In this document: positions 1 to 56,477 of the stretch, in pieces | How the letters are laid out: every line of letters begins with the position of its first letter | Position numbering within the stretch: the stretch's first letter is position 1 | Assembly: GCA_012032275.1 (NCBI GenBank) | Contig: JAAURK010000001.1 | Span: forward strand, 1 to 56,477 | Direction: 5' to 3' | DNA: 56,477 nucleotides | Source: Tabrizicola sp. | GTDB lineage: Bacteria > Pseudomonadota > Alphaproteobacteria > Rhodobacterales > Rhodobacteraceae | Program-made: the position numbers and the translations under genes | The notes under the pieces: model-generated | What the model saw: only the letters and a program-made list of their open reading frames with translations | What the model was told of the DNA's origin: nothing | Database searches by the model: none

Positions 1-351
1 AGCGGAGCGTGAGCCAAGCCGCGCAAGGTTTTGCCGGGATGGGTTCTGGGAAGGGCGGGACGCGCTTCGTGATTCGGTGCAACAAGCACCGGACTGGGGA
101 GTCTGTTGGCGGGGAACCATGCCCCTGGTGAGACCGCACGAAAATTTCGGAAGCGCCGCAGGCGGTGGCGAGTTTGCAAAAGGGTTCCTTGGGCGCGCGC
201 ATTTGCGTCGCTGAAAGGAGAGGCTTCTACCTACATATGATGGATCATTTGGCGGAACCTCTGCTGCTGATCGCTCGAGTAACTGCTCATGCAACTTCCC
301 GCAATAGCCATGCGGCACTGCCGTCAGGCCTCATTCCGCCCTTTGCGATCC

Positions 352-1329
352 TCACAGACACAGTATCTCCGCCACCCCGCGGCGCCCGCCCTGCCGCGAA
401 AGCTGCACAACCAGATCGACGCTTCCCTCGCAGTACCGCTTCACCTCCTCGAACCCCATGCCCAGCCCTGCGGCCATGACCATAATCGCCAACCGATCAA
501 TGGCCTTCCGTGCGGTGTCGGCATGAATGGTTGTGAACGACCCGCCGTGCCCGGTGTTGATCGCTTCGAGGAAGGTCCGGCTTTCCTCGCCGCGCAACTC
601 GCCCAGGATAATTCGATCCGGTCGCATCCGAAGGGAGGCTTCCAGCAATCGTGCAGGTGTCCGTTCGCCTTGGCTGCTGCGATCCGCCTTGAGTGCCACT
701 GCGTTCTCCTGGCGGGGGAAGAGTTCATAGGCGTCCTCGATGGTCAAAATCCGCTCCCCCGGGTCCAACATCGACAAAAGCGACCGCGCGAAGGTCGTCT
801 TGCCAGTCGAGGTGCCGCCAGAAATCAGGATGTTCATGCGCTCTTCGACACAAAGCCGCATGGCCTCGACGACCTGCCCGGCTTCGGCCAGCCTCATCGC
901 CTCCTCTGCCCTTTCCCGACGCTTGGCGTCGAGATCGACGAGACCACCATATAAGAGGCGCGGCTCGATCAGCTGATCGGCCGAAACCTTGAATGGCCGG
1001 AACGTGATCGCCATCCCGCCTTCCACGATGGGCGGCGCCACAACTTGCGCCCGGATCGCCATGTCGCCCCAGACGATCTTTCCGGAGACGGTCGGCTTTT
1101 TCTCCGAGAACTGTACGCCGACCGCCGAAGCAATGGCCTGGCCAAGGTTGGTCGACAGGACCCGATCGATCGACAGATGCGCGACCCGCTCCATGTGGGT
1201 CGCACCCTTGCGCTCAATCCAGACCTTTCCGTCCGGGTTGATCGCCACCTCCACCAGATCGTCCCGCATGAACAATGGTGCGACCGGTGTCAGGTAAGTC
1301 CCGAGGAAACTCGGCCGATCATCCATCAC
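352..1329 (-). CDS. virB11: Type IV secretion traffic ATPase VirB11
   Basis: 325-aa ORF with Walker A GGTSTGKTT. ATGA overlap with the upstream virB10. Last gene of a colinear virB block. Confidence 0.9.
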   Translation of the reverse strand: MMDDRPSFLGTYLTPVAPLFMRDDLVEVAINPDGKVWIERKGATHMERVAHLSIDRVLSTNLGQAIASAVGVQFSEKKPTVSGKIVWGDMAIRAQVVAPPIVEGGMAITFRPFKVSADQLIEPRLLYGGLVDLDAKRRERAEEAMRLAEAGQVVEAMRLCVEERMNILISGGTSTGKTTFARSLLSMLDPGERILTIEDAYELFPRQENAVALKADRSSQGERTPARLLEASLRMRPDRIILGELRGEESRTFLEAINTGHGGSFTTIHADTARKAIDRLAIMVMAAGLGMGFEEVKRYCEGSVDLVVQLSRQGGRRGVAEILCL

Positions 1330-2647
1330 CAGATTTCCAGATCACGGTCGACCATGACCGTGATCGCGGCCCCGGGGGCGACGGTGATGATCGGCGGCAG
1401 GCTGGTGTAGGCCTCGACCGCCGAGCCCATGGCCGCACTCAGGTCCTCGCCCATGCTCTCGGCGGTGTCGGAACTTATCTCGTCAGTGTATTTCGCGGCG
1501 GCGACGGCGGGGGCGGCTCCGAGAAGGGAGATGAGTGCAGCCGACCCGAACCGTGCGCCGAACCGGGTGTTGACCTTGCCGGTGATGCCGGAGCGACCTT
1601 GGGCATCGCCACCGAAGGCTTCCATCTGCACGGACTGCCCATCTGGTGTGACAAGCCGCGTCCAGGCAACAAGAATGCGAGCCTGCCCGATGGCCACTTC
1701 AGAGGAGTAGTCACCGAAGAGACGCGACCCGGCGGGGATCAGGATCTGGGCCTGATCGAAGGACCAGACCGGCCGGGTCACGATCGCTGTAATCTGACCT
1801 GGCAGGCTCGAGTCGACCGCATTCTCAAGCGTGGCTTCGATCATCGTGCCTTGGAGGACTGTGTTTGACGGATTGGCGATCACTTGACTCACTTCCGTGG
1901 TGGTGGCTTCGCGCCCCGACTGCACGAAATCCCGTCCCGCCGCATCTCGACCCTCGGCTGGGGCCTCAGGCATCCCCATTCCGGCATCCTCTGCCCCACC
2001 CTTTTGACCATTGTCGAAGACGACCGAAGGTGACGCCACGCGGGCCGCAAGCTGAGCCTCGCGCTCGGCACGTTTGGCGGCAACTCAGCCTCCCGTTGGG
2101 CTTCCGCGGCACCCGCAGTGTCAGCGCTTGCCTTCAGGACGGCGATCTCCTGATCGAACTGCCGCCGCATGTCTTCCATGAGAGCGAGGGTTTGCGACTG
2201 TGCCTCTTCGAGCGCGAGCGCCAGTTCCTTGGCTGTCTGGTCCTTCTCGGCATCGGCCCTGTCGGCAAGAACACCCAGCTCGCGCTGCAGCCGTTCGACC
2301 TCGGACTGGAGTGTCGCGTTCCGCGCTTCAAGATCTTCCCGCTGTGAGGCCAGTTCCCCTTCAATGTCGGAGAACCCATCGCTCGCGGGTTTCGCGTCCG
2401 GTCCGGGTTCGATGGCGCCGAAGGGCGAGCCGCCACCCTGATCCTGGAATTCCTCGACGGCGGAGGTTTCGACATCGGGGATGGCGCGGCTGGAAGGCCA
2501 GACCGTCCAGAGCGCGGCAAGGCTCGCCCCTGCCAGCAGCGCGCCCATGCCAAGTCGCTGCTGCCGGGTCATTTTCGGCTTGGGTCGCTCGACCTTATAG
2601 TCCGGCTCTGCGCCCTTCTGCGGATCGGTCATCTCGGGTTGCGCCAT
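1326..2647 (-). CDS. virB10: VirB10/TrbI core-complex protein, reading frame broken once near 2076-2086
   Basis: The N-terminal TM plus coiled-coil part lies in ORF 1889..2647. The conserved C-terminal beta-barrel part (QGTMIEATLENAVDSSLPGQI...) lies in ORF 1326..2039. By hand, ...AEAQREAEL then AAKRAEREAQLAARVASPSVVFDNG joins if one base is restored. Confidence 0.85.
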
Positions 2648-2648
2648 G

Positions 2649-3398
2649 TCAGAACTCCCATCCCTGGAGCTTGGCGAGCAGGGCTGGGTCGGTGGTCACG
2701 CCTCCGTCCACCCGCTCGATGCAAAGGACCTGCGTGCCGATCCGGATCGAATAGGCAGAGCGGAGCCCGGACACGCGGACGATGCTGCCGCGCGTGCCGG
2801 AGTTCAGCGTCACCTCGCGACCCGTCGCATCGACGCCGAAGATCGAAGGCCGAAGTCCTGGCGCGAAGGCGAAGTAGGTCGCTTGCCCGTCGTTCCAGAT
2901 ATGGACGGGTTTCAGGGTCTTATCGCCCGACCAGGCATAGCCGATGTCGCGCGTCCCGGCGGCCGCCGTGCTGCGGGCCGAGCGGCTCGTGCCGGTCTCA
3001 GGATAGCGCAGGACCAGGCGGTAGGTCGGGTTGCGGGACCGGCCCTCGCTGATCGACAGCGAGATCGTGCGACGCCCCGTGTAGATCATCATGTTGGTCT
3101 CAGCCCCGGCGATCAGGGGTTTCACGGACACCGTGGTCCGATTCGAGAGCACCTCGACCTCGAAGGCTTCGCTGTCGCCGAGAAGGACGGAATCGATCCG
3201 CTCGCCCGCGCCCAGTTCGATGGCGGTGTTCACACGCAGATGCGTGTCGAGCCGGACGACATCGACGGGGTTATAAAGGACCGACCGGACACGGGCATCC
3301 GCGCCCATCGACGCGGGAGCAACTTCGGCGATGGCAGCACTTGCGACGCCAAGGGCGCAGGCGAAGGCAAGTCCCGGGAGAAGGATGGAGCGGGTCAT
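2649..3398 (-). CDS. virB9: VirB9 outer-membrane core protein
   Basis: 249 aa with a signal peptide. Sits between virB8 and virB10, with an ATGA overlap with the virB8 stop. Confidence 0.85.
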   Translation of the reverse strand: MTRSILLPGLAFACALGVASAAIAEVAPASMGADARVRSVLYNPVDVVRLDTHLRVNTAIELGAGERIDSVLLGDSEAFEVEVLSNRTTVSVKPLIAGAETNMMIYTGRRTISLSISEGRSRNPTYRLVLRYPETGTSRSARSTAAAGTRDIGYAWSGDKTLKPVHIWNDGQATYFAFAPGLRPSIFGVDATGREVTLNSGTRGSIVRVSGLRSAYSIRIGTQVLCIERVDGGVTTDPALLAKLQGWEF

Positions 3399-4087
3399 GG
3401 GTTGGTCTCCAGGGTTTCGGCGTCGACGCGGTAGGCCGAGACGGTGAAGCCGAGCGGGTTTTCCCAGACATGGGCGAGGGAGCGCTCGGTCTTCGGCTCG
3501 AAGGCGAACTCGACCGTGGCGACGAAGGGTTGGGTCACCGGCTCCTGCTTCGTCTTGCGTAGGGTTTTCAGGAAGCGGATCTGGGCGATGTCTCGCGAGA
3601 GGAAGGTGATCCGGCGCACAGTCACTGTGACTTCTGCGCCTGGCCCATAGACATCGGGTGGATAGGCCGTGTTTCCCCCGCCTTTCGACCAGAGAAGCCG
3701 CAGGCTTTCCTCCGCGCCCCCTGTGGAGCGGCGCTGCACGCTCTCAAGCCGGGCCTGAATGCCGGCCAGAAAATAGCCCTCGCGGTCGGAGACGTAAGCT
3801 ACGAGGAGGCTTTGCTTTAGAGCTTCCTGATCCTCGATCCCGGTCGGGGCGACCTGCAGGATGTTTTCGGCGTCCCCGGTCTGGCGGTCGACGAGGACGG
3901 TGAAGACCTGGGTTTCCCGCAAGGGCAGGACGAGGACCAGCGCGGTTGCAAGGATCAGGCTCAACCCGCCTGCGGCATTCGCGACGATCCAGGCACGCCG
4001 GGCCGAGAGGCGGGGCTCCAGAACGAGATCGACATCAAATCCATGCGCCTCCATGGGCGGTTCTCCACTTCTCGAATTCTGGGGCAT
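3395..4087 (-). CDS. virB8: VirB8 bitopic inner-membrane protein
   Basis: The conserved part starts at MPQNSRSGEPPMEAHG (ATG at 4087). It has one TM helix followed by a periplasmic domain. The longer ORF to 4312 is an Arg-rich upstream extension. Confidence 0.8.
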   Translation of the reverse strand: MPQNSRSGEPPMEAHGFDVDLVLEPRLSARRAWIVANAAGGLSLILATALVLVLPLRETQVFTVLVDRQTGDAENILQVAPTGIEDQEALKQSLLVAYVSDREGYFLAGIQARLESVQRRSTGGAEESLRLLWSKGGGNTAYPPDVYGPGAEVTVTVRRITFLSRDIAQIRFLKTLRKTKQEPVTQPFVATVEFAFEPKTERSLAHVWENPLGFTVSAYRVDAETLETNP

Positions 4088-4169
4088 CAGCTTTTGTCCG
4101 GTGTCCGGCTGGCGAGCCGCATTGCGGTCTGCACCGCGGACCGCCCGATCTGTCCGGCGGTATTGCCGT

Positions 4170-5105
4170 TCAGGCGCGCATCCGATGGACGCGGCCGCCA
4201 GCATCCAATCCAGCCGCTCCCCGGACCGCGCCGATCCCGGACGCGATGCCGGTGCGCCCGTATCCCTTGGCGCTGTCCGCTGTGCGGAAGGTCGAGGCTG
4301 CGACACTGCCAAGACCGGTCGCGGTCGACGCGAGCGACTGCGCGATCGTCGGCACCATGGCCATAAGGCCGGTGCCGAGCATCATGACGACCACGAAGCT
4401 CAGGACATCGCCGATGGTTTCCACCGAGGCGAGGGAGGCAGGTGTCAGGTCCTCCGCGATGTAGATCGTGAAGGCCGCCATGCCGGACGTCAGCATCGGA
4501 TAAAGAGCAAAGCCGAGGGCAAGGTTCACCCACCGGTCAAAGAGCGGGGCGGTGACTTTGAAAAGTGTGCAGCCTATTGCGACGGGCGCGAAGATGACGA
4601 GGACGCCGATCATGATCTTCGCGGCAGAGATCACGATGATCGACACGGTCGCCATGAGGGCCGCGACGAGGAACATCAGGAGGCCCGCAAGGGCACCGGT
4701 GATGTAGCTGCCATTCTGGCTTATCGCTTGACCCACATCGAGAGCTTGCAGGTAAAGGGCATCCAGGCCGTCGTAGAGATTGCCCGAACCATCCCCGAAG
4801 GCGTTCATCACCACCGCACCGATTTCACTCGGGGCATTGGTCAGGACACCGTAGACCGCATTGAAGTTGGTCCAGGACGACAAGAAGGCCGAGGCAACCG
4901 CGATCCGCACCATCAGACCGAGCCCGTTGCGCAGGGTCATCGGAACGGCCTGCGCCATCAGGTTGATCCCGACCAGAGCCACCACCAAGACCGACCCGAC
5001 CCGGAAGACCGGCACGATCTCGGCGGCCACGGCATCAAATGCGGTGGCGCCAACCGCTGTTGCAGCGGCATCGACCTGGGTCAGGATGTCGGCAATGATG
5101 GCCAT
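4170..5105 (-). CDS. virB6: VirB6/TrbL polytopic membrane protein
   Basis: 311 aa with multiple hydrophobic helices. Canonical position between virB5/eex and virB8. Confidence 0.75.
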   Translation of the reverse strand: MAIIADILTQVDAAATAVGATAFDAVAAEIVPVFRVGSVLVVALVGINLMAQAVPMTLRNGLGLMVRIAVASAFLSSWTNFNAVYGVLTNAPSEIGAVVMNAFGDGSGNLYDGLDALYLQALDVGQAISQNGSYITGALAGLLMFLVAALMATVSIIVISAAKIMIGVLVIFAPVAIGCTLFKVTAPLFDRWVNLALGFALYPMLTSGMAAFTIYIAEDLTPASLASVETIGDVLSFVVVMMLGTGLMAMVPTIAQSLASTATGLGSVAASTFRTADSAKGYGRTGIASGIGAVRGAAGLDAGGRVHRMRA

Positions 5106-5108
5106 CGA

Positions 5109-5615
5109 TCACTTGGCCCGGCAACTTTGCTCGAGATCGCGAAACCGCGCTTCGGTCGCGCGCCGATCTTCATTGCGGATGCGTTCCAGTGCTGGACGGT
5201 CTGCATCGGTCAGTTCCGATGCTGACTTGCCCATCTCGGTCTTTATGAAGGCATCGAAGGTGAAGCCCTCGAAGAGGCAAGCACAGGAGCCTTCTTCAAG
5301 CCGCCGCGACATGGCCACGCGGAAGTAGGCCTGCCGAGCCACTGCGCGGAACTTCCAATCGGTGATCCCATCGGGCAGATCGATCACCTCTTCGCAGGCA
5401 GGCCTGTCTGCGGCGGCAAAGATCCCGGTCCCGCGACGCTGCATTTCGGTCAGGAGGTCCAGCGCGGCCTCCGCATCCTGCGCCACCACCGCTTCCCGGG
5501 TTCTTTCGGCCAGCTGCGCGTTGCTGAAAGAGGCGAGGTCATCCGCCGCCGCGACGTTGGCGATGCAGACCAAGGCAATAACTACCGCAACCCGGTAAGA
5601 GGCCCGCACCATCAT
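5109..5615 (-). CDS. Secreted 168-aa protein in the eex (entry-exclusion) position
   Basis: Starts MMVRASYRVAVVIALVCIANVAAADD (signal peptide, weak lipobox ALVC). ATGA overlap with the virB5 stop. Sits between virB5 and virB6, as eex does in pKM101-type loci. Confidence 0.5.
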   Translation of the reverse strand: MMVRASYRVAVVIALVCIANVAAADDLASFSNAQLAERTREAVVAQDAEAALDLLTEMQRRGTGIFAAADRPACEEVIDLPDGITDWKFRAVARQAYFRVAMSRRLEEGSCACLFEGFTFDAFIKTEMGKSASELTDADRPALERIRNEDRRATEARFRDLEQSCRAK

Positions 5616-6420
5616 TCGGCTCCCGAATAGTCGAAAAAGCTCTTTTCCTTGGCCTGTTCTGCGGCCCAGTTCACGCCCGTCTGACCTGCGGCGAGCCCCG
5701 CAGCCGCGTTCAGCCGCCACATCTGTCCGAGCATGTAGTTGGTCTCGGCCGCCATCCGCGTGTTGAGGTCGATGCTTTCTTTGAGCGTGTCCTGGTTGGC
5801 GATCTCTTCGACAAGGCCGTCGATCCGCGCGAGGCTTTGGGCGGCTTCCTCGTAGGAGAGCTGCGCCACGCCCATGGCCGTTGCACTGGTGGCCGCGGTC
5901 GTCGCGATGAGCTTGTCCTGCGGATTGGTGGAGGAGGACAAGCCGGCAAGGGTTTCCGAGGTCAGCCCGGCGCCTTCCAGCGTGTCGCGCATATATTCGG
6001 CGGCCATCTTGTCGCCCATGGTCACGTCGACATCGAGCAGGTTGTCCAGAAGCCCATCGAAGTCCCCGATGGTCAGTGCATCCTGGAAACCGGAGAGATC
6101 GGTGATCTTGGCTGCCCGCGAGCGCAGGTCCTCCACCGAATTGTAAAGGCTTGCGATCTCGTTCAGGCCCGAGATCGACCCGAGTATGCCTTCGAGGTTG
6201 GTCAGCTGCTCGAGACCGGTCTCGACCTGCTTCTTCAACTCTTCGATCTGCGCAATCTGGTTTCGGCATCGCGAAGTGCCGCCTGCAACTGCTCGATGTT
6301 CTTGGCAAGGTTGGTGCCGTCGATGACGGGCACGCCTTGCGCCAGAAGAGGTGATGCCAGAAGCGATGCACAGACGGCGAGCGCGAGACGCGCCCTCGTT
6401 CGAAGGACGAAAGGTCTCAC
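5612..6420 (-). CDS. virB5: VirB5 minor pilin/adhesin-like protein, frame broken near 6257-6264
   Basis: GTG start at 6420 overlaps the upstream stop (GTGA). The signal peptide plus LLAQGVPVIDGTNLAKNIEQLQAALRDAE lies in the frame of ORF 6235..6696. The rest (NQIAQIEELKKQVE...FFDYSGAE) lies in ORF 5612..6502. The junction is at an AAA run. Confidence 0.7.
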
Positions 6421-7519
6421 GGAGTGTACTCCCAGAAGGTGGTGTATTGCAGGGATTGCGCGGCGTCTGAGAGCCCGCGGGCCGCCTCGACCTTGACGGC
6501 ACCGGCGCGCAGCCGAAGCGTCAGGGCCATGAGGCGCGCGCGCTCGGCGAGCATATAAGTGTTCTGATCCACCGCTTCTTTCGGGGTCTGGGGCTTGGCT
6601 TCTTCCAGGAACCCCTTGATCCGGGCCATGGCCGCCTCGATCTGCCCCGACTGCTGGCCGGAATAGCCGATGAAGGCCGAGGACATATTGCCCCATTCCG
6701 CACTGGCGCCGTCCACCCCCGCCAACGTGCCCGTCACGTCCGCGCCGGTGATCACCGAAAGATAGGCGTCGTAGTAGCCCGAAATCCGGCGGACGTAGTT
6801 CTGGGTTTCTTCAAAGGGCGGGATGCCGCCATATTTCTGGACGTTGCCCGGGCGGCGTTATAGGCCGCAAGCGCGAAGTCGATCCGACCGAAGCTGTTGA
6901 GCTGTGTCGCGAGATAGCGTGCGCCGCCATCGAGGTTCTGCAGCGGATCGGTCGGATCGACGCCGAGATCGGCGGCAGTGCCGGGCATCAACTGGCAAAA
7001 GCCCATGGCTCCGACCGGGCTGATCGCCGCGTTGGAGAACCCGCTTTCCTGTTTCACCAGCGACTGGAAGAGAATGCGCCAGGTTGTGGGCGTGAGCCCG
7101 ACCTTCAAGACGCCGGGGTGTGTTTCATAGCGCGCCGCCGTGGCGATGATCATCGCCTCCACCGTCTCGCCTTCACCGAAGAGCCGCTGGCTTTCCGGGC
7201 TTGTCTCCTCAAGCGGATAGACCTCGTCGGCATCAGGAAAGGCTCCCGCCCCCGTCTCGAAGCCGCTGAGATCGGTCACGCCAGTCGTATCCGCGAGGAA
7301 GCGTTCATAAGCGGCCAACTGGTCGTCTTCGATCTCGCTGAGTTCCGTGCGCGTGGCGAGTTTCTCCCCCTGCTTCACCGCGTCCTCAGCCTGTTCGACA
7401 AGTCGTGAGATGAAGTTCGACAGCCGCGAGCCGTCGATGATCGGCACGCCTTGGGCCAGGAGGCCCATGGGCAGAGCAGTGCCGAGCAGAAGCCCGAGAA
7501 GAAGGGGGCCGCGACGCAT
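6417..7519 (-). CDS. VirB5-like / SLT lytic transglycosylase chimera, frame broken near 6850-6856
   Basis: The N-terminus MRRGPLLLG...[14 protein letters not shown] and the VTDLSGF motif are paralogous to VirB5. The SLT core reads [26 protein letters not shown]...AAYNA. Restoring one base gives [33 protein letters not shown], which runs into ORF 6417..6755. Confidence 0.75.
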
Positions 7520-7527
7520 GCGGTGGC

Positions 7528-7734
7528 TCAGTTCGCGCAAGGTGCGTCGGGCGCGTTCATCGTCGAGACGACGACCGTCGTGCCGTCACTTTGCTCCCGC
7601 GCCGCGAAATACTTGCCCTCGGCTCTGAACTGACCATGACAGGGGGAAACGGCCCCCGTTTCGACGCCAGCACAGGCGGAGAGGAGGGTGAGCCCGAGAA
7701 GGGAAAGGGGGATTGGGCGGTTGCGTCGGGTCAC
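7528..7734 (-). CDS. VirB7-like small lipoprotein
   Basis: 68 aa with lipobox LLSAC. ATGA overlap with the virB4 stop. Confidence 0.55.
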
Positions 7735-10108
7735 GTCATGTCCTTCCAGAAATCGGGGGTATCGCGCCAGCCATAGGGGGCGCGGTCTTCGCCGGATCGG
7801 CCACCGCCAAGAACGGCAAGTGCAGGTCCGAGGGCGGTGAGGTCCATGTTCACGAAGACCGAGTCCCCGGCCGAGCGCAGGAGGGCGAGGCGCAGGCCAC
7901 CTGTCGGCGTACAGAGGAACTCGGCCTCTTTCTCGTTCAGCCGCAGGATCCGGTAATCCTCGGGGTTGGCGCGCGGGTTCGGATAGAGAAGCTGGGTCAC
8001 CACGCTTTCCGCGATGATCTGGCCGACCTTGACCCGTGTCAGATGCGTCGGTGTCTGGGTCAGCATCATTACCACGGCGTTCTTCTTCCGCATGGTGACA
8101 AGCCAGTCATGCAGGCGCTTCTCGAAGATCGCATCGTCGAGCATCTTCCAGGCCTCATCGATGACGATGAGGGTCGGACGGCGATCCTCGATCACTCGCT
8201 CGATGCGGCGGAAGAGGTAGGCCAAAAGCGCCGAGCGTTCGGTCCCGAGATCGAGGATTTCCGACATGTCGATGCCGACCACATCTTCGGACAGGCTGAT
8301 CTGGGATGTGGCCCCGGGCCCAAAGAGCCAGCCATGCCGGCCCCCCTGCCCCCATTCCCGGACCCGGCCCACCAAGTCGCCCTCGTCGTCGGTCGAGGCG
8401 ACGAGGGTTGCTAGGCCATCAAACGTCCGAAGGCGCGGATCGGCCGAAACGATCTGACGAACGGCAGCGTTCAGGCTGACGGTTTGGGCGGTCTCGAAGG
8501 GGCGCGACCCTGCAAGGATGTCACCGAGCCAGTCGGTGAGCCAGGCCGCCCCGCGCTCATCGGTCTCGGTCTGGAACGGATTGAGGCCGGTCGCCTCGCC
8601 GATCCGGATCGCGGAATAGCCGCCGCCCAAGGCGCGGACGGCCATCTCGAGGCCCCGGTCCTTGTCGATGACGAGGACTCGGGCATGCACCCGCCGGGCC
8701 TGCGCCATCAGAAAGGCCGTGCCGAGGGTCTTGCCCGACCCCGTCCGGCCCAGCACCAGCGTGTGGCCGGCACTCGGCTCGGCACCCCGCTCGCCCTTGT
8801 CGTGGAAATTGAAGCGATAGAGGCTTGAGGTGACCGTCGGCAGCGCCGTGATGGTCTCGCCCCAGGGCGACTGCACCTTGGAGCGACCTTCTGTCACCCG
8901 GTGGAGTGCTGCGAGATGGGCGAAGTTCTGGGCGGACAGAAGTGCTGTGCGCGGTCGGTAGGCCCAGTTGCCCGGGGCTTGGCCAAACCAGGCCGCGCGG
9001 GCGGCAAAGCTCTCACGCACCAGAGTCGCCCCGCAATCTTGCCCGGCGCGCCAGACCTCTGAGGCCGCTACCTCCAGCTGTTCCGGGCTGTCGGCCGTAA
9101 CCATGACCGTCAGGTGATGTTTGCCGAAGACCTGTCGGCCCGAGGCGACATTGTCCGCAGCCTCATAAAGCTCTTCGCGCAGGGTTTCGGCGGCATCTTC
9201 CGAGGCGCGCATCTGGCGTGCCGTGCGCTTGATGCGCTCTTCGATTTCGTTGTTCCGCGCGGGGGTGAAGCTGTTGGTGATGACGATGTCGTAGGGCAGT
9301 TCCAGCGCGTCGAGCATCCGCGCCCAAGTGCGGGCCGGATAGGATTTCACGCCGAAGATCGTCCCGAAACGCTGCCCGGCGCTGGTATCGATCTCCACCC
9401 GCTTGCCGGCAAAGGTTAACTGTGTTGACGCGACGGCCTCGGCAAGAAACTGGCCGCGCATCGGCAGGACCTTGGCCATCGGCTGGCCAAGTACGACGCC
9501 CATAAGGCCGAGCCATTCCCCGGAGGAAACGGTCAGCCGCCGGAAGCCCAGACCCTGGCAGGCCCCGGCCAGAAGCCCCATTGCTTCATTCAGGCGTTCG
9601 ATCCTCTGGCCAAGATCGCCGGTGAAGGCCGCCTTGAAGAGTGCACCGATCAATGGGGCTCGCTTCAGCGCAGTGGGGCGGAGGATAAGGGACACCACCA
9701 GAACCCGGCGTTTCAGGGTGCGGGCACGGAGATGTTCTTGCCAGCGGGTATCGACCATGGCCGCAAACGCGGCCCCAGTGCCCTCACCATCGAAGGGCTT
9801 CAGCTGGGGCGCGTCCGGCAGGGTCAGCTTGGAGACATGGAACCCGAAGCCTTCGCCCAACTGGCCGATCAGCCGCGCAAGCGAGGTGGTCACGAGCGAG
9901 AGGTCCCCTCTTCCGTCGTGAAACTGTCCTGCCCCTCGACCACGGCCGAGGCGATCAGATCACCCTGTCGGGTCAGGATCAGATTGTCCGCAGGTGCGGA
10001 CAGCCAGGGCAAGTGCCTGGCGAGGGTCTCGGCTGCGAGATCCTCGGGCCTCAAGACAGATCGAAGCGCCGGGTTGGCCGCGAAGAGGGATTTGAGGTCA
10101 GCTGACAT
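7731..10108 (-). CDS. virB4: VirB4 ATPase, frame broken near 9905-9908
   Basis: The 720-aa ORF carries Walker A GRTGSGKT. The missing N-terminal ~70 aa (MSADLKSLF...VVEGQDSFTTEEG) are in ORF 9890..10207. Restoring one G in a GGGG run gives TTEEGDLSLVTTSLARLIG. The corrected length is ~792 aa, typical for VirB4. Confidence 0.9.
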
Positions 10109-10382
10109 GGCGATCTCCGCCAAAAGCTGACTTGCCCCGTGTGCGCGGGGTCCGGGAGAAGACCACCGCGACCGTCTCGAAGAGGTTCGGGTTGCGGTCT
10201 GCCACAAACCACAGGACCGGATAGCCGATGATGCCGATCAGCAGAAACCGCCAATCGTTGGCGCCCACGAAGGGAATGACCGAGCCCAGCATCAGGCTCA
10301 CGAAATAGCCGATGGGCAGGCCGAAGATCTTCGGCGGCCGGGTGAGGCCGAGAAACAGGGGCGCGTCATGCATGGAGAACAT
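10098..10382 (-). CDS. virB3: VirB3 small membrane protein
   Basis: 94 aa with LFLGLTRPPKIFGLP and two TM segments. Directly upstream of, and overlapping, virB4. Confidence 0.75.
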   Translation of the reverse strand: MFSMHDAPLFLGLTRPPKIFGLPIGYFVSLMLGSVIPFVGANDWRFLLIGIIGYPVLWFVADRNPNLFETVAVVFSRTPRTRGKSAFGGDRHVS

Positions 10383-10438
10383 CCGGGGGCTGGCCAGGCC
10401 GGGTGTGCGATGCCACCTGGCCTGTCGCCAGTCCCGCC

Positions 10439-10752
10439 TCAGGGGGCCGCAAAGCCGTCGATGATGGTCGCGGCCGAGAAGACGAGGACCACACCGAAGA
10501 AGATCGCAAGAAAGAGGGGCCAGTTCAGACGACCGGTGAACATCATGTAGCCGGCAGCGACGACGGCGAGGATGGCGATCAGCCGCCCGATCGGCCGGTC
10601 AGCCCGTCCACCACGACCTGCAGCATGTTTTCCAGGGGGTCGAGGTTCTGCGCGAGGGCAGGTTCTGCGAGGATTGCCGCGAAAGGCAGCGCCAGCAAAA
10701 GGGTGTGAAAAGCCAGGCGCGGCAATAGCGCGCCAAAAAGACTGCGGAACAT
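10439..10752 (-). CDS. virB2: VirB2 pilin, frame broken near 10589-10598 (absent from the ORF track)
   Basis: Hand translation gives MFRSLFGALLPRLAFHTLLLALPFAAILAEPALAQNLDPLENMLQVVVDGLTG. After restoring one C it continues PIGRLIAILAVVAAGYMMFTGRLNWPLFLAIFFGVVLVFSAATIIDGFAAP*. This is a long leader plus two hydrophobic helices. Confidence 0.65.
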
Positions 10753-10757
10753 GGGAG

Positions 10758-11468
10758 TTACTCCGAACTGAGGGTTGCGTTGGTCAGCCGCAGAACCTTG
10801 GCCACATGGCCCACGGTTTCGGCGTAAGGGGGAATGCCGCCGTACTCACGGACCGCTTCGGGTCCGGCGTTGTAGGCGGCGAGAGCAAGATCGGCGGCGG
10901 CGAAGTCCTCAAGCTGTGCGAGGAGATAGCGGGCCGAGCCGTGAAGGTTGTCTTCCGGATCATGGGGGTCGACGCCGAGGAGATTGGCGGTTCCGGGCAT
11001 CAACTGCCCAAGACCGATGGCGCCGACCGATGAGCGCGCATCCGGATTGAAGGCGGATTCTACAGCGATATTGGCCCGGAAGAGCGCAAGCCATTCCGTC
11101 CCGGAGAGACCCGCCGCCTTCAGCGCTGGATGGCGGAGGTAGTCGTCGCCGACATCAAGAACTAGGTCCTCGATCTCGGCCGTGCCATGCGGACCCCTGC
11201 CCGTCTGGGTCGTGCCATAGGACGCAATAACAACGAGACTGTTCTCAGCGGCATCGGTCGCAACACCATCTGTGAACTCGACGCCGTTCAGATCGCCGCG
11301 CTTGGGAAGCTCTTTGCCAAAATCGAGAACGCTGGCCCGAACCCGCAGGTCCTCTGTGCCGGCCCCAAGGTCGATGACCTCGGCCACGGCACCTTGAACA
11401 GCGATGAGCCAAAGCGCCAGCCCTGCGCCGAGGGTCAGATCAGGGAATGGGCTCCACTGCTGCGTCAT
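10758..11468 (-). CDS. virB1: VirB1-like lytic transglycosylase
   Basis: SLT motifs [26 protein letters not shown] and [19 protein letters not shown]. First conserved gene of the block. Confidence 0.8.
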
Positions 11469-11760
11469 GGGTCCAGATCGCCTTCTCGCCCTTCTTCAAA
11501 GGAACAGGGACCGTGGTCAGACCCAACTCGACCGCGAAGGAGATGAGACCGGTCACGGTCTTGAACTCCCGGGGTTCGAGCCCGCGCGAGATCACCAGAA
11601 GGGCTGTCTGGTCGCCAAGGCGCAATTGGATGCGCCAGGTGCCTTGCCAGACATTGAGAACCTTCTTTGCGTCCTCGACACAGAGGGCTTCGACGATGCC
11701 GCCTTCGGTCAGGGCCTCCTTAAGTCCGGCCTGCAAGATCACCGGGGTCAAGTTCCTCAT
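11440..11760 (-). CDS. Hypothetical 106-aa protein at the head of the virB operon
   Basis: ATG at 11760 ([17 protein letters not shown]...). Overlaps the virB1 start by 29 nt. No motif recognised. Confidence 0.4.
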
Positions 11761-11928
11761 GGGTTGGCACCTTCCGAAAGCAACACGCTCACGGCAGAAC
11801 ATAGTGCATGTTGCGCTGATGAGAAACATGTCGTCGCACAACATGGCGCTCACCTATCGGTAGAATCCTGTTGCGTCAATAGCGGTGTTTTGCAATTCAT
11901 GCACATGTTTTGAAACCCCGGACCGTGC

Positions 11929-12231
11929 ATGCCCCTTCTCCGCTCCAGACGCGCTCGCCTTGTCGTCACCACCCTGCTCAAGATGCTTGTCTGCGGCGTC
12001 GCTCAGGGTGCGACGGCGTTGGACTGCCTGCCGCCGGTCCCGCCTGCACCAGTGACCGATGCTGCCACGCGTGCGGAATATCGCACGGAGATCGGGCAGG
12101 AGTTCACGGCCTATTTCGATGAGGCACAGGCCTATCTGCGCTGTCTCGATGCTGCGCGTGCCGAGGTGTCCGAAGAGATCAACCGCGCGATCCACGACTA
12201 CCAGGCTCTAGGCCAAGACCCGGACGGCTGA
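11929..12231 (+). CDS. Small secreted hypothetical protein
   Basis: 100 aa with a signal peptide and possible lipobox (LKMLVCG). Divergent from the virB operon. Confidence 0.4.
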   Translation: MPLLRSRRARLVVTTLLKMLVCGVAQGATALDCLPPVPPAPVTDAATRAEYRTEIGQEFTAYFDEAQAYLRCLDAARAEVSEEINRAIHDYQALGQDPDG

Positions 12232-12288
12232 TCGCGCATGATCAGCTCCCCCTGCCCTTCCCCCCGGCATCTCAATAAGGAAACTCCC

Positions 12289-12930
12289 ATGACAAGACTA
12301 CGAGCAGCGGCGGCCCTCGCAGCGACCGCCGCGTTCCTCTCTCTTCCGGTGCCAGCCGCCGCCTACCCTGTCGATTGCGCGATTCTTCTTTGCCTCGCTG
12401 GCGGCTGGCCAGCCTCGGCAGAATGCTCCCATGCCCGTACCGTCTTCATCGCCCGCATCACACCATGGCCGGTCGAGCCGCCGCTGCAAATCTGGAACTG
12501 CCCGATGCGCGCGAGTTTCCATGGCGCGGCGAAACCGCTTGAGCGCTTGTTCGACATCGCCGTGCGCGGCGGGCCGGTGCCGTTTATCTCGATCCCGGAA
12601 ACGCCGGCGGCGCTTCAGCTTGTCCAGGATCGTGCGGATGTCGATATCTCCGATCCCGCGTTTGACTTCGTCCGCTCGATCCGCGTGTTCGAGATCACCT
12701 ACCAGCAGCGTCGCAGCTCTGATGGCGACTGCAACAGCTGGGGTGCCGTGTACATGGGTACCTATGGCGCTCAGGGCGAGTACAGCCGTCGTCGGAGCAG
12801 CGTTTCTGCGGTGCCTACCGCCTCAGACTTCGCGGCCCCGGCGGACTGTCGCAGCTACTGGCACCGGTCGGTCTTCGTCGAGTGGCGCGACTATGAAGGC
12901 AGCTACGGACACGAAGAGATACACTACTGA
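12289..12930 (+). CDS. Secreted Cys-containing hypothetical protein
   Basis: Likely start MTRLRAAAALAATAAFLSLPVPAAA. The mature N-terminus YPVDCAILLCLAGGWPASAEC is reminiscent of TrbM-type conjugation proteins (from memory, weak). Confidence 0.45.
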   Translation: MTRLRAAAALAATAAFLSLPVPAAAYPVDCAILLCLAGGWPASAECSHARTVFIARITPWPVEPPLQIWNCPMRASFHGAAKPLERLFDIAVRGGPVPFISIPETPAALQLVQDRADVDISDPAFDFVRSIRVFEITYQQRRSSDGDCNSWGAVYMGTYGAQGEYSRRRSSVSAVPTASDFAAPADCRSYWHRSVFVEWRDYEGSYGHEEIHY

Positions 12931-13146
12931 GAACCTGAACGACCGCTCTCCCCCGAAATGATCGAAAGACGAAACCCCTAGAAACAGAAACGACGCCAGA
13001 CCATAGGCCCGACGCCGCACTGATTTCCTCGTGGTAGTGAGAATTTAGCGCGAGCTTTGGGTCCGTTCAACCGGCAAATGCCTTTGCCGGAACGAAATTT
13101 TGCACGCCTCGCGGTCTGGTGTCGCCCCAAGACGGAACGACACATC

Positions 13147-13992
13147 ATGGAACTCACGACCGGCGCCATCCTGCGCCGCATCACCGAAACCCCACTCTCC
13201 ACGTCGGCGCATAAGCTCGCAACGATCATACTCGACGGGATCGCCTGGAGAGACGGCTACAATGGGCTCGAACGCGGAACGGCCGCGTTCACGCTGGCGC
13301 ATCTTGCCGAGAAGATGGGGGTTTCTCGGCAGCACCTGACGGCACTGTTGGGCGGGCTTGCTGCGTCTGGATTGGCGCTCGTCCGGTGGAAGCCGAACGG
13401 TAAGTTCGCGCCGTGGCTCTTCAGGTTCGGAGCGCACAAGGCTGCCGATGTGCCGCCAGATGTCGTGTCATCTGCGGGTGACACATCACTATCTAGAGAC
13501 TCTCATAACAAAACTATATTTGCAGGGAGGATCAAGATTGATGCAGGGACCAACGTTTATCGCACACCTTGGGCGGATCTGATCAAGGCTGCGAAAGCGT
13601 CGCTCGCCTGCTGGAATGTCGATACGCAGGTCATCTGGGAGCGTTTCCTTGCGTTCAACAGGTCGCGCGGGAATGCAGCTGTGCCCGCGGGGTTTCTGCT
13701 CGGGTTCATGCGCCGCTGGCGGACGGCCTCGCCTAACACGTCTCAAGACCCCAAGGATGGGCCAGCAGAACTGCGGACCTATGACAGGAAAGTGGAGGAG
13801 CTAAATGAGCTGATCCGGGTAGCGCCAAACAACAACCGGGGATTCCACGAAACGGATCTTCGCAGGTTGATTGGCCAGGCAGCTTACGATGCACGCGTCC
13901 TGGACATGGTCCGGAAGTTTAGTTGCCCAAGGTTCGCGGCAATCCTCGCGGTTCATGGACGTGCGGTGTTGGCGGGGGAGATTTCCAAGTAG
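13147..13992 (+). CDS. Winged-helix DNA-binding protein (plasmid Rep-like or regulatory), function unknown
   Basis: MELTTGAILRRI..., with HTH-like LAHLAEKMGVSRQHLTALL. A truncated paralog lies at 55247-55590. Confidence 0.5.
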   Translation: MELTTGAILRRITETPLSTSAHKLATIILDGIAWRDGYNGLERGTAAFTLAHLAEKMGVSRQHLTALLGGLAASGLALVRWKPNGKFAPWLFRFGAHKAADVPPDVVSSAGDTSLSRDSHNKTIFAGRIKIDAGTNVYRTPWADLIKAAKASLACWNVDTQVIWERFLAFNRSRGNAAVPAGFLLGFMRRWRTASPNTSQDPKDGPAELRTYDRKVEELNELIRVAPNNNRGFHETDLRRLIGQAAYDARVLDMVRKFSCPRFAAILAVHGRAVLAGEISK

Positions 13993-14531
13993 AGACAAGT
14001 TCGAAGCAGAAGGATGCCTTGGCACCGCGCGCCAGTACCTCAGGGCACCTAACCCGCTTTCACCGAAGGAAATCTAGCTTAGGATGAGGGTAGCAGCGAG
14101 CACTTGAGTCTGATCCCGGATACTAGAAATCGCGGTAATCTTCCAGAATGCCGTACGCAAGACTGGACCGATTGCAAAAGCCGGTTGGACGCATTTCCAG
14201 AAGAGCTGATCTGCCGAGAAGACGGACCTGCATCTACGCCGGGGTTCAATCGACCAATGCTCGAGGGGTCGCGACGCATTCCCCAGCAGTCGAATACTAT
14301 GCGGGCGTCGAGTTTCGTGGTCTCTCCGCTCCCAAGGTTCGGCTACGGGCGGAGCGTACCGGGCGCAGGATCCAGCCGGGCTGACGACTTTGTGGGGGCC
14401 AATGTTGGCACGGCTAAAGAGAGCCTGCGCACAGGCCCGCTGGCGCAGCTGCAGGACAATTCTCTGGCCACACGCGCCACTGCCCGCGCCGCGCATGGCT
14501 GGATCATGGACATCTACCTGATCCGGAAGAC

Positions 14532-15578
14532 CTAAGGTCGCCGCGCCATCATCCAGATAAAGAACAGCCCGCCCACAAGGCCGGTAACCACGCCGATCGG
14601 CATGTCTTCGGGGGCGACAGCTACCCGCGCCAGCGCGTCGGCCCAGATCAGGAACACCGCCCCCGCCAGTGCCGAGGCCGGCAGGACGCGCGCGTTGTCG
14701 CCGCCCACAAGCAGCCGCACCAGATGCGGCATCATCAGGCCGACAAAACCGATGATCCCGGAAAAAGCGACCATCACCCCGGTAATCAGGGCGCAGACCA
14801 CAAAGACCGTCAGACGAAACCGGCCGACTTCGATCCCGAGGCTCGCCGCCGTCTCGTCCCCAAGGCTCATAGCGTTCAGCCGCCCGGCCTGGGCCCAAAG
14901 CCACAGCCCGCAAGGCACCAGCACGGCGAGCGGCCAAATCAGATGGCTCCACTGCGCAAGGCCAAGCCCGCCCAGCATCCAGAAGACCACCGTATGGGTG
15001 GCGCGCGGATCACCGAGGAAGATCAGGATGTTGGCCCCCGCCATGATGACAAAGCTGACGGCAACTCCGGCCAGCACCAGCCGGTCGGCGCTGCTTGCGC
15101 CGGCCAGTCTGGCGACCCCGAGGACCAGCAGTGTTGCCAGCAGCGCCCCGCCGAAGGCCATCAGCGGGACGGTGAGCAGGCCCAGAAACATGCCTGTGTG
15201 CAGAAGGGCCGCAATCGCACCAAAGGCCCCGCCCGACGAGATGCCCAGAAGATGCGGATCGGCCAGCGGGTTGCGTGTCACCGATTGCAGCGCCGCGCCC
15301 ACAAGGCCGAGCCCCGCGCCCACGAGGCCCGCCAGGATCACCCGGGGAAAGCGGATTTCCCAGACGATGTTCTCGCGCCCCAGGCTCCAATCCGCCTCCA
15401 CCAGCCCTGGTACAAGTCGGTTGAGCGCGATGCCCCAGACCGTCCCGGATGGGATCGCCACCGCCCCGACAGACACCGCCAGCACGATCGACAGGACAAC
15501 CACGGCGCCCGCAAGAAGCGCGATGGCTGTGCCGGTACCGATCCTACGCGCCAGGTTGAGGGCGGTGACATCGGTCAT
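14532..15578 (-). CDS. FecCD/BtuC-family ABC permease
   Basis: 348 aa, polytopic, with typical FecCD family features. Confidence 0.9.
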   Translation of the reverse strand: MTDVTALNLARRIGTGTAIALLAGAVVVLSIVLAVSVGAVAIPSGTVWGIALNRLVPGLVEADWSLGRENIVWEIRFPRVILAGLVGAGLGLVGAALQSVTRNPLADPHLLGISSGGAFGAIAALLHTGMFLGLLTVPLMAFGGALLATLLVLGVARLAGASSADRLVLAGVAVSFVIMAGANILIFLGDPRATHTVVFWMLGGLGLAQWSHLIWPLAVLVPCGLWLWAQAGRLNAMSLGDETAASLGIEVGRFRLTVFVVCALITGVMVAFSGIIGFVGLMMPHLVRLLVGGDNARVLPASALAGAVFLIWADALARVAVAPEDMPIGVVTGLVGGLFFIWMMARRP

Positions 15579-15581
15579 GGA

Positions 15582-16517
15582 TTACTGGCCCCAGAAGCCG
15601 GCGACGAGTTTCTCGACCGCCTTGATGTTGCGCGGGCCCGGCGTCGCCTCGACGTATTCCAGCACGACGAAGCGGTCATTCTTCACGGCGTCAATCCCGG
15701 CAAAGGCGGGGTTCTCCTTCATGAACGCGATTTTCTGTTCGGCCGTCACGTCGCCATAGTTGACGATCACCACCACCTCGGGGTTGCGCTCGACCACCGG
15801 CTCCCAGCCGATCTCGGCCCAGCTTTTCTCCAGATCGTCCATGATGTTGGTGCCACCCGCCGCCTCGATCAGCGCGGTCGGCATGGCATAGGCCCCGGCG
15901 GTAAAGGGAGCCTCTTCGCCGCTGTCATAGACAAACACGCGCAGAGGGCTGCTGCGGTCCACGCCTGCCGTGGCCTCGGCCAGTTGCGCCTTCCAGCCTG
16001 CGACCAGTTCATTGGCCTTGGCCTCGACCCCGAAGATGCGGCCAAGGTTCAGGATGTCATTGTACATGTCATCCATGCTGGATTTGGCCTTTGGGCCGAT
16101 GTGGATGCAGCTTTCCGTCAGCTCGTAGACCGCGATGCCGAAGAGGGCGAGGGTCTCGGGCGTGACCTCTCCGCCCACCTTCATGCCGTAGTTCCAGCCG
16201 GCAAAGAAGAAATCAGGCTCGGCCCCGGCGAGAACCTCCTTGGTCGGATATTTGGCCGAAAGTTCCGGCAGTTCGGCCACGCCCGCACGCATGTCCTCGT
16301 CCAGCGTCTTCCAGCCGGAGATGCCGGTGTAGCCCACCATCCGGTCGCGTAGGCCAAGAACCAGCATCATCTCGGTCAGGTTGACGTCGTTCGAGATCGC
16401 ACGGGCGGGGGCGGCGTCGAAGGTGACCTCGCGGTCGCAGCTTTTCACGGTGACCGGGTAAGCAAGGGCCGCAGTGGCGGAAAGCATCAGGGCAACAAGG
16501 GACAGACGGATCATCAT
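15582..16517 (-). CDS. Periplasmic substrate-binding protein (BtuF/FhuD class)
   Basis: 311 aa with a signal peptide. Sits between the ATPase and the permease. Confidence 0.85.
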   Translation of the reverse strand: MMIRLSLVALMLSATAALAYPVTVKSCDREVTFDAAPARAISNDVNLTEMMLVLGLRDRMVGYTGISGWKTLDEDMRAGVAELPELSAKYPTKEVLAGAEPDFFFAGWNYGMKVGGEVTPETLALFGIAVYELTESCIHIGPKAKSSMDDMYNDILNLGRIFGVEAKANELVAGWKAQLAEATAGVDRSSPLRVFVYDSGEEAPFTAGAYAMPTALIEAAGGTNIMDDLEKSWAEIGWEPVVERNPEVVVIVNYGDVTAEQKIAFMKENPAFAGIDAVKNDRFVVLEYVEATPGPRNIKAVEKLVAGFWGQ

Positions 16518-16531
16518 GGGGTCCTTTATGG

Positions 16532-17305
16532 TCAGAGATGGAAGGAAAAGCGCGGCGTGTTGCCGCTGCGGTCGATGCGGGCCCGCACGTTGAAGGCCTG
16601 GGCAAGGGTGGCCTCGGTCAAGGCCTTGTCCGGCGGGCCGTCGGCGAGGATGCGGCCGTCCCTCAGGATCAGCACCCGTTCGGCGAACTCGGCCGCCAGC
16701 GTCAGGTCGTGCAGCGTGGCGATGACCGTCAGGCCAAGGCCTTTGAGCAACGCCAGCAGTTCGAGCTGGTGGCGGATATCAAGGTGATTGGTCGGCTCAT
16801 CCAGCACGATGACGCGCGGCTCCTGCGCCAGCGCCCGGGCGACCATCACGCGTTGGCGTTCCCCGCCCGAGAGCGTGCCGAAGGCTCGGTCCGCCATGGC
16901 CTCCAGATCCATGCGCCGGATCGCGGCATGGATGATTGCGGCATCCTCGCCGCCCGGTGTGGACAGACCAGCCCCCCATCCCTTGCGATGCGGCAGACGG
17001 CCAAGCGCCACGATCTGCCGCGCGGTCAGGGCAAAGTCGGTCGGCTGCTCCTGCAGCACGGCGGCCAGATGGCGCGCGGCCTCGGGCGCACCCATCAGCC
17101 AGATATCCTTGCCCATCAGCCTGATCGTGCCCCGGCGCGGGGCCTGATGTCGGTAGATCAGCCGCAACAGCGAGGATTTCCCCGCCCCGTTCGCCCCGCA
17201 GATCGCCATGACCTGCCCCTGTGGCACGGCAAAGCTGAGGTCCGACAGGATGTCGCCCTGCCCTCGCGGGCCCCATGAAACGCCGTCCAACTCCACGACA
17301 TTCAT
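16532..17305 (-). CDS. ABC transporter ATP-binding protein
   Basis: Walker A GANGAGKSS, signature LSGGERQRV, Walker B VIVLDEPT. Confidence 0.9.
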   Translation of the reverse strand: MNVVELDGVSWGPRGQGDILSDLSFAVPQGQVMAICGANGAGKSSLLRLIYRHQAPRRGTIRLMGKDIWLMGAPEAARHLAAVLQEQPTDFALTARQIVALGRLPHRKGWGAGLSTPGGEDAAIIHAAIRRMDLEAMADRAFGTLSGGERQRVMVARALAQEPRVIVLDEPTNHLDIRHQLELLALLKGLGLTVIATLHDLTLAAEFAERVLILRDGRILADGPPDKALTEATLAQAFNVRARIDRSGNTPRFSFHL

Positions 17306-17769
17306 TGAAGGACACCCTCACGGGTGACGATCATCGCCGCCGGGATGCGGGCGAGCGTGTTATCGCACAGCCGCGGCGGGCAGTCGCGCCCCGACAGCCA
17401 GCCATCCTCGACCGCCGCGTAAAGCCGCGAGAATTCTACAAGGTCGTCAATGGGTTGCGCCGGGTCGATGTCACCAAAAAGCCAGGTCGCCTTGGCCGTG
17501 GCGCGCCAGCCGACAACGCAAGCCCCGCCATGAGCGGGCACGCAGCCCGCAAGGCATGCCGTGCCCGAAACTTCGAACTCCACGTCAAGACCCGCCGCCT
17601 GAATGGCCGCGCGCAGCTTTTTCAAGAGCGCATGGCCCGGCGCGCAGGCCTCGCCCTTGTGCTTGCAGGCCTTGCAGACCAGAATCTGATGCGGCGCAGA
17701 TTGCGCCACCGAATAGGCGGGCGTGGCCACAGGCCGCGCGGCAGGGGGCCGCCCCTTGCGTTCAACCAT
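17302..17769 (-). CDS. DUF1636-type metal-binding (thioredoxin-like ferredoxin fold) protein
   Basis: Start MVERKG at 17769, preceded by GGAAGGAG. Contains CKACKHKGEAC and other Cys clusters. ATGA overlap with the ATPase gene. Confidence 0.7.
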   Translation of the reverse strand: MVERKGRPPAARPVATPAYSVAQSAPHQILVCKACKHKGEACAPGHALLKKLRAAIQAAGLDVEFEVSGTACLAGCVPAHGGACVVGWRATAKATWLFGDIDPAQPIDDLVEFSRLYAAVEDGWLSGRDCPPRLCDNTLARIPAAMIVTREGVLQ

Positions 17770-17794
17770 CGCATGCTCCTTCCGGGACACCCCG

Positions 17795-18000
17795 CCCGGT
17801 GGGTTTCAGATTGCGATGGCAGGTCTCCTGACTCGCGGGTCGTGGCTCTCCCCACCTTCCCGGTCCTATCGGACCAGAGGCATCGGGGGTCGCTCGCCGC
17901 CTACAGTTGCGGGGGCAGTCACGGACTGGGCGGCTGATGCCTACACCCGACCCGTGTTCCCTTTTCACCCGACTGCGCGTGGCTTGGTCGGGAACCATCA
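17795..18000 (-). promoter_or_regulatory. Cobalamin (B12) riboswitch
   Basis: The minus strand reads GGTGAAAAGGGAACACGG...GCCCCCGCAACTGTA...GGGAAGG...AGTCAGGAGACCTGCCATCGC (B12 box). It lies directly 5' of the DUF1636-ABC operon. Confidence 0.8.
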
Positions 18001-18100
18001 CTTTCTGAGTCCTGCTATTCCCCGGCGCCGTCAAGTCGCATTCCGACCAGCGGACCCAAACGAACGACATTGCCCTTCCTTGAACTTTCCATTATCGAAT

Positions 18101-18117
18101 CACGTTATATTATAACA
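18101..18117. promoter_or_regulatory. Zur-box-like palindrome ACGTTATATTATAACAT
   Basis: A 6-1-6 palindrome GTTATA-T-TATAAC in GC-rich DNA, 14 nt upstream of a COG0523 start. Identical to the 27848-27864 site except for the central base. Confidence 0.6.
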
Positions 18118-18131
18118 TCACGCAGGATGCC

Positions 18132-19346
18132 ATGCCCCAGACCGCACAAGATACCCGCCTGCCCGTCACTGTCCTGTCCGGCTTTCTCGGCGCCGGGAAA
18201 ACCACGCTTCTGAACCATGTCCTGAACAACCGCGACGGCCGCCGCGTGGCTGTCATCGTCAATGACATGTCCGAGGTGAACATCGACGCCGACCTGATCC
18301 GAGAAGGCGCCGAGCTGTCGCGATCGGAGGAAAAACTCGTCGAGATGACGAACGGCTGCATCTGCTGCACGCTGCGCGACGATCTTCTGTCCGAGGTCCG
18401 TCGTCTTGCCGCAGAGGGGCGCTTTGACTACCTGCTGATCGAATCCACCGGCATTGCCGAACCGCTGCCAGTGGCCGCGACCTTCGACTTCCGCGACGAG
18501 GCGGGCGAAAGCCTGTCGGATGTGGCGCGGCTGGATACGATGGTGACGGTCGTGGATGCGGTGAACCTGCTGCGGGATTTCTCCAGCCACGACTTCCTTG
18601 CCGACCGGGGCGAGAGCCTGGGGGAGGCGGACAACCGCAGCCTGGTGACCCTGCTGACCGAACAGATGGAATTCGCCGATGTGATCTTGCTGAACAAGGT
18701 CGCCGACGCCAGCCCTTCGCAGGTCGATGCCGCCCGCAAGATCATCCGCGCGCTGAACCCCGATGCGCGCGTGATCGAAACCAGCCACAGCCGCGTCGAT
18801 CCCGATGCGATCTTCGACACCGGGCTCTTCGATTTCGACACCGCGCATGAACATCCGATGTGGGCCAAAGAGCTTTACGGCTTTGCCAACCACACGCCCG
18901 AGACCGAGGAGTACGGCATCACCTCCTTCGTCTACCACGCCCGCGAGCCCTTTCATCCGGCCAAGATCCATACCGTCCTGAACGGCGATTTGCCCGGCGT
19001 GATCCGAGCCAAGGGCCATTTCTGGATCGCCACGCGGCCCGATTGGGTGGCCGAGTTCTCTCTCGCCGGGGCCATGTCCTCGGTCACGCCGCTGGGGCGC
19101 TGGTGGGCCTCGGTTCCGCCGGACCGGCTGCCCAAGCACCCCGATGCACAGGCAGAAATCGCCCGGAACTGGGCCGAGCCCTGGGGCGACCGGCGGCAGG
19201 AAATCGTCTTCATCGGTGCGGGGTTTGACCGTGAAGCGATCTCGGCCGCGCTGAACGCTGCGCTGGTCACAAGCTGCGACTTCACCCCGCAAGCCTGGAC
19301 AAGGTTGCCCGATCCCTTCCCGGTCTGGGGGCAGAAGGCTGCGTGA
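18132..19346 (+). CDS. COG0523 family GTPase (ZigA/YeiR-type zinc metallochaperone)
   Basis: [13 protein letters not shown]-loop, [11 protein letters not shown]xCC motif, and a long C-terminal domain. Confidence 0.9.
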
Positions 19347-19992
19347 TGGTGCTTGCTTCGCACTCCCGCAGCCGGGCAGTCTGGGCGACGCGGTCGGATC
19401 GGGCCGAAGACCTTGCCCGCATCCAGCATAGGGGGATTGCCGCGGCGATCTGGCATCGCACCCGCGACCCGGGCTTTGCCGGCTGGATCGACGCCCTTTC
19501 GCCGGACCAGCTTCCGCGACTGCGCGCGCTTGTCGCGTGCCCGCCGTGGAAAACGCCATGCAGGCCGCCTGTGAGGCCGCCAGTCTGCCTCCGTCGCCTT
19601 GGCGGGACATGCTGGCGGGCGACTGTGCGGCGCTGGCCGTCCTCTTCGGCGACATCATGGCGACGCCGCTGGTTCAGCTTCGGCTGGATGTCATCCAGAC
19701 GGATGCCTGCAAGCGCTTCCACCTCGACCGCGTGCCCGCGCGGCTTCTCTGCACCTATCGCGGGCGGGGAACCGAGTTCGGGCCTGCGACACCAGAGGGC
19801 GGCGTGACCCGCATCTCGCCCCTCGCGACCGGCGAGGCCGCGCTCTTCCGCGGAAGCCTCTGGCCTACCGAGGATTGCGGGCTTCTGCACCGGTCACCAC
19901 CCATCGCAGGCACGGGAGAGACGCGACTTCTCCTGGTCATCGATGTGCCAGAGGATGACGAAGACGACTGCGGCTGCGGCCAGCCGCACTGA
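19346..19992 (+). CDS. DUF1826-like protein, frame broken near 19533-19538
   Basis: TGATG coupling to the COG0523 gene. The N-terminal part is in ORF 19343..19807 up to LPRLRALVA. It continues VPAVENAMQAACE... in ORF 19537..19992. The family call is from memory. Confidence 0.5.
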
Positions 19993-20113
19993 CGTCAGAC
20001 ATCAGGCGCGGATCGCTTTGAGGTCCTTCTGACACGGCAAAGTGGCATGGGTGGCCCGGATTTAAGTGGCCATAGCAGGCGGACCGGCGCCTGGCTTCAA
20101 TAGTCACCCAACT

Positions 20114-20488
20114 TCACAGGTCCTTGGGTGCAAATACGCAGAGCTTGTTGCCGTCGGGGTCGCGCACATAGGCCACATAGTGGGTCCCCTCACGTAGGCC
20201 CGGCTGCCCCTCGTCCGTCCCACCCTGAGCCAAGGCCGCAGCATGAAAGGCATCGACCGATGCGTGGCCGCGCGTCTCGAACGCGAGCATCGCGCCATTG
20301 CCGAAAGTGGCCTTGGCCTTGTCGAATGGCGTTGTGAGGCAAAGCTTAGGCCGTTCCCCTTCGCGTCCATAACGGGTCCATTCCGGACTTGTCTCTTCGC
20401 GCCGACCACCGATGGCGCCGAGGACAAGGTCGTAGAAGGCAATGGCGCGGTTCATGTCGTTCGTTCCAAGGGTCGCATAAGCGATCAT
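20114..20488 (-). CDS. VOC/glyoxalase family protein
   Basis: The conserved part starts MIAYATLGTNDMNRAIAFYD; 124 aa. Confidence 0.75.
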   Translation of the reverse strand: MIAYATLGTNDMNRAIAFYDLVLGAIGGRREETSPEWTRYGREGERPKLCLTTPFDKAKATFGNGAMLAFETRGHASVDAFHAAALAQGGTDEGQPGLREGTHYVAYVRDPDGNKLCVFAPKDL

Positions 20489-20709
20489 GTTCGGCAGCCT
20501 TTCGGAGAATGGGTTATGCCTTCTTTGCTTCGCGACCTGATGTGCACCAGTACCAAGTGACGCCTTCTGTGCTTTCCCCTTCGGCAAAGAAAGGCAATCC
20601 AGAACTCGACCTTGCTTGCCAAAGTCACGCCCTCTCGCAATCTCCGCCATTTTGGGTCGCGTGAAAGCCTGCGGCACCGTGACAGCCCTTGCTTTGCAAG
20701 AAACAGGCA

Positions 20710-21039
20710 TCAGGAGCGAATTGTATTCAGGTCAACCCGCATGGGCAATGAGCCAAGGGTTGCGGCGATCCGATCCGCCACGGCAGCCGGACCGGCGTCG
20801 ATGATGATCCGCGCCTGTCCCACGCGGGTCACAGCCTGGATCAGGCGCAAGCGCGGGTGCGCGGCGGGAAGGCAACAGGTGCAGCCCGGCCCCATCAGCC
20901 AGTCGAGCGGCGAGGTGGGCGGGTCGGCGGCCTCGGCGAAGATCGTTACAGGCCGGCGAGAGGTGCGGATCAGTTGCGCGATCCGGGCGCTGCGACCTGC
21001 GGCGCTGTCGCCTTCGACGAAGTGGACGTAAGTCCTCAC
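20710..21039 (-). CDS. 109-aa mini COG0523-like protein (degenerate P-loop, CxCC retained)
   Basis: GDSAAGRS aligns to [13 protein letters not shown] to GCICC, and IIIDAGP to ILIETTG. The CxCC-to-Walker-B spacing (26 aa) is the same as in the neighbouring full-length COG0523. Confidence 0.5.
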   Translation of the reverse strand: MRTYVHFVEGDSAAGRSARIAQLIRTSRRPVTIFAEAADPPTSPLDWLMGPGCTCCLPAAHPRLRLIQAVTRVGQARIIIDAGPAAVADRIAATLGSLPMRVDLNTIRS

Positions 21040-21308
21040 CGCGCGGGTACCTGCGGGCGGAGGAGGACCACATCGGCCTCGGTCACCGCCGCCACTGCCG
21101 ATGGGAAGCGCAGCACAAAGCGGCGGCGGTCGGCCAGGGTGACGGTGACCACCGTTTCCAGATCGGGGCAGCCAGGTTCATGGCAAGCCAGTTCGGCCAC
21201 CGCGATGTGGTCCTTGTCACTCAGCGTCATCAGATCGGCGACCCATGCCTTCAGCTGGGAAACCGCCTCGGCATCCGGGCGGGGGCGGCGGTTGAAGAGG
21301 CCCAGCAT
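21036..21308 (-). CDS. 90-aa hypothetical protein with a CHEPGCP motif
   Basis: MLGLFNRRPRPDAEAV...ELACHEPGCPDLE. The start overlaps the WD40 stop (TGATG) and the stop overlaps the next start (ATGA). Confidence 0.45.
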   Translation of the reverse strand: MLGLFNRRPRPDAEAVSQLKAWVADLMTLSDKDHIAVAELACHEPGCPDLETVVTVTLADRRRFVLRFPSAVAAVTEADVVLLRPQVPAR

Positions 21309-22335
21309 CAGCCCGCCCCCAATGGTGCCCAAAGGACGCCGCCTTGTTCATCGGCCGCCAAGAGCCAGCCGGTAAGTGGCGTCACCGCCAGCAGGGTTAC
21401 CGGCGCACCGGACGGGCGTTTGACCGCGCGGGGTTCGGCGATCTGGTCGATCTCGGAGAAGATCACCGCGCCCGAGGAATAGCCCGCCAGCACCGCCTCA
21501 TGCCCCGGCAGGCGCAGATCGCGGTGACATAGCCGCGCCCGCCCCAGGCCACTTGCATCGGGCCGCGACCCATCGGGCCTTGCGCCCCGTCAAAGGGCCA
21601 CAGTATCGCCTCATCCGCGCCGGTGGTCGCAAGCCAGGGTAGTTTCCCAGCCCAAGCCCAGCCCTTGACCTTGGTCGGATAGCCCGACATCCGCAGATCG
21701 GCCTTGTCGCGCAGCCGCCAGCCGTGCAGGGCATTTTCCTGCATGCGGCTCATGACAAAACGATCATCGGGGCTGAAGCTGACAGCGGTGTGGCTGCCCG
21801 CCCATTTGAGGGCCGTGGGTTTCCAGCCGCGCTTTTCCCGCGCCCAGATCGTGACACCGCCGTAATGCGCCACCGCCAGCCGCCCGCCCTTTCGGTCAAA
21901 GGCCAACCCGCCCACGGTGGAGGGGGCTGCAAGCCGTTCTTGCCTGGCGCCGTCCCAGAGAAACACCTCACGCCCGACAGAACAGGCAAAGACCCCGCCC
22001 GCGCCCGCCGCGACATGGTCGACCCATTTGCGGGGGTGGCTGGCGATCTCGGTCACGCCCTCGGGACCGACGCGGCAAAAGCGGCCATCGTCGCCGCCCG
22101 TCAGGAACGTCCCGGACGATTCCGCCACCATTGACAGGATCGCGCCCTTGTGGACGGGCAAGGCCTCATGTTCCGCGCCGGGGCGGAAGACGCGCACATG
22201 CCCGTCGCCCCATGCGGTAAAGGCGGTGTCACCCACCGTCGCCACCGCCACGGGCACAGCATCAAAGTCATACTTGCGCCCGCCCTTCTCAATACGGGTG
22301 GGCGCAAGCGGATCGGGCCGCTCCAAGACCGGCAT
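21308..22335 (-). CDS. Cytoplasmic WD40/beta-propeller repeat protein, frame broken near 21517-21526
   Basis: Repeated GDGHVRVF, GGDDGRF and LHGWRL type blades, with no signal peptide. ORF 21463..22335 continues as RDLRLPGHEAVLAGYSSGAVIF in ORF 21308..21493. Confidence 0.75.
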
Positions 22336-23297
22336 CAGGCGGCCTTGCAGGCGGCAAAGCCGTCGGCCAGCCCCATCTTGTACAGATCGCGCCCGATGAA
22401 GACGAGTTTCGAGGATCGGGCCTTGCCTGCGGGCCAGGGACCAAGGGGCGAGCCATCGGTCAGCATGTGGACGGCGTGGACGACGAACCGCTCCTCCTGG
22501 CCGGCGAAGTCGAGGATGCCCTTCGACCGCAGGATATCCTGCCCGCGCTCACGCAAGAGCTTGCCAAACCAGGTCTGGAACTTGCGTTCATCCAGCGGCG
22601 TGTCGGAGGAGAGGGAGACCGAGGTGATGTCCTCCTCATGCGTATGCTCGTGAGTTTCATCGAGGAAATCCGGCTCGATCTCCAGCACGCGTTCCAGGCT
22701 GAAGGCATCCAGCCCCAGCACCTGATCCAGCGCCACGCCGCATTTCTCGGTCTTGACGATCTTGGCGTAGGGGTTGATCGACTTGATCCGCGCCTCGGCG
22801 GTGGCCAAGGCGGCGGCATCCACCAGATCGACCTTGTTCAGAAGGATGATGTCGGCAAAGGCGATCTGCTCGGCCGCCTCATGCGCCTCGTCCAGATGGG
22901 TGGACAGGTTTACCGCATCGACCACCGTCACGATGGCATCCAGCCGCGTCTTTTCGGCCACGTCCTGATCGACATAGAAGGTCTGCGCAACAGGGGCGGG
23001 GTCGGCCATGCCGGTCGTTTCGATCAGGATGCCGTCGAAATCCTTGCGCTTCATCAGCCCGGCCAGAATGCGGATCAGATCGCCCCTGACGGTGCAGCAG
23101 ATGCAGCCGTTGTTCATCTCGAAGATCTCTTCGTCGGCGTCGATCACCAACTCGTTGTCGATCCCGGTCTCGCCGAATTCGTTGATGATGACGGCGTATT
23201 TCTTGCCATGCGGCTCGGTCAGGATGCGGTTTAGAAGCGTGGTTTTCCCGGCGCCAAGAAAGCCGGTCAGCACGGTCACGGGGGTTTGGATGGTCAT
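22335..23297 (-). CDS. COG0523 family GTPase (CobW/YjiA-like, His-rich linker)
   Basis: [23 protein letters not shown], and linker DETHEHTHEED. Confidence 0.9.
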   Translation of the reverse strand: MTIQTPVTVLTGFLGAGKTTLLNRILTEPHGKKYAVIINEFGETGIDNELVIDADEEIFEMNNGCICCTVRGDLIRILAGLMKRKDFDGILIETTGMADPAPVAQTFYVDQDVAEKTRLDAIVTVVDAVNLSTHLDEAHEAAEQIAFADIILLNKVDLVDAAALATAEARIKSINPYAKIVKTEKCGVALDQVLGLDAFSLERVLEIEPDFLDETHEHTHEEDITSVSLSSDTPLDERKFQTWFGKLLRERGQDILRSKGILDFAGQEERFVVHAVHMLTDGSPLGPWPAGKARSSKLVFIGRDLYKMGLADGFAACKAA

Positions 23298-23300
23298 GGG

Positions 23301-24221
23301 TCAGGTCTCCTGCAAGGGGGGGAAGCGCTCGGGCCAGAGCAGTGATTGATGCGAGGCAGTGCCAGTCACGACGCCATCGGACAGCGCTGGCGTCAGGATG
23401 CCGGCGGGGCGGGTGACGTCCCCGGCAGCAAAGAGGCCCGCGCGGCTGGTGGTGTTGAAAGCACCGACCTTAAGGTAAAGGCCGGTCGGCCCCTGTGCGG
23501 TGGCCAGGCCAAGACCGGCCACGAAAGGGGCCGCAAAACTGGTGTCGGCATGGAGGAACAGGCCTGCAGTGTGCAGGCTGGTGCCATCGGCCAGGGTCAG
23601 GCGCGCGCCATCTGTAAGCGACTGAGCATGGGTCAGGGGGGAGCGCAGCAGTGTCACGCCAAGCGCCGCCGCTTCGGCCTCTGCCTCGGGGCCAAGATCA
23701 CCCTCATGCGCGATCAGCGTCACATCGTCCGACCAGTCGCTGCGCAGCATCTTTGCCATATGCAGCGCCATCGGCCCGCGCCCAAGGATGGCCAATGGTT
23801 GCCCCTTGATCTCATAGCCGTGGCAATAGGGGCAGTGCAGCGCCCATTTGCCCCAGCCTTCGGCCAGCCCCGGAATGACGGGCAGATGGTCCATCATGCC
23901 ACAGGCCAGGATCACCCGGCGTGCCGTGACCTCGCCCCCCGCCGTGGTCAGGCGAAAGGCATCGGCCTGCCCGGTCAGGCCGGTCACCGCCTGATCGTGG
24001 AAAGTGACCGTGGGATAGGCCGCCGCATCCTTGCGGATCGCCGCAAGGATCACGCCCGGCGCGGTGCCATCCCACCCTGGAACGCCATGCGCCGCCGGAG
24101 AGGCCGCGTTGCGCGGGCGGCCGGTGTCAAAGACACCGACCGTCCGGCTGGCGCGGCCCAGTTGCAGCGCCGCCGTCAGTCCGGCAAAGCTGCCGCCGAC
24201 GATGGCGACATCATAGGTCAC
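23301..24221 (-). CDS. FAD-dependent pyridine-nucleotide disulfide oxidoreductase (thioredoxin-reductase-like)
   Basis: DVAIVGGSFAG dinucleotide fold, HCPYCHG redox motif, GDV near the C-terminus. ATGA overlap with the znuA stop. Confidence 0.85.
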   Translation of the reverse strand: MTYDVAIVGGSFAGLTAALQLGRASRTVGVFDTGRPRNAASPAAHGVPGWDGTAPGVILAAIRKDAAAYPTVTFHDQAVTGLTGQADAFRLTTAGGEVTARRVILACGMMDHLPVIPGLAEGWGKWALHCPYCHGYEIKGQPLAILGRGPMALHMAKMLRSDWSDDVTLIAHEGDLGPEAEAEAAALGVTLLRSPLTHAQSLTDGARLTLADGTSLHTAGLFLHADTSFAAPFVAGLGLATAQGPTGLYLKVGAFNTTSRAGLFAAGDVTRPAGILTPALSDGVVTGTASHQSLLWPERFPPLQET

Positions 24222-25251
24222 TGTGCCAGTGCCCCGGTCAGTTGCCCCAGATTGTAGCGCATCATGGTAAGGTAGGTGCCCGCCGGACCATCCGCCGCCG
24301 ACAGCGCATCGGAATAAAGCGTGCCGCCGATCTTGGCCCCCGTCTCGGCCGCGATCTGGTCAAGCAGGCGGCGGTCAGCGATGTTTTCGACAAAGACCGC
24401 CGAAATGCCCGCCTCCCTGATCTGGGTGATGAGGGCGGCCACGTCCTGTGCCGATGCCTCGGCCTCGGTCGAGACACCCTGCGGGGCGACGAAGGTCAGG
24501 CCATAGGCGGCGGCGAAGTAGCCGAAGGCGTCATGCGAGGTCACAACGGTGCGGCGGTTTTCCGGCAGGGCGGCGACGGCGGCGCGAATCTCGGCATCCA
24601 GCGTGTCCAACTCGGCCAGATAGGCGGCAGCGTTGGCCTTGTAGACCTCGGCACCCTCTGGATCGGCGGCGGCAAGACCGCGTTCGATGTTGCCGACATA
24701 AAGCGCCACATTGGTCACGCTTTGCCAAGCATGCGGGTCTCGGCCCCGTGGTCGTGGCCTTCGTGGTCATGGTCGTGGCCAGCTTCCTCTGCGGCATGAT
24801 CGTGGCCGGCCTCTTCCTTGGCATGGTCGTGCGCCTCGCCCTCGGCATGTTCGTGGTCATGGTCATGGTCGTGCGCCTCGCCTTCGGCGTGGTCGTGCTC
24901 TTCTTCACCAAAGGCGATGGGCGTCACGCCTTCGGACGCGTTGATGAGCATGGCCTTGGTGCCCGATGCCTCGACCAGCCGGTCCATCCAGCCTTCGAAC
25001 CCCAGCCCGTTGGCGACGATCACCTGCGCCCCCGCAACCGCCTGCGCATCGGCGGGAGAGGGTTGGAAGACATGGGCGTCGCCATCAGGGCCGACCAGCG
25101 TGGTCACCTCGACCCGGTCACCGCCGACATTTTCAACGATGTCGCCAAGGATCGAGAAGGTGGCGATGACATTCAGCTTGTCCTGCGCAAAGGCTGGGGC
25201 GGCGAAGGCCAATGCTGCGGCAGAGGCGAGGAGGAGGCGGCGGGTTATCAT
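24218..25251 (-). CDS. znuA: Zinc ABC transporter substrate-binding protein ZnuA, frame broken near 24738-24748
   Basis: Signal peptide, then a very long His/Asp/Glu loop (EEEHDHAEGEAHDHDHDHEHAEGEAHDH...). After restoring one base it continues DPHAWQSVTNVALYVGNIE in ORF 24218..24718. Confidence 0.85.
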
Positions 25252-25263
25252 CGGGGTGTCCTT

Positions 25264-26127
25264 TCAGGCTTCAAGATGGGCGCGGGGCCAATAGCGGGCG
25301 GCAAGGCTGCCCGAGGGACCGAACGCGAGGGAGAGGAGGTAAAGGGTTCCGGCAGCCAGGATGATGGCCGGGCCAGACGGCAACCCTGCGTGGAACGAGG
25401 CAAGCAGCCCCGCGACAGAGGACGCGGCGGCGATGGCAGCGGCAACCGCCAGCATTCCACCGATGGAATTGGCCCAGAACCGGGCGGCGGCGGCGGGCAG
25501 GATCATGATCCCGACCGCCATCAGCGTCCCAAGCGCCTGAAACCCCGCGACAAGGTTCAGGACGACAAGGCCGAGAAACAGGAAATGCACCGGCCCGCTC
25601 CACCGGCTGACCGAGGCGAGGAACCGCGGATCGGCACATTCCAGCACCAGCGGGCGAAAGATCAGCGCCAGCGTGACCAGCGTGAAGGTGGTGATCGCGC
25701 AGAGCAGCGTCAACGCGGCATCGTCGAGCGCAAGGACCGTGCCGAAAAGGACATGCATCAGGTCCACGTTCGACCCCTTGAGCGAGACCAGAAGCACGCC
25801 CAGGGCCAGCGAGATCAGGTAAAAGGCGGCCAGCGACGCATCCTCGCGCAAGCTGGTGAACCGTGCGACGGCCCCGGTCAGCACAGCCACGACCAGCCCC
25901 GCCATCACCCCGCCAAGGGTCATCGCGCCAAGGTTCAGCCCGGCGACGAGATAGCCCACCGCCGCCCCCGGCAGGATCGCATGGGCCATGGCATCGCCCG
26001 TCAGGCTCATCCGGCGCAACAGCAGGAACACCCCCACCGGCGTGGCCCCCAGCGAGATCGCAAGGCAGCCCAGAAGTGCGCGTTGCATGAAAGCGAAGTC
26101 GGCGAAGGGATCGACCAGCCAGCTCAT
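25264..26127 (-). CDS. znuB: Zinc ABC transporter permease ZnuB
   Basis: 287 aa, ABC-3 family polytopic protein. ATGA overlap with the znuC stop. Confidence 0.9.
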   Translation of the reverse strand: MSWLVDPFADFAFMQRALLGCLAISLGATPVGVFLLLRRMSLTGDAMAHAILPGAAVGYLVAGLNLGAMTLGGVMAGLVVAVLTGAVARFTSLREDASLAAFYLISLALGVLLVSLKGSNVDLMHVLFGTVLALDDAALTLLCAITTFTLVTLALIFRPLVLECADPRFLASVSRWSGPVHFLFLGLVVLNLVAGFQALGTLMAVGIMILPAAAARFWANSIGGMLAVAAAIAAASSVAGLLASFHAGLPSGPAIILAAGTLYLLSLAFGPSGSLAARYWPRAHLEA

Positions 26128-26852
26128 GCGGCACCCCGCGCGCAGAGATTGGCACTGTCGTCGAAGGCCTCGGACATCTGGCGGGCGCGGAACAGGTTTT
26201 CCGCGGTCAGGACCGTGTCGGTCGCCCCATGCGCCACCTTTTCCCGCGCCAGCAGCAAGGTCTCGGGGAAGTGACGGCGGACCGCCTCCATGTCATGCAG
26301 CACGGCCAGCACGGTGCGCCCTTCGCCATGCCAGCGCTGCACGACCGCCAGAAGGTCGGCGGCGGTCTTGGTATCCAGCGCGGTGAAGGGCTCATCCAGC
26401 AGGATCAACTCGGCGTCCTGCAACAAGAGCCGCGCGAACATCACGCGCTGCATCTGGCCCCCGGACAGGGCCGAGATCGGGCGGCGGTCAAACCCGGTCA
26501 GGCCCACGGCGGCCAGCGCCTCGCCCACCCGCATGGCATCCTTGCCCCGGACCCGGCCAAAGGCACCCACGCGGTGCCACAGGCCCATCGCGACAAAGGC
26601 CCCGACGGCAAGCGGAAAGCTGCGGTCCACCTCGGAGAGTTGCGGCAGATAGGCCAGCCGCGCCGCGCCCCGGTCGATCCGGCCCTCCAAGGGGGGAAGC
26701 TCCCCGGTCAACCCCTTCAGCAGCGTGGATTTCCCCGCGCCGTTCGGGCCGACAATGGCGGTCAGGCTGCCCGTCGCAAGGTCAAGGTCAAGGTGATGGA
26801 CCGCAGGATGGCGGTCATAGCCCAGCGTCAGGTCACGGATGCGCAGCGCCAT
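26124..26852 (-). CDS. znuC: Zinc ABC transporter ATPase ZnuC
   Basis: Start MALRIRDLTLGYD, Walker A GPNGAGKSTLLK, signature LSGGQMQRV. Confidence 0.9.
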   Translation of the reverse strand: MALRIRDLTLGYDRHPAVHHLDLDLATGSLTAIVGPNGAGKSTLLKGLTGELPPLEGRIDRGAARLAYLPQLSEVDRSFPLAVGAFVAMGLWHRVGAFGRVRGKDAMRVGEALAAVGLTGFDRRPISALSGGQMQRVMFARLLLQDAELILLDEPFTALDTKTAADLLAVVQRWHGEGRTVLAVLHDMEAVRRHFPETLLLAREKVAHGATDTVLTAENLFRARQMSEAFDDSANLCARGAA

Positions 26853-26853
26853 A

Positions 26854-26952
26854 TCAGCCCACCACCAGCCAGAGGCCGACCCAAAGTGCTGCGGACAGAC
26901 CAAGCGCCAGCGCCAACCGCAGGGCTGCCCCGGACAAAAGCAAGTCCTTCAT
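26854..26952 (-). CDS. 32-aa hydrophobic micro-ORF between zur and znuC (putative)
   Basis: Hand translation gives MKDLLLSGAALRLALALGLSAALWVGLWLVVG*. The ATG overlaps the zur stop (ATGA) and the stop lies 1 nt before the znuC ATG. Confidence 0.3.
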   Translation of the reverse strand: MKDLLLSGAALRLALALGLSAALWVGLWLVVG

Positions 26953-27335
26953 GCCTTGTCCCCCGCGCAATCACCACAGCGGCCGTGCACCTCGATCGTC
27001 TGCCGCGCCTCGGCGAACCCTTCGGCGGCAAGGCGCTGGTGCAGGCTTTCGAACAGGCTTGGTGCCTCGACGCTGCGCACGGTGCCGCAATCGTCACAGA
27101 TCGCGACCACGCCCGGCGCGGGTGAAGTGACCGCCGCCCAGGCCCGCAGCGTGGCGATGCGCTGCACGACGCCTGCCTCCTCCAGCCCCTTCAACGCGCC
27201 GGAAACCGTGGGTGGGGCGACCGCACCCCCGTCGCGCTGCATCCGGCCCAACAGTTGATAGGCGGTCATCGGCCCATTCGCCCCGCGCAACAGGGCCAGC
27301 ACTTCGGTCTCATTTCGCGTCAACGCTTCGCCCAT
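26949..27335 (-). CDS. zur: Fur-family zinc uptake regulator Zur
   Basis: MGEALTRNETEVLALLRG... winged helix, plus CDDCG and CGDC metal sites. Adjacent to znuCBA. Confidence 0.8.
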   Translation of the reverse strand: MGEALTRNETEVLALLRGANGPMTAYQLLGRMQRDGGAVAPPTVSGALKGLEEAGVVQRIATLRAWAAVTSPAPGVVAICDDCGTVRSVEAPSLFESLHQRLAAEGFAEARQTIEVHGRCGDCAGDKA

Positions 27336-27342
27336 GGCACCC

Positions 27343-27813
27343 TCACAGGATCGTCGGGTTCGGCGCATCGCCATAGACGGCGATGGGGTCGAAGCGGCGC
27401 TCGGTCTCGGTGAACCGCAGCGGGGAACCTGCCGCCGAGCCGAAAGGCACCTCACGGTAAAAGCACGACCGATAGCCGACATGGCAGGACGCGCCCGACC
27501 CAGCGACCGTAACCTGCAGCCACAGCGCATCCTGATCGTCGTCGATCCGCATCCTGACCACCGACTGCGTCAGGCCCGAGGTCGCGCCCTTGTGCCACAC
27601 GGCCCTACGGGTGCGGCTGAAGTAATGCGCCTCGCCCGTCTGAATGGTCAGCCGCAGCGCCTCAGGGTTCATCCAACCCAGCATCAGCACCGTGCCGTCC
27701 GCGGCATCGGTCGTCACGCAGGGCATCAGCCCATCCGCCGCAAAGCGCGGGGCAAGGGCCGCGCCTTCCTCAACCTCAAGGACAGACAGGCGGGGGCCGA
27801 AGGTGACGGTCAT
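27343..27813 (-). CDS. hisI: Phosphoribosyl-AMP cyclohydrolase HisI paralog
   Basis: [38 protein letters not shown]. First gene after the Zur box. Confidence 0.85.
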
Positions 27814-27847
27814 GGCAGCTTGCTTTCAGGGGCGCGATAGCAGATAT

Positions 27848-27864
27848 ACGTTATAGTATAACAT
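27848..27864. promoter_or_regulatory. Zur-box-like palindrome ACGTTATAGTATAACAT in a divergent promoter region
   Basis: GTTATA-G-TATAAC. Lies 34 nt upstream of the hisI start (minus strand) and 11 nt upstream of the COG0523 start (plus strand). Confidence 0.6.
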
Positions 27865-27875
27865 AGCACAAGCTG

Positions 27876-28997
27876 ATGATGTCCCGTATCCCCCTGACCC
27901 TGATCACCGGCTATCTTGGTGCCGGAAAGACAACGCTTCTCAATGCGCTGCTGCGCGATGCCTGGGCGGGCCGCATCGCCGTCGTCGTCAACGAGTTTGG
28001 CGATGTGGGCCTTGACCACGACCTGATCGTCGAGACGACCGAGGAAACGGTCCTTCTCTCCTCTGGCTGCATGTGCTGCACGGTGCGGGGCGATCTGGTG
28101 CAGGCGCTGGAAGGCCTCTTCGAAAAGCGCAGCGCTGGGAAGCTGGACTTCGACCGCATCGTGATCGAGACAACTGGCCTCGCCGATCCGGCGCCGATCC
28201 TGCACACGCTGATCGTGACGCCCGGCCTTGGCGCGGCGCTGCGGATGGATGGGGTGGTCACGGTCTGCGATGCAGTGAACGGCCCTGCCACACTGGATGC
28301 CGGGTTCGAAAGCGTTCAGCAGGTGGCGATGGCGGATGTGCTGGTGCTGTCCAAGACCGACCTCGTGACGCCATCGCAGGCCGAACGTTTCCGGGCGCGG
28401 TTGGCAGCGCTTGCCCCCGGCGCGCGGAATGTAACCGCAACACGCGGGGCCGTGCCCGTTGCCGAACTCTTCGGCCATGGTGCCCCCGACATGAACGGCG
28501 CGTTGCCCGAAGCCGAGGCTTGGGTGAACGCCCCGGCCTACGCGCTATCGTCCTTGCCAATCCCGCCTCTCGCCAAACCACTGGCGCCCTTGGCCACCGG
28601 CCCAACCCATGGCCTCTTCGGGTTGGCCCCGACCCCGGGGTCAAGCCTGATGGCCGCCATCGCCCCGGCGACCCGGCACGACGACCGCATCTCCTCGGTC
28701 TCGATGGTCTTCGACGAGCCAATCCACCCGATGATGCTCGATATCTGGATGGAAACCTTGATCGTCGCCCGCGGTCCCGACATCCTGCGCCTGAAGGCGG
28801 TGATCTGGGCCGACGGCTTCGACACGCCCTTAGTCATCCACGGCGTTCAGCACATCGTTGACCCGCCCGTTCGCCTGGCGCGCTGGACGGGCGAGGATCG
28901 CAGAAGCCGCGTCGTCATCATCGGACGCGATCTCCCGCGCGAGGCATTGCTGGACAGCCTTGAGGTATTGAAGACGCGGCCGTTGGTGCACGGCTGA
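27876..28997 (+). CDS. COG0523 family GTPase (third copy)
   Basis: [23 protein letters not shown], and a Pro/Ala-rich linker before the C-terminal domain. Confidence 0.9.
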   Translation: MMSRIPLTLITGYLGAGKTTLLNALLRDAWAGRIAVVVNEFGDVGLDHDLIVETTEETVLLSSGCMCCTVRGDLVQALEGLFEKRSAGKLDFDRIVIETTGLADPAPILHTLIVTPGLGAALRMDGVVTVCDAVNGPATLDAGFESVQQVAMADVLVLSKTDLVTPSQAERFRARLAALAPGARNVTATRGAVPVAELFGHGAPDMNGALPEAEAWVNAPAYALSSLPIPPLAKPLAPLATGPTHGLFGLAPTPGSSLMAAIAPATRHDDRISSVSMVFDEPIHPMMLDIWMETLIVARGPDILRLKAVIWADGFDTPLVIHGVQHIVDPPVRLARWTGEDRRSRVVIIGRDLPREALLDSLEVLKTRPLVHG

Positions 28998-29101
28998 CGG
29001 GGCGACGAAGGCGACCGACTTTTCGGTTTGTGCTTCTACCTTTTGCTGCCGACTGATTCCATGCTCTACAAGGCCCAGGGCTGACGATACGGGGAAGCAC
29101 T

Positions 29102-30385
29102 ATGGCGAACAATGGGATGGTTTTCGACTATGACGCCATCGTCGTTGGTGCGGGTGCGGCCGGCATCGCGGCCACAGGGGCGCTTTGTGCGGCGGGCCTC
29201 AAGGTAACTTGTGTCGAAGCGGCCAGCCGCATCGGCGGGCGGGCCCACACTGATACCGCGATCTTTGGCGTGCCCTTCGATACCGGTGCCCATTGGCTGC
29301 ACAACGAACACACGAATGCGCTCAAGGCCCCCGGGCTTGCCCTTGGCCTGAACCTGTATCGCGCCCCGCAGAACGGGGTGACCCATGGGCTGAAGGATGA
29401 CAGCGTCCTCTGGGATGAATTCGACCGGCTTTACGACGCCATAAGACAGGCCGCCAAGGCCGACGCCGACACCGACACCGAGCATACGACCGGCAGACCA
29501 ACCGACCGAGCGCTGAGCGATCTGGTTTTGCCAACGACCCCCTGGTCCTACACGGCCGTGTCGATGTTGGCCCTGTCGATCGCGCGCGATCTGCCCGACA
29601 CCTCGCTGCGCGACATTGCAACATGGGAAGGCGGCGATGACTTTTTCTGTCGCGAGGGGTTCGGTCATCTGGTTGCGCGGACAGCCGAGGGGCTGGCGAT
29701 CAGGCTTTCCACACCCGTGACCGGGATCGAATGCCTCCCCTCGGGCGTGCGGGTCAAGACAGGCGCTGGCGAGATCACCGCGCGCGCGGTCATCGTCACA
29801 GCCTCGGTCGGTGTCCTGGCGGAAGACGTGATACGTTTCGACCCGCCGCTGGAGGCAGACCGGCGCGCGGCCTTCGAGTTGGTCACGATGGGCGATTATA
29901 ACCATGTGGCCTTGTTGTTCCGCCCCGGCGCGGTGCCCGTGCCGCCGGACACATGGCTTACCTACCAGCTTCAGCCGGACGACATGGGCATCGCGCGCGG
30001 GGGCGGGTTTCTGTGCAACATCTCGGGCACGAACCTGACCTGCTTTGAGACATCGGGCAGCTTTTCCCGTGCCCTACAGGCGGCCGGGCCCGACACCGCA
30101 ATCGACCATGGGATCGAGACGCTGTCGGGCATCTTCGGGTCGGCCATCCGGCGGGACTTCCTGAAAGGCCATGCGACCGCCTGGCGACATGAGCCTTTTG
30201 TGCGCGGCTCCTATGCAGGGGCGATGCCGGGCGGCCACAGCCAGCGCAAGGTGCTGGGGCGTGCCCATGCCGAAAGGATTCATTTCGCGGGCGAGGCAAG
30301 CCACGTCGGCCAGCAATGCTCGGTCAGCGGGGCCCATCTTGAAGGGCTGCGCGCGGCAAGGGACGTGATTGCCCGGTTGCGCTGA
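29102..30385 (+). CDS. Flavin-containing amine oxidase family protein
   Basis: DAIVVGAGAAGIAA...VEAASRIGGR FAD fold, with C-terminal FAGEA. Confidence 0.8.
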   Translation: MANNGMVFDYDAIVVGAGAAGIAATGALCAAGLKVTCVEAASRIGGRAHTDTAIFGVPFDTGAHWLHNEHTNALKAPGLALGLNLYRAPQNGVTHGLKDDSVLWDEFDRLYDAIRQAAKADADTDTEHTTGRPTDRALSDLVLPTTPWSYTAVSMLALSIARDLPDTSLRDIATWEGGDDFFCREGFGHLVARTAEGLAIRLSTPVTGIECLPSGVRVKTGAGEITARAVIVTASVGVLAEDVIRFDPPLEADRRAAFELVTMGDYNHVALLFRPGAVPVPPDTWLTYQLQPDDMGIARGGGFLCNISGTNLTCFETSGSFSRALQAAGPDTAIDHGIETLSGIFGSAIRRDFLKGHATAWRHEPFVRGSYAGAMPGGHSQRKVLGRAHAERIHFAGEASHVGQQCSVSGAHLEGLRAARDVIARLR

Positions 30386-30436
30386 AGTTCGCCACATAGG
30401 GAAAGACACCCACTGACGGCTTCGAGCTCCAGACCG

Positions 30437-30799
30437 TCAGTGCCGAAATGCGCGGCTCGATACCTGAATGGAGTTCCTGGACGGATCTTTGGCATTTGCA
30501 AACTCATACCCGTCCGCCTTGTGGATCTTGCCAAAATCAAGTCCGTTGGCCCTCGCAGTTTCGCAAAAGGCCGATACATCCTCAACGTCGAACACTAGCT
30601 TTACCAAAACCTGCCCTTCTTTCTGATTTGCCGATGCCGGGTGCAAAAGCAGTGCCATTCCCGAGTTTTGCGCGCTCAACTCGACCACGCGGTCGTGGTC
30701 GGCTCGCAACACCGAAAAGCCGAAGTGCTTGGCGTAAAAGTCCGCCATCTCATCGATCCTGCTCGTGTAGATCACCAATCGCCCGAGTGGTGCGGCCAT
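30437..30799 (-). CDS. VOC/glyoxalase family protein
   Basis: Start MAAPLGRLVIYTSRIDEMADFYAKHFGF. Confidence 0.7.
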   Translation of the reverse strand: MAAPLGRLVIYTSRIDEMADFYAKHFGFSVLRADHDRVVELSAQNSGMALLLHPASANQKEGQVLVKLVFDVEDVSAFCETARANGLDFGKIHKADGYEFANAKDPSRNSIQVSSRAFRH

Positions 30800-30941
30800 C
30801 TTTGCGCCTTCGACAAGCTTCGATTGAGGAGACCTTAGCACGGCACGTTTGGCGACGGCAGCTTTGTCCGCATTGCATCGCCACGCCTCCGGCCGGGAAA
30901 CTGCGTGTCAGGTGGCGAACATCGGGCTGGATGAGGCCAAG

Positions 30942-31442
30942 TCATCCCTGCAAATCTGGCGGCACATCGACGGAAGCAAGCCAGGGTTTGATGTCCAGAA
31001 CGGGCGTGCCGTCGAAGGCATCGATCGCGTCGATCTGCAGAACGCCGGACGCCGGGTCCACCGACAGCAAACGCACCACGGCCAAGGCGACAGGGTTCGG
31101 CCGGGCGGGCGAGCGGAGGGCAAAGGTTCCGGTAGGGCAATCACGATGGGCAGGTGCCTGTACGATCAGATCCCGTCGGGCGCCGCTCATCCAGTAAAGC
31201 AGCACGACCGGATCGCCCACAGACAAACCGAGCATGCCTTCACGGTAGGCTGGCGCGATTTCGACGGCGAAGGGCCCGCCCCGCGCCCGTGCTTCGCGCA
31301 GGTTCTTGGGGCAGTTGCCGTTCGACCAGGGCGAGCGGATCTGCCCGATGATGGCAAGGCCCATGCCGTCAGACAGGACGAATCCGGTCTTCAGGGTCCG
31401 CTCTCCCGGGCGCAGGTCTGAAGGGTCGTTTGCGATCGTCAC
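30942..31442 (-). CDS. TsaA/TrmO-like (UPF0066) SAM-dependent methyltransferase domain protein
   Basis: IGQIRSPW..., RPNPVALAVVRLLSVD, GTPVLDIKPW. ATGA overlap with the CopCD stop. Confidence 0.7.
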   Translation of the reverse strand: MTIANDPSDLRPGERTLKTGFVLSDGMGLAIIGQIRSPWSNGNCPKNLREARARGGPFAVEIAPAYREGMLGLSVGDPVVLLYWMSGARRDLIVQAPAHRDCPTGTFALRSPARPNPVALAVVRLLSVDPASGVLQIDAIDAFDGTPVLDIKPWLASVDVPPDLQG

Positions 31443-33010
31443 GGTTGGCCCATCCCTATTGTCGCCAAGGTTCCTGTCAGTGTGACCTGTTCGAAATCGC
31501 TGATGAGAAGCATCAGTCTGACCTCCCAGGGGCCCGGGCTTGGCAGCGTCACGGGTGCGGTCGACCAGACGCCTGTTTCGTCACGCTTGGCCTGAACGGT
31601 CAGCGGGCCGATGCCGGCAACCGGGTCGGTCAGGTCAAGGCGCACCTCTTGCGGATCAAACGGGACGAAATCAGCATCGGCCAGCATGAGGCTTACCGAC
31701 ACAGCGCCGGGGGGCGTGGCAGACAAGGCCACATCCGCCATCGCCTTGGTGGTGTGGATGTGAACGCTTGGCGGATCGGCAAGCGGGGTTGTCGGAGGGG
31801 GTGCCAGACGAAACCCCATCGCCAGACAGAGGACAACCAGCCCAAGTGCCGCCTCAAGCCCGATCGTTCGGGCCACGGGTGCGGCCTGCCCCCGCTCAAG
31901 CTGCGGCACCGCACGGGCGCGGTGCCAGAGGGCCAGCGCCAGCATGGCGGCCACAAGGGCAAGCTTGACGCCCAGAAGTCGCGCCCATGGCGTGGCCAAT
32001 GTCTCGACGGCCAGCGGGCGCATCAGGATCAACCCTGCACCCGACCCGACCAGCACAAGCACCGCAGCCACGGCCGGGCGCGAGAAACGCCGTAGGAACT
32101 TTGCCCGGCCTGCTGGCGGCAATGGGATCATCGCTGCGGCCAATGGCAACAGCGACCCCACCCAGAACAGCAGGGCCGCGCCATGCAGAAAGGTCAGCGG
32201 CAGGGCGGTCCAGGATGGCGCGGACAGGGCATGGCCCGACAGGGTGAAGGACAAGGCCGCCAGCGCCCATGCAGAAAATGCGGCCAGCCGCCACTGCATG
32301 AGCAGCGCGCCAAGCGCCAGTGCAGCGGCCACCATCGCCAAGGCCACGGTGCGGGCAACGGGTGAGGCCAGCGCCTGCCCCCAGACATCGTCTTGGAAGA
32401 ATGCTCCAAAGGGCAGCCCCAGCCGGTCCAGCCCTTCGGCCCCCAGCCAGAGCACCCCCAACGGCATCACCAACACGGCAAGCGGTGTGGCCAGACGTGC
32501 GACGCCCGGCGGGACCGGCGCGAACAGGGTCTGAAACACCGCCGCACCCACCGAAAGGACCAGGGCCGCCACCATCGCCGCGCGAAAGGCCACAGTGGCC
32601 GAGGCAGTTGCGCTCCCCTCGGCACCGGGCGAGGCAGAGCCCGTCACCTCGCCGACCGAAAACACGAGCGCACCGCCAACGGGGTGGCCGTCGGCCGATG
32701 CCACGCGCCACTGCAAGACATAAGTGCCACGGCCGGCGTCAGGTGGCGGTTGGACCGTCAAGGTCGTGGCCCCTGCCGCACCGACCGCCGCCACTTCTCG
32801 CCCGCCTGGCAGGTGCCAGGTCAGGGCCAGCACGCCGACTTGTTCCGAGAATTCAAGGCTGATGACAGCCGGCACCCCATCAAGCAGGCTGTCTTGCGCA
32901 GGGACGCTGCCACGAAACTCGGCATGGGCATTGGCCATGGAAGCCCACAGCAGAGACAAAAGCCCCAGAAGGACGGCGAAGGCCATGCCTGCAATGCTGG
33001 TGGATTTCAT
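31439..33010 (-). CDS. CopC-CopD fusion protein (YcnJ-like copper transporter)
   Basis: Signal peptide, then HAEFRGSVP (CopC His1). Followed by ~8 TM helices (CopD) and a C-terminal soluble domain. Confidence 0.8.
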   Translation of the reverse strand: MKSTSIAGMAFAVLLGLLSLLWASMANAHAEFRGSVPAQDSLLDGVPAVISLEFSEQVGVLALTWHLPGGREVAAVGAAGATTLTVQPPPDAGRGTYVLQWRVASADGHPVGGALVFSVGEVTGSASPGAEGSATASATVAFRAAMVAALVLSVGAAVFQTLFAPVPPGVARLATPLAVLVMPLGVLWLGAEGLDRLGLPFGAFFQDDVWGQALASPVARTVALAMVAAALALGALLMQWRLAAFSAWALAALSFTLSGHALSAPSWTALPLTFLHGAALLFWVGSLLPLAAAMIPLPPAGRAKFLRRFSRPAVAAVLVLVGSGAGLILMRPLAVETLATPWARLLGVKLALVAAMLALALWHRARAVPQLERGQAAPVARTIGLEAALGLVVLCLAMGFRLAPPPTTPLADPPSVHIHTTKAMADVALSATPPGAVSVSLMLADADFVPFDPQEVRLDLTDPVAGIGPLTVQAKRDETGVWSTAPVTLPSPGPWEVRLMLLISDFEQVTLTGTLATIGMGQP

Positions 33011-33158
33011 CCGAGACTTCCCTAGACTACGAAAAGGGCCCCCGCCGGGCAAAAGACCCGGACGGGGGCAGTCGTGCCCCAGGCCCCACGGGTATGAAGG
33101 GCCAAGGCACGGCCTTGCAGGTTACGGGACGCCTCCCCCCTGCAAGGTCGTGTTCGGT

Positions 33159-34576
33159 TCAGCTGAGCGCGCGCTTCAAGGGCGGCACAGCTGACAGGAC
33201 CAGAAGGTCAAGCACGATCACGGCCAGCAGCGTCAGGCCCAGCATCGGAAAGGCCAGCGACATGGCAAGCGTGATGAGAAGCGCACCCTTGGCATAAGGA
33301 ATGTCCTCGGGCCGTGGCGGTGCCCCAAGACGCGTTCCAGAGGGGCGGCGTTTCACCCACATCACCACGCCCGAGACTGACACCAGCATCAGTGACAGGC
33401 AAAAGAGCGTGTTCAGCGCCAGGTTCCACGCCCCAAGGTCGCCCTCGTGGAACGCGATCCCCCAGGCCATGGCCTTGGCATAGACCGAGTAATCGGCATA
33501 GCGCACATCCGCCAGCACATTGCCGGTGAACTGGTCAATGTGGATCGTGCGGTCTGCCGATGGGCTTGGCCCGTCGTTCGACATGCTGTCATGGCTGATG
33601 GTCCAGACGCCCGTGTCATCGCCCGGCAAGTTCAACTGATAGCGCCGGTCAAAGCCCAGGGTTCCGGCAAAGGCCGTCACGCTGTCGATGGTCACCGGCC
33701 CGGTGACTGCCGCCGTTCCCGCCAGCGAACCAGACTCCGGCATTGGCGTCTGTTCCAGCGTCCAGGGCACTTCTTTCGCAGCGCCGTGGTTCATCTCGGC
33801 ATGGGTGGCATCCGACAGGGGCACTGCATCCCATTTTTCTGCCGGAAAGGTGTTCCAGGCCTGCACGAACTTGGCCCCCCAGAGGCCCGCCCAACTGAGG
33901 CCCGAGATCAGGAAGATCACCAGCACCACGCTGACCCACATCCCTACCGCGCCGTGCAAGGATTTCCAGAAAGCGCGGCCTTTCGCGCCCGCCTGCAACG
34001 TCAGGCTTTTTCCCCAGGTCGCCCCGTTGCGGGGCCAGTGCAGGTAGATGCCCGTTACGGTCAGCAGCAGCGCCAGACTTGCCGCCGCCTCGATCAGCCA
34101 GTCGCCGGTGTTGCCGATCAGGAGGGTGCCGTGGATGTCGGTGGCAAAGTCGTACCAACTGCGCGCCAGGGGAAGGTCTCGACCACCTCAGCCGTGTAGG
34201 GGTTGATGGTCACGCCGGTCGTGTCCTCGCCGACCTTCACGGCAAAGGCTGCGACCCGGCCCTCGCCCATCGGCGAGATGTATTGCGTGGCCACCCCGCC
34301 CGGCACGGCGGCTTCGGCGGCGGCCTGCAACTGGCTGACGGGCAGAAGGGTTTCGCCGACCGTGACATAGGCCCGCTCGCCGTTCAGCTCGGTGACGGAA
34401 CTGACCCACAGCATGATGAGGCCGGTGATCGCCAGCATCAGCAGGAAGGGGATGACGTAAAGCCCGGCGTAGAAGTGCCAACGCCAGGCTGCGAAATACA
34501 GGCGGTTGACAGCGCGCGGGGCGCGGTCTTCGGCCAGTTCGGGGTCTGCGACAAGGGTCATCTGATCGGTCCTCAA
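33159..34576 (-). CDS. PepSY-domain/PepSY-TM membrane protein (PiuB-like), frame broken near 34158-34166
   Basis: ORF 34118..34576 ends ...ETFPWRA. Restoring one base gives SWYDFATDIHGTLLIGNTGDWLIEAAASLALLL..., which runs into ORF 33159..33998. Confidence 0.75.
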
Positions 34577-35094
34577 TGCGAATGGCCGGGTTCAACGATC
34601 TTTACGCCCGGGGCCGGGCCTTCCAGATCATGCGGGTCCTGTCCTTCGGCAGGGATTTCGATCCAGCGTTCGGCGCCGTTCGCACATTCCTGAACAGTCG
34701 GGAAATAGACCATCGAGCCGACGGCGAAGGCATCGGTCATCCGGGCGCTGAAGACGAATTCGTCATAGTGCTCGTCCAGAAGCTCACCCGTCCAGACGAT
34801 CTCCTTGACGCCTTCGGTCAGCTTCGATCCGAAATAGTCGTATTCCTTTTCATAAGCGCCCTTCACCGTTTCCAGCGTCCAGCCCGCCTTGGGCATCGGC
34901 TTGACCGCGATCACGCCTTCGGGGATCTGGATGCGCACCTTCAGCGTGGCTTCGCCGTTGCAACCGTGCGGCACGCGAAGAACAGCCTTGTAGCCCGCCC
35001 CCTGCTGCGCCTCGCCCTTCTCGAAGGTGGCATGGGCAAAGGCCCCGGTTGCGGCCATGGCCAGCACGGCGGCAGCGATCAGAGAGTGTTTCAT
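34573..35094 (-). CDS. ycnI: YcnI/DUF1775 copper-binding protein
   Basis: Signal peptide, then a mature N-terminal HATFE. 173 aa. Stop overlaps the PepSY start. Confidence 0.8.
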   Translation of the reverse strand: MKHSLIAAAVLAMAATGAFAHATFEKGEAQQGAGYKAVLRVPHGCNGEATLKVRIQIPEGVIAVKPMPKAGWTLETVKGAYEKEYDYFGSKLTEGVKEIVWTGELLDEHYDEFVFSARMTDAFAVGSMVYFPTVQECANGAERWIEIPAEGQDPHDLEGPAPGVKIVEPGHSH

Positions 35095-35118
35095 TGTGGT
35101 TCCCTTCCTTTTGGTTCT

Positions 35119-36225
35119 TCAGGGCATCTGTCGTGTTGCACTGGCCGGGTGCCCTTCCGGCCAGGGGTCCGAAAGCGTGGTGTCAGAGAGAAACTCTTCA
35201 TCCGTCAGGCTTTGCAGAAAGGCGATCAGGTCGGCGATCTCGGCTTCGCTGGCGCGAAAACCCTGAATCATGCCGTCCTTCATCGGGTGATCGGCACGGC
35301 CTGCGCTGGCGTAATGCGCGATCACGCCGCGCAGGTCGGGGATCGACCCGTCGTGCATGTAGGGTGCTGTCACCGCCACATTGCGCAAGCTGGGCGTCCG
35401 GAAGCGGCCCGCATCCTGTGGCCGCCCGGTGATCCCGATCAGCCCCGGCGCGCTGGCCGGGTAATCCGCATAAAGCCCGGTGTTGTGATAGCCGGCCTCG
35501 CCCTCGGCCATCAGCGAGGTCTGGATCGTGTCGGTGAAATGCACGCCGGAATGGCAGTGATAGCATTCGAACCTGTGGTCGAAGAACAACTGCTCGCCGC
35601 GCTTGGCGGCATCCGTCAGGGCGTGCTTGTCACCCAGCCGCTTGAAGCGGTCATAGGGCGAGCCGACCGAGATCAGGCTGCGCTGGAACGCCGCCAAAGC
35701 GCGTGTCACCGTGAAGAGGTCGGGCAAAGGCCGGTCGGGGAAGGCCGCCGGAAAGGCGCTGGCATAGTAGGGATCGGTGGCAAGCGTGGCGAAGATCGTG
35801 TTTTCCTGCCCCACGCTGCCCATCTCGTCAGGGTTCTCACCGAACATCGGGATCAGTGCCTGAAACTCCAGACTGTCCATATGCGGGTTGGCCCAGGTCA
35901 GGACCGGCAGGTAGCCCACATTGGCCAGACTTGGGGCGTTCTTCGCCCCCAGCGTGCCGTTGATGCCCACCGCGACCGCACGCCCATCGGTGAAGGCAAG
36001 GTCCTGCGCATGGCACGAGGCACAGGCGACCGTGCCATCTCGCGACAGGCGCGCGTCATAGAAAAGATGGCGACCAAGCTCTACCTTCTCCACCGACATC
36101 GGGTTGTCGGCAGGCACGGGCGGCGGTGGCATCCAGTCGGGCAGCGGCCAGACGTAACCGGCATCAAGGGCAAAGGCCGCCCCGGCCAGCAGGCAGGCCG
36201 CCGCCACGATCAGGGGGCGGCGCAT
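35119..36225 (-). CDS. mbnH: MbnH/MauG-like di-haem cytochrome c peroxidase
   Basis: Two CxxCH sites (CASCH, CYHCH) and a signal peptide. Immediately downstream of an MbnP-like gene. Confidence 0.75.
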   Translation of the reverse strand: MRRPLIVAAACLLAGAAFALDAGYVWPLPDWMPPPPVPADNPMSVEKVELGRHLFYDARLSRDGTVACASCHAQDLAFTDGRAVAVGINGTLGAKNAPSLANVGYLPVLTWANPHMDSLEFQALIPMFGENPDEMGSVGQENTIFATLATDPYYASAFPAAFPDRPLPDLFTVTRALAAFQRSLISVGSPYDRFKRLGDKHALTDAAKRGEQLFFDHRFECYHCHSGVHFTDTIQTSLMAEGEAGYHNTGLYADYPASAPGLIGITGRPQDAGRFRTPSLRNVAVTAPYMHDGSIPDLRGVIAHYASAGRADHPMKDGMIQGFRASEAEIADLIAFLQSLTDEEFLSDTTLSDPWPEGHPASATRQMP

Positions 36226-36243
36226 TGCGTCAGCGCATCGAGA

Positions 36244-37104
36244 TCAGGGACTGCGTGCCCGCGGCACATCCATGTAAGGCAGGCCCAGCTTGCCCATCAC
36301 GGTCATGCAATCGGCATCCTTGGGAAAGGACATGCAGCCGGGCGAGGTTTCGGGGGCGTTCACCGTCAGGTCCGCCTCGGCCAGCACCGGCGCGGGATCG
36401 ATGACGACCGTATTCGCGCTTGGGTCGAACCCCTCCAGCCGGATCGCCATGCGGTTCTCGTTGGCGCAGGCCGTCGGCGCCTCGGTCTTCGACGCCGCAT
36501 CGCACATGGTGGACCCAAGATGCAGGAACCAGCCCTTGGCCATGCCGTGGCCCCCGCCCGCCTCGGCCCCTGCCTCGGCGGTCATGCCCATCATCGCGGT
36601 CGGCAGCAGGTCGATGCGGACAAACTTGTAGCCGTTCTGCCAGTTCCAGAACATCGCCGTGATGTTCAGGGGCGAGGGCAGAAGGGTCGGGTCGCCATGG
36701 TTCTGCGCAAAGGGCACACCGATGGTGAAGACAAGCCCGGTGTAGTCACCTTCCGGCACCGTGCCGCGCAAGGTGGAGTTGGTGCCCGCCGTGCCATTGG
36801 CACAGTTGCCGCTGGCATCCTCGAAGTCCAGCAGGGCCAGACCGTCAAGCTGCCACTGCCCATCCTGCTCCAGCGCGATCGGCTGCAGGCTGCCGTCGGC
36901 CTTCACCATTGCGGCCTCGGACACGAACAGGCGAAAGTCCACCGCCTGCGCCTCGGCGGCTGTACTGCCAAGACCGGCGAAGGTCTCGGAGCAAGAAAAC
37001 GGCTTGCCGCCGATTTCGGCCGCGAAGGGGATGGTCACGGAGATGTCGGCCTGCGTGGGTGTGGCGACAATGGCGGCAAGGGCCGCGAATGCGAAACGGG
37101 ACAT
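36244..37104 (-). CDS. mbnP: MbnP-like copper-binding protein (metallo-mystery pair partner)
   Basis: 286 aa, secreted, with conserved Cys pairs and an NITAMFWNWQNGYKF segment. Pairing with MbnH is the main argument. Confidence 0.65.
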   Translation of the reverse strand: MSRFAFAALAAIVATPTQADISVTIPFAAEIGGKPFSCSETFAGLGSTAAEAQAVDFRLFVSEAAMVKADGSLQPIALEQDGQWQLDGLALLDFEDASGNCANGTAGTNSTLRGTVPEGDYTGLVFTIGVPFAQNHGDPTLLPSPLNITAMFWNWQNGYKFVRIDLLPTAMMGMTAEAGAEAGGGHGMAKGWFLHLGSTMCDAASKTEAPTACANENRMAIRLEGFDPSANTVVIDPAPVLAEADLTVNAPETSPGCMSFPKDADCMTVMGKLGLPYMDVPRARSP

Positions 37105-37169
37105 GTGATTTGCCTCTGGGCTGTGGCGCGGTCAGGCGCCCGGGTTGATCGGATTCAGGAGAAACGCGA

Positions 37170-37530
37170 TCAGGCCAGAGGGGGGGCACGCATCCCGCGC
37201 GCAGGGTCAAGCACCATGCGAAGGCACGGCTTTCACGGGGGGCTATGACCTTGGCAACAAAGACAAGGTCCGCATCATGGAAGGTCAGGCCTGCATCTGG
37301 CAGGTGCGCCGAGGCGATGATGTGACAGGCCGGGCAGTCCCCGTGGTCAGGCAGACCGTCGCCATCTGCATCAGCGCACAGGTCTGCCAGATCGCCCCCG
37401 GCCAGGACATAAGACTGCAGGGCAGCGTCCTGAGCCGTGGGAATGCGATGTGCGAACCCTGTCGCCACAAGGGCAAGGGTCACTACGGTCAAGAGTACCG
37501 CGTGTCGAGGTGCACAAGCGCTTTTTGCAT
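37170..37530 (-). CDS. DUF2946-like small secreted protein with a CPACH motif (boundaries inferred)
   Basis: The as-given ORF 36845..37492 overruns mbnP. Adding one base to the C7/G7 run (37180-37186) gives ...GCVPPPLA* at 37170. Adding one base to the T5 run (37522-37526) gives an ATG start with MQKSACAPRHAVLLTVVTLALVATGFA. Confidence 0.4.
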
Positions 37531-37688
37531 CACATAGCTTTCATCGCCCAACTCATGCGCAATTCAACAGTGGTTCTTTGTCGCGCGGGTTTGCCGGTAC
37601 CGGCTTGCCGACACCATGAAACCAGTTTCTGAATTCGCAGTATCGGTTTGCCATGCAGCAGACCAGTCTGGGTCGCCTCTAGATGAAC

Positions 37689-38693
37689 CTATGATACGCG
37701 CCACAGCCGATAGCGCCCCTGCCCTGTCACCTCGCGGATCAAACCTCGCTCTTCCATCCACGCGATGTTGCGCTGGACCGCAGCACGACTTGCGTTGGTC
37801 ATGGATTCCGCCATCGGCGCAGAGACAAGGGGCCATTCGGTCAGCACGGCGCGCAACGCGCGCGGGGTCTTGCCCGAAAGCGAAACCATTGCGGCTTCGG
37901 CACGTCCGGACCATGCCTCGATATCATCCAGATGTCGCATCGCGGCCCGGGAAGCGGTTTCCGTCCCCTCGAGCCAACACGCCAGTCGGTCAAACGGTGC
38001 GCCGCCGGCGCGCAGCCCCGCCGAAACACTCTGGGCCCCACCCATGGCCAGAGGTGCAAAAACTGCGCCCTTGCCCTCACTGGCCGCGATGCGCGCGGCC
38101 GTGACAGCCGCTTCCATCCGGTCGCCGAGTTGCCCAAGCCCGGCAAGGCTCCAGAGATGAAAGCCCATGCAGGCGCGGGTGATCGGATGCAGATCGGCGG
38201 CTTTTATCACCAGCTCCAGCCAACCGCCTGCACGGTCCGCGAAGGGCTCGGCTTCAACGCCAAGGTTTGTGGGGTCACGGCGGTCCAGAAAGCCGGCAAG
38301 GTCCACTTCCGGACCTGGCCCGCCCGTCAGACGCCTCACTGCCCACCCAGCGCGCGCCAACGCCCCTGTGTCGTCCTGAACGCCCGACTGCCGCATCGAA
38401 ATCCAGAGCGCCAACCGATCTGGACCGACGCGGTCCCCGACGAACCAGCTCAGGTCGGCCGCTTCGATCAGGGCGAGCCTGTGACGCCAACCCTCGGGCC
38501 CACGCCGCAACCGCTCATCCAGTGCACCAAGCCGACCCGCGACACGGGCGAGCCGTGCGGCATGGACCGCCTCGGCCTTCCGCCAGTCGTCGAGAACTGC
38601 CGTCTCACGCGGTTCCGCCCCTGGCCCGGGCGGCAGATCGACGGGCTCCGCCTCGATCGGACCAGACAGGAACCATTGTCGCTTTTCCTTCAC
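37689..38693 (-). CDS. DUF1612/HTH-domain protein (RHE_PE00001-like, plasmid/transposon associated)
   Basis: 334 aa with a C-terminal wHTH (ASRAAVQRNIAWMEERGLIREVTGQGRYRLW). The family call is from memory. Confidence 0.5.
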   Translation of the reverse strand: MKEKRQWFLSGPIEAEPVDLPPGPGAEPRETAVLDDWRKAEAVHAARLARVAGRLGALDERLRRGPEGWRHRLALIEAADLSWFVGDRVGPDRLALWISMRQSGVQDDTGALARAGWAVRRLTGGPGPEVDLAGFLDRRDPTNLGVEAEPFADRAGGWLELVIKAADLHPITRACMGFHLWSLAGLGQLGDRMEAAVTAARIAASEGKGAVFAPLAMGGAQSVSAGLRAGGAPFDRLACWLEGTETASRAAMRHLDDIEAWSGRAEAAMVSLSGKTPRALRAVLTEWPLVSAPMAESMTNASRAAVQRNIAWMEERGLIREVTGQGRYRLWRVS

Positions 38694-39194
38694 GATTTCA
38701 TTGCGTGGTTTTCACATGATTTCCGCAAGGTAGCGCGGGAAGCGGCGCGGGTTTCGGTTTTGCGATTTCAATTTCGTTTGGGACTGCAATAGGGTTCGAA
38801 AAGCACGGTGGCATGACAACGCTCAGCAAGGATCGGCCCCGTGAGCGGGCAGCTTACCGTGCTTCAGACGAGGCTTGGTCGAGGGCGGTTCGGATCGCTC
38901 GCGAACTTGACCGGGTTCTCGACGGCGACTTGCCCATGCGGGAGGCTGTCAGCCGGGCAGCGGTGGAACTGCGCTTGTCGACCCGTCAGGTCTACAATCA
39001 CCTCGCCCGGTATCGAGAGGACCGTCGTGTCTCGTCGCTTCTTCCTCGGACGAACGGCGGGCGGCGGGCGAGGATATCGGCCGGCGTGGAAGCCATCATT
39101 GCCGACACCTTGCGGGAGATGTGGCTGCAGCCAGAACAACCTGATCTTGCGCCTATCGTTGACGAAGTCCGCGCGCGCTGTGCCAGTGAAGGTT

Positions 39195-40249
39195 TAGAGC
39201 AAGTCGCTTTCAATTGCATCCATAGCCTGCGGCGCGAAAGTAGTTTGAGCATTCTTGGCTTGTGAAGAGGTCGCAGACCCGTCCGACTTGTTTCCAGAGG
39301 GCTTGGTAAGTCCTTGCAGCGGCCTTTCGGATCAGGGTTTTCAGCTTGGAGAATGCCATTTCGATGGGGTTCAGGTCGGGTGAGTATGGCGGCAGGAATG
39401 TGATCGTGCAGCCTTTGGCGGCCAGCAGTTCGACGACGCGGGGCGATTTGTGGGAGGAGAGGTTGTCGGCCACCACGACCTGACCGGGCTTGAGGGCTGG
39501 GGCGAGTTCCTTCTCGACATAGGTTTCGAAACTGACGCTGTTCATGGCACCGTCCAGCACCCACGGCGCAATCAGGCCGTCGTGCCCAAGGCCGGCAATG
39601 AAGGTCTGGGTATTCCAATGACCGAAGGGGGCATGGTCAATCAGGCGCTGGCCGACCAAAGCCCAGCCCGTCGTCTTGACGAGGTTGGTCTTGAGGGAGG
39701 TTTCGTCGATAAAGACGAGCCTTTCCAGCATGTTGGCAAAGACAGGTTGACGCTCCTCAATCCACGCCCTGCGCCGCTCGGCTACGTCGGGACGCAACTG
39801 CTCGCTGGCGAGCAGCGTTTTTTCATGGCTGAGGCCAAGCCGGTGCAGCCACTTGCCGACCGAACCGCGATGCACCGCAACGCAATGAACCGAGGCCAAC
39901 TCGACCACGATCTCGTCCAGCGTCAGGTCGCCCTTTTCCACCAGGCGCGCCCGCATCCAGTCGTCGTATGGGCTGAGCTTGCTCCTGCGCTGCCCACCCA
40001 GCGCCTTGGGTTCAAGACCCCCGCTCTCGCGCTTCAGGACTACCATGTCGTTCACAAACCGCGGTGAAACCCGGAAGTGACGCGCAGCCTCGCGATGGCC
40101 GTGACCCTCTTCGACGAAGTCAATGACCCGACTGCGGATCTCAATAGGATGTGCTTTGACCATTCCCAACCCCTGCATATGCCAGGATCAGGGAATCACA
40201 AACCCACAAACTTGGGAATCCTGAATCGATGGAGACGCGACTTGCTCTA
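39195..40249 (-). mobile_element. IS630-family insertion sequence with TA target duplication
   Basis: 13-bp terminal inverted repeats TAGAGCAAGTCGC (39195-39207) and GCGACTTGCTCTA (40237-40249). Encloses a single transposase gene. Confidence 0.8.
39210..40178 (-). CDS. IS630-family DDE transposase
   Basis: 322 aa with an N-terminal HTH, DETSLKTN, DNLSSHK and PPYSPDLNPIE. Confidence 0.85.
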   Translation of the reverse strand: MQGLGMVKAHPIEIRSRVIDFVEEGHGHREAARHFRVSPRFVNDMVVLKRESGGLEPKALGGQRRSKLSPYDDWMRARLVEKGDLTLDEIVVELASVHCVAVHRGSVGKWLHRLGLSHEKTLLASEQLRPDVAERRRAWIEERQPVFANMLERLVFIDETSLKTNLVKTTGWALVGQRLIDHAPFGHWNTQTFIAGLGHDGLIAPWVLDGAMNSVSFETYVEKELAPALKPGQVVVADNLSSHKSPRVVELLAAKGCTITFLPPYSPDLNPIEMAFSKLKTLIRKAAARTYQALWKQVGRVCDLFTSQECSNYFRAAGYGCN

Positions 40250-40606
40250 AAGCCCCCGGCCTACGTCACCGAGGTCAAAAGGATCCCGCGCGTGTTCACC
40301 CCCGAGGAGATCGCCCGGCGACGGCTTTCCGCCGACAAACACTTGCACCGCCTGAGGCCACGTCCAGGATACATCCGTGCAACCCACGCCCTCAAGGTCG
40401 TCCAGATCGATCATATGCCAGCCGATATCCAGTTCATCGAGGTGATCGACGACGACGGCGTATTCGTTGGACGGTCCAGACATTACAAGAACAGCGTAAG
40501 CGGCGCGCGCGGCTTTGACCCGAACCCGACCACAGTGCGTATCCAGATCGCGCGCGCGATAGTCGTGGATCGCTCAAACCGAGGCGCAATGTAAGCGCTG
40601 TCCCGA

Positions 40607-42145
40607 TCACACCGTGGTGCCGTAATTCCATGGGAGCAGGTCGTCGATCTGGCTCTGCTTGTGGCCCCGGACGATGGCGGAGAGCGTGGCTGTCAGCCAA
40701 GCGTGTGGATCGACGCCGTTCATTTTGCAGGTTTCGATGAGCGAGGCGATGACAGCCCAGTTTTCGGCTCCGGCGTCGTGCCCAGCGAAGAGGGCGTTTT
40801 TCCGGTTCAAGGCGATGGGCCGGATAGTGCGTTCGACGGTGTTGTTGTCGATCTCCACGCGGCCATCGGTGAGGAAGCGGCCAAGGCCGTCGCGGTATTT
40901 GGCGATGTAGGCCAGCGCCTCGCCCAGGGGCGATTTGGCGGATACGCGGGCGCGATGGTGCAACAGCCATTCGTCGATACGAGCGAGGATTGGGGCGGAG
41001 CGCTCCTGCCTCGTGGCCAGTCTTGCGGCAGGATCGCTGCCGCGGATGTCTTCCTCGATGGCATAGAGATTGCGGATGAGGACGACCCCCTCCTCGGCAA
41101 TCGGTGCGGGTCCGGTGCGGGTGATCTCGATCAGCTTGCGGCGGGCATGGGCCCAACAGTGCGCCAGCTGTATACCGGGGCCGATCCGGTCCGCTGCAAT
41201 CAGGCGGTTGTATCCGGCATAGCCGTCGACCTGCAGGATGCCGCCAAAGCCCTGCAATATCCGTTCGGCATGCTGTCCGCCCCGACCGGGGGCATAGGTG
41301 AAGACCACGCCCGGTGGTGACGTGCCGCCCCAAGGTCGGTCATCGCGGGCCAGCGCCCAGAAGTATCCGGTCCTGGTTTTTCTGGCCCCTGGATCGAGGA
41401 CCGGGGCGCGGGTCTCGTCCATGAAGAGCTTGGTGGACCGCTTCAGGTCAGCCATCAGCGCGTCATGCACAGGGCGAAGTTCGAAGGCGGCACGACCCAC
41501 CCAATCCGCGAGGGTCGAGCGGTCAAGGTCCACTCCCTGACGGCTGTAGATTTGAGCCTGACGATAAAGCGCAAGATGGTCGGCATATTTGCTGACCAAC
41601 ACATGCGCCACCGTTGCCTCGGTGGGCATCCCGCCCGGGATCAGGCGCGCTGGTGCGGGCACTTGCACTACGCCATCAGTGCAGGAGCGGCAGGCATATT
41701 TGGGACGGCGGGTCACGATGACGCGGAACTGGGCGGGCACGATGTCCAGCCGTTCCGACACATCCTCGCCAATGCAATGCAGACAGCCGCCACAGGCGCA
41801 GGTCAGGCTGTCCGGCTCGATGATCTCCTCGATGCGCGGCAGGTGCTTCGGCAGCGACCCACGGTTGGCGGCACGCGGTTTGACGGGGCGCTTGGCGGCC
41901 CGATCCTCGGCATCCTCTTCGGCATGGATCACCGCCATGGCGGTTTCGAGGTCTTCCAGCGCCAGTTCAAACTGGTCCGGATCGCTCTTCTCAGACCGCC
42001 GTCCGAAGGCCGCCTGTTTGAAGGCCGCCACCAGCATTTCCAGTCGTTCGATCCGCTCGTCCTTGCGAAGATTGCGCGCCTCCGAAGCGATCAGCATCGC
42101 CTTCAGTCCAGCAATTTCCCCAAGCAGATCAGCGGTATTCGGCAT
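40607..42145 (-). CDS. tnpC: IS66-family transposase TnpC
   Basis: 512 aa with a leucine-zipper N-terminus, a Cys cluster and a DDE region. Confidence 0.85.
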   Translation of the reverse strand: MPNTADLLGEIAGLKAMLIASEARNLRKDERIERLEMLVAAFKQAAFGRRSEKSDPDQFELALEDLETAMAVIHAEEDAEDRAAKRPVKPRAANRGSLPKHLPRIEEIIEPDSLTCACGGCLHCIGEDVSERLDIVPAQFRVIVTRRPKYACRSCTDGVVQVPAPARLIPGGMPTEATVAHVLVSKYADHLALYRQAQIYSRQGVDLDRSTLADWVGRAAFELRPVHDALMADLKRSTKLFMDETRAPVLDPGARKTRTGYFWALARDDRPWGGTSPPGVVFTYAPGRGGQHAERILQGFGGILQVDGYAGYNRLIAADRIGPGIQLAHCWAHARRKLIEITRTGPAPIAEEGVVLIRNLYAIEEDIRGSDPAARLATRQERSAPILARIDEWLLHHRARVSAKSPLGEALAYIAKYRDGLGRFLTDGRVEIDNNTVERTIRPIALNRKNALFAGHDAGAENWAVIASLIETCKMNGVDPHAWLTATLSAIVRGHKQSQIDDLLPWNYGTTV

Positions 42146-42224
42146 GCCAGGCTTTTACCAAACCGCCATGGGCTACGCCTCTGGAAAGAGCTGTCTGAGT
42201 CATCCTGCCGCAGGGCTGAACGGC

Positions 42225-42578
42225 TCATTCCACGGCTTCAGGGGCCTTTGCTTCGATGGCCCGAACACGCCGCCAATCCAGCCCGGCAAAGAGCGCCTCG
42301 AACTGCGCGTGGTTCACCAGCATCAACCCGTCCGTCACGGCGGGACAGGTAAACGTATGCTCTTCCAGCCGCTTGTAGGCCATCACCAGGCCTGTGCCGT
42401 CCCAGTAGAGCAGCTTCAAACGATCCGTCTTCCTGGCCCGGAACACGAAGACCGTCCCGGTAAACGGATCCTTGCGCAACTCGTTCTTCACTATCGCGGC
42501 CAGGCTGTCATGGCCTTTGCGGAAGTCGATGGGCTTGGTCGCCACCATGATCCGCACCCGGTTCGACGGGAAGATCAT
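42225..42578 (-). CDS. tnpB: IS66 Orf2-like protein TnpB
   Basis: 117 aa: MIFPSNRVRIMVATKPIDFRKGHDSLAA..., typical IS66 orf2. Confidence 0.85.
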   Translation of the reverse strand: MIFPSNRVRIMVATKPIDFRKGHDSLAAIVKNELRKDPFTGTVFVFRARKTDRLKLLYWDGTGLVMAYKRLEEHTFTCPAVTDGLMLVNHAQFEALFAGLDWRRVRAIEAKAPEAVE

Positions 42579-42949
42579 GAGCAGGCCCGCAGCGCCATGA
42601 CCAATTCTGCGATCCGTGCCGCAGGCGTGGCCGCGTCCAGCCGCACCGTCACCAGTCCGATGACGAGGTCAATCGACGCCGTCGCGACCGGCGTGTCCAC
42701 TGCCTGCGCCGTCGCAACCGGAGCGGAGAACTCGGCTCCCGCAACCTCCGGCACAACAAGCTTGCCCTGCCGCGCAAGCGTCCGCCAAGAAGACAGGTGG
42801 TTGGCCTTCACCCCATGCCGACGCGCCACCTCGTTCACCGTGACGCCGGGCACCAGCGTCTCCGCCACCATGCGACCCTTCGCCTCGTCAGACCATCGCC
42901 GCTTCGCGGCCGGGGCCGCCAAAAGCTCGACAAACCCAACGGCCTCCAT
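42575..42949 (-). CDS. tnpA: IS66 Orf1 (HTH) protein TnpA
   Basis: RRWSDEAKGRMVAETLVPGVTVNEVARRHGVKANHLSSWR. ATGA overlap with tnpB. Confidence 0.75.
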   Translation of the reverse strand: MEAVGFVELLAAPAAKRRWSDEAKGRMVAETLVPGVTVNEVARRHGVKANHLSSWRTLARQGKLVVPEVAGAEFSAPVATAQAVDTPVATASIDLVIGLVTVRLDAATPAARIAELVMALRACS

Positions 42950-43064
42950 ACTGCGCTCCCGATGGACTCCCACTGACACCTCCCGTGCAAATCTCCGCAC
43001 GGGCCGCATCGCAGCTTACGGATTCAACAGGAAGGTGGGGTCAGGACAGCGCTTACGGCGCAAT

Positions 43065-43275
43065 CCGGGCATACGCAGCTTTCTCGACTGATCTCATCGA
43101 CCTGGTCGAAAAGCATTTGCCTTCGGATCTGTTCGAAAATCTTCTTCCTGTCTTCAAGGCGCAGCCCGATCCCGTCTGGACAGGTCACCCTGTAGGCTCG
43201 AGAAACGCCGTCAAGCTGATGAGTGCGCTTGTCCCCATTATCGAAGGTCGTTTCGACCGTAATCCGAACTTCCAT
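43065..43275 (-). pseudogene. ISKra4-like transposase N-terminal fragment, split by the IS66 insertion
   Basis: MEVRITVETTFDNGDKRTHQL...LFDQVDEISRESCVCPDC. It continues on the far side of IS66 (40480-40582) as ...LSRARSGYALWSGSGQSRARRLRCSC after a frame change. The family call is from memory. Confidence 0.4.
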
Positions 43276-43363
43276 GGCAGCCCCCTGACAAAGAGCTCAA
43301 CCTAGCACAGGCTAGATCACCGACGGCGACCCCCATGTCTTGTCCACTTCCCGGCCTGATCCG

Positions 43364-46300
43364 TCAGCGAATCGACTTCCGCTGGCGGATCGACTTACGG
43401 GGTCGAAAGACGCAGCGGAGTATCAGGCAACGAACGTTCTGGCCGACCGCATCCGAGCGGGTCTTCTTGCGGCGCGAAAGCGTCAGCACGAACAGCTGGG
43501 GCGTGAAAGCGTAAGCCAGGACCACCGACAGTGCGACACCACCCGCAACGGCCATCGCGAACGGTGGCCAGAACCCGCCTCCGCCGACGATGAGCGGCAG
43601 AAAGCCGCCAACTGTTGTTATGGTGGTGGAAACGATGTGCCGTGCGGATCCGGCTATCACATCGACCATCGCTGTCCTGTCGCCTCTGGCTGCACGCGGG
43701 TCCTCTTGCAAAGCGGACAATACGATCAGGGCCGCGTTGAGCGACACACCGATTGAACCCGTGACCCCGATGATTGCATTGATTCCGAATGGATAATTGA
43801 AAGCCGCAAGGGACAGGATCGACATACCCGCTGAAAGGCCTGCAACGGTCAGGGCGATCAGGGTCAGCCGGAAGGAATTGAAAGTCAGAAATACTACGGT
43901 AATCGACAGCGTGATGATGAGGCCGAGCGGAGCCACCAGCGCTTGAACGGTGCTTTTGCGCGCGTCGGAATCGCCCCCGGTTTCAAGCCGGATGCCTTCT
44001 GGCAGCCTGTATCCACTTCGCTGCAGCGCTTCCATCGCTTGCGAAAGCCCCACGGCAGGCAGGACGCCAGGGGCAAGAAAGGCCTGCACCGTGTTGACCC
44101 TTTGACCATTGCGCCGCGTTATCGTGCTGGCTGAAGGTTCCAGCCGCAAGGCACCAAGGGTGGACAGCGGCACTGCGGGCCACGCCCCGGATGCGGACAG
44201 CTCTGCAGCATCTGGCGGCAGGACGGGCATGTCACCTATGGCCACCGGATCTTCGCGCAGCCCGGCGCCCAAGCGCACGCGCACGGGCAGTTCCTCGGTT
44301 CCTTCCAGCAACGAACCACCGGTGACACCTTCCAGACCGGCCTCCATCTGTCTGGCGATCTGGCCAAGATCCAGCCCCACAAGGCGCGCCTGAACCTCAT
44401 CGACCTGCAGGGTCAATTTTGGCGTCCCGCCAGACACACCGGTGCGGACCAGCGCCACGGACGCTACCGCCGCCAGACGGGCACGCAGGTCTTCCCCGGC
44501 GAGTCGCAGGCGTCGACATCCTGCCCGACAAGGCGCAGTTCGATCGGCGCATTGACTGGGGGTCCCTGCACCAATCCTCGCACCACGAAGCGCACCTGCG
44601 GAAAAACCGATGACAGGTCAGCCTGAAGCCGGGCAAGCAAGGCCTCGGTCGCAGCGGGCGACTCTGTCCGGATCAACGCCTGCGCAAAGCCCGGAGCCTG
44701 ATCACGGCCGCCGACCATATTGTAGTAGAACGCCGGGGCAGAGCGGCCGATCACCCATGCCACATCGACAATTCCGTCCTCTTGCGAAAGATGCGTGTCG
44801 ATACGCTGGACGACACGCAAGGTCTCGTCGATCACGGTGCCGGGTGGAAGGTCAATTTCAATGTAGAACTGATCGCGGTCGACGCCGGGAAAAAACTGCG
44901 GCGTCAATCCGGGCAGCGACAGGAAACCCAGCACCGGCAGCACCAGTGCCACGGCAACGGTGCGCAGCGGGTTGTTCAGCGACAAGCCAAGCAACAATCG
45001 AAAGCGGCCCATGATGGCACCGATGCGGATGGGTACAGCGCCATTGCCCTGCCGCAACCAGCGACCCGCGAGGGCAGGTGTGATCGTGACGGCGACAATG
45101 AATGACCAGAACAGCATCACGATGACCGCGACCGCGATCGAGCCGACAAAATCACCCACCGGGCCAGGCAGCAGTACAAGCGGCAGGAAGGACAGGATCG
45201 TCGTGACTGTCGATGCAGCCAATGGCATCGTCAGGCGTCGCACAGCACCGGCAACCGCCGTCAGCCGATCAATCCCTGCGCGGAGACGATTGCCGACTTC
45301 ATCGGTCATCACGATGGCCGCGTCGACCAGAAGGCCCAGGGCCACGATCAGGCCGGTGACACTCATCTGATGAATCGGAACGGCAAGGGCGTTCAAGGTC
45401 GCCACCGACGCAAGCGACACCACCGGCAAGACCAGCGCGACGATCAGGGCGGACCGCCAGCCAAGTGTCACAAAGAGGACAGCGACAACCAGAAGAACTC
45501 CGACGAGCATGTTCACCCCGACTTCGACCAGCCGGTCACTGGTGTACCGGCTTTGGTCGAAGACGGTTTCGATGGACAGCCCCCACGGCAGTGCTTTTGA
45601 CTGCGCCGACACGGCATCGCGAACCGCGCTCATCCAGCGATCGACCTGCAATCCCGTGGCCAGCTTTGCCGAAACCAGAATAGCCGGTCGGCCTTGATAC
45701 AGCGCCGCCTCGACCAACGGAAGACGCGGTCCGCGCGTGATCTGCGCGACATCGCCGAGAAGCGCGACTTGCCCCGCGTCGTCTTCGCGCAGCACGACCT
45801 TACGGAGCCGATCGAGTGACGTGATTTCGCCTGTCAAACCGACAACGAGGTCGGTGCTGCCGCCACGCAGGCGGCCAGCCTGCACCTTGGCATCCGCCGA
45901 CCGGATCGCCGCGGATACCTCGTCCGCCGTCAGCCCCAAAGCCGCCGTCCGCGACGGGTCGAGCGTCACCAGCACCTCTTCGTCCGGCACACCGTAAAGA
46001 TCGACGAGCTGGGTCCCGGGAACGGCACGCAGCCGATCGGCGAGGGCCTCTGCTCGCGGGCCGCGCGGGTCAGGCTGAAATCTTCTGGCAGGCTCAGCGC
46101 AAATATCGCGGCATAACCACCACTGCCATCACTGTCGAATTCCGGCTCCAGGACACCCGCCGGAAACTCCCGTTTGGCATCAGACAAGGCATCGCGCACT
46201 TCGGACCAGACTTGTTCGATGCGGCCGGGCGGGACAGTTTCGATCAGCTCCACGGAGATCACCGATATGCCTGTCGCCGATGTTGACTGGATCACCTCGA

Positions 46301-46532
46301 TCTCGGAGATTTCACGAAGCTCCGTCTCGATCTTGACCGTGACCAGTGCTTCGACCCGTGCAGGATCGGCGCCCGGAAAAACGGTCGAGACGGTCGCAAA
46401 GATATTGGTGATGGTCGGGTCTTCCTGCCGACCGATGGAGACAAGGGCCGATAGACCGGCGGAAATCACCACCAGAAGGGCGAGCAGCACAAGCCGCGGC
46501 TGGCGGAAGAAAAGCGTGCCCAACCCCGTCAC
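43364..46532 (-). CDS. RND (AcrB-type) efflux permease, frame broken twice (near 46045-46052 and 44503-44514)
   Basis: Three consecutive ORFs (188, 508 and 364 aa) join as ...SLTRAAREQ/EALADRLRAVPGTQLVDLYGVPDEEV and ...LRLVGQDVDA/LRLAGEDLRARLAAVASVALVRTG. The corrected length is ~1056 aa. Confidence 0.85.
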
Positions 46533-47671
46533 TCCACAAGTGCCGCGACACGTTGGCCGGGGGCCACTCGGTCAGGTGCAGTTCTTACGATCCGAGCGCC
46601 TTCTGGCAGTCCCCCCCGCAGGAACACCATGGTGCCATCGGTATGGATCACCTCGACGGCGGCCAGTACGGTACGCTCACCTTCCGCGGTCGGTTCCAAT
46701 GCCATGACGGCCCAGCTTCCCCGCACGCCTTCGCGCAACGCTGAAAGGGGTGCCCAATAGCCCCGTTCGGCCACAGTGCTTTCAAGGATCAGTACAGCTG
46801 TCTCGCCCAGCACTTCTGACGCCCCATCAGGCAGCGACAGAATGACAGACAGGCTGCGTATCCCCGGATCAAGATCGGGGCGCATGGCCATGATCTTTGC
46901 AGACTGTGCCTGACCGCCGAGTTCCACCGTCACACTGTCGCCGACACGCAAGGATTCAGCAAGATCGGGCGGCAATCCAACGCGCAACCGGGGTGCAGTG
47001 TCCTGAAACACCACCAGACCCGCCTGCCCGGCCGCTACTGTCTGCCCGCTATCGACCAACCGCACTCCGATGCGCGCGTCAAAAGGGGCTACCAGCACCG
47101 ACTTTTCCAATCGCACATCCACACCGGCAATCCGTGCCCGGATCGCTGCCATGGAGGCATCGGAACGTGCCAACGCCAACCGCGCCTCATCTTGTGCAGC
47201 CACGGAACGCACACCCCGTTCGGTGAGAGCGTCGTTGCGAGCCAGTGTCAGACGCGCCAGCTCCGCGTCAGCGGAAAGCGCCTCCAGTTCAGCCTCCAGC
47301 GCTGCGCGCTCAGGTATCAGAGAAGCAGTATCGAGGCGGGCCAGAACCGTACCGGCTGCGACACGATCACCCTCGTCCACCGTCACTTCGGCAATCCGGC
47401 CACCAAACTCAAAACCCAGCTCCCCCTGCGCCTCCGCCTCGATCTGACCAGTGAAACGGCGCGTAACGGAATAGTTTTCCATAAGCTGCACCGTCATCGC
47501 GCTGACCGGAACAAGCGGCGCAGGACTGTCCGGTGCCATGGCGTTGCTCTGGGTAATCAGGGATCGTCCGCCGACGACGGCCGCAAAGCACAGCCCGAAA
47601 ACCGCAAGGGTAAGGAAAACTCGTCCGATCCTGCGCGTTACCGAAGCGGGCCGGGGGGCGTCGATCGTCAT
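46529..47671 (-). CDS. RND periplasmic adaptor (HlyD/MFP family)
   Basis: 380 aa with an N-terminal TM anchor and coiled-coil hairpin. ATGA overlap with the permease start. Confidence 0.85.
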   Translation of the reverse strand: MTIDAPRPASVTRRIGRVFLTLAVFGLCFAAVVGGRSLITQSNAMAPDSPAPLVPVSAMTVQLMENYSVTRRFTGQIEAEAQGELGFEFGGRIAEVTVDEGDRVAAGTVLARLDTASLIPERAALEAELEALSADAELARLTLARNDALTERGVRSVAAQDEARLALARSDASMAAIRARIAGVDVRLEKSVLVAPFDARIGVRLVDSGQTVAAGQAGLVVFQDTAPRLRVGLPPDLAESLRVGDSVTVELGGQAQSAKIMAMRPDLDPGIRSLSVILSLPDGASEVLGETAVLILESTVAERGYWAPLSALREGVRGSWAVMALEPTAEGERTVLAAVEVIHTDGTMVFLRGGLPEGARIVRTAPDRVAPGQRVAALVE

Positions 47672-47784
47672 CGGATGGTCCTTTCATCCGCAGAAGGATA
47701 CCTGGTCATCCGGCCGCCTTCGACAAGGCGCTGGATCACAGTCCTGCGGTTCTTTCGGGGTGGTAAGTCTGTTCTTGATGTCCT

Positions 47785-47833
47785 AAGTAAGCGACACTCA
47801 CTTCAAGTCAAGAAAAAAGTAAGTGGCACTTAC
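47785..47833. promoter_or_regulatory. Two TetR-operator-like palindromes in the efflux/tetR divergent region
   Basis: The perfect 7-1-7 palindrome GTAAGTGGCACTTAC lies at 47819-47833. The imperfect AAGTAAGCGACACTCACTT lies at 47785-47803. Confidence 0.5.
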
Positions 47834-47846
47834 AAAGGTCGTTGGA

Positions 47847-48452
47847 ATGCCCGCGAATGCACCTTCAAGGCCCGCCTATCACCACGGCGATCTGCGCAAG
47901 CAGCTGATCGCGGCGGTCCGCGATCTTGTCGAAAGCCATGGCCCGGATGGATTTTCCGTTGCCGAAGCTGCCCGCCGCGCTGGGGTCAGCTCTGCCGCGC
48001 CCTACAAGCACTTCAAGGACCGCCCGACCCTGCTCCGCGCGGTAGCAAGTGAGGCGATGGACAGGCTGCGCGACTGCATGGAAGTTGCCGCCGCACAGCA
48101 CCCGCGCGGCTCGTTGGAGGCGGTTGCCGCGATCGGTCAGGCATATGTCGATTTTGCGCGAACGGGGCACGGTGTGTTCCGTCTGGTCTTCGGCCTGACC
48201 GAGGGGCACGAGGACGCGCCCGAGCTCAAGGAGAAGGGTCGGGCCTGTTTTGGCGTGGTGCTGCAAGCGACGGCCGCATGCGTTGGAAAATCAGGCTTCG
48301 ACCCTGATGTGCAGCACCGGGCCTATATTTTGTGGACCGCAGTTCACGGCCATTCCTTTCTGACCATCGATCACAAGACCGATGTGCTGTCCACGTTGGT
48401 TGATGACAATACCTATATGATGACGATCAGCCGCCGTATCCTTGCAGAATAA
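47847..48452 (+). CDS. TetR/AcrR family transcriptional regulator
   Basis: MPANAPSRPAYHHGDLRKQLI..., HTH FSVAEAARRAGVSSAAPYKHF. Divergent from the RND pair. Confidence 0.85.
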   Translation: MPANAPSRPAYHHGDLRKQLIAAVRDLVESHGPDGFSVAEAARRAGVSSAAPYKHFKDRPTLLRAVASEAMDRLRDCMEVAAAQHPRGSLEAVAAIGQAYVDFARTGHGVFRLVFGLTEGHEDAPELKEKGRACFGVVLQATAACVGKSGFDPDVQHRAYILWTAVHGHSFLTIDHKTDVLSTLVDDNTYMMTISRRILAE

Positions 48453-48470
48453 AACGCCAACCCATGTCAC

Positions 48471-48503
48471 CGCGCGGAGAAAGGTCTCCGGCTCCGCGCG
48501 TTT
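48471..48503 (+). terminator. Possible intrinsic terminator after tetR
   Basis: 9-bp GC-rich stem CGCGCGGAG/CTCCGCGCG with a 12-nt loop. Followed by only TTT. Confidence 0.4.
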
Positions 48504-48727
48504 CAACCCGTGATCCGCCCGCCCTCCATTTTCGACCGCAGGCTCGTCGCCGTGCGGTGCGCCTTCAGGTAGGTCGCATCGATCATCACCGTCTTTGGAG
48601 CAGCGGCCTCAGAGGCCAGACCATCCATCATCCGGGCGAACACCCCCCTGTCACTCCACCGTTTCCAGCGGTTGTAGAGGGTCTTCGGCGGACCATACTC
48701 CCGGGGTACATCGCACCACCTCAAACC
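48503..48727 (-). pseudogene. IS5-family (IS427-group) transposase internal fragment
   Basis: GLRWCDVPREYGPPKTLYNRWKRWSDRGVFARMM...MIDATYLKAHRTA. The 5' side is cut by the IS481 end at 48728. Confidence 0.7.
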
Positions 48728-49738
48728 TGTTTGATCCCATGGTTTGATGGTGAGATCCTTTCGCAGGAATGGAAGGAAGCACTATAGGACAAGTTCGTCA
48801 CGGGAGCGCCACGACTACGCACGCTGTCAGAGCAGCAATACAGCGATCGCAGGCTTCGCTCGCGCAGCTGAGCCGGGAATTGGGCATCAACCCCAAGACG
48901 GTGGCGAAGTGGCGCAAGCGCGCGACGGTCGAGGACTTGAAGACCGGGCCGAAGGAGCCCCGATCGACGGTTCTGACCGAGGAAGAGGAGGCAGCCATCG
49001 TAGCCTTCCGGAGGCACACGTTGCTGCCGCTGGATGATTGCCTCTATGCCCTGCAGCCCTCAATCCCGCACCTGACACGCTCGGCGCTGCATCGGTGCCT
49101 TCAACGGCACGGCATCTCGCACCTTCCTGATGTCGCGGGAGACAAGCCCCAGCGGCAGAAGTTCAAACGTTACCCCATCGGGTTCTTTCACATCGACATC
49201 GCCGAAGTGCAGACGGCCGAGGGCAAGCTCTACCTGTTCGTCGGAATCGACCGGACCGCCAAGTTCGCCGTCGCGCAACTCGTTGCAACGGCTGACAGAA
49301 AGACCGCCTGGGAGTTTCTGCAGCACATGCTTGAGGCTGTGCCCTATCAGGTCCACACCATCTTGACCGACAATGGCATCCAGTTCGCCGAGCAGCCTCG
49401 CAACCGGAACACCATCTACTCCCGGCCAATGCGCTTCGACATGATCCGCGAAGCCAACGGGATCGAGCACCGGCTGACCAAACCGAACCATCCGTGGACG
49501 AACGGCCAGGTCGAACGGATGAACTGCACGATCAAAGAAGCGACCGTCAAGCGCTTCCACTACGACAGCCACGATCAGCTGCGCACACACCTGACGGACT
49601 TCCTGGCAGCCTACAACTTCGCCCGCCCGCTCAAGACCCTCGGTGGCCTCACACCCTACGAATACATCTGCAAGGTCTGGACCTCAGAGCCAGATCGCTT
49701 CATCCTCGACCCGATCCACCAGATGCCGGGACTGAACA
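48728..49738 (+). mobile_element. IS481-family insertion sequence (ends inferred)
   Basis: Imperfect inverted repeats TGTTTGATCCCATGGTTTGATGG (left) and TGTTCAGTCCCGGCATCTGGTGG (right, reverse complement), about 15 of 23 matching. No target duplication seen. Confidence 0.5.
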
Positions 49739-49803
49739 ACTTGGCTCCTCTTAGCCCTATAATTCCCGCCTATCTATGTTGCTTGGCAACGGGCAGCGCG
49801 TGA
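48769..49803 (+). CDS. IS481-family transposase (integrase core)
   Basis: HTH, then GFFHIDIAEV...LFVGIDRTAKF...LTDNGIQF...HPWTNGQVERMN. The ORF reads through the inferred right end. Confidence 0.85.
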   Translation: MEGSTIGQVRHGSATTTHAVRAAIQRSQASLAQLSRELGINPKTVAKWRKRATVEDLKTGPKEPRSTVLTEEEEAAIVAFRRHTLLPLDDCLYALQPSIPHLTRSALHRCLQRHGISHLPDVAGDKPQRQKFKRYPIGFFHIDIAEVQTAEGKLYLFVGIDRTAKFAVAQLVATADRKTAWEFLQHMLEAVPYQVHTILTDNGIQFAEQPRNRNTIYSRPMRFDMIREANGIEHRLTKPNHPWTNGQVERMNCTIKEATVKRFHYDSHDQLRTHLTDFLAAYNFARPLKTLGGLTPYEYICKVWTSEPDRFILDPIHQMPGLNNLAPLSPIIPAYLCCLATGSA

Positions 49804-49838
49804 ACGCTGTTGTCGCCGAGCTGCTTCCAACGACATTT

Positions 49839-51032
49839 TCACCTTGATGGCAGGCTAAGGCCATGCTCCCCCAGAACATCGCGATTTGATTGTCCCAGTT
49901 TCTCGACGGCTTGAACGGTGTCCGCGCGCGTGGCGTTCATGCGGAACGGCAGCCCCGGCACCGCAGGTCTGCCGGTTCCGGGATCAAGCAGGAATTTGCG
50001 CGCTGCGACATCGGACATGGCCAAAGCCTCGGGCAGTGTGCGCACGCGGGCGGCAGGCACGCCTGCCGCGATCAGTCTGCGCTCCCATTCATCGGCAGAT
50101 TTCAGCGCAAGAGTTGCGACAAGCTCTTGTGCCAGTGCCGCGCCGTGCTGGTCGCGTGCTGTCGGCGTGGCAAAGCGTTCGTCCGTCAGCCAGTCGGTTC
50201 GACGCAGCACCTGAGCCAATGCTGCAAACTGCGCCTCCTCGTTCACGCCAAGGCTGAGCAGACCTTCGCGGCAGGGAAATGTTCCTGCAGAGGGACTACG
50301 GCTGTTTGCCTCGTTGCCGCGCGGCTGTGGCATGTTGCCTGTCATCAGGTGGTCTGTGACGGTAGAACTCATCAAGGTGAAGGCCGTTTCCAGCATAGAC
50401 ACATCGACGAAGGCACCTTGGCCTGTCTGCGTTCGCTGGAACAGCGCCGCCGCGATAGCAAAGCCAGCGGCAAGGGCCACGGAATAGTCGATGACCGGCG
50501 CCCCGGCCCTTAGCGGCCCCGTCTCGGCCGTGCCCGTCAGCGACATCAGGCCCGAGGCAGCCTGAATGTTCACATCATAGGCCGGTGCATTCTCAAAGGG
50601 GCCGCCACGGCCATAGCCGGTCAAGGCGCAATGGATAAGGCGGGGGTTCAGCGCCTGCAATCGCCCGAACTCCAGTCCCAGACGGGCAAGCGTGGCGGGG
50701 CGGTGGTTTTCGACCAGCACGTCGGCATCACGCAGCAAACCGTCCATGTCAGCCCGCCCGCCGGGCGTTTCAAGGTCGATCGCGACCGACCGCTTACCCG
50801 CACCTTGCGTCAGATAAGCGGTGCTCATCCCCTTGGCCGCGCGCGCCTTGTCGGTGCCGCCGCGATGGCGCATGGCATCGCCGCGGCCGGGACGCTCTAC
50901 CTTCACCACATCAGCGCCCAGCAGGCCCAGATAATAGGCACAGGCCGGTCCGGCCAGCACATGGGTAAAGTCGATCACCCGGATACCATCAGAGGGCCGC
51001 TCATGCTTCGGCCTGCTGCGCTGCGCGGGCAT
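49839..51032 (-). CDS. CaiB/BaiF family (class III) CoA-transferase
   Basis: IRVIDFTHVLAGPACAYYLGLLGADVVKVERP. The start is uncertain (51032 or 51098). Confidence 0.8.
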   Translation of the reverse strand: MPAQRSRPKHERPSDGIRVIDFTHVLAGPACAYYLGLLGADVVKVERPGRGDAMRHRGGTDKARAAKGMSTAYLTQGAGKRSVAIDLETPGGRADMDGLLRDADVLVENHRPATLARLGLEFGRLQALNPRLIHCALTGYGRGGPFENAPAYDVNIQAASGLMSLTGTAETGPLRAGAPVIDYSVALAAGFAIAAALFQRTQTGQGAFVDVSMLETAFTLMSSTVTDHLMTGNMPQPRGNEANSRSPSAGTFPCREGLLSLGVNEEAQFAALAQVLRRTDWLTDERFATPTARDQHGAALAQELVATLALKSADEWERRLIAAGVPAARVRTLPEALAMSDVAARKFLLDPGTGRPAVPGLPFRMNATRADTVQAVEKLGQSNRDVLGEHGLSLPSR

Positions 51033-52509
51033 CGCGGCGATGACTGCGGATGCGGAAGGCAAGCGCCGCAAGTCCCAGAAGCACGAACCCAAGTGCAACC
51101 GGGCGCTGCACGAAGATCAGCGCGCCCGCATCGGACAAGAGGAGCGACTGGCGGAACGTCTCTTCGGCCCCGGCAGAAAGGACAAAGGCGATGACGAAGG
51201 CCGCCGGGTTGAAATCAAGCCGCCGCATCGCCCAGCCGAGCAACCCGGCACCGACCATGACGTAGACGTCGAAAAGATTTCCCCGCGCACTGTAGGCGGC
51301 GACAAAGCAGGTCAGGAACACGCAAGGGTATAGCCAGCGCGTCGGCACGCGGGCCAGATGGCGGCCAAGCAAGGCCGCACCGAAATAGCCGATGATCCCA
51401 TACATCGCGATGCCCACAAGACCGGCGGCAAACAGTGAATAGACCAGATCGCGCGAAGTCAGGAACAGCGTTGGCCCGATCTGGATGCCGTGGATCAGAA
51501 ACACCCCCATCAAAATCGCCCCGATGGTCGAGCCGGGAATGCCGAGCGTCAGAAGCGGCGCCATCGACGGCCCGCTGACCGCGTTGTTGGCGGCCTCGGG
51601 TGCGGCGACGCCTTCCAGCGCGCCCTTACCCCACTCTGCCGCGTTTGCAGCCCGGCGCTTGCCCTCGCCATAGGCGACGAAGGCGGCGATGGCCGAGCCG
51701 AGGCCGGGCAGCATGCCGATGAAAGCGCCGATGAAAGAGGACCGCACCACATGCGGCAGGCAGGGCCGGTACTCGGCCCAGGTCAGCCACGCAAGCGACG
51801 GGTCGCGCCCCGCCTCGGGCAGCGGCGGCAGCGCTTCGTCCTTGCGGGACAGTTGGTCGAACACCTCGCCCAGCACGAAAATGCCAATCATCAGCGGCAC
51901 AAGGTTGAACCCGTTCGTCAGCTCGAATGCACCAAAGGTAAAGCGGGGCACACCTGTGATCGGGTCAAAGCCGACCTGGCTGATCAGCATGCCCAGTGCT
52001 GCCGAGGCGATGCCCTTGGCGACAGATTTGCCGATGACAGAGCCGATGATGACGAAGGCCGCAAAGTAGATTGCGAACAGCTCTGGCGGGCCAAGGCGCA
52101 GCGCCAGCGCCGCGATCCAGCCGACGAAAAGGATCAGGAGGAGATCACCGATGAAATCACCGATCACCGATGATACAGTTGCAACCTTCATCGCCTTCCC
52201 GGCCTTCCCCTGCCGCGCCAGCGGATAGCCGTCAAGCTGCGTGGCCGCACTGGCCGCGGTGCCGGGCGTGTTGAACAGGATCGCCGCGATCGAGCCGCCA
52301 TAGCGCCCAGACTTGCCGATCACATAAAGGAAAGCGAGTGCGGCAAGCGGGTCCATATAGAACGTCAGCGGCAATAGCATGGCGATGGCCGCTGAGGCGG
52401 TAAGGCCGGGGATAGCCCCCACAACCATTCCGACAACCGCCGCCAGCAGCACCCAGCCCATCAACGCCGGGCTGGTCAGAACGGTAACGAGACCCGAAAA
52501 AATATCCAC
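51001..52509 (-). CDS. tctA: Tripartite tricarboxylate transporter large permease TctA
   Basis: 502 aa, polytopic. Adjacent to tctB and tctC. Confidence 0.9.
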   Translation of the reverse strand: MDIFSGLVTVLTSPALMGWVLLAAVVGMVVGAIPGLTASAAIAMLLPLTFYMDPLAALAFLYVIGKSGRYGGSIAAILFNTPGTAASAATQLDGYPLARQGKAGKAMKVATVSSVIGDFIGDLLLILFVGWIAALALRLGPPELFAIYFAAFVIIGSVIGKSVAKGIASAALGMLISQVGFDPITGVPRFTFGAFELTNGFNLVPLMIGIFVLGEVFDQLSRKDEALPPLPEAGRDPSLAWLTWAEYRPCLPHVVRSSFIGAFIGMLPGLGSAIAAFVAYGEGKRRAANAAEWGKGALEGVAAPEAANNAVSGPSMAPLLTLGIPGSTIGAILMGVFLIHGIQIGPTLFLTSRDLVYSLFAAGLVGIAMYGIIGYFGAALLGRHLARVPTRWLYPCVFLTCFVAAYSARGNLFDVYVMVGAGLLGWAMRRLDFNPAAFVIAFVLSAGAEETFRQSLLLSDAGALIFVQRPVALGFVLLGLAALAFRIRSHRRDARAAQQAEA

Positions 52510-52967
52510 TACAGCACCGGACTCAGGTCAAGAAGATCAAACCACTGGCCGGATGGCGGGAAAACCCCAAGTGCCCGGAAGAAGGCCAGATGCAGGGCCA
52601 AAGGCACTGCCAAGGCTGCAATCGCCAGGGGCAGCGGACGGCGGATCCCGAAGAGCCAGAGTGTGGGCGGCACGATGGCCGCGGTCGAGATCAGAAACCC
52701 GACGCGTCCCATCAGCCAGACATAAAGCGTGGCAAGCAGCGCCAAAAGCACAACCGGGATTACCGGCGCACCGGGCATCAGGCTTCGCTCTGCCGTGCGG
52801 CGCGCCTCCGCCAGCCCGGCAAAGGCCATCGTGCCCGCCGCCATCAGCGGAAAAAGCCGCGCACCCCAATCGCCGCCGGGGCCAAGCGGAATGAACAGCG
52901 CTGATGCAGCGGCGGCGAGCCCGAGAAGCGCAAGCCCGCCGCCCACGACCGGGGAGGTCGGTCGCAT
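52509..52967 (-). CDS. tctB: Tripartite tricarboxylate transporter small subunit TctB
   Basis: 152 aa with 4 TM helices. Stop and start overlap with tctA. Confidence 0.75.
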   Translation of the reverse strand: MRPTSPVVGGGLALLGLAAAASALFIPLGPGGDWGARLFPLMAAGTMAFAGLAEARRTAERSLMPGAPVIPVVLLALLATLYVWLMGRVGFLISTAAIVPPTLWLFGIRRPLPLAIAALAVPLALHLAFFRALGVFPPSGQWFDLLDLSPVL

Positions 52968-52971
52968 CGCC

Positions 52972-53928
52972 CTAGCCCTCGGCTTTCAGTTCCGCCATCA
53001 GCACCTCGGTATCAGCCTTCAGGGCGCGCAGCTTGGCTTCGGCCTCGGCACCCGTCAGGAATTCGGGCACATTTCCCTGCACGCGCATCAGTTCGGCGAA
53101 TTGCGCGGTGGCCGTGATCTGGCGCAGCGCATCCTCCATGCCCGCGACCACATCGTCGGGCGTGTCCTTCGGCGCAAAGGCGACGATGGGAGAGCTGACC
53201 GCGTTGTAGGGAAAGCCCTGTTCATCAGCCGTCGGCACATCGGCTATGATCCCGTCGCGGTCAGGCGCAAGGATGGCCAGCACGCGCAGCTCGTTCTCGA
53301 ACCCCGCCGCCTGCTGGATGCCGACAACGCCGAAATCAACCTGCGCACCGATCACCGCTGCGCGGGTTGGCCCGCCGCCCTGGAACGGCACATCGGTCGC
53401 CTGCAGCCCGTGGGCGTTGAGAAAGCTCTGCCCTGCTACGTGATGCGCCCCACCGCGCCCGTTATGTGCCCAACGCAAGCCGCCGGGGGTCGCCTTCGCA
53501 CCCTCGACGAAATCGGCGAGCGTCTGGAACGGGCTGTCCTTCGGCACCAGGATCGCGGGATCCAGATCGCCGATCTGGGCGATGATGCGGAAATCCTCCA
53601 AGGGGTCGACCGGCGTGTCGCGCAGCATCGTCGTCAGCAGGAACGACCCGGCCGATGTGATCATGATCGTCTCGCCATCTGGCCGCGCCGCCGCCGCCTC
53701 GACAGCGCCGGTTATGCCGCCCGCGCCTTCCTTGTTCGTCACGATCATCGGCACCGGCACGATTCCCTCGGCCGCCGCCGCCACTGCCCTGGCAAATGCG
53801 TCAGTGCCGCCACCTGCGGCATAGGGAAGAATGATGTTGACGGGCCGCTGCGGCGCCCATTCTGCGCGCACGGCACCCGGAATGGCCAGCACCAATCCTG
53901 TAGTCATCAGAAACGATCTGCGGTTCAT
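52972..53928 (-). CDS. tctC: TctC/Bug-family periplasmic substrate-binding protein
   Basis: 318 aa with a Tat-like or Sec signal. Contains the Bug family motif PYAAGGGTDAFAR. Confidence 0.85.
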   Translation of the reverse strand: MNRRSFLMTTGLVLAIPGAVRAEWAPQRPVNIILPYAAGGGTDAFARAVAAAAEGIVPVPMIVTNKEGAGGITGAVEAAAARPDGETIMITSAGSFLLTTMLRDTPVDPLEDFRIIAQIGDLDPAILVPKDSPFQTLADFVEGAKATPGGLRWAHNGRGGAHHVAGQSFLNAHGLQATDVPFQGGGPTRAAVIGAQVDFGVVGIQQAAGFENELRVLAILAPDRDGIIADVPTADEQGFPYNAVSSPIVAFAPKDTPDDVVAGMEDALRQITATAQFAELMRVQGNVPEFLTGAEAEAKLRALKADTEVLMAELKAEG

Positions 53929-54052
53929 GTCGTCCTCCCTTTGCGTTGGGCGCAGTTATCGCTGCGCTTCCGTCTTGATCCTTGATCCTAGCCACTTGCT
54001 TGACTTCGAGGAAACGCAAATAAACGAATACAACTTGCAAGGAATCGAAGAC

Positions 54053-54949
54053 ATGAACATCCGCGCCCTTCGCGTCTTCACGTCCATCATGGACGAAAGC
54101 ACGCTCTCCCGTGCAGCAGCGCGCCTTCATATGAGCGAGTCCGCTGCGAGCAGGCAGCTACAGCTTCTTGAGCATTCATTGAAAGCAGTCCTGTTCGCGC
54201 GCAACCGCAAGCGTCTGGAACCGACTGCGGCAGCCGAAGCACTGTTACCCGATGCCCTCCGGATTTTGTCACAGATTGACAGTTTGCCAGCTTTGGTCGA
54301 AGCCGTCGGCAAGGAAAAATCGCGCCCCTTGCGTATCGTTTGCCACGCCCGTGTACTGAATGCGCTGGTCCTTCCTGCGATCGTGCGCCTGATGGATGCC
54401 GTTCCAGGCATCGCAATAAAACTTGACCTGCAGCCGCGGCGTGACCTTGGCCGACGGATGATGCAGGGCCTTTTCGACATTGGCGTCTCGGCCTTGCCCA
54501 GTCCGACCGACGGTCTTGACCCCATCATTCTTGGAAATTCACCGCTTGGCGTTCTGGTGGCGAAGGGTCACGCGCTCGCCACGGCCAAGTTTGTCACAAC
54601 ATCGGATATCGCGCCCTTACCCTACATCGCGCTTGATGACACAACGGTCATCCGCCGCATGATCGACGCGACTCTCGAAGCCAATGGGCAAAGACTGCGT
54701 GTTGTCTGCGAGGTCGCAACCGGCGACGCGGCCTACCGCCTCGTGCGGGCCGGCCAAGGCTTCACCTTTGCAGATAAGATCGCCCTGGACCCGGAACTTG
54801 ACGGTCTTGTCTTGATTCCATGGACCCAGCCGCCGGATGTCAGCTACGGCCTTTTCCTTGGACAACCGACCAAGCATCCCGCCGTCCCAATGGCAGTCGA
54901 GATTTTGCGTGCAGTATTTGAACGGCAGGCTTTGGCAAGCGCCAACTAA
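54053..54949 (+). CDS. LysR-family transcriptional regulator
   Basis: MNIRALRVFTSIMDESTLSRAAARLHMSESAASRQLQLLE. Divergent from tctCBA. Confidence 0.85.
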   Translation: MNIRALRVFTSIMDESTLSRAAARLHMSESAASRQLQLLEHSLKAVLFARNRKRLEPTAAAEALLPDALRILSQIDSLPALVEAVGKEKSRPLRIVCHARVLNALVLPAIVRLMDAVPGIAIKLDLQPRRDLGRRMMQGLFDIGVSALPSPTDGLDPIILGNSPLGVLVAKGHALATAKFVTTSDIAPLPYIALDDTTVIRRMIDATLEANGQRLRVVCEVATGDAAYRLVRAGQGFTFADKIALDPELDGLVLIPWTQPPDVSYGLFLGQPTKHPAVPMAVEILRAVFERQALASAN

Positions 54950-55246
54950 CCCACTTACTGCGCATTGCATCCGAAACCTGGTACGCCTTCCTCGACGATT
55001 TCGTCGATGATGCAGAACTCGTCGCCCGCATCAAGGCACAGTTACCGCGGGAACAACCGGTAGGTTACAGTTCCTTGGGCATGATCTCATCTTCGTGTCA
55101 CGAAACCGGCAACATCTCAATTACTATCTATTGGAACACCAAGCAACTCTGGGCAAGCAGGCAACAGCTGACGTCGCGCCAGTCTGGACCGCTCGCCAAA
55201 CCTTGTGGCACACATCACAAAGCTCGGGTGGGCTCACTTTTTAGAA

Positions 55247-55590
55247 CACACGACCGGTGCGATCCTGCGCCGCATCACTGAAACGCTACTCTCAACATCG
55301 GCTCTCAAGGCTCGCGACGATCATCCTCAAAGGGATCGCCTGGAAGGACGGCTGTAGCGGGCTCGAGCGCGAGATGGCTGCGTTCAAGTTGGCGCATCTT
55401 GCCGAGAAGATGGGGGTGTCACGGCAGCATCTGACGGGGTTGCTGGTCGAAGTAGCAACCTCTGGTTTGGCGTTGGCCCGATGGAAGCCCAATGGCAAGT
55501 TTGCGCCTTGGCTCTTCAGGTTCGGGCGGTAAGAGGATACCGACGCGCCACCAGATGTCGTGTCAGCCTCAGGCGACACATCCCGCTCTA
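55247..55590 (+). pseudogene. Truncated paralog of the 13147-13992 wHTH gene
   Basis: Roughly 75-80% nucleotide identity by eye to 13155-13500. IAWKDGCSGLEREMAAFKLAHLAEKMGVSRQHLTGLL...KPNGKFAPWLFRFG. Similarity stops at CTAG (55587-55590), where IS5 sequence begins. Confidence 0.55.
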
Positions 55591-56115
55591 GCACCGCGCG
55601 GCTTCGAGCCTGCGGGTGAAAAAGGGGCGGCCGACGACAAGCTCGGGCGTCTGATTGGGCGGACGAAGGGCGGGCTGAACACCAAGCTGCATGCCGTGAC
55701 CGATGCCAAAGGACAGCCCCTGAAGTTCTTCACGACCGCAGGTCAGGTCAGCGACTACACCGGTGCAACCGCCCTGCTGGGCAGTCTGCCCGCTGCCGAA
55801 TGGATGATTGCCGACCGAGGCTATGACGCCGACTGGTTCCGGGGTGCGTTGAAAGACAAGGGGATAAAGCCCTGCATCCCAGGCCGGAAGTCTCGCGGCA
55901 AGGCCGTCCGCTACGACAGGCGCCGCTACAAGCGCCGCAACCGCATCGAGATAATGTGCGGCAGGTTGAAGGACTGGTGCCGCATCGCAACCCGCTACGA
56001 CAGATGTGCGAAGTCCTCCCTCTCCGCCGTCGCCCTCGCTGCGACCGTCATGTTCTGGCTTGGACGATCAATGAGCCTGGAGCCTAGCAGTGCACGAGCG
56101 AGCTGCTGTGGCTAG
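55590..56115 (+). pseudogene. 5'-truncated IS5-family (IS427-group) transposase
   Basis: Begins mid-gene at HRAASSLRVKKGG. After a -1 change at GAAAAAGGGG it continues LGRLIGRTKGGLNTKLHAVTD...DRGYDADWFR...YKRRNRIEIMCGRLKDW. Confidence 0.7.
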
Positions 56116-56376
56116 AGAAATTCAGCCTTAACCTGGACTTGCCCACGCGTTGTGAAGAGCGTCCACCTCACTTCGCGGGGTTTTCGCTCGAAAGCGATGA
56201 GAATCTGGAGGCCGTTCTCTGAATGCCGCCTGACGGGTTGAAAGGCTGCGCGAAAGCTCTTGATCGTCATCCATCCACAGAAATGCCGATATCCGAAATG
56301 CGGGTATGCCCTTAGGGTCAGGACCCATTGATCTTGCCCTTGCAGCGTGTTTCAGCCTCCGCAAGGAGACTGAACG

Positions 56377-56477
56377 ATGAGCAACCTTTTCTGGCTGACC
56401 GAGGCGCAGATGGCGCGGCTGCAGCCCTTCTTTCCCAAGAGCCACGGCAAGCCGCGCGTCGATGACCGGCGGGTGTT
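56377..56477 (+). CDS. IS5-family (IS427-group) transposase, 5' part only (runs off the window)
   Basis: Hand translation gives MSNLFWLTEAQMARLQPFFPKSHGKPRVDDRRV, preceded by GGAGA. Confidence 0.6.
   Translation, partial: MSNLFWLTEAQMARLQPFFPKSHGKPRVDDRRV

Follow-up and report, generated by a model that had tools for sequence, protein, structure and literature searches.

Eleven one-base frame breaks in the longest contig of a Tabrizicola sp. draft genome are very probably consensus sequencing errors

The window analysed here, the whole stretch of 56,477 nucleotides (JAAURK010000001.1), is one entire contig of 56 kb and the longest of the 391 contigs (median 7.9 kb) of a draft genome of 3.95 Mb that is 85.8% complete. 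The draft is low in quality and fragmented, and is probably a metagenome bin. In the window, genes for conjugation (a type IV secretion system, T4SS), zinc, copper and efflux functions are interrupted by frame breaks, which number 13 in 56 kb (Table 1).

Breaks were located by tblastn with intact reference proteins and by frameshift-aware protein-to-DNA alignment; a reference-free sliding plot of codon usage by frame was too noisy to place them in the window. The T4SS sites were compared with three complete plasmids of ~90% DNA identity, and the zinc island with a plasmid of Gemmobacter aquarius as well as three other assemblies. For the RND permease and PepSY sites the references were proteins of relatives, the plasmid DNA match at the RND region being ~63% identical.

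Table 1. Frame breaks and related features of the window
Feature	Coordinates	Approximate position	Strand	Net change	Frame	Detail
virB10 break	2077..2084	~2082	-	-1	-2 to -1	reference residue 189/440; window-unique one-base gap against three intact plasmid orthologues
virB6 break	4190..4192		-	-1	-1 to -3	residue 305/339 (34 codons before the end)
virB5 break	6260..6268	~6263	-	-1	-3 to -2	gap within a T run
lytic transglycosylase (SLT-domain) gene break	6851..6875	~6852	-	-1	-2 to -1	
virB4 break	9905..9909	~9909	-	-1	-2 to -1	residue 67/792
virB2 break	10592..10595	~10595	-	-1	-3 to -2	residue 53/104
single-base insertion	11775..11779	~11777	.			intergenic, in an A run; window-unique in alignment with the plasmids
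truncated cobF remnant break	14398..14403		+	-1		G-run gap against assembly L004
DUF1826 gene break	19533..19538	~19536	+	-1	+2 to +1	lost base outside any homopolymer
WD40 gene break	21505..21512	~21512	-	-1	-3 to -2	
ZnuA-like metal-binding protein break	24733..24748	~24740	-	-1	-3 to -2	adjoins a His-rich loop
PepSY-domain gene break	34158..34181	~34158	-	-1	-2 to -1	reference a Sagittula stellata plasmid protein, 62-69% identity
RND permease, second break	44503..44515	~44510	-	-1	-3 to -2	
RND permease, first break	46056..46093	~46062-46093	-	-1	-1 to -3	
IS5-family transposase fragment, frame change	55612..55630	~55620	+		+2 to +1	A-rich site

The two methods agree that each site holds exactly one net -1 frame change, and the direction is uniform (-2 to -1, -1 to -3 or -3 to -2 on the minus strand, +2 to +1 on the plus strand). 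All 13 sites are one-base gaps relative to intact orthologues. An earlier note on this DNA had listed 11 one-base breaks in the same direction, flanked by frames free of stops, and all 11 proved to be net -1 against intact orthologues, with paired fragments that cover the intact reference end to end and hold no internal stop. Its list was incomplete, lacking the breaks in virB6 (~4191) and in the cobF remnant (~14400), and two of its positions shift, the WD40 break from 21517-21526 to ~21512 and the first RND break from 46045-46052 to ~46062-46093. Neither nonsense codons nor larger deletions nor internal IS insertions are present in the broken genes.

At six of six T4SS sites, DNA alignment with the three complete plasmids places a single-base gap in the window alone, and the fragments of the T4SS genes are 93-100% identical in amino acids to their references. 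The SLT-domain gene break has several substitutions nearby as well and lies in a locally rearranged stretch. The insertion at ~11777 is the sole insertion-type difference seen in the T4SS stretch. At the WD40 site one extra base is present in all four independent assemblies compared (L004, L055, L056 and L057), and the RND permease orthologues of four relatives (G015, G017, G004 and G020) are single open frames of 1048-1082 aa. Pattern scans for a conspecific assembly returned none, the WD40-site matches being relatives at 82-86% identity that have the extra base; an exact-pattern scan of metagenome and genome collections with the virB4 site gave no match.

The scale of the phenomenon becomes apparent in a census in which 800 kb of the complete genome of a relative (G009) was compared with the entire draft, covering 388 kb of homologous coding DNA and 367 genes. 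Frameshift-aware alignment replaced an HSP-only count, which had given 8 "+1" events, some of which were two nearby deletions (e.g. contig C3, ~11825). In 43 of the 367 genes, about one in nine (~12%), the census found 52 frame changes, or ~1 per 7.4 kb; 41 of them lose a base (net -1) and 11 gain one (net +1). The indispensable single-copy genes rpoB, rpoC, argS, topA and parE are among those broken, along with sucA, sdhA, prfC, folC, tldD and a transketolase gene. rpoB is broken once and rpoC twice, all three events being net -1, and the open frame of rpoB is 1162 aa in the draft; among relatives whose rpoB is matched over its full length, most have 1369-1442 aa. No living cell can have lost genes such as rpoB, rpoC and argS. 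A reciprocal search of G009 for breaks of its own returned merely the mirror images of those in the draft. An initial tally of 218 in-frame stops was discarded, having come from spurious query ORFs out of frame in this GC-rich genome; among real genes, selected greedily, 3 apparent stops were left in 129,209 aligned residues, each at the margin of an out-of-frame HSP extension. The errors are specific in type, with 52 frame changes versus about 0 genuine internal stops.

The context of the indels is also informative. The ~11 clearly alignable deletions fall in runs of 2-6 identical bases, while 54% of genome bases are singletons. Runs at the window breaks are 2-4 bases long, or 6 in the cobF remnant. 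The remark in the earlier note that several breaks lie in short homopolymers holds, as runs of 2 or more, wherever the alignment is clear, with the DUF1826 site as the exception. For the chromosomal -1 events, run length after the deletion is weakly higher than at random positions (mean 2.64 versus 2.43). Insertions are enriched in G/C runs at least 5 bases long, which hold 5 of the 14, versus 1.3% of random positions.

We consider it very probable that the 11 breaks are consensus sequencing errors in the draft and not mutations of the organism, because the same kind of break cuts rpoB, rpoC, argS and about one in nine genes throughout the draft. Systematic consensus error had been preferred over independent pseudogenisation from the outset, and that preference is borne out by the broken essential genes, the near absence of nonsense codons and the intact frames of G009. 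The one-sided deletion bias it invoked is present genome-wide at ~4:1 (41 deletions, 11 insertions) and is not absolute; insertions elsewhere at similar rates, which were expected to weaken the argument, were found in part (11 net +1), and the reading as artefact stands. On this account, the consensus caller would mostly have lost one base, usually out of a short run of identical bases, and less often would have gained one, chiefly in long G/C runs. Such errors would be strewn across the entire assembly, one in every 5-7 kb or so, splitting about one in nine genes, and the window, with its 13 breaks, would simply have received its share. Some observations sit less easily with this account: the T4SS stretch has 6 breaks in 11.7 kb where the chromosomal census predicts 1.6 (P = 0.006), all 13 of 13 window deletions go one way, slightly above the 79% of the whole genome (P = 0.046), the DUF1826 deletion is outside a homopolymer, the SLT-gene break is in a rearranged stretch, and the run-length signal at chromosomal -1 events is weak. 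In the cell itself the broken window genes are most likely undamaged, and we infer that reads would contradict the consensus, or be ambiguous, at the break sites. The attribution to long reads is in doubt: for a draft in 391 contigs with a median of 7.9 kb, a flow-based short-read platform is just as good a fit, as is a metagenome bin of low coverage, and the sequence by itself does not identify the platform.

It could be argued that the contig is a decaying plasmid-like element in which real one-base deletions have inactivated the T4SS, the ZnuA-like protein, the PepSY protein and the RND pump. The breaks are, after all, present in the deposited sequence, and decay is known in mobile elements. 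Breaks are also denser in the T4SS stretch than in the chromosome on average. But the chromosomal contig C3 equals the T4SS stretch in local break density, and rpoB, rpoC, argS, topA and parE bear the same lesions at similar density, so that the damage is not confined to dispensable genes. Nor is the lesion spectrum mixed as it should be in decay, one-base indels occurring alone. Gene halves that are so nearly identical in amino acids to relatives only ~90% identical in DNA imply purifying selection up to the present. Genuine pseudogenisation is therefore very improbable. That some of the six virB T4SS-stretch breaks are real, atop a background of errors, with the conjugation system in early decay, is very improbable too.

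We regard two further readings as extremely improbable. At each site the broken gene might still be expressed, by way of a programmed -1 ribosomal frameshift or of slippage during transcription; the window changes are all unidirectional, and the IS5-family fragment has an A-rich site of the type used by IS elements. Neither a slippery heptamer nor a long A/T run is common to the 13 sites, however, and 11 events elsewhere in the genome go in the opposite direction. Every orthologue examined is one continuous frame, so the shift is not conserved, whereas programmed shifts are defined by being conserved (PMC3711429). Phase variation, or a hypermutator population deficient in mismatch repair, could instead have presented the assembly with a real mixture of run lengths, in keeping with the location of the indels in runs of identical bases. 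Contingency loci rely on long tracts, of about 7 or more units, whereas the short runs at the breaks include no long homopolymer or tandem repeat, and a viable majority population could not carry the breaks in rpoB, rpoC and argS.

Consensus error of this kind has precedents. The gene-fragmenting indel errors of draft assemblies that tools such as Kastor assess (PMC12007338) are likewise single-base indels that split conserved genes, mostly false deletions tied to homopolymers of two or more bases, spread over whole genomes and detected through related references. Unlike typical long-read assemblies, the present draft is highly fragmented, and its insertions favour G/C runs of 5 or more rather than A/T contexts. 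Similarly, the singleton frame transitions of the GeneTack survey (PMC3711429), attributed there mainly to sequencing errors, have homology support on both sides and orthologues without the transition, although the density seen here (about 12% of genes) far exceeds that usual in finished genomes. In plasmids undergoing decay and in host-restricted bacteria, real frameshift pseudogenes too are conserved genes split by one-base indels, but genuine decay spares essential genes and brings nonsense codons, larger deletions and relaxed conservation, none of which is seen here.

The breaks themselves carry no new biology, and their interest is mainly that of a quality flag. Annotation of the draft will call about one in nine genes split or pseudogene. 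Neither the T4SS nor the ZnuA-like protein nor the RND pump should be labelled inactive; "inactive T4SS", "no zinc uptake" and "dead efflux pump" would be wrong conclusions from this draft. Counts of its genes and pseudogenes are affected, and so are estimates of its completeness and the protein databases that hold its fragments.

Elsewhere in the window, the cobF remnant keeps just residues ~191-252. The frame change in the IS5-family fragment may be either a programmed shift or a further deletion. The remaining large genes at 29-56 kb are full length by Pfam scans.

The eleven frame breaks reported earlier in this contig are all real features of the deposited sequence and run in the claimed direction, as judged by tblastn and frameshift-aware alignment. 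When intact reference proteins were searched against the window with tblastn, each affected gene matched in two collinear segments that occupy different frames, and frameshift-aware protein-to-DNA alignment placed exactly one event at each site, in every case with one base lost relative to the intact orthologues (net -1). References for the T4SS were the complete Paracoccaceae plasmids of Tabrizicola piscis, Fuscovulum ytuae and Neotabrizicola shimadae, which are ~90% identical to the T4SS stretch and in all three of which each virB gene is annotated as a single intact CDS; a four-way DNA alignment revealed single-base gaps unique to the window at ~2077, ~4190, ~6260, ~6851, ~9908 and ~10592. 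The zinc-island genes were put to the same tblastn test with a Gemmobacter aquarius plasmid (84.5% identity), a Sagittula stellata plasmid protein served for PepSY, and the RND permease orthologues of four relatives each form one open frame of 1048-1082 aa. Two of the earlier coordinates were slightly off (the WD40 break maps to ~21505-21512, and the first of the two in the RND permease to ~46056-46093), and the list was incomplete, as virB6 (~4191) and a truncated cobF remnant (~14400) are also broken. The remaining large genes between 29 and 56 kb have full-length Pfam matches.

Similar lesions are found across the draft genome. On contig C64, the rpoB open frame has just 1162 codons, the final ~230 codons lying in another frame; most relatives with a full-length rpoB match have ~1370-1440 codons open. 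rpoC contains two frame changes, and all three changes in rpoB and rpoC are net -1. These splits lie within C64:4676-13153, and upstream neighbours on C64 also change frame (~2041 and ~2515). For a wider census, 636 real genes were chosen by codon usage from an 800-kb portion of G009, the nearest relative with a complete genome (RpoB 89% identical), and compared with the entire draft; 367 of these genes matched at ≥50% identity (129,209 residues, ~388 kb). By frameshift-aware alignment, 43 of the 367 contain frame changes, 52 in all and about one per 7.4 kb. Since 41 are net -1 and 11 net +1 (one base gained), the excess of deletions claimed in the earlier note stands at about 4:1, but not its restriction to one direction. 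By the NCBIfam names of the G009 orthologues, the broken genes include those for RpoB, RpoC, ArgS, TopA, ParE, SucA, SdhA, PrfC, FolC, TldD, transketolase, CobN, malate synthase G and a GTA baseplate protein. True nonsense codons were essentially absent from the census, the three apparent stops all being edges of out-of-frame alignment extensions. The reciprocal search of draft ORFs against G009 DNA yielded only events that mirror breaks in the draft, indicating that the method creates no false breaks and that G009 is clean.

We are therefore highly confident that the breaks are sequence or assembly errors, absent from the organism, and the systematic consensus artefact proposed earlier is borne out draft-wide. 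Real gene decay is very improbable, because the indispensable rpoB, rpoC, argS, topA and parE, without which no cell survives, are broken likewise, and because the lesions are indels unaccompanied by nonsense codons, whereas real decay would not give indels alone. Programmed frameshifting and phase variation were also rejected: the sites share no motif in the one case and contain no long tract in the other, and every orthologue is single-frame. As artefacts, the breaks are of low biological interest; their practical use is as a caution on the annotation of this genome.

At sites whose DNA alignment is unambiguous, the lost base belongs to a stretch that in the relatives is a homopolymer of 2-6 bases (virB6, virB5, virB4, virB2, virB10, WD40, cobF, rpoB and rpoC); genome-wide, by comparison, 54% of bases are singletons. 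DUF1826 departs from this context, and the site in the lytic transglycosylase-domain (SLT) gene is locally complex. For WD40, exact-pattern scanning retrieved three further assemblies, each independent (a metagenome contig plus two bins from Paracoccaceae), and all have the longer form. Five of the 14 insertions are in G/C homopolymers 5-6 nt long, versus 1.3% of random positions. Gene-fragmenting indel errors in draft assemblies are mostly false deletions associated with homopolymers (PMC12007338), and the breaks described here resemble them in both respects. Sequencing error is likewise held to be the main cause of singleton frame transitions that lack conservation (PMC3711429). The window (C73) is the longest of 391 contigs in an assembly of 3.95 Mb (median contig 7.9 kb, GC ~64%, completeness 85.8%, contamination 2.3%), and such heavy fragmentation is no less compatible with a low-coverage bin or flow-based short-read data than with long reads.

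At the census rate the window would be expected to hold 7.6 breaks, and it carries 13 (P = 0.048); for the T4SS stretch (window 340-12000) the expectation is 1.6 and the count 6 in 11.7 kb, ~4x the chromosomal rate (P = 0.006). The census is the less sensitive analysis, with more distant references and an HSP of ≥25 residues needed on either side of a break. The chromosomal contig C3, with 5 breaks in 8.3 kb, equals the density of the T4SS stretch, so error density may vary among contigs, for example with depth. That all 13 window breaks are deletions has a probability of 0.046 given the genome-wide share of 79%. Neither the density nor the direction excess contradicts the artefact reading, and there is only a slim chance that a few of the T4SS breaks are real lesions.

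Features of contig C73 (JAAURK010000001.1)
Feature	Position in window
virB-type T4SS	355-11468
Zur-type zinc island (COG0523 GTPases, ZnuABC-like genes)	14.5-29 kb
Copper cluster (CopCD, DUF1775, PepSY, MbnP, di-haem peroxidase)	31-37 kb
RND pump, membrane fusion protein and TetR regulator	43.4-48.5 kb
CoA-transferase, TctABC and LysR block	49.8-55 kb
IS630, IS66 and IS3 elements	

Relative to its three plasmid relatives, the window also has a unique single-base insertion in an A run at ~11777, 17 nt upstream of a small hypothetical gene, and a unique gap of two bases within C-rich intergenic DNA at ~12262. cobF is whole in the Gemmobacter aquarius plasmid; here, only its last ~60 codons persist (14348-14532), adjoining iron/cobalamin ABC transporter genes, and from the sequence this shortening looks like a real truncation through rearrangement. 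In a truncated IS5/IS427-group transposase the reading frame moves from +2 into +1 where the sequence is rich in A (GTGAAAAAGGGG, 55612-55630), which could be the programmed -1 shift typical of such elements or a further consensus deletion. Finally, a 306-aa ORF on the minus strand (23301-24221), between a COG0523 GTPase gene and the ZnuA-like gene, falls in an alignment gap against the 'Rhodobacter maris' bin and, on its position, may be an extra gene of the element.

Follow-up and report, generated by a model that had tools for sequence, protein, structure and literature searches.

In UreG-UreF-UreD-UreE and HypB-HypA, a G3E GTPase with a Cys-containing metal site is encoded together with scaffolds and a small metal-binding partner, and the metal passes between half sites. 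In eukaryotes, ZNG1 was reportedly identified as the COG0523 zinc metallochaperone by Weiss et al. and Pasquini et al. in 2022, with METAP1 as its client. Although Zur was connected to the family 15 years ago, most bacterial COG0523 zinc chaperones still have, to our knowledge, no identified partners or clients. The pairing of COG0523 and WD40 genes with znuABC/Zur was already described by Haas et al. in 2009 (PMC2770081) and that of cyanobacterial COG0523 and WD-40 genes by Barnett et al. in 2012 (PMC3323870), both papers leaving the function of the WD40 partner open. A sequence-only reading of the present locus could name no described system of this composition, and these papers correct it with respect to the WD40 protein, of which the association with COG0523 is already known. 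Subfamily 5 of Haas et al. is the COG0523 group that contains eukaryotic ZNG1. AztD of Paracoccus denitrificans is a periplasmic or cell-surface beta-propeller zinc chaperone, which hands zinc to AztC, a solute-binding protein (PMC6689063).

We analyzed a stretch of 56,477 nucleotides, here called the window, in which three genes follow a full-length COG0523 gene and close a run of ten genes on one strand behind a Zur-box palindrome. The genes of the run, which are co-directional and tightly packed, are given below in their order of reading, preceded by the palindrome.

27850..27862, no strand assigned: Zur-box-like palindrome GTTATAGTATAAC, within the divergent promoter that separates the hisI-like/zur operon from a COG0523 paralogue of 373 aa
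27343..27813, minus strand: hisI-like ORF, the first in the run and a paralogue of phosphoribosyl-AMP cyclohydrolase; the syntenic gene of Neotabrizicola shimadae (locus L101) matches PF01502 PRA-CH
26949..27335, minus strand: zur, Fur-family regulator, presumed start at 'MGEALTRNE'; the syntenic genes in L101 and L100 match PF01475 FUR
26124..26903, minus strand: znuC; Pfam ABC_tran/ABC-3/ZnuA set matched on the syntenic znuCBA genes
25264..26127, minus strand: znuB; same Pfam set matched on the syntenic znuCBA genes
24218..25251, minus strand: znuA, interrupted near 24743 by a deletion of 1 nt; Pfam match on the syntenic genes
23301..24221, minus strand: TrxR-like FAD/NAD(P) flavoprotein that carries a CPYC motif; the content of this operon slot varies
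22335..23297, minus strand: COG0523 GTPase of 320 aa, of YjiA-like length, with an ILIETTG motif; Pfam cobW and CobW_C
21308..22335, minus strand: WD40 beta-propeller gene, 342 aa when intact, frameshifted here into ORFs of 290 aa and 61 aa
21036..21308, minus strand: p90, 90 aa; C42 and C47 (CHEPGC hairpin) are invariant, and the N-terminal peptide MLGLFxRRPxxD is conserved
20710..21039, minus strand: mini109, 109-aa CxCC mini-protein, with a GTG start within a GTGA overlap

From znuC onward, the junctions are overlaps or gaps of at most 12 nt, and the widest gap in the run, as measured on the listed ORFs, is the 45 nt between zur and znuC; the count of terminator-like elements was at chance level. 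The COG0523 stop overlaps the WD40 ATG, and the WD40 stop overlaps the ATG of the p90 ORF (TGATG in both), as claimed earlier, whereas the third junction, claimed as ATGA, is in fact GTGA, in which the p90 stop overlaps the GTG start of mini109. A 198-aa ORF overlapping the mini109 stop (TGATG at 20710) was considered as a fourth coupled gene and rejected: its VOC/glyoxalase domain begins at residue 76, and it is non-syntenic in most relatives. Its region was treated as a separate gene with a start near 20485.

The window contains only two GTTATAnTATAAC palindromes, at 27850-27862 and 18104-18116, against 0.02 expected by chance for exact matches, and the former, at the head of the co-directional run, precedes the tail by 5.5-7 kb. 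The same palindrome is present at the equivalent place in loci L002, L005, L007, and L009, and a zur/znu gene or a Zur-box-like palindrome is found upstream in about 35 of 39 loci. No second Zur box closer to the three genes was detected in the window at up to two mismatches. The link of the tail to Zur, as read from these sites, is one of position, and the assignment of the three genes to a Zur operon holds in the sense that the palindrome and the zur/znu run place them in a Zur-context COG0523 operon. We tentatively favor the interpretation that they may well be the tail of a Zur-controlled zinc-starvation operon, with COG0523, WD40, and p90 as its core and mini109 as a later accessory.

The COG0523 protein matched Pfam cobW at 7e-61 and CobW_C at 2e-23, and its closest solved relative was YjiA (1NIJ), with E = 3e-49 over the full length. 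Its scores were below every NCBIfam equivalog cut-off, with 211 bits against 361 for the YjiA type, 211 against 600 for ZigA, and 204 against 332 for CobW. As it clusters with WD40 and znuABC, which is the context described for subfamily 5, it is, judged by gene context, of the kind that Haas et al. put in that subfamily. As for the WD40 protein of about 342 aa that had been proposed, its identity was confirmed and the length is that of the intact protein in relatives, but the gene is split here: one C is absent from a CCC run at about 21513 compared with three homologous loci, resulting in ORFs at 21463-22335 (290 aa) and 21308-21493 (61 aa), whereas a single 342-aa ORF is present in L001, L002, and L005-L009. 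Deletions of 1 nt affect znuA and DUF1826 on this contig as well, and all three might be assembly errors. The truncated ORF in the window fell short of the PF00400 cut-off (26.3 against 27 bits); intact orthologues carry precomputed matches to PF23381 and PF00400 and the source name 'WD40 repeat domain-containing protein', and GH-like and WD-like columns are conserved. Judged from these repeated WD/GH signatures and Pfam propeller models, the 342-aa protein can be classed as a WD40 repeat beta-propeller, probably a seven-bladed one. Its N-terminus has no signal-peptide-like features, as read from the sequence. The conserved His residues sit where the GH motifs of WD repeats normally sit and, hence, do not point to a metal site.

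The ORF at 21036-21308 carries 'ACHEPGCPDLETV', in agreement with the proposed 90-aa protein having a CHEPGCP motif. In the p90 family, C42, C47, E51, and T52 and the N-terminal M1, L4, and D12 are invariant, with G3, F5, and R7 nearly so, and dN/dS was 0.09-0.22. No match was found for p90 in Pfam, NCBIfam, or a PDB sequence-profile search. The AF2 model, with a mean pLDDT of 83.7, indicated an alpha-beta-beta-beta-alpha arrangement with the cysteines in the beta1-beta2 loop and an N-terminal peptide of low confidence (pLDDT 53 for residues 1-10). A relationship to the mycobacterial Mrf-Mpy hibernation system was considered and rejected, since only weak matches to HPF/dsRBD-like alpha-beta-beta-beta-alpha folds were obtained (E of at least 0.047, TM of at most 0.52).

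Gene neighborhoods indicated that the WD40 gene is located directly upstream of p90 in 62 of the 63 testable metagenome loci, with p90 identity down to about 34%, and COG0523 is upstream of the WD40-p90 pair in 38 of 40. Furthermore, COG0523 precedes WD40 in all 8 loci returned for seven sampled WD40/p90 homologues. Because p90 is absent after WD40 in some genomes (for example, that of Paracoccus alkanivorans), p90 is not obligatory. The conserved unit is COG0523 (320 aa)-WD40-p90, in which WD40 and p90 are a widespread core found far beyond this clade. The mini109 family is found in 27 of 74 loci as two diverged clades. In six other loci, p90 is closely followed on its own strand by a full-length ZigA-like COG0523 gene, plausibly the ancestral state. 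WD40 and p90 are co-conserved with COG0523, but the three tail genes are not one equal unit, mini109 being an add-on restricted to a narrow clade.

The next point is the relationship of mini109 to COG0523. The distance from GCTCC to IIIDAGP in mini109 is 26 residues and that from GCICC to ILIETTG in the neighboring COG0523 is also 26, so that the identical spacing noted earlier was confirmed by residue count, whereas the distance from the P-loop-like segment to the CxCC is 42 residues in the former and 52 in the latter. The CxCC metal-binding motif is present in both mini109 clades. At the place of Walker A (GxxxxGK[ST]), the consensus is 'VEGDSAAxRxARI', which has no GK[ST] and in which only E9, G10, and R16 are invariant; at that of switch II/Walker B (hhhhE(S/T/C)TG), there are a hydrophobic strand and an acidic residue in R-I-L-I-D-A-G, that is, DxG rather than ExxG; and mini109 ends at residue 109, before NKxD and CobW_C. 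Lacking Walker A, NKxD, and the C-terminal domain, mini109 is not a GTPase, and its description as a probably GTPase-dead CxCC protein agrees with the sequence, in which the CxCC is kept and no complete GTPase motif is present. At the same position, other loci encode a second clade (mini-B) of 132-138 aa, which hhalign matched to the 109-aa clade with 95.7% probability and E = 1e-8, although the two are only about 30% identical. In mini-B, the three CxCC cysteines are kept, Asp replaces His61, the Walker A place reads 'LLVQDLSEIP', and the opening reads 'PVPVTILLV' compared with 'TPVTVLTG' in COG0523.

A possible though doubtful alternative is that mini109 is an unrelated orphan, in which the CxCC and its spacing resemble COG0523 by convergence or chance and which may hold a metal or an Fe-S cluster of its own. 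The proposed alignment to the COG0523 G-domain core was reproduced in its register by hhalign, in which the merged mini109 profile matched COG0523 with 64% probability and P = 6.4e-5 (columns 5-82 against 7-94), but the signal comes mostly from the CxCC motif. The real score of 35.6 was reached by 0 of 150 column shuffles (12 +/- 2) and 1 of 150 shuffles in which the motif was kept (26.5 +/- 2.5), and the hhalign similarity was gone when the CxCC was deleted from both alignments, as an orphan would have it. In the same direction, when 1.84 billion proteins were searched exhaustively by HMMER with mini109, no COG0523 was returned; a Calx-beta repeat protein (P0267) was, and it was rejected as a repeat-driven false positive. 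Pfam cobW was matched by 0 of 9 and 1 of 20 mini109 members at best with E = 0.043, below the gathering score, and, apart from that member, nothing at or near the cut-offs was found in the Pfam and NCBIfam scans. BLASTP against the neighboring COG0523 aligned only a 10-residue CxCC segment (E = 0.02). A PDB profile search gave equally weak matches, none significant, to 'WLHGLECTCC' of [NiFe]-hydrogenase small subunits (E = 0.56-1.5), which are in favor of an orphan as well; we judged the match itself to be a motif-level coincidence because the hydrogenase motif presumably sits in a different topological position than the CxCC of mini109.

The AF2 model of mini109 (pLDDT 79.6) indicated beta-alpha-beta-(loop with CxCC)-alpha-beta-alpha-beta, a small beta-alpha-beta sandwich of generic fold. 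As a result of a Foldseek search of the PDB, the top 50 matches were mostly P-loop kinases and NTPases, but all had E of at least 0.057 (TM 0.4-0.55), and YjiA was not among the 50 matches listed. The fold is predicted to be P-loop-NTPase-like alpha/beta, devoid of nucleotide-binding motifs. Against an orphan, the merged profile keeps a collinear register over 78 columns and mini-B over 103 columns from residue 1, and the mini-B CxCC, at residues 65-68, has the same absolute position as that in COG0523 proteins of the neighboring type. An acidic or His residue follows the last Cys at +5 in both families, and the gene occupies, in a COG0523 operon, the place where other clades hold a full-length paralogue. 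In addition, the profiles of four separate COG0523 subfamilies each gave the same register (P 7e-5 to 2e-3), a result that favors none of them as the paralogue of origin. The homology of mini109 to COG0523, in which the CxCC carries most of the score, is suggestive only.

Another explanation, which we consider rather improbable, is that the tail is a thiol-redox module, in which the p90 CxxxxC and the mini109 CxCC would cycle between dithiol and disulfide and be reduced by the TrxR-like CPYC flavoprotein, so that the COG0523 cysteines are kept reduced in zinc starvation. The flavoprotein gene immediately precedes COG0523 in the window and several relatives, and the conserved cysteines lie close together in both small proteins. 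However, the slot is filled in some relatives and empty in others, including many loci that keep WD40, p90, and mini109 (L001, L002, L008, and L009), and is occupied by DUF4198 in L101; moreover, the p90 model has no thioredoxin-like fold.

With respect to the selective constraint on mini109, the 109-aa clade has 22 invariant columns, with E9, G10, R16, C53, C56, H61, and D81 invariant and C55 nearly so (at least 90%), and its CxCC takes the form GC[TAVSLN]CC. The dN/dS was 0.17-0.35 at dS up to about 1.7, the differences being concentrated at third codon positions, which indicates purifying selection, if looser than that on p90. It is improbable, then, that a truncated COG0523 paralogue is decaying here and that mini109, as its remnant, has no function of its own, an alternative raised earlier and consistent with its narrow distribution (20 clusters at 90% identity, about 9 at 50%), variable C-terminal read-through extensions, absence from the annotation of cultured N. 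shimadae, the looser constraint, and several mini-B copies disrupted by a nonsense codon at a conserved Trp or by frameshifts, since this purifying selection, the invariant columns, a cysteine motif kept across the two clades, the conserved position of the start codon and its overlap with the p90 stop, and the retention of mini109 in L003, where COG0523, WD40, and p90 are not adjacent, all tell against it.

Returning to the proposed Zur-controlled operon with a COG0523-WD40-p90 core, we infer that these three would work as a translationally coupled cytoplasmic module and form a stoichiometric complex. The WD40 propeller may serve as a docking platform, to which p90 would bind by its conserved N-terminal peptide, modeled with low confidence. 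The two cysteines of p90 on the beta-hairpin could represent a half site, for which a tetrahedral zinc site would need another protein, the obvious partner being the COG0523 CxCC, and GTP hydrolysis by COG0523 could drive the hand-off of zinc in the direction of clients. mini109 would most likely derive from a COG0523 paralogue once located downstream of p90, of which it would keep the N-terminal third, and this small alpha/beta protein, with its CxCC and a His or Asp five residues later, is probably an extra zinc-binding partner for hand-off or holding. An extension of this scheme, which we regard as unlikely, is that COG0523, WD40, and p90, with the mini-protein in some clades, are a dedicated multi-subunit zinc insertase similar to the urease and hydrogenase maturation machines, the mini-protein being a nucleotide-free 'half G-domain' that pairs at the G3E homodimer face to make an inter-protein Cys-rich zinc site. 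If true, a bacterial COG0523 would for the first time have a defined holo-complex and adaptor logic.

Where there had been a vague observation that COG0523 and WD40 genes are neighbors, this analysis defines a candidate module, comprising a propeller, an unclassified 90-aa two-cysteine protein, and, in some lineages, a CxCC mini-protein, and thereby offers testable candidates for the partners of bacterial COG0523 chaperones. All genes of the module, including the mini-protein, are present in the complete genome of cultured N. shimadae (CP069370.1), an organism in which pull-downs, assays of metal binding, and the phenotyping of deletions at limiting zinc are directly possible. One, and possibly two, protein families have been missed by current annotation.

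The yjiA gene is not known to have WD40, p90, or mini-protein partner genes. YjiA of E. coli (PDB 1NIJ/4IXM) resembles the 320-aa COG0523 over its full length, as its closest solved relative, whereas mini109 would span no more than the first 95 residues or so of such a protein and has no GKT. AztD has in common with this locus a beta-propeller in zinc-homeostasis (Fur/Zur-family) neighborhoods of Alphaproteobacteria (PMC6689063), but the WD40 protein here has WD-repeat signatures and no signal-peptide-like N-terminus and is coupled to a cytoplasmic GTPase. The subfamily 5 clusters of Haas et al. (PMC2770081) and the pairs of Barnett et al. (PMC3323870) have, in the text searched, the same COG0523 gene followed by WD40, beside zur/znuABC and behind predicted Zur sites, whereas the p90 family and the CxCC mini-protein are not mentioned in that text. 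Compared with the nickel G3E systems, the accessory folds here are a WD40 protein, an alpha-beta-beta-beta-alpha mini-protein, and a truncated G-domain-like protein, zinc takes the place of nickel, and no target enzyme is found in the cluster; the common point is a G3E GTPase encoded with a candidate scaffold and a small, presumably metal-binding cysteine partner. ZNG1-METAP1 involves a CxCC COG0523 GTPase acting under zinc limitation and a partner recognized via a short conserved peptide that docks on a dedicated domain, similar to what is proposed here. The present operon differs in that it has no METAP1-type zinc finger and encodes no client, and in that the candidate docking peptide is carried by p90 and the candidate docking domain is the WD40 propeller.

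The genes from hisI-like through mini109 (the 109-aa CxCC mini-protein) form a run of co-directional genes on the minus strand of the window, and the intergenic gaps between the listed ORFs are 45 nt or less:

27343-27813, minus strand, hisI-like gene
~26949-27335, minus strand, zur
26124-26903, minus strand, znuC
25264-26127, minus strand, znuB
24218-25251, minus strand, znuA
23301-24221, minus strand, TrxR-like flavoprotein
22335-23297, minus strand, 320-aa COG0523
between COG0523 and p90, minus strand, WD40 gene
21036-21308, minus strand, p90 (90-aa ORF, CHEPGC protein)
20710-21039, minus strand, mini109 (109-aa ORF)

The junctions at the 3′ end of the run, from COG0523 through WD40 and p90 to mini109, overlap as TGATG, TGATG and GTGA; the sequence-only reading had the first two right, whereas the third, given as ATGA, is GTGA with a GTG start. 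The palindrome GTTATAnTATAAC was found twice in the 56 kb, against a chance expectation of 0.02, namely at 27850-27862, at the head of the run in a divergent promoter common to the 373-aa COG0523 paralogue, and at 18104-18116, upstream of a ZigA-like COG0523 and then DUF1826. The terminator-like count within the run was at chance level. Because of this, the gene packing and the palindrome at the head of the run, the "tail of a Zur operon" is, by position, a fair reading of the WD40, p90 and mini109 genes.

Three COG0523 paralogues are present within 11 kb, at 18132-19346(+), 22335-23297(−) and 27876-28997(+), which are, respectively, the ZigA-like protein (590 bits, with the cut-off at 600, and followed by DUF1826), the WD40-linked 320-aa protein and the 373-aa protein, which is encoded divergently to the hisI-like/zur operon. 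The ZigA-like gene is adjoined by a DUF1636 gene, 17302-17790(−), and then by a FecCD/BtuF-type ABC transporter (ATPase, periplasmic binding protein and permease) to ~14532, an arrangement kept in four of the relatives' loci compared with the window (L002, L005, L007 and L101, the last being Neotabrizicola shimadae). The mini109 stop is joined by a further TGATG to a 198-aa ORF, 20114-20710(−), with a VOC/glyoxalase domain confined to residues 76-198 and a sigma-70-like site at 20748-20720; the true start of this gene, which is without synteny in most relatives, is probably near 20485.

The WD40 protein had been described as one of ~342 aa, which holds for relatives, where it is a single 342-aa frame (L001, L002 and L005-L009), but not for the window, where a CCC run at ~21513 is one C short of that in three homologous loci, resulting in two ORFs of 290 and 61 aa. 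The znuA (~24743) and DUF1826 (~19536) genes are also each one base short compared with relatives and frameshifted. The three one-base deletions, lying within 6 kb, look like assembly indel errors, though some Zur-regulon genes may really have become pseudogenes. As for the relatives, L001 (CP059262.1, "Exiguobacterium profundum" MAG) and L006 ("Burkholderiaceae" MAG) showed 80-95% protein identity to the Rhodobacteraceae-type operon, and their Firmicute and betaproteobacterium labels are probably a result of mislabelling or mis-binning.

The order zur, znuCBA, (flavoprotein), COG0523, WD40, p90, mini109 was observed in nine genome loci. Scanning metagenomes with a profile of p90 yielded 80 loci, the most divergent at ~34% p90 identity; in these, p90 was preceded directly by a WD40 orthologue in 62/63 testable loci and a ~320-aa-type COG0523 was located upstream of WD40-p90 in 38/40. 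The zur/znu genes or a Zur-box-like palindrome were found upstream in ~35/39 loci. Seven WD40 or p90 homologues, sampled independently, led to eight loci; COG0523 overlapped the WD40 start in all eight, and several had Fur/ZnuABC, DUF1826, or cysS and hisI paralogues close by. These neighbour counts indicate that the conserved unit is COG0523–WD40–p90; a lack of co-conservation with COG0523 or Zur, which would have counted against the sequence-only reading, was not seen for this core. The mini109 gene followed p90 in 14/74 loci of the scan. The WD40 family (>2000 hits) is much broader than that of p90, with orthologues at 50-60% identity in Paracoccus, Tropicimonas, Paenirhodobacter, Rubrimonas and Acuticoccus, and p90 was absent after WD40 in Paracoccus alkanivorans, so that p90 is not a universal companion of WD40. 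The p90 family (119 clusters) is in turn broader than the 109-aa family.

An alpha/beta-hydrolase family ("LLPALSSISTREEM") is recurrent beside the module (L058-L063, L013, L014, L012 and L096), starting exactly at the p90 stop in several marine and Acuticoccus loci. In Paracoccus alkanivorans it is close by but on the other strand, and protein P0158 combines it with a degenerate WD40 in a single chain. This family may be a client or one more accessory.

The association of WD40 with COG0523 is already known. Subfamily-5 COG0523 genes of prokaryotes cluster with WD40-repeat genes and znuABC, several of them being behind Zur sites, and the subfamily also includes most eukaryotic COG0523 proteins (Haas et al, 2009, PMC2770081); in marine cyanobacteria, the COG0523–WD-40 pairing is strongly conserved, and its significance was called unclear (Barnett et al, 2012, PMC3323870). 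The sequence-only reading, which could name no described system of this composition, is thus not quite right as regards the pair. No family assignment was found for p90 or mini109 in Pfam, NCBIfam or the PDB. What is new, and well supported, is that the already noted pair has a near-obligate companion in p90 and its family.

The alignment of p90 showed invariant C42, C47, P48, E51 and T52 ("C-x-E/D-P-G-C-P-x-x-E-T-V") and, at the N-terminus, invariant M1, L4 and D12 with G3, F5 and R7 nearly so. The family is under constraint (dN/dS 0.09-0.22), and a fold search against solved structures gave no significant match. In the AF2 model (pLDDT 83.7, alpha-beta-beta-beta-alpha), both cysteines are in the beta1-beta2 hairpin loop; since a single knuckle bearing two cysteines has too few ligands for a full tetrahedral site, this suggests inter-protein metal ligation. 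Residues 1-10 were modelled at a pLDDT of 53. A conserved terminus modelled with low confidence is a typical docking-peptide signature, and we therefore infer that the p90 N-terminus is a docking peptide, with the neighbouring propeller as its obvious receptor.

The 109-aa family, with named sources among Rhodobacter- and Tabrizicola-type organisms, is very small: it comprises 20 clusters at 90% identity, and when 1.84 billion proteins were searched exhaustively with HMMER, its genuine members came to 9 representatives at 50% identity. A second clade, mini-B (132-138 aa, "WLTLPCCLCCMAPTDPRLILLRA"), shares ancestry with the 109-aa clade (95.7% probability and E = 1e-8 by hhalign) and fills the same slot in another 13 loci, bringing mini genes after p90 to 27/74. 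That the 109-aa ORF is a mere remnant is disfavoured: its dN/dS is 0.17-0.35 at dS up to ~1.7, third codon positions hold most differences, and the start, overlapping the p90 stop, is conserved, so mini109 is a real gene. Cultured Neotabrizicola shimadae has a homologue in its complete genome (CP069370.1, L101:8270-8755), where no gene is called, with a GTG start overlapping the p90 stop and an ORF reading through to 161 aa. In L003, the mini gene follows the flavoprotein gene, with COG0523, WD40 and p90 absent between them. Invariant residues of the 109-aa clade include E9, G10, R16, D46, W47, C53, C56, H61 and D81; in mini-B, the three CxCC cysteines are retained and Asp replaces His61, which is consistent with a metal ligand at this position. 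Several mini-B copies are broken, L037 and L040 by a common stop at a conserved Trp codon (~codon 59) and L049, L051 and L034/L035 by frameshifts or truncations; together with the narrow range, these show that the mini gene is dispensable in many lineages.

The proposal that mini109 is a mini COG0523 is plausible and rests largely on one motif. The motif spacings reported between the two proteins were correct, and a merged mini profile matched 23 COG0523 sequences by hhalign (64% probability, P = 6.4e-5; columns 5-82 against 7-94) in exactly the register first read, which recurred with four separate COG0523 subfamily profiles. Mini-B alone aligned collinearly from residue 1 to 112, and its CxCC falls at residues 65-68, the very residue numbers that this motif has in the ~320-aa COG0523. 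The real score of 35.6 compares with 12 ± 2 (maximum 19) for column-shuffled nulls, but GCxCC-kept shuffles scored 26.5 ± 2.5 and reached it in 1/150, and the match was gone when the motif was deleted from both alignments. HMMER (1.84 billion proteins) and Pfam gave nothing significant between mini109 and COG0523. For the AF2 model (pLDDT 79.6, beta-alpha-beta-(CxCC loop)-alpha-beta-alpha-beta), the 50 best PDB matches listed by Foldseek were mostly P-loop kinases or NTPases, with E ≥ 0.057 throughout, and YjiA was not among these 50. Common descent of mini109 and COG0523 is accordingly about evenly balanced. In six loci of other clades (L065, L068, L071, L072, L077 and L079), a full-length ZigA-like COG0523 occupies the mini-protein's slot just downstream of p90 on the same strand, and is a plausible ancestor of a truncated mini copy. 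Whatever its origin, mini109 is by its sequence not a GTPase, in line with the first reading of it as probably GTPase-dead, because GK[ST], NKxD and the C-terminal domain are missing. Its residues 39-62 locally resemble the start of the small subunit of O2-tolerant [NiFe]-hydrogenases (E = 0.56-1.5; "P-x-x-WL-x-G-x-x-C-T-C-C ... AHP"), a likeness that was judged coincidental.

The gene module is translationally coupled, co-conserved and in a Zur/znu context, and all three non-propeller proteins (COG0523, p90 and mini109) carry conserved cysteine motifs. A redox-centred model, to which the TrxR-like CPYC flavoprotein would belong, is less likely because that gene, 23301-24221(−), is an insert in a variable slot between znuA and COG0523; L001, L002, L008 and L009 have no gene there, and N. 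shimadae (L101) has one for DUF4198. In the metal-centred alternative that we propose, COG0523, WD40 and p90, with mini109 where present, would form a complex in which the propeller may serve as the docking platform, p90 (and mini109) could provide partial thiolate sites exchanging Zn with the COG0523 CxCC, and GTP hydrolysis would gate delivery to clients, by analogy with the G3E systems UreG/UreE/UreF/UreD and HypB/HypA and with ZNG1-METAP1.

Follow-up and report, generated by a model that had tools for sequence, protein, structure and literature searches.

How copper enters Gram-negative bacteria on its way to the respiratory oxidases and NosZ is poorly understood, and a gene cluster of Tabrizicola sp. 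(GCA_012032275.1, contig JAAURK010000001.1) raises the question whether several proteins implicated in this process may act as one regulated unit. The window, i.e. the whole stretch of DNA analysed (positions 1 to 56,477 of the contig, 56,477 nucleotides), contains on the minus strand, at 30942-37530 and in the 5' to 3' order, genes for a leader peptide, MbnP, MbnH, a DUF1775/YcnI protein, a PepSY_TM protein, a CopC-CopD fusion and a TrmO_N protein (Table 1). The initial annotation had proposed this order and these identities, and the profile HMM analysis bears them out: all of the products downstream of the leader pass curated models. Two of the seven genes, those for the leader and the PepSY_TM protein, are however not the single intact ORFs they had been taken for, being frameshifted in this sequence. 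Our analysis suggests that the locus probably serves copper acquisition, as an operon of the class headed by a CruR (DUF2946) upstream ORF, and that copper scarcity is what most likely turns it on.

Table 1. Features of the predicted copper operon and the sequence evidence for each, listed in the direction of transcription.
Feature	Position	Strand	Evidence
CruR-type leader ORF, divergent DUF2946	37170..37530	-	signal-like N-terminus; ATG 37530; CPAC 37336-37325; RAPP 37190-37179; stop 37172-37170
Predicted RNA structure, leader arrest-site codons to mbnP ribosome-binding site	37090..37203	-	folding
MbnP-family periplasmic copper-binding protein, putative	36244..37104	-	TIGR04052, Pfam MbnP; signal peptide, WNW, six Cys
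MbnH-family di-haem MauG-like enzyme	35119..36225	-	TIGR04039, Pfam CCP_MauG; CASCH, CYHCH
Soluble periplasmic DUF1775/YcnI-type putative copper-binding protein	34573..35094	-	Pfam DUF1775
PepSY_TM membrane protein, FoxB/CrpH type	33159..34576	-	Pfam PepSY_TM; split into two ORFs (34118-34576 and 33159-33998)
CopC-CopD fusion, YcnJ-like putative inner-membrane copper importer	31439..33052	-	Pfam CopC, CopD
TrmO_N-only cytoplasmic protein, 166 aa	30942..31442	-	Pfam TrmO_N; start overlaps copCD stop by 4 nt

The MbnP assignment is confident (TIGR04052: 277.7 bits versus a cut-off of 140; Pfam PF20243: 120.4 bits versus 27), and in the alignment with the structure 7L6G (E = 6e-40) WNWQ falls on WNWQ and six of six Cys residues are matched, so that the WxW motif (as defined in PMC11951088) and the Cys pattern are both present. 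The product of the gene 18 nt downstream possesses two CxxCH haem motifs and exceeds the equivalog cut-off for MbnH (TIGR04039: 406.2 bits versus 362.85; Pfam CCP_MauG: 160.9 bits). MauG itself was considered and rejected, as its model gives just 172 bits versus a cut-off of 443.85. The initial annotation had named MbnP/MbnH model scores below threshold as a refutation, and this comparison does not refute it, both proteins being above the NCBIfam equivalog cut-offs. MbnH has been reported to form kynurenine in MbnP (PMC11951088). In Methylosinus trichosporium OB3b, the two proteins (7L6G; PMC11951088; PMC3621798) likewise form an adjacent pair with WxW, the six-Cys pattern and two haem motifs, but the pair described here lies outside a methanobactin operon (without MbnA/B/C and MbnT) and inside an import operon. 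The scan of about 58 window ORFs, the large ones included, revealed no MbnB/C, MbnT, TonB_dep_Rec, Plug or MbnB-type domains, although a tiny mbnA could escape such a scan; the set of mbnA, mbnB and mbnC, usually with MbnT, that marks a methanobactin operon was not found in the window. TonB receptors exceed 600 aa, and every ORF of that size in the window is otherwise accounted for, which leaves no room for one; neither was any other outer-membrane importer found there. Within the window, the claimed absence of methanobactin and TonB-receptor genes thus holds.

The YcnI homolog covers the full DUF1775 model (152.1 bits versus 25), and its predicted signal peptide cleavage (AFA|HATF), read from the sequence, agrees with the mature N-terminal His annotated previously. 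YcnI binds Cu(II), and the partners of the monohistidine brace in BsYcnI are Glu50 and Trp137 (PMC8424229); the PHGC motif of the present protein suggests that it belongs to the proteobacterial class with His and Trp and no Glu defined in the same study. A phmmer search for a solved DUF1775 structure returned none, even at E<=10. The CopC (67.8 bits) and CopD (65.6 bits) domains are found in one protein, translation of which probably begins with the ATG at 33010 (the gene call in a second assembly, L055, comprises 523 aa). Its mature N-terminus is HAEF, as claimed, and it also exhibits an ADGH (DxH) motif; the fusion stays below the cut-offs of the NCBIfam equivalog models that describe CopC and CopD as separate proteins, and no YtkA domain was detected on it at E<=0.01. 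Copper exchange has been reported between YcnI and YcnJ (PMC12362106). The ycnKJI system of Bacillus subtilis (PMC8424229, PMC12362106, PMC13344008) and the present locus, both tied to copper acquisition, have in common a DUF1775 protein with N-terminal His and a CopC-CopD fusion importer, whereas the YcnK repressor is absent here, its place being taken by a leader peptide predicted to regulate instead, and YcnI is soluble, without the C-terminal TM helix and with the proteobacterial PHGC motif.

The two PepSY_TM ORFs are split by a missing G at 34158; each half matches the Pfam model, and the repaired protein matches the whole model with 203.5 bits. This frameshift is likely an assembly error, because L055, with 0 mismatches to the window across 13.3 kb, has the gene intact (467 aa). 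The sole other difference between the two assemblies is a G5/G6 run, where it is CobW of L055 that is broken instead; the comparison is based on Logan contigs that stop at 36432 and ~37588 and leave out the cruR region. Across 14 relatives of the PepSY_TM protein, His34, 149, 208 and 377 do not vary. The first three align to His residues of Pseudomonas aeruginosa FoxB, a PepSY_TM ferrisiderophore reductase (7ABW), and His377, placed by an internal repeat, may represent the fourth FoxB-like haem position. The two proteins share four TM helices, periplasmic PepSY domains and conserved pairs of His that would hold two haems, but the overall similarity is weak (E = 0.0018), the genomic context is copper rather than siderophore, and the present clade exhibits two additional invariant periplasmic His, 259 and 346. 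The reductase-like step envisaged in the initial annotation would be in line with these four invariant His and with the 2026 work on CrpH, a probable periplasmic copper reductase (PMC13038864). A cruR-like ORF lies directly upstream of the PepSY_TM relative in 40 of the 80 metagenome loci. Elsewhere, the window carries IS630, IS66, IS3 and IS5-type elements, a type IV secretion system, an RND pump in three ORFs and a ZnuA gene that is split the same way in L055.

The last gene encodes a protein with the TrmO_N domain (Pfam, 82.5 bits), whose nearest structure is 3OKX, the uncharacterised YaeB-like protein RPA0152 of 169 aa. Its identification as a genuine TrmO (tRNA m6t6A37 methyltransferase) was rejected, since it scores 91.8 bits versus the required 93.25 with TIGR00104 and comprises only the N-terminal domain, compared to the two domains and ~235 aa of TrmO. 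TrmO_N is located 3' of copCD in L001, L002, L016, L055, L057, L058, L059, L064, L092 and L138, and it is also the last gene in the cruR-pepSY-PCuAC operons of L069 and L095. No prior account of a short cytoplasmic TrmO_N protein closing two cruR operon types was found in the accessible literature.

The CPACH gene at the head of the operon had been regarded as encoding a DUF2946-like protein. The relationship stands, albeit as a divergent DUF2946; the most plausible role is that of a regulatory leader, the CruR upstream ORF (PMC9426467), rather than of a structural protein. As encoded, the ATG frame ends after 13 codons, and the CPAC frame skips RAPP and extends 260 nt inside mbnP. Comparison with homologues indicates that a single nucleotide has apparently been lost at each of two places, around 37507 and around 37223; the DNA alignment exhibits a 1-nt gap relative to three homologues, and the distance from CPAC to RAPP (134 nt) equals 45 codons minus one base. 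Only after both deletions are repaired does the window exhibit the CruR arrangement at the operon head (CxxC, ~45-residue spacing, C-terminal RAPP), here with exactly 45 residues between the motifs and 2 residues between RAPP and the stop. Aligned over its entire length (100%), the repaired leader (120 aa) shares 87% identity with the 120-aa protein P0121, and the same geometry occurs in 111 of 120 leader relatives, one of them with RGPP. The Pfam DUF2946 model (PF11162) does not match the leader as encoded and gives 15.2 bits for the repaired one, below the gathering cut-off of 23.7; the homologues also remain below it (15.8-21.1 bits), and a precomputed match exists for only 3 of the 120 relatives. 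In the 19 leader-containing loci, window included, the leader is found 60-79 nt upstream of mbnP.

In the predicted fold of the leader end and the mbnP start, the anti-SD CCUCUGG (37181-37175) is paired with the SD CCAGAGG (37119-37113) and GCGGGAUG/GUG (37198-37187) with the region surrounding the mbnP AUG (37107-37096), while the 65-nt intergenic region forms two small hairpins (MFE = -52.1 kcal/mol, z = -3.07). The same closing helix was predicted for 16 of 17 homologous leaders, each folded separately, including a sequence-divergent subgroup. Leader and SD are expected to form 6.5-11.9 pairs, as opposed to 0.5-3.6 with the 3' end of the leader shuffled, and 73% of cells across the alignment are paired versus 30-49% in slid controls; L003 and L005 exhibit the compensatory pair CCUUUGG/CCAAAGG. 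RNAalifold did not recover the long-range helices from the mixed alignment. Support for a conserved structure sequestering the SD and AUG is suggestive only, because one of the aligned sequences served to derive it and the sequences are related to each other. The tract at 37200-36980 is rich in C and poor in G (C/G up to 2.25 versus 1.0 for the operon). No prior account of pairing between leader arrest codons and the mbnP SD and start codon was found in the accessible literature.

Taking the published CruR mechanism and operon partners (PMC9426467) and the RAPP arrest state (PMC10951233) as a guide, we infer that CxxC would serve as a copper-binding motif placed 45 residues ahead of the ribosome-arrest motif RAPP. 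A ribosome arrested with the second Pro codon in the A site would cover the mRNA strand otherwise paired to the mbnP SD and start codon, whereby mbnP would be opened for translation and Rho kept off its C-rich 5' part. Copper on the nascent CxxC would release the arrest, the ribosome would terminate two codons on, and the helix would re-form, turning the operon off. Knowledge of the respective families suggests how the products might cooperate: MbnH would oxidise the Trp of the MbnP WxW to kynurenine, creating the periplasmic copper site of MbnP, YcnI would take Cu(II) via its N-terminal His, reduction of Cu(II) to Cu(I) would fall to the di-haem PepSY_TM protein on the periplasmic side, and the CopC domain would pass copper to CopD for import, with the TrmO_N protein working at some cytoplasmic step. 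Rather tentatively, we suggest for the CruR-type leaders of Rhodobacterales, as a mode of action so far undescribed for them, that a RAPP-arrested ribosome sitting on the anti-SD of the leader's own last codons (Pro-Leu-Ala-stop) may unmask translation of the first cargo gene, and that TrmO_N may be a dedicated, overlooked component of these operons.

The genes had been claimed to form a single unit, which is backed by their tight spacing, from a 4-nt overlap up to ~65 nt (just 18, 24 and -4 nt between mbnP, mbnH, ycnI and pepSY) with the exception of 106-148 nt 5' of copCD, and by the recurrence of the complete order in Rhodobacter and Tabrizicola MAGs and in metagenomes, where no fewer than three other genomes or contigs (L001, L002, L064) have it, and of the order minus PepSY_TM in L016, L017, L057, L058 and L059. 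Or perhaps cruR-mbnPH, ycnI-pepSY and copCD-trmO are separate transcription units that are co-oriented by chance, with MbnPH not functionally coupled to the import set? Indeed, the sub-modules cruR+mbnPH, cruR+ycnI-copCD and cruR+pepSY+PCuAC are shuffled across Rhodobacterales: cruR-mbnPH stands alone in L004-L010, a cruR-like-DUF1775-CopC-CopD set resides on a Gemmobacter fulvus plasmid, and cruR-pepSY-PCuAC occurs in Sagittula, L069 and L095. The gap 5' of copCD also contains a terminator-like hairpin (33059-33036), but such sites are not commoner than in shuffled sequences (7 versus 5.7), and neither ycnI nor copCD has a leader ORF of its own here; together with the short spacings and the conserved order, this makes chance co-orientation very unlikely. 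If the two frameshifts in the leader and the one in PepSY_TM were real, the unit, sitting on a mobile, IS-rich element, could be a decaying relic that is silent or deregulated or has lost part of its function. Three frame-breaking 1-nt deletions within 6.6 kb would agree with decay, as would the IS elements, the secretion system, the identically split ZnuA and the fragmented RND pump. However, L055 has a whole PepSY_TM gene and no substitutions, the PepSY_TM G and the CobW run fit typical homopolymer miscalls, the frames of the unit are otherwise open and its structural genes all reach their family models. We consider decay unlikely, and the frameshifts in both genes would most likely be assembly errors.

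The same genes could also obey the opposite logic, with copper-induced stalling on a CutF-like leader melting the stem-loop over the mbnP SD, the operon being on at high copper and its products buffering or detoxifying periplasmic copper. CopC and CopD first became known from resistance operons, which would favor such logic, whereas YcnJ/YcnI and methanobactin operons are induced by copper limitation, which speaks against it. CutF of Rhodobacter capsulatus, a DUF2946 relative, stalls with copper and switches its operon on (PMC9973294), and the host lineage of the present locus, Paracoccaceae, is near R. capsulatus. The cutF-cutO-cutG operon (PMC8456105, PMC9973294, bioRxiv 10.1101/2025.02.05.636593) and the present locus share a DUF2946-related exported leader, the 45-residue spacing and a short intergenic region, in which a stem-loop masks the SD of the next gene; the 65-nt spacer with its SD-masking structure resembles cutF-cutO (PMC9973294; PMC8456105) and not the 162-nt cruR-crtA spacer. 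Nevertheless, the leader exhibits CxxC and RAPP of CruR and not CxxxC and the PEPEGPPPRL tail of CutF, and the unit possesses neither an efflux pump nor a multicopper oxidase, while CutF activates a detoxifying multicopper oxidase at high copper. Moreover, YcnJ/YcnI of B. subtilis have been linked to copper uptake (PMC8424229, PMC12362106), and CrpH of B. pertussis has been connected with the acquisition of copper (PMC13038864). Activation at high copper therefore appears improbable, and a CruR-class acquisition operon is the interpretation we prefer.

The cruR-crtA(bfrG)-crpH operon of B. pertussis (Roy et al. 2022, PMC9426467; PMC12914433; PMC13038864) has in common with the present locus a PepSY_TM protein with FoxB-like His, but the TonB-dependent transporter is absent here, and a 65-nt spacer with an SD-masking structure is found in place of 162 nt with Rho-dependent termination. 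Here the cargo consists of MbnPH, YcnI, CopCD and TrmO_N, and the leader family falls under the Pfam DUF2946 cut-off. As the partners in DUF2946-headed operons reported by Roy et al. (PMC9426467) are MbnPH, YcnI, CopC, PepSY_TM, PCuAC and Sco, this operon type was already catalogued in 2022, and its novelty is lower than the initial annotation implied.

The locus sets nearly all candidate periplasmic and inner-membrane players, i.e. MbnP/MbnH, YcnI, the CrpH-type putative reductase and CopCD, behind one putative copper-sensing leader, and thus offers a compact genetic system to address in which order they act and what MbnP does in organisms other than methanotrophs. The predicted conserved pairing of the mbnP ribosome-binding site with the arrest codons provides a testable link between both published DUF2946 mechanisms; arrest on the anti-SD, if true, would merge the CruR scheme, in which copper relieves arrest, with the stem-loop melting of CutF. 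A new lead comes from the TrmO_N partner, which recurs: if it is indeed a dedicated component, its presence at the end of both the mbnPH-ycnI-copCD and the pepSY-PCuAC types would suggest that copper delivery includes a cytoplasmic step, whether SAM-dependent or of another kind.

The initial annotation described a seven-gene copper operon on the minus strand, and all of its genes were found between positions 30942 and 37530, six of them confirmed by curated models (table below). Both the MbnP and the MbnH model were passed above their cut-offs, and the haem motifs of MbnH (CASCH and CYHCH) were seen as described; the MauG model, by contrast, was not passed by MbnH. An alignment of MbnP with the M. 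trichosporium structure 7L6G (E = 6e-40) brings all six Cys residues into register, together with the WxW motif (WNW); the exact sequence of MbnP is absent from database records. The predicted mature N-termini of YcnI (HATF) and of the CopC domain (HAEF) begin with His, as had been claimed, and a PDB sequence search with the DUF1775 protein gave no match even at E<=10. Neither methanobactin genes nor a TonB receptor were found in the window. The observation is real, and the reading of the unit as a copper operon is supported.

Features of the window, with model matches where available
Feature	Position	Strand	Remarks
VirB-type type IV secretion set	352-11468		VirB11/T2SSE, TrbI, CagX/VirB9, VirB8, TrbL/VirB6, VirB4, two SLT transglycosylases
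Metal-starvation (Zur-like) island	14532-28997
Three COG0523 CobW paralogues	18132-19346, 22335-23297, 27876-28997		in metal-starvation island
ZnuB	25264-26127		in metal-starvation island
ZnuC	26124-26903		in metal-starvation island
ZnuA			in metal-starvation island; two ORFs in the window and in L055
HisI paralogue (PRA-CH)	27343-27813		in metal-starvation island
DUF1826, DUF1636, FecCD/Peripla_BP_2/ABC set			in metal-starvation island
TrmO_N		minus	82.5 bits
CopC+CopD fusion		minus	both domains matched by curated models
PepSY_TM	33159-34576	minus	curated model match; two ORFs in the window
DUF1775 (YcnI)		minus	152 bits
MbnH		minus	TIGR04039, 406 bits (cut-off 362.85)
MbnP		minus	TIGR04052, 278 bits (cut-off 140)
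334-aa protein	37689-38693	minus	weak HTH_13 match; directly upstream of leader, same strand
Insertion sequence cluster	38813-43009, 48769-49803, 55492-56115
Complete IS66	40607-43009		orfA, TnpB, transposase
IS3-type rve element and IS5-type DDE element			in insertion sequence cluster
AcrB-type RND pump	45966-46532, 44464-45990, 43364-44458		three ORFs in three frames

The genes are closely spaced, with gaps of 18 nt between mbnP and mbnH and 24 nt between mbnH and ycnI, a 4-nt overlap of ycnI and pepSY (or a 12-nt gap, if the start from the second assembly, L055, is used), and a 4-nt overlap of copCD and trmO; the largest gap, 106–148 nt, separates pepSY from copCD. This gap contains a terminator-like hairpin with a T-run (33059-33036, minus strand), which the scan could not tell from chance. 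The promoter and terminator scan yielded site counts not above those in shuffled sequences and detected no promoter 5' of the leader, and the sole match in the Rfam scan of 30000-39000 (E<=1) was a chance IRES. Two candidate genes were discarded: a plus-strand ORF of 890 aa (34576-37248) is a GC-rich antisense artefact, its GC content peaking at codon position 1 (0.79, with 0.64 at position 3), and the glyoxalase gene at 30437-30841 is missing 3' of trmO in four related loci (L001, L057, L058, L059). In PepSY_TM, two periplasmic residues, His259 and His346 (repaired numbering; SDATHAEMNHG and DRTIHID), are invariant in 14/14 aligned relatives, besides the four haem-type His (34, 149, 208 and 377), and could form a metal site in the periplasmic cavity.

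The first gene of the unit, the CPACH protein, had been called DUF2946-like. The HMM does not place it in that family, since it belongs to a divergent group scoring 15–21 bits against the Pfam cut-off of 23.7, with a precomputed DUF2946 match in only 3 of 120 relatives; its motifs and position, by contrast, are those that define the CruR class. CruR of B. pertussis, a DUF2946 protein, is an upstream ORF in which copper is sensed by the nascent CxxC and the ribosome is arrested by the C-terminal RAPP, 45 residues apart (Roy et al., PMC9426467). In the window, the second Cys codon and the RAPP Arg codon are separated by 134 nt, i.e. 45 codons less a lost base, and the arrangement of CxxC, 45 aa, RAPP (RGPP in one case) and 2 aa occurs exactly in 111/120 relatives, mostly as CPAC ... 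RAPPLA. On these sequence features, we read the CPACH protein as a leader of the CruR type.

The region between the leader and mbnP is 65 nt long in the window and 60–79 nt in 18 other loci. In the predicted minimum-energy fold (-52.1 kcal/mol, z = -3.07), the Shine-Dalgarno (SD) sequence of mbnP, CCAGAGG, is bound by CCUCUGG from the leader's second Pro codon, its Leu codon and the first base of its Ala codon. A second helix joins GCGGGAUG/GUG, from the RAPP Arg codon and the codons that immediately precede it, to the surroundings of the mbnP AUG, and two small hairpins lie between the two helices. RNAalifold, applied to the mixed 17-sequence alignment, recovered two local hairpins and not the long-range helices, and therefore the named structure was tested directly and the sequences were folded singly. 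The same architecture was obtained in 16/17 homologous leaders, including a sequence-divergent subgroup (CCUG..UCUGAC with GUCAGA.CAGG), and the expected number of leader-to-SD pairs was 6.5–11.9, against 0.5–3.6 with the last 24 nt of the leader shuffled. For the named structure, which was itself derived from one of the aligned sequences, 73% of alignment cells were paired (30–49% for slid partners) and the covariation score was 0.18 (0.04–0.09); a compensatory pair, CCUUUGG/CCAAAGG, is present in two loci, L003 and L005. These predictions suggest a conserved RNA structure that would tie the arrest site to mbnP. The sense (minus) strand at 37200-36980, spanning the spacer and roughly the first 100 nt of mbnP, is C-rich and G-poor (C/G reaches 2.25, whereas the operon averages 1.0), a rut-like composition compatible with Rho loading if mbnP is untranslated.

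The mechanism that we consider best, and moderately probable, is an uptake operon induced by copper limitation and controlled via arrest-dependent unmasking of mbnP. A ribosome arrested at RAPP would, as we infer, sit on the anti-SD strand; mbnP would be unmasked upon such arrest, and Rho could load on the C-rich tract while mbnP is not translated. The main rival is the opposite response, induction by copper, as in CutF, a DUF2946-related leader of R. capsulatus (PMC9973294). No copper-responsive transcription factor was found in the window.

Two genes of the unit are frameshifted. PepSY_TM is broken into two ORFs; at their junction one frame reads ...PWRA|VGT... and the other WYDFATDIHG.... 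A 13.3-kb Logan contig (L055, run SRR11470445), which covers 23096-36432, shows no substitution against the window but two indels of 1 nt. The first, at 34158, reads GCAGGTTGG in the contig and GCAGTTGG in the window, and the contig's PepSY_TM gene is intact (467 aa); at the second, 28413, the case is mirrored, with G6 and a broken CobW in the contig against G5 and an intact CobW in the window. The leader ATG at 37530 opens MQKALVHLDTRYS followed by a stop, with CPAC in a second frame and RAPPLA and its stop in a third; inserting a base at each of two sites, near 37507 and near 37223, yields a 120-aa protein that matches a database protein of 120 aa with 87% identity along its whole length, and the 1-nt gap is directly visible against three homologous loci. 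The Logan assembly breaks off at 36432 and at about 37588, on either side of cruR, and a metagenome scan for an exact pattern across the leader's second frameshift, in which some bases were optional, gave no match. Each of these lesions is the loss of a single base from a short run, and one is not seen in the assembly that has no mismatches to the window, which favours assembly error. Some of the lesions may nevertheless reflect real decay, in line with the identical split of ZnuA in both assemblies and with the RND pump in three pieces, which implies two further frameshifts in the window. In the closest MAG (L001, 14102-15665), the CopC-CopD gene likewise consists of two ORFs, of 127 and 423 aa, so the window is not alone in having frameshifts in this gene set.

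As a whole, the window resembles a conjugative element and probably belongs to a conjugative plasmid or an ICE. In the RND region (43364-48452) an HlyD-type adaptor precedes the pump and a TetR regulator is divergent, and in the insertion sequence cluster an IS630-type transposase (39210-40178) seems inserted within another transposase gene (38813-39265 and 40229-40594). A search with the HTH_13 protein retrieved a 1.1-kb contig ending short of cruR.

The last gene of the unit encodes a 166-aa protein comprising the N-terminal TrmO domain only, with no signal peptide, a score marginally under the TrmO equivalog cut-off, an invariant His99 and non-conserved Cys residues; its nearest structure is the uncharacterised RPA0152 (3OKX). 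Wherever the contig extends far enough, its gene lies 3' of copCD, and the two usually overlap by 4 nt. The same short protein closes a second operon type, cruR-like ORF-pepSY-PCuAC-trmO (L069 7434-10466, L095 7432-10353), and hence tracks copper modules even without CopCD. No mention of TrmO, UPF0066 or PF01980 was found in the accessible text of the two DUF2946 papers and their supplements.

Of 54 species-level MbnP loci, 13 have a detected cruR-like ORF 5' of mbnPH; these come from Paracoccaceae and allied taxa and all fall within the 19 closest relatives (L001-L019). In 7 loci, YcnI and CopCD lie <=10 kb away, and the complete order including PepSY_TM occurs in 2, a Rhodobacter MAG (L001) and a Tabrizicola MAG (L002). 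The order cruR-mbnP-mbnH-ycnI-copCD-trmO, without PepSY_TM, was seen in L016, L017, L057 (Neotabrizicola shimadae), L058 and L059. Among 80 metagenome relatives of PepSY_TM, half (40) are directly preceded by a cruR-like ORF, and only three of the 80 (L064, L092, L138) have a YcnI/CopCD context. Further arrangements are PCuAC-DUF2946-PepSY on a Sagittula plasmid, a 120-aa ORF followed by DUF1775, CopC and CopD on a Gemmobacter fulvus plasmid, and mbnPH-PCuAC-ycnI-copCD-PCuAC-Sco in L011 and L013 (PCuAC and Sco called by eye from N-terminal sequences). MbnPH-like genes, YcnI, CopC, PCuAC, Sco, TonB receptors and PepSY_TM are all listed among the genes that cruR operons carry (Roy et al., PMC9426467, section 10). 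The locus in the window is one permutation of this modular toolkit; its novelty is modest, as it joins the class of CruR-headed copper operons with an unusually complete set of partners.
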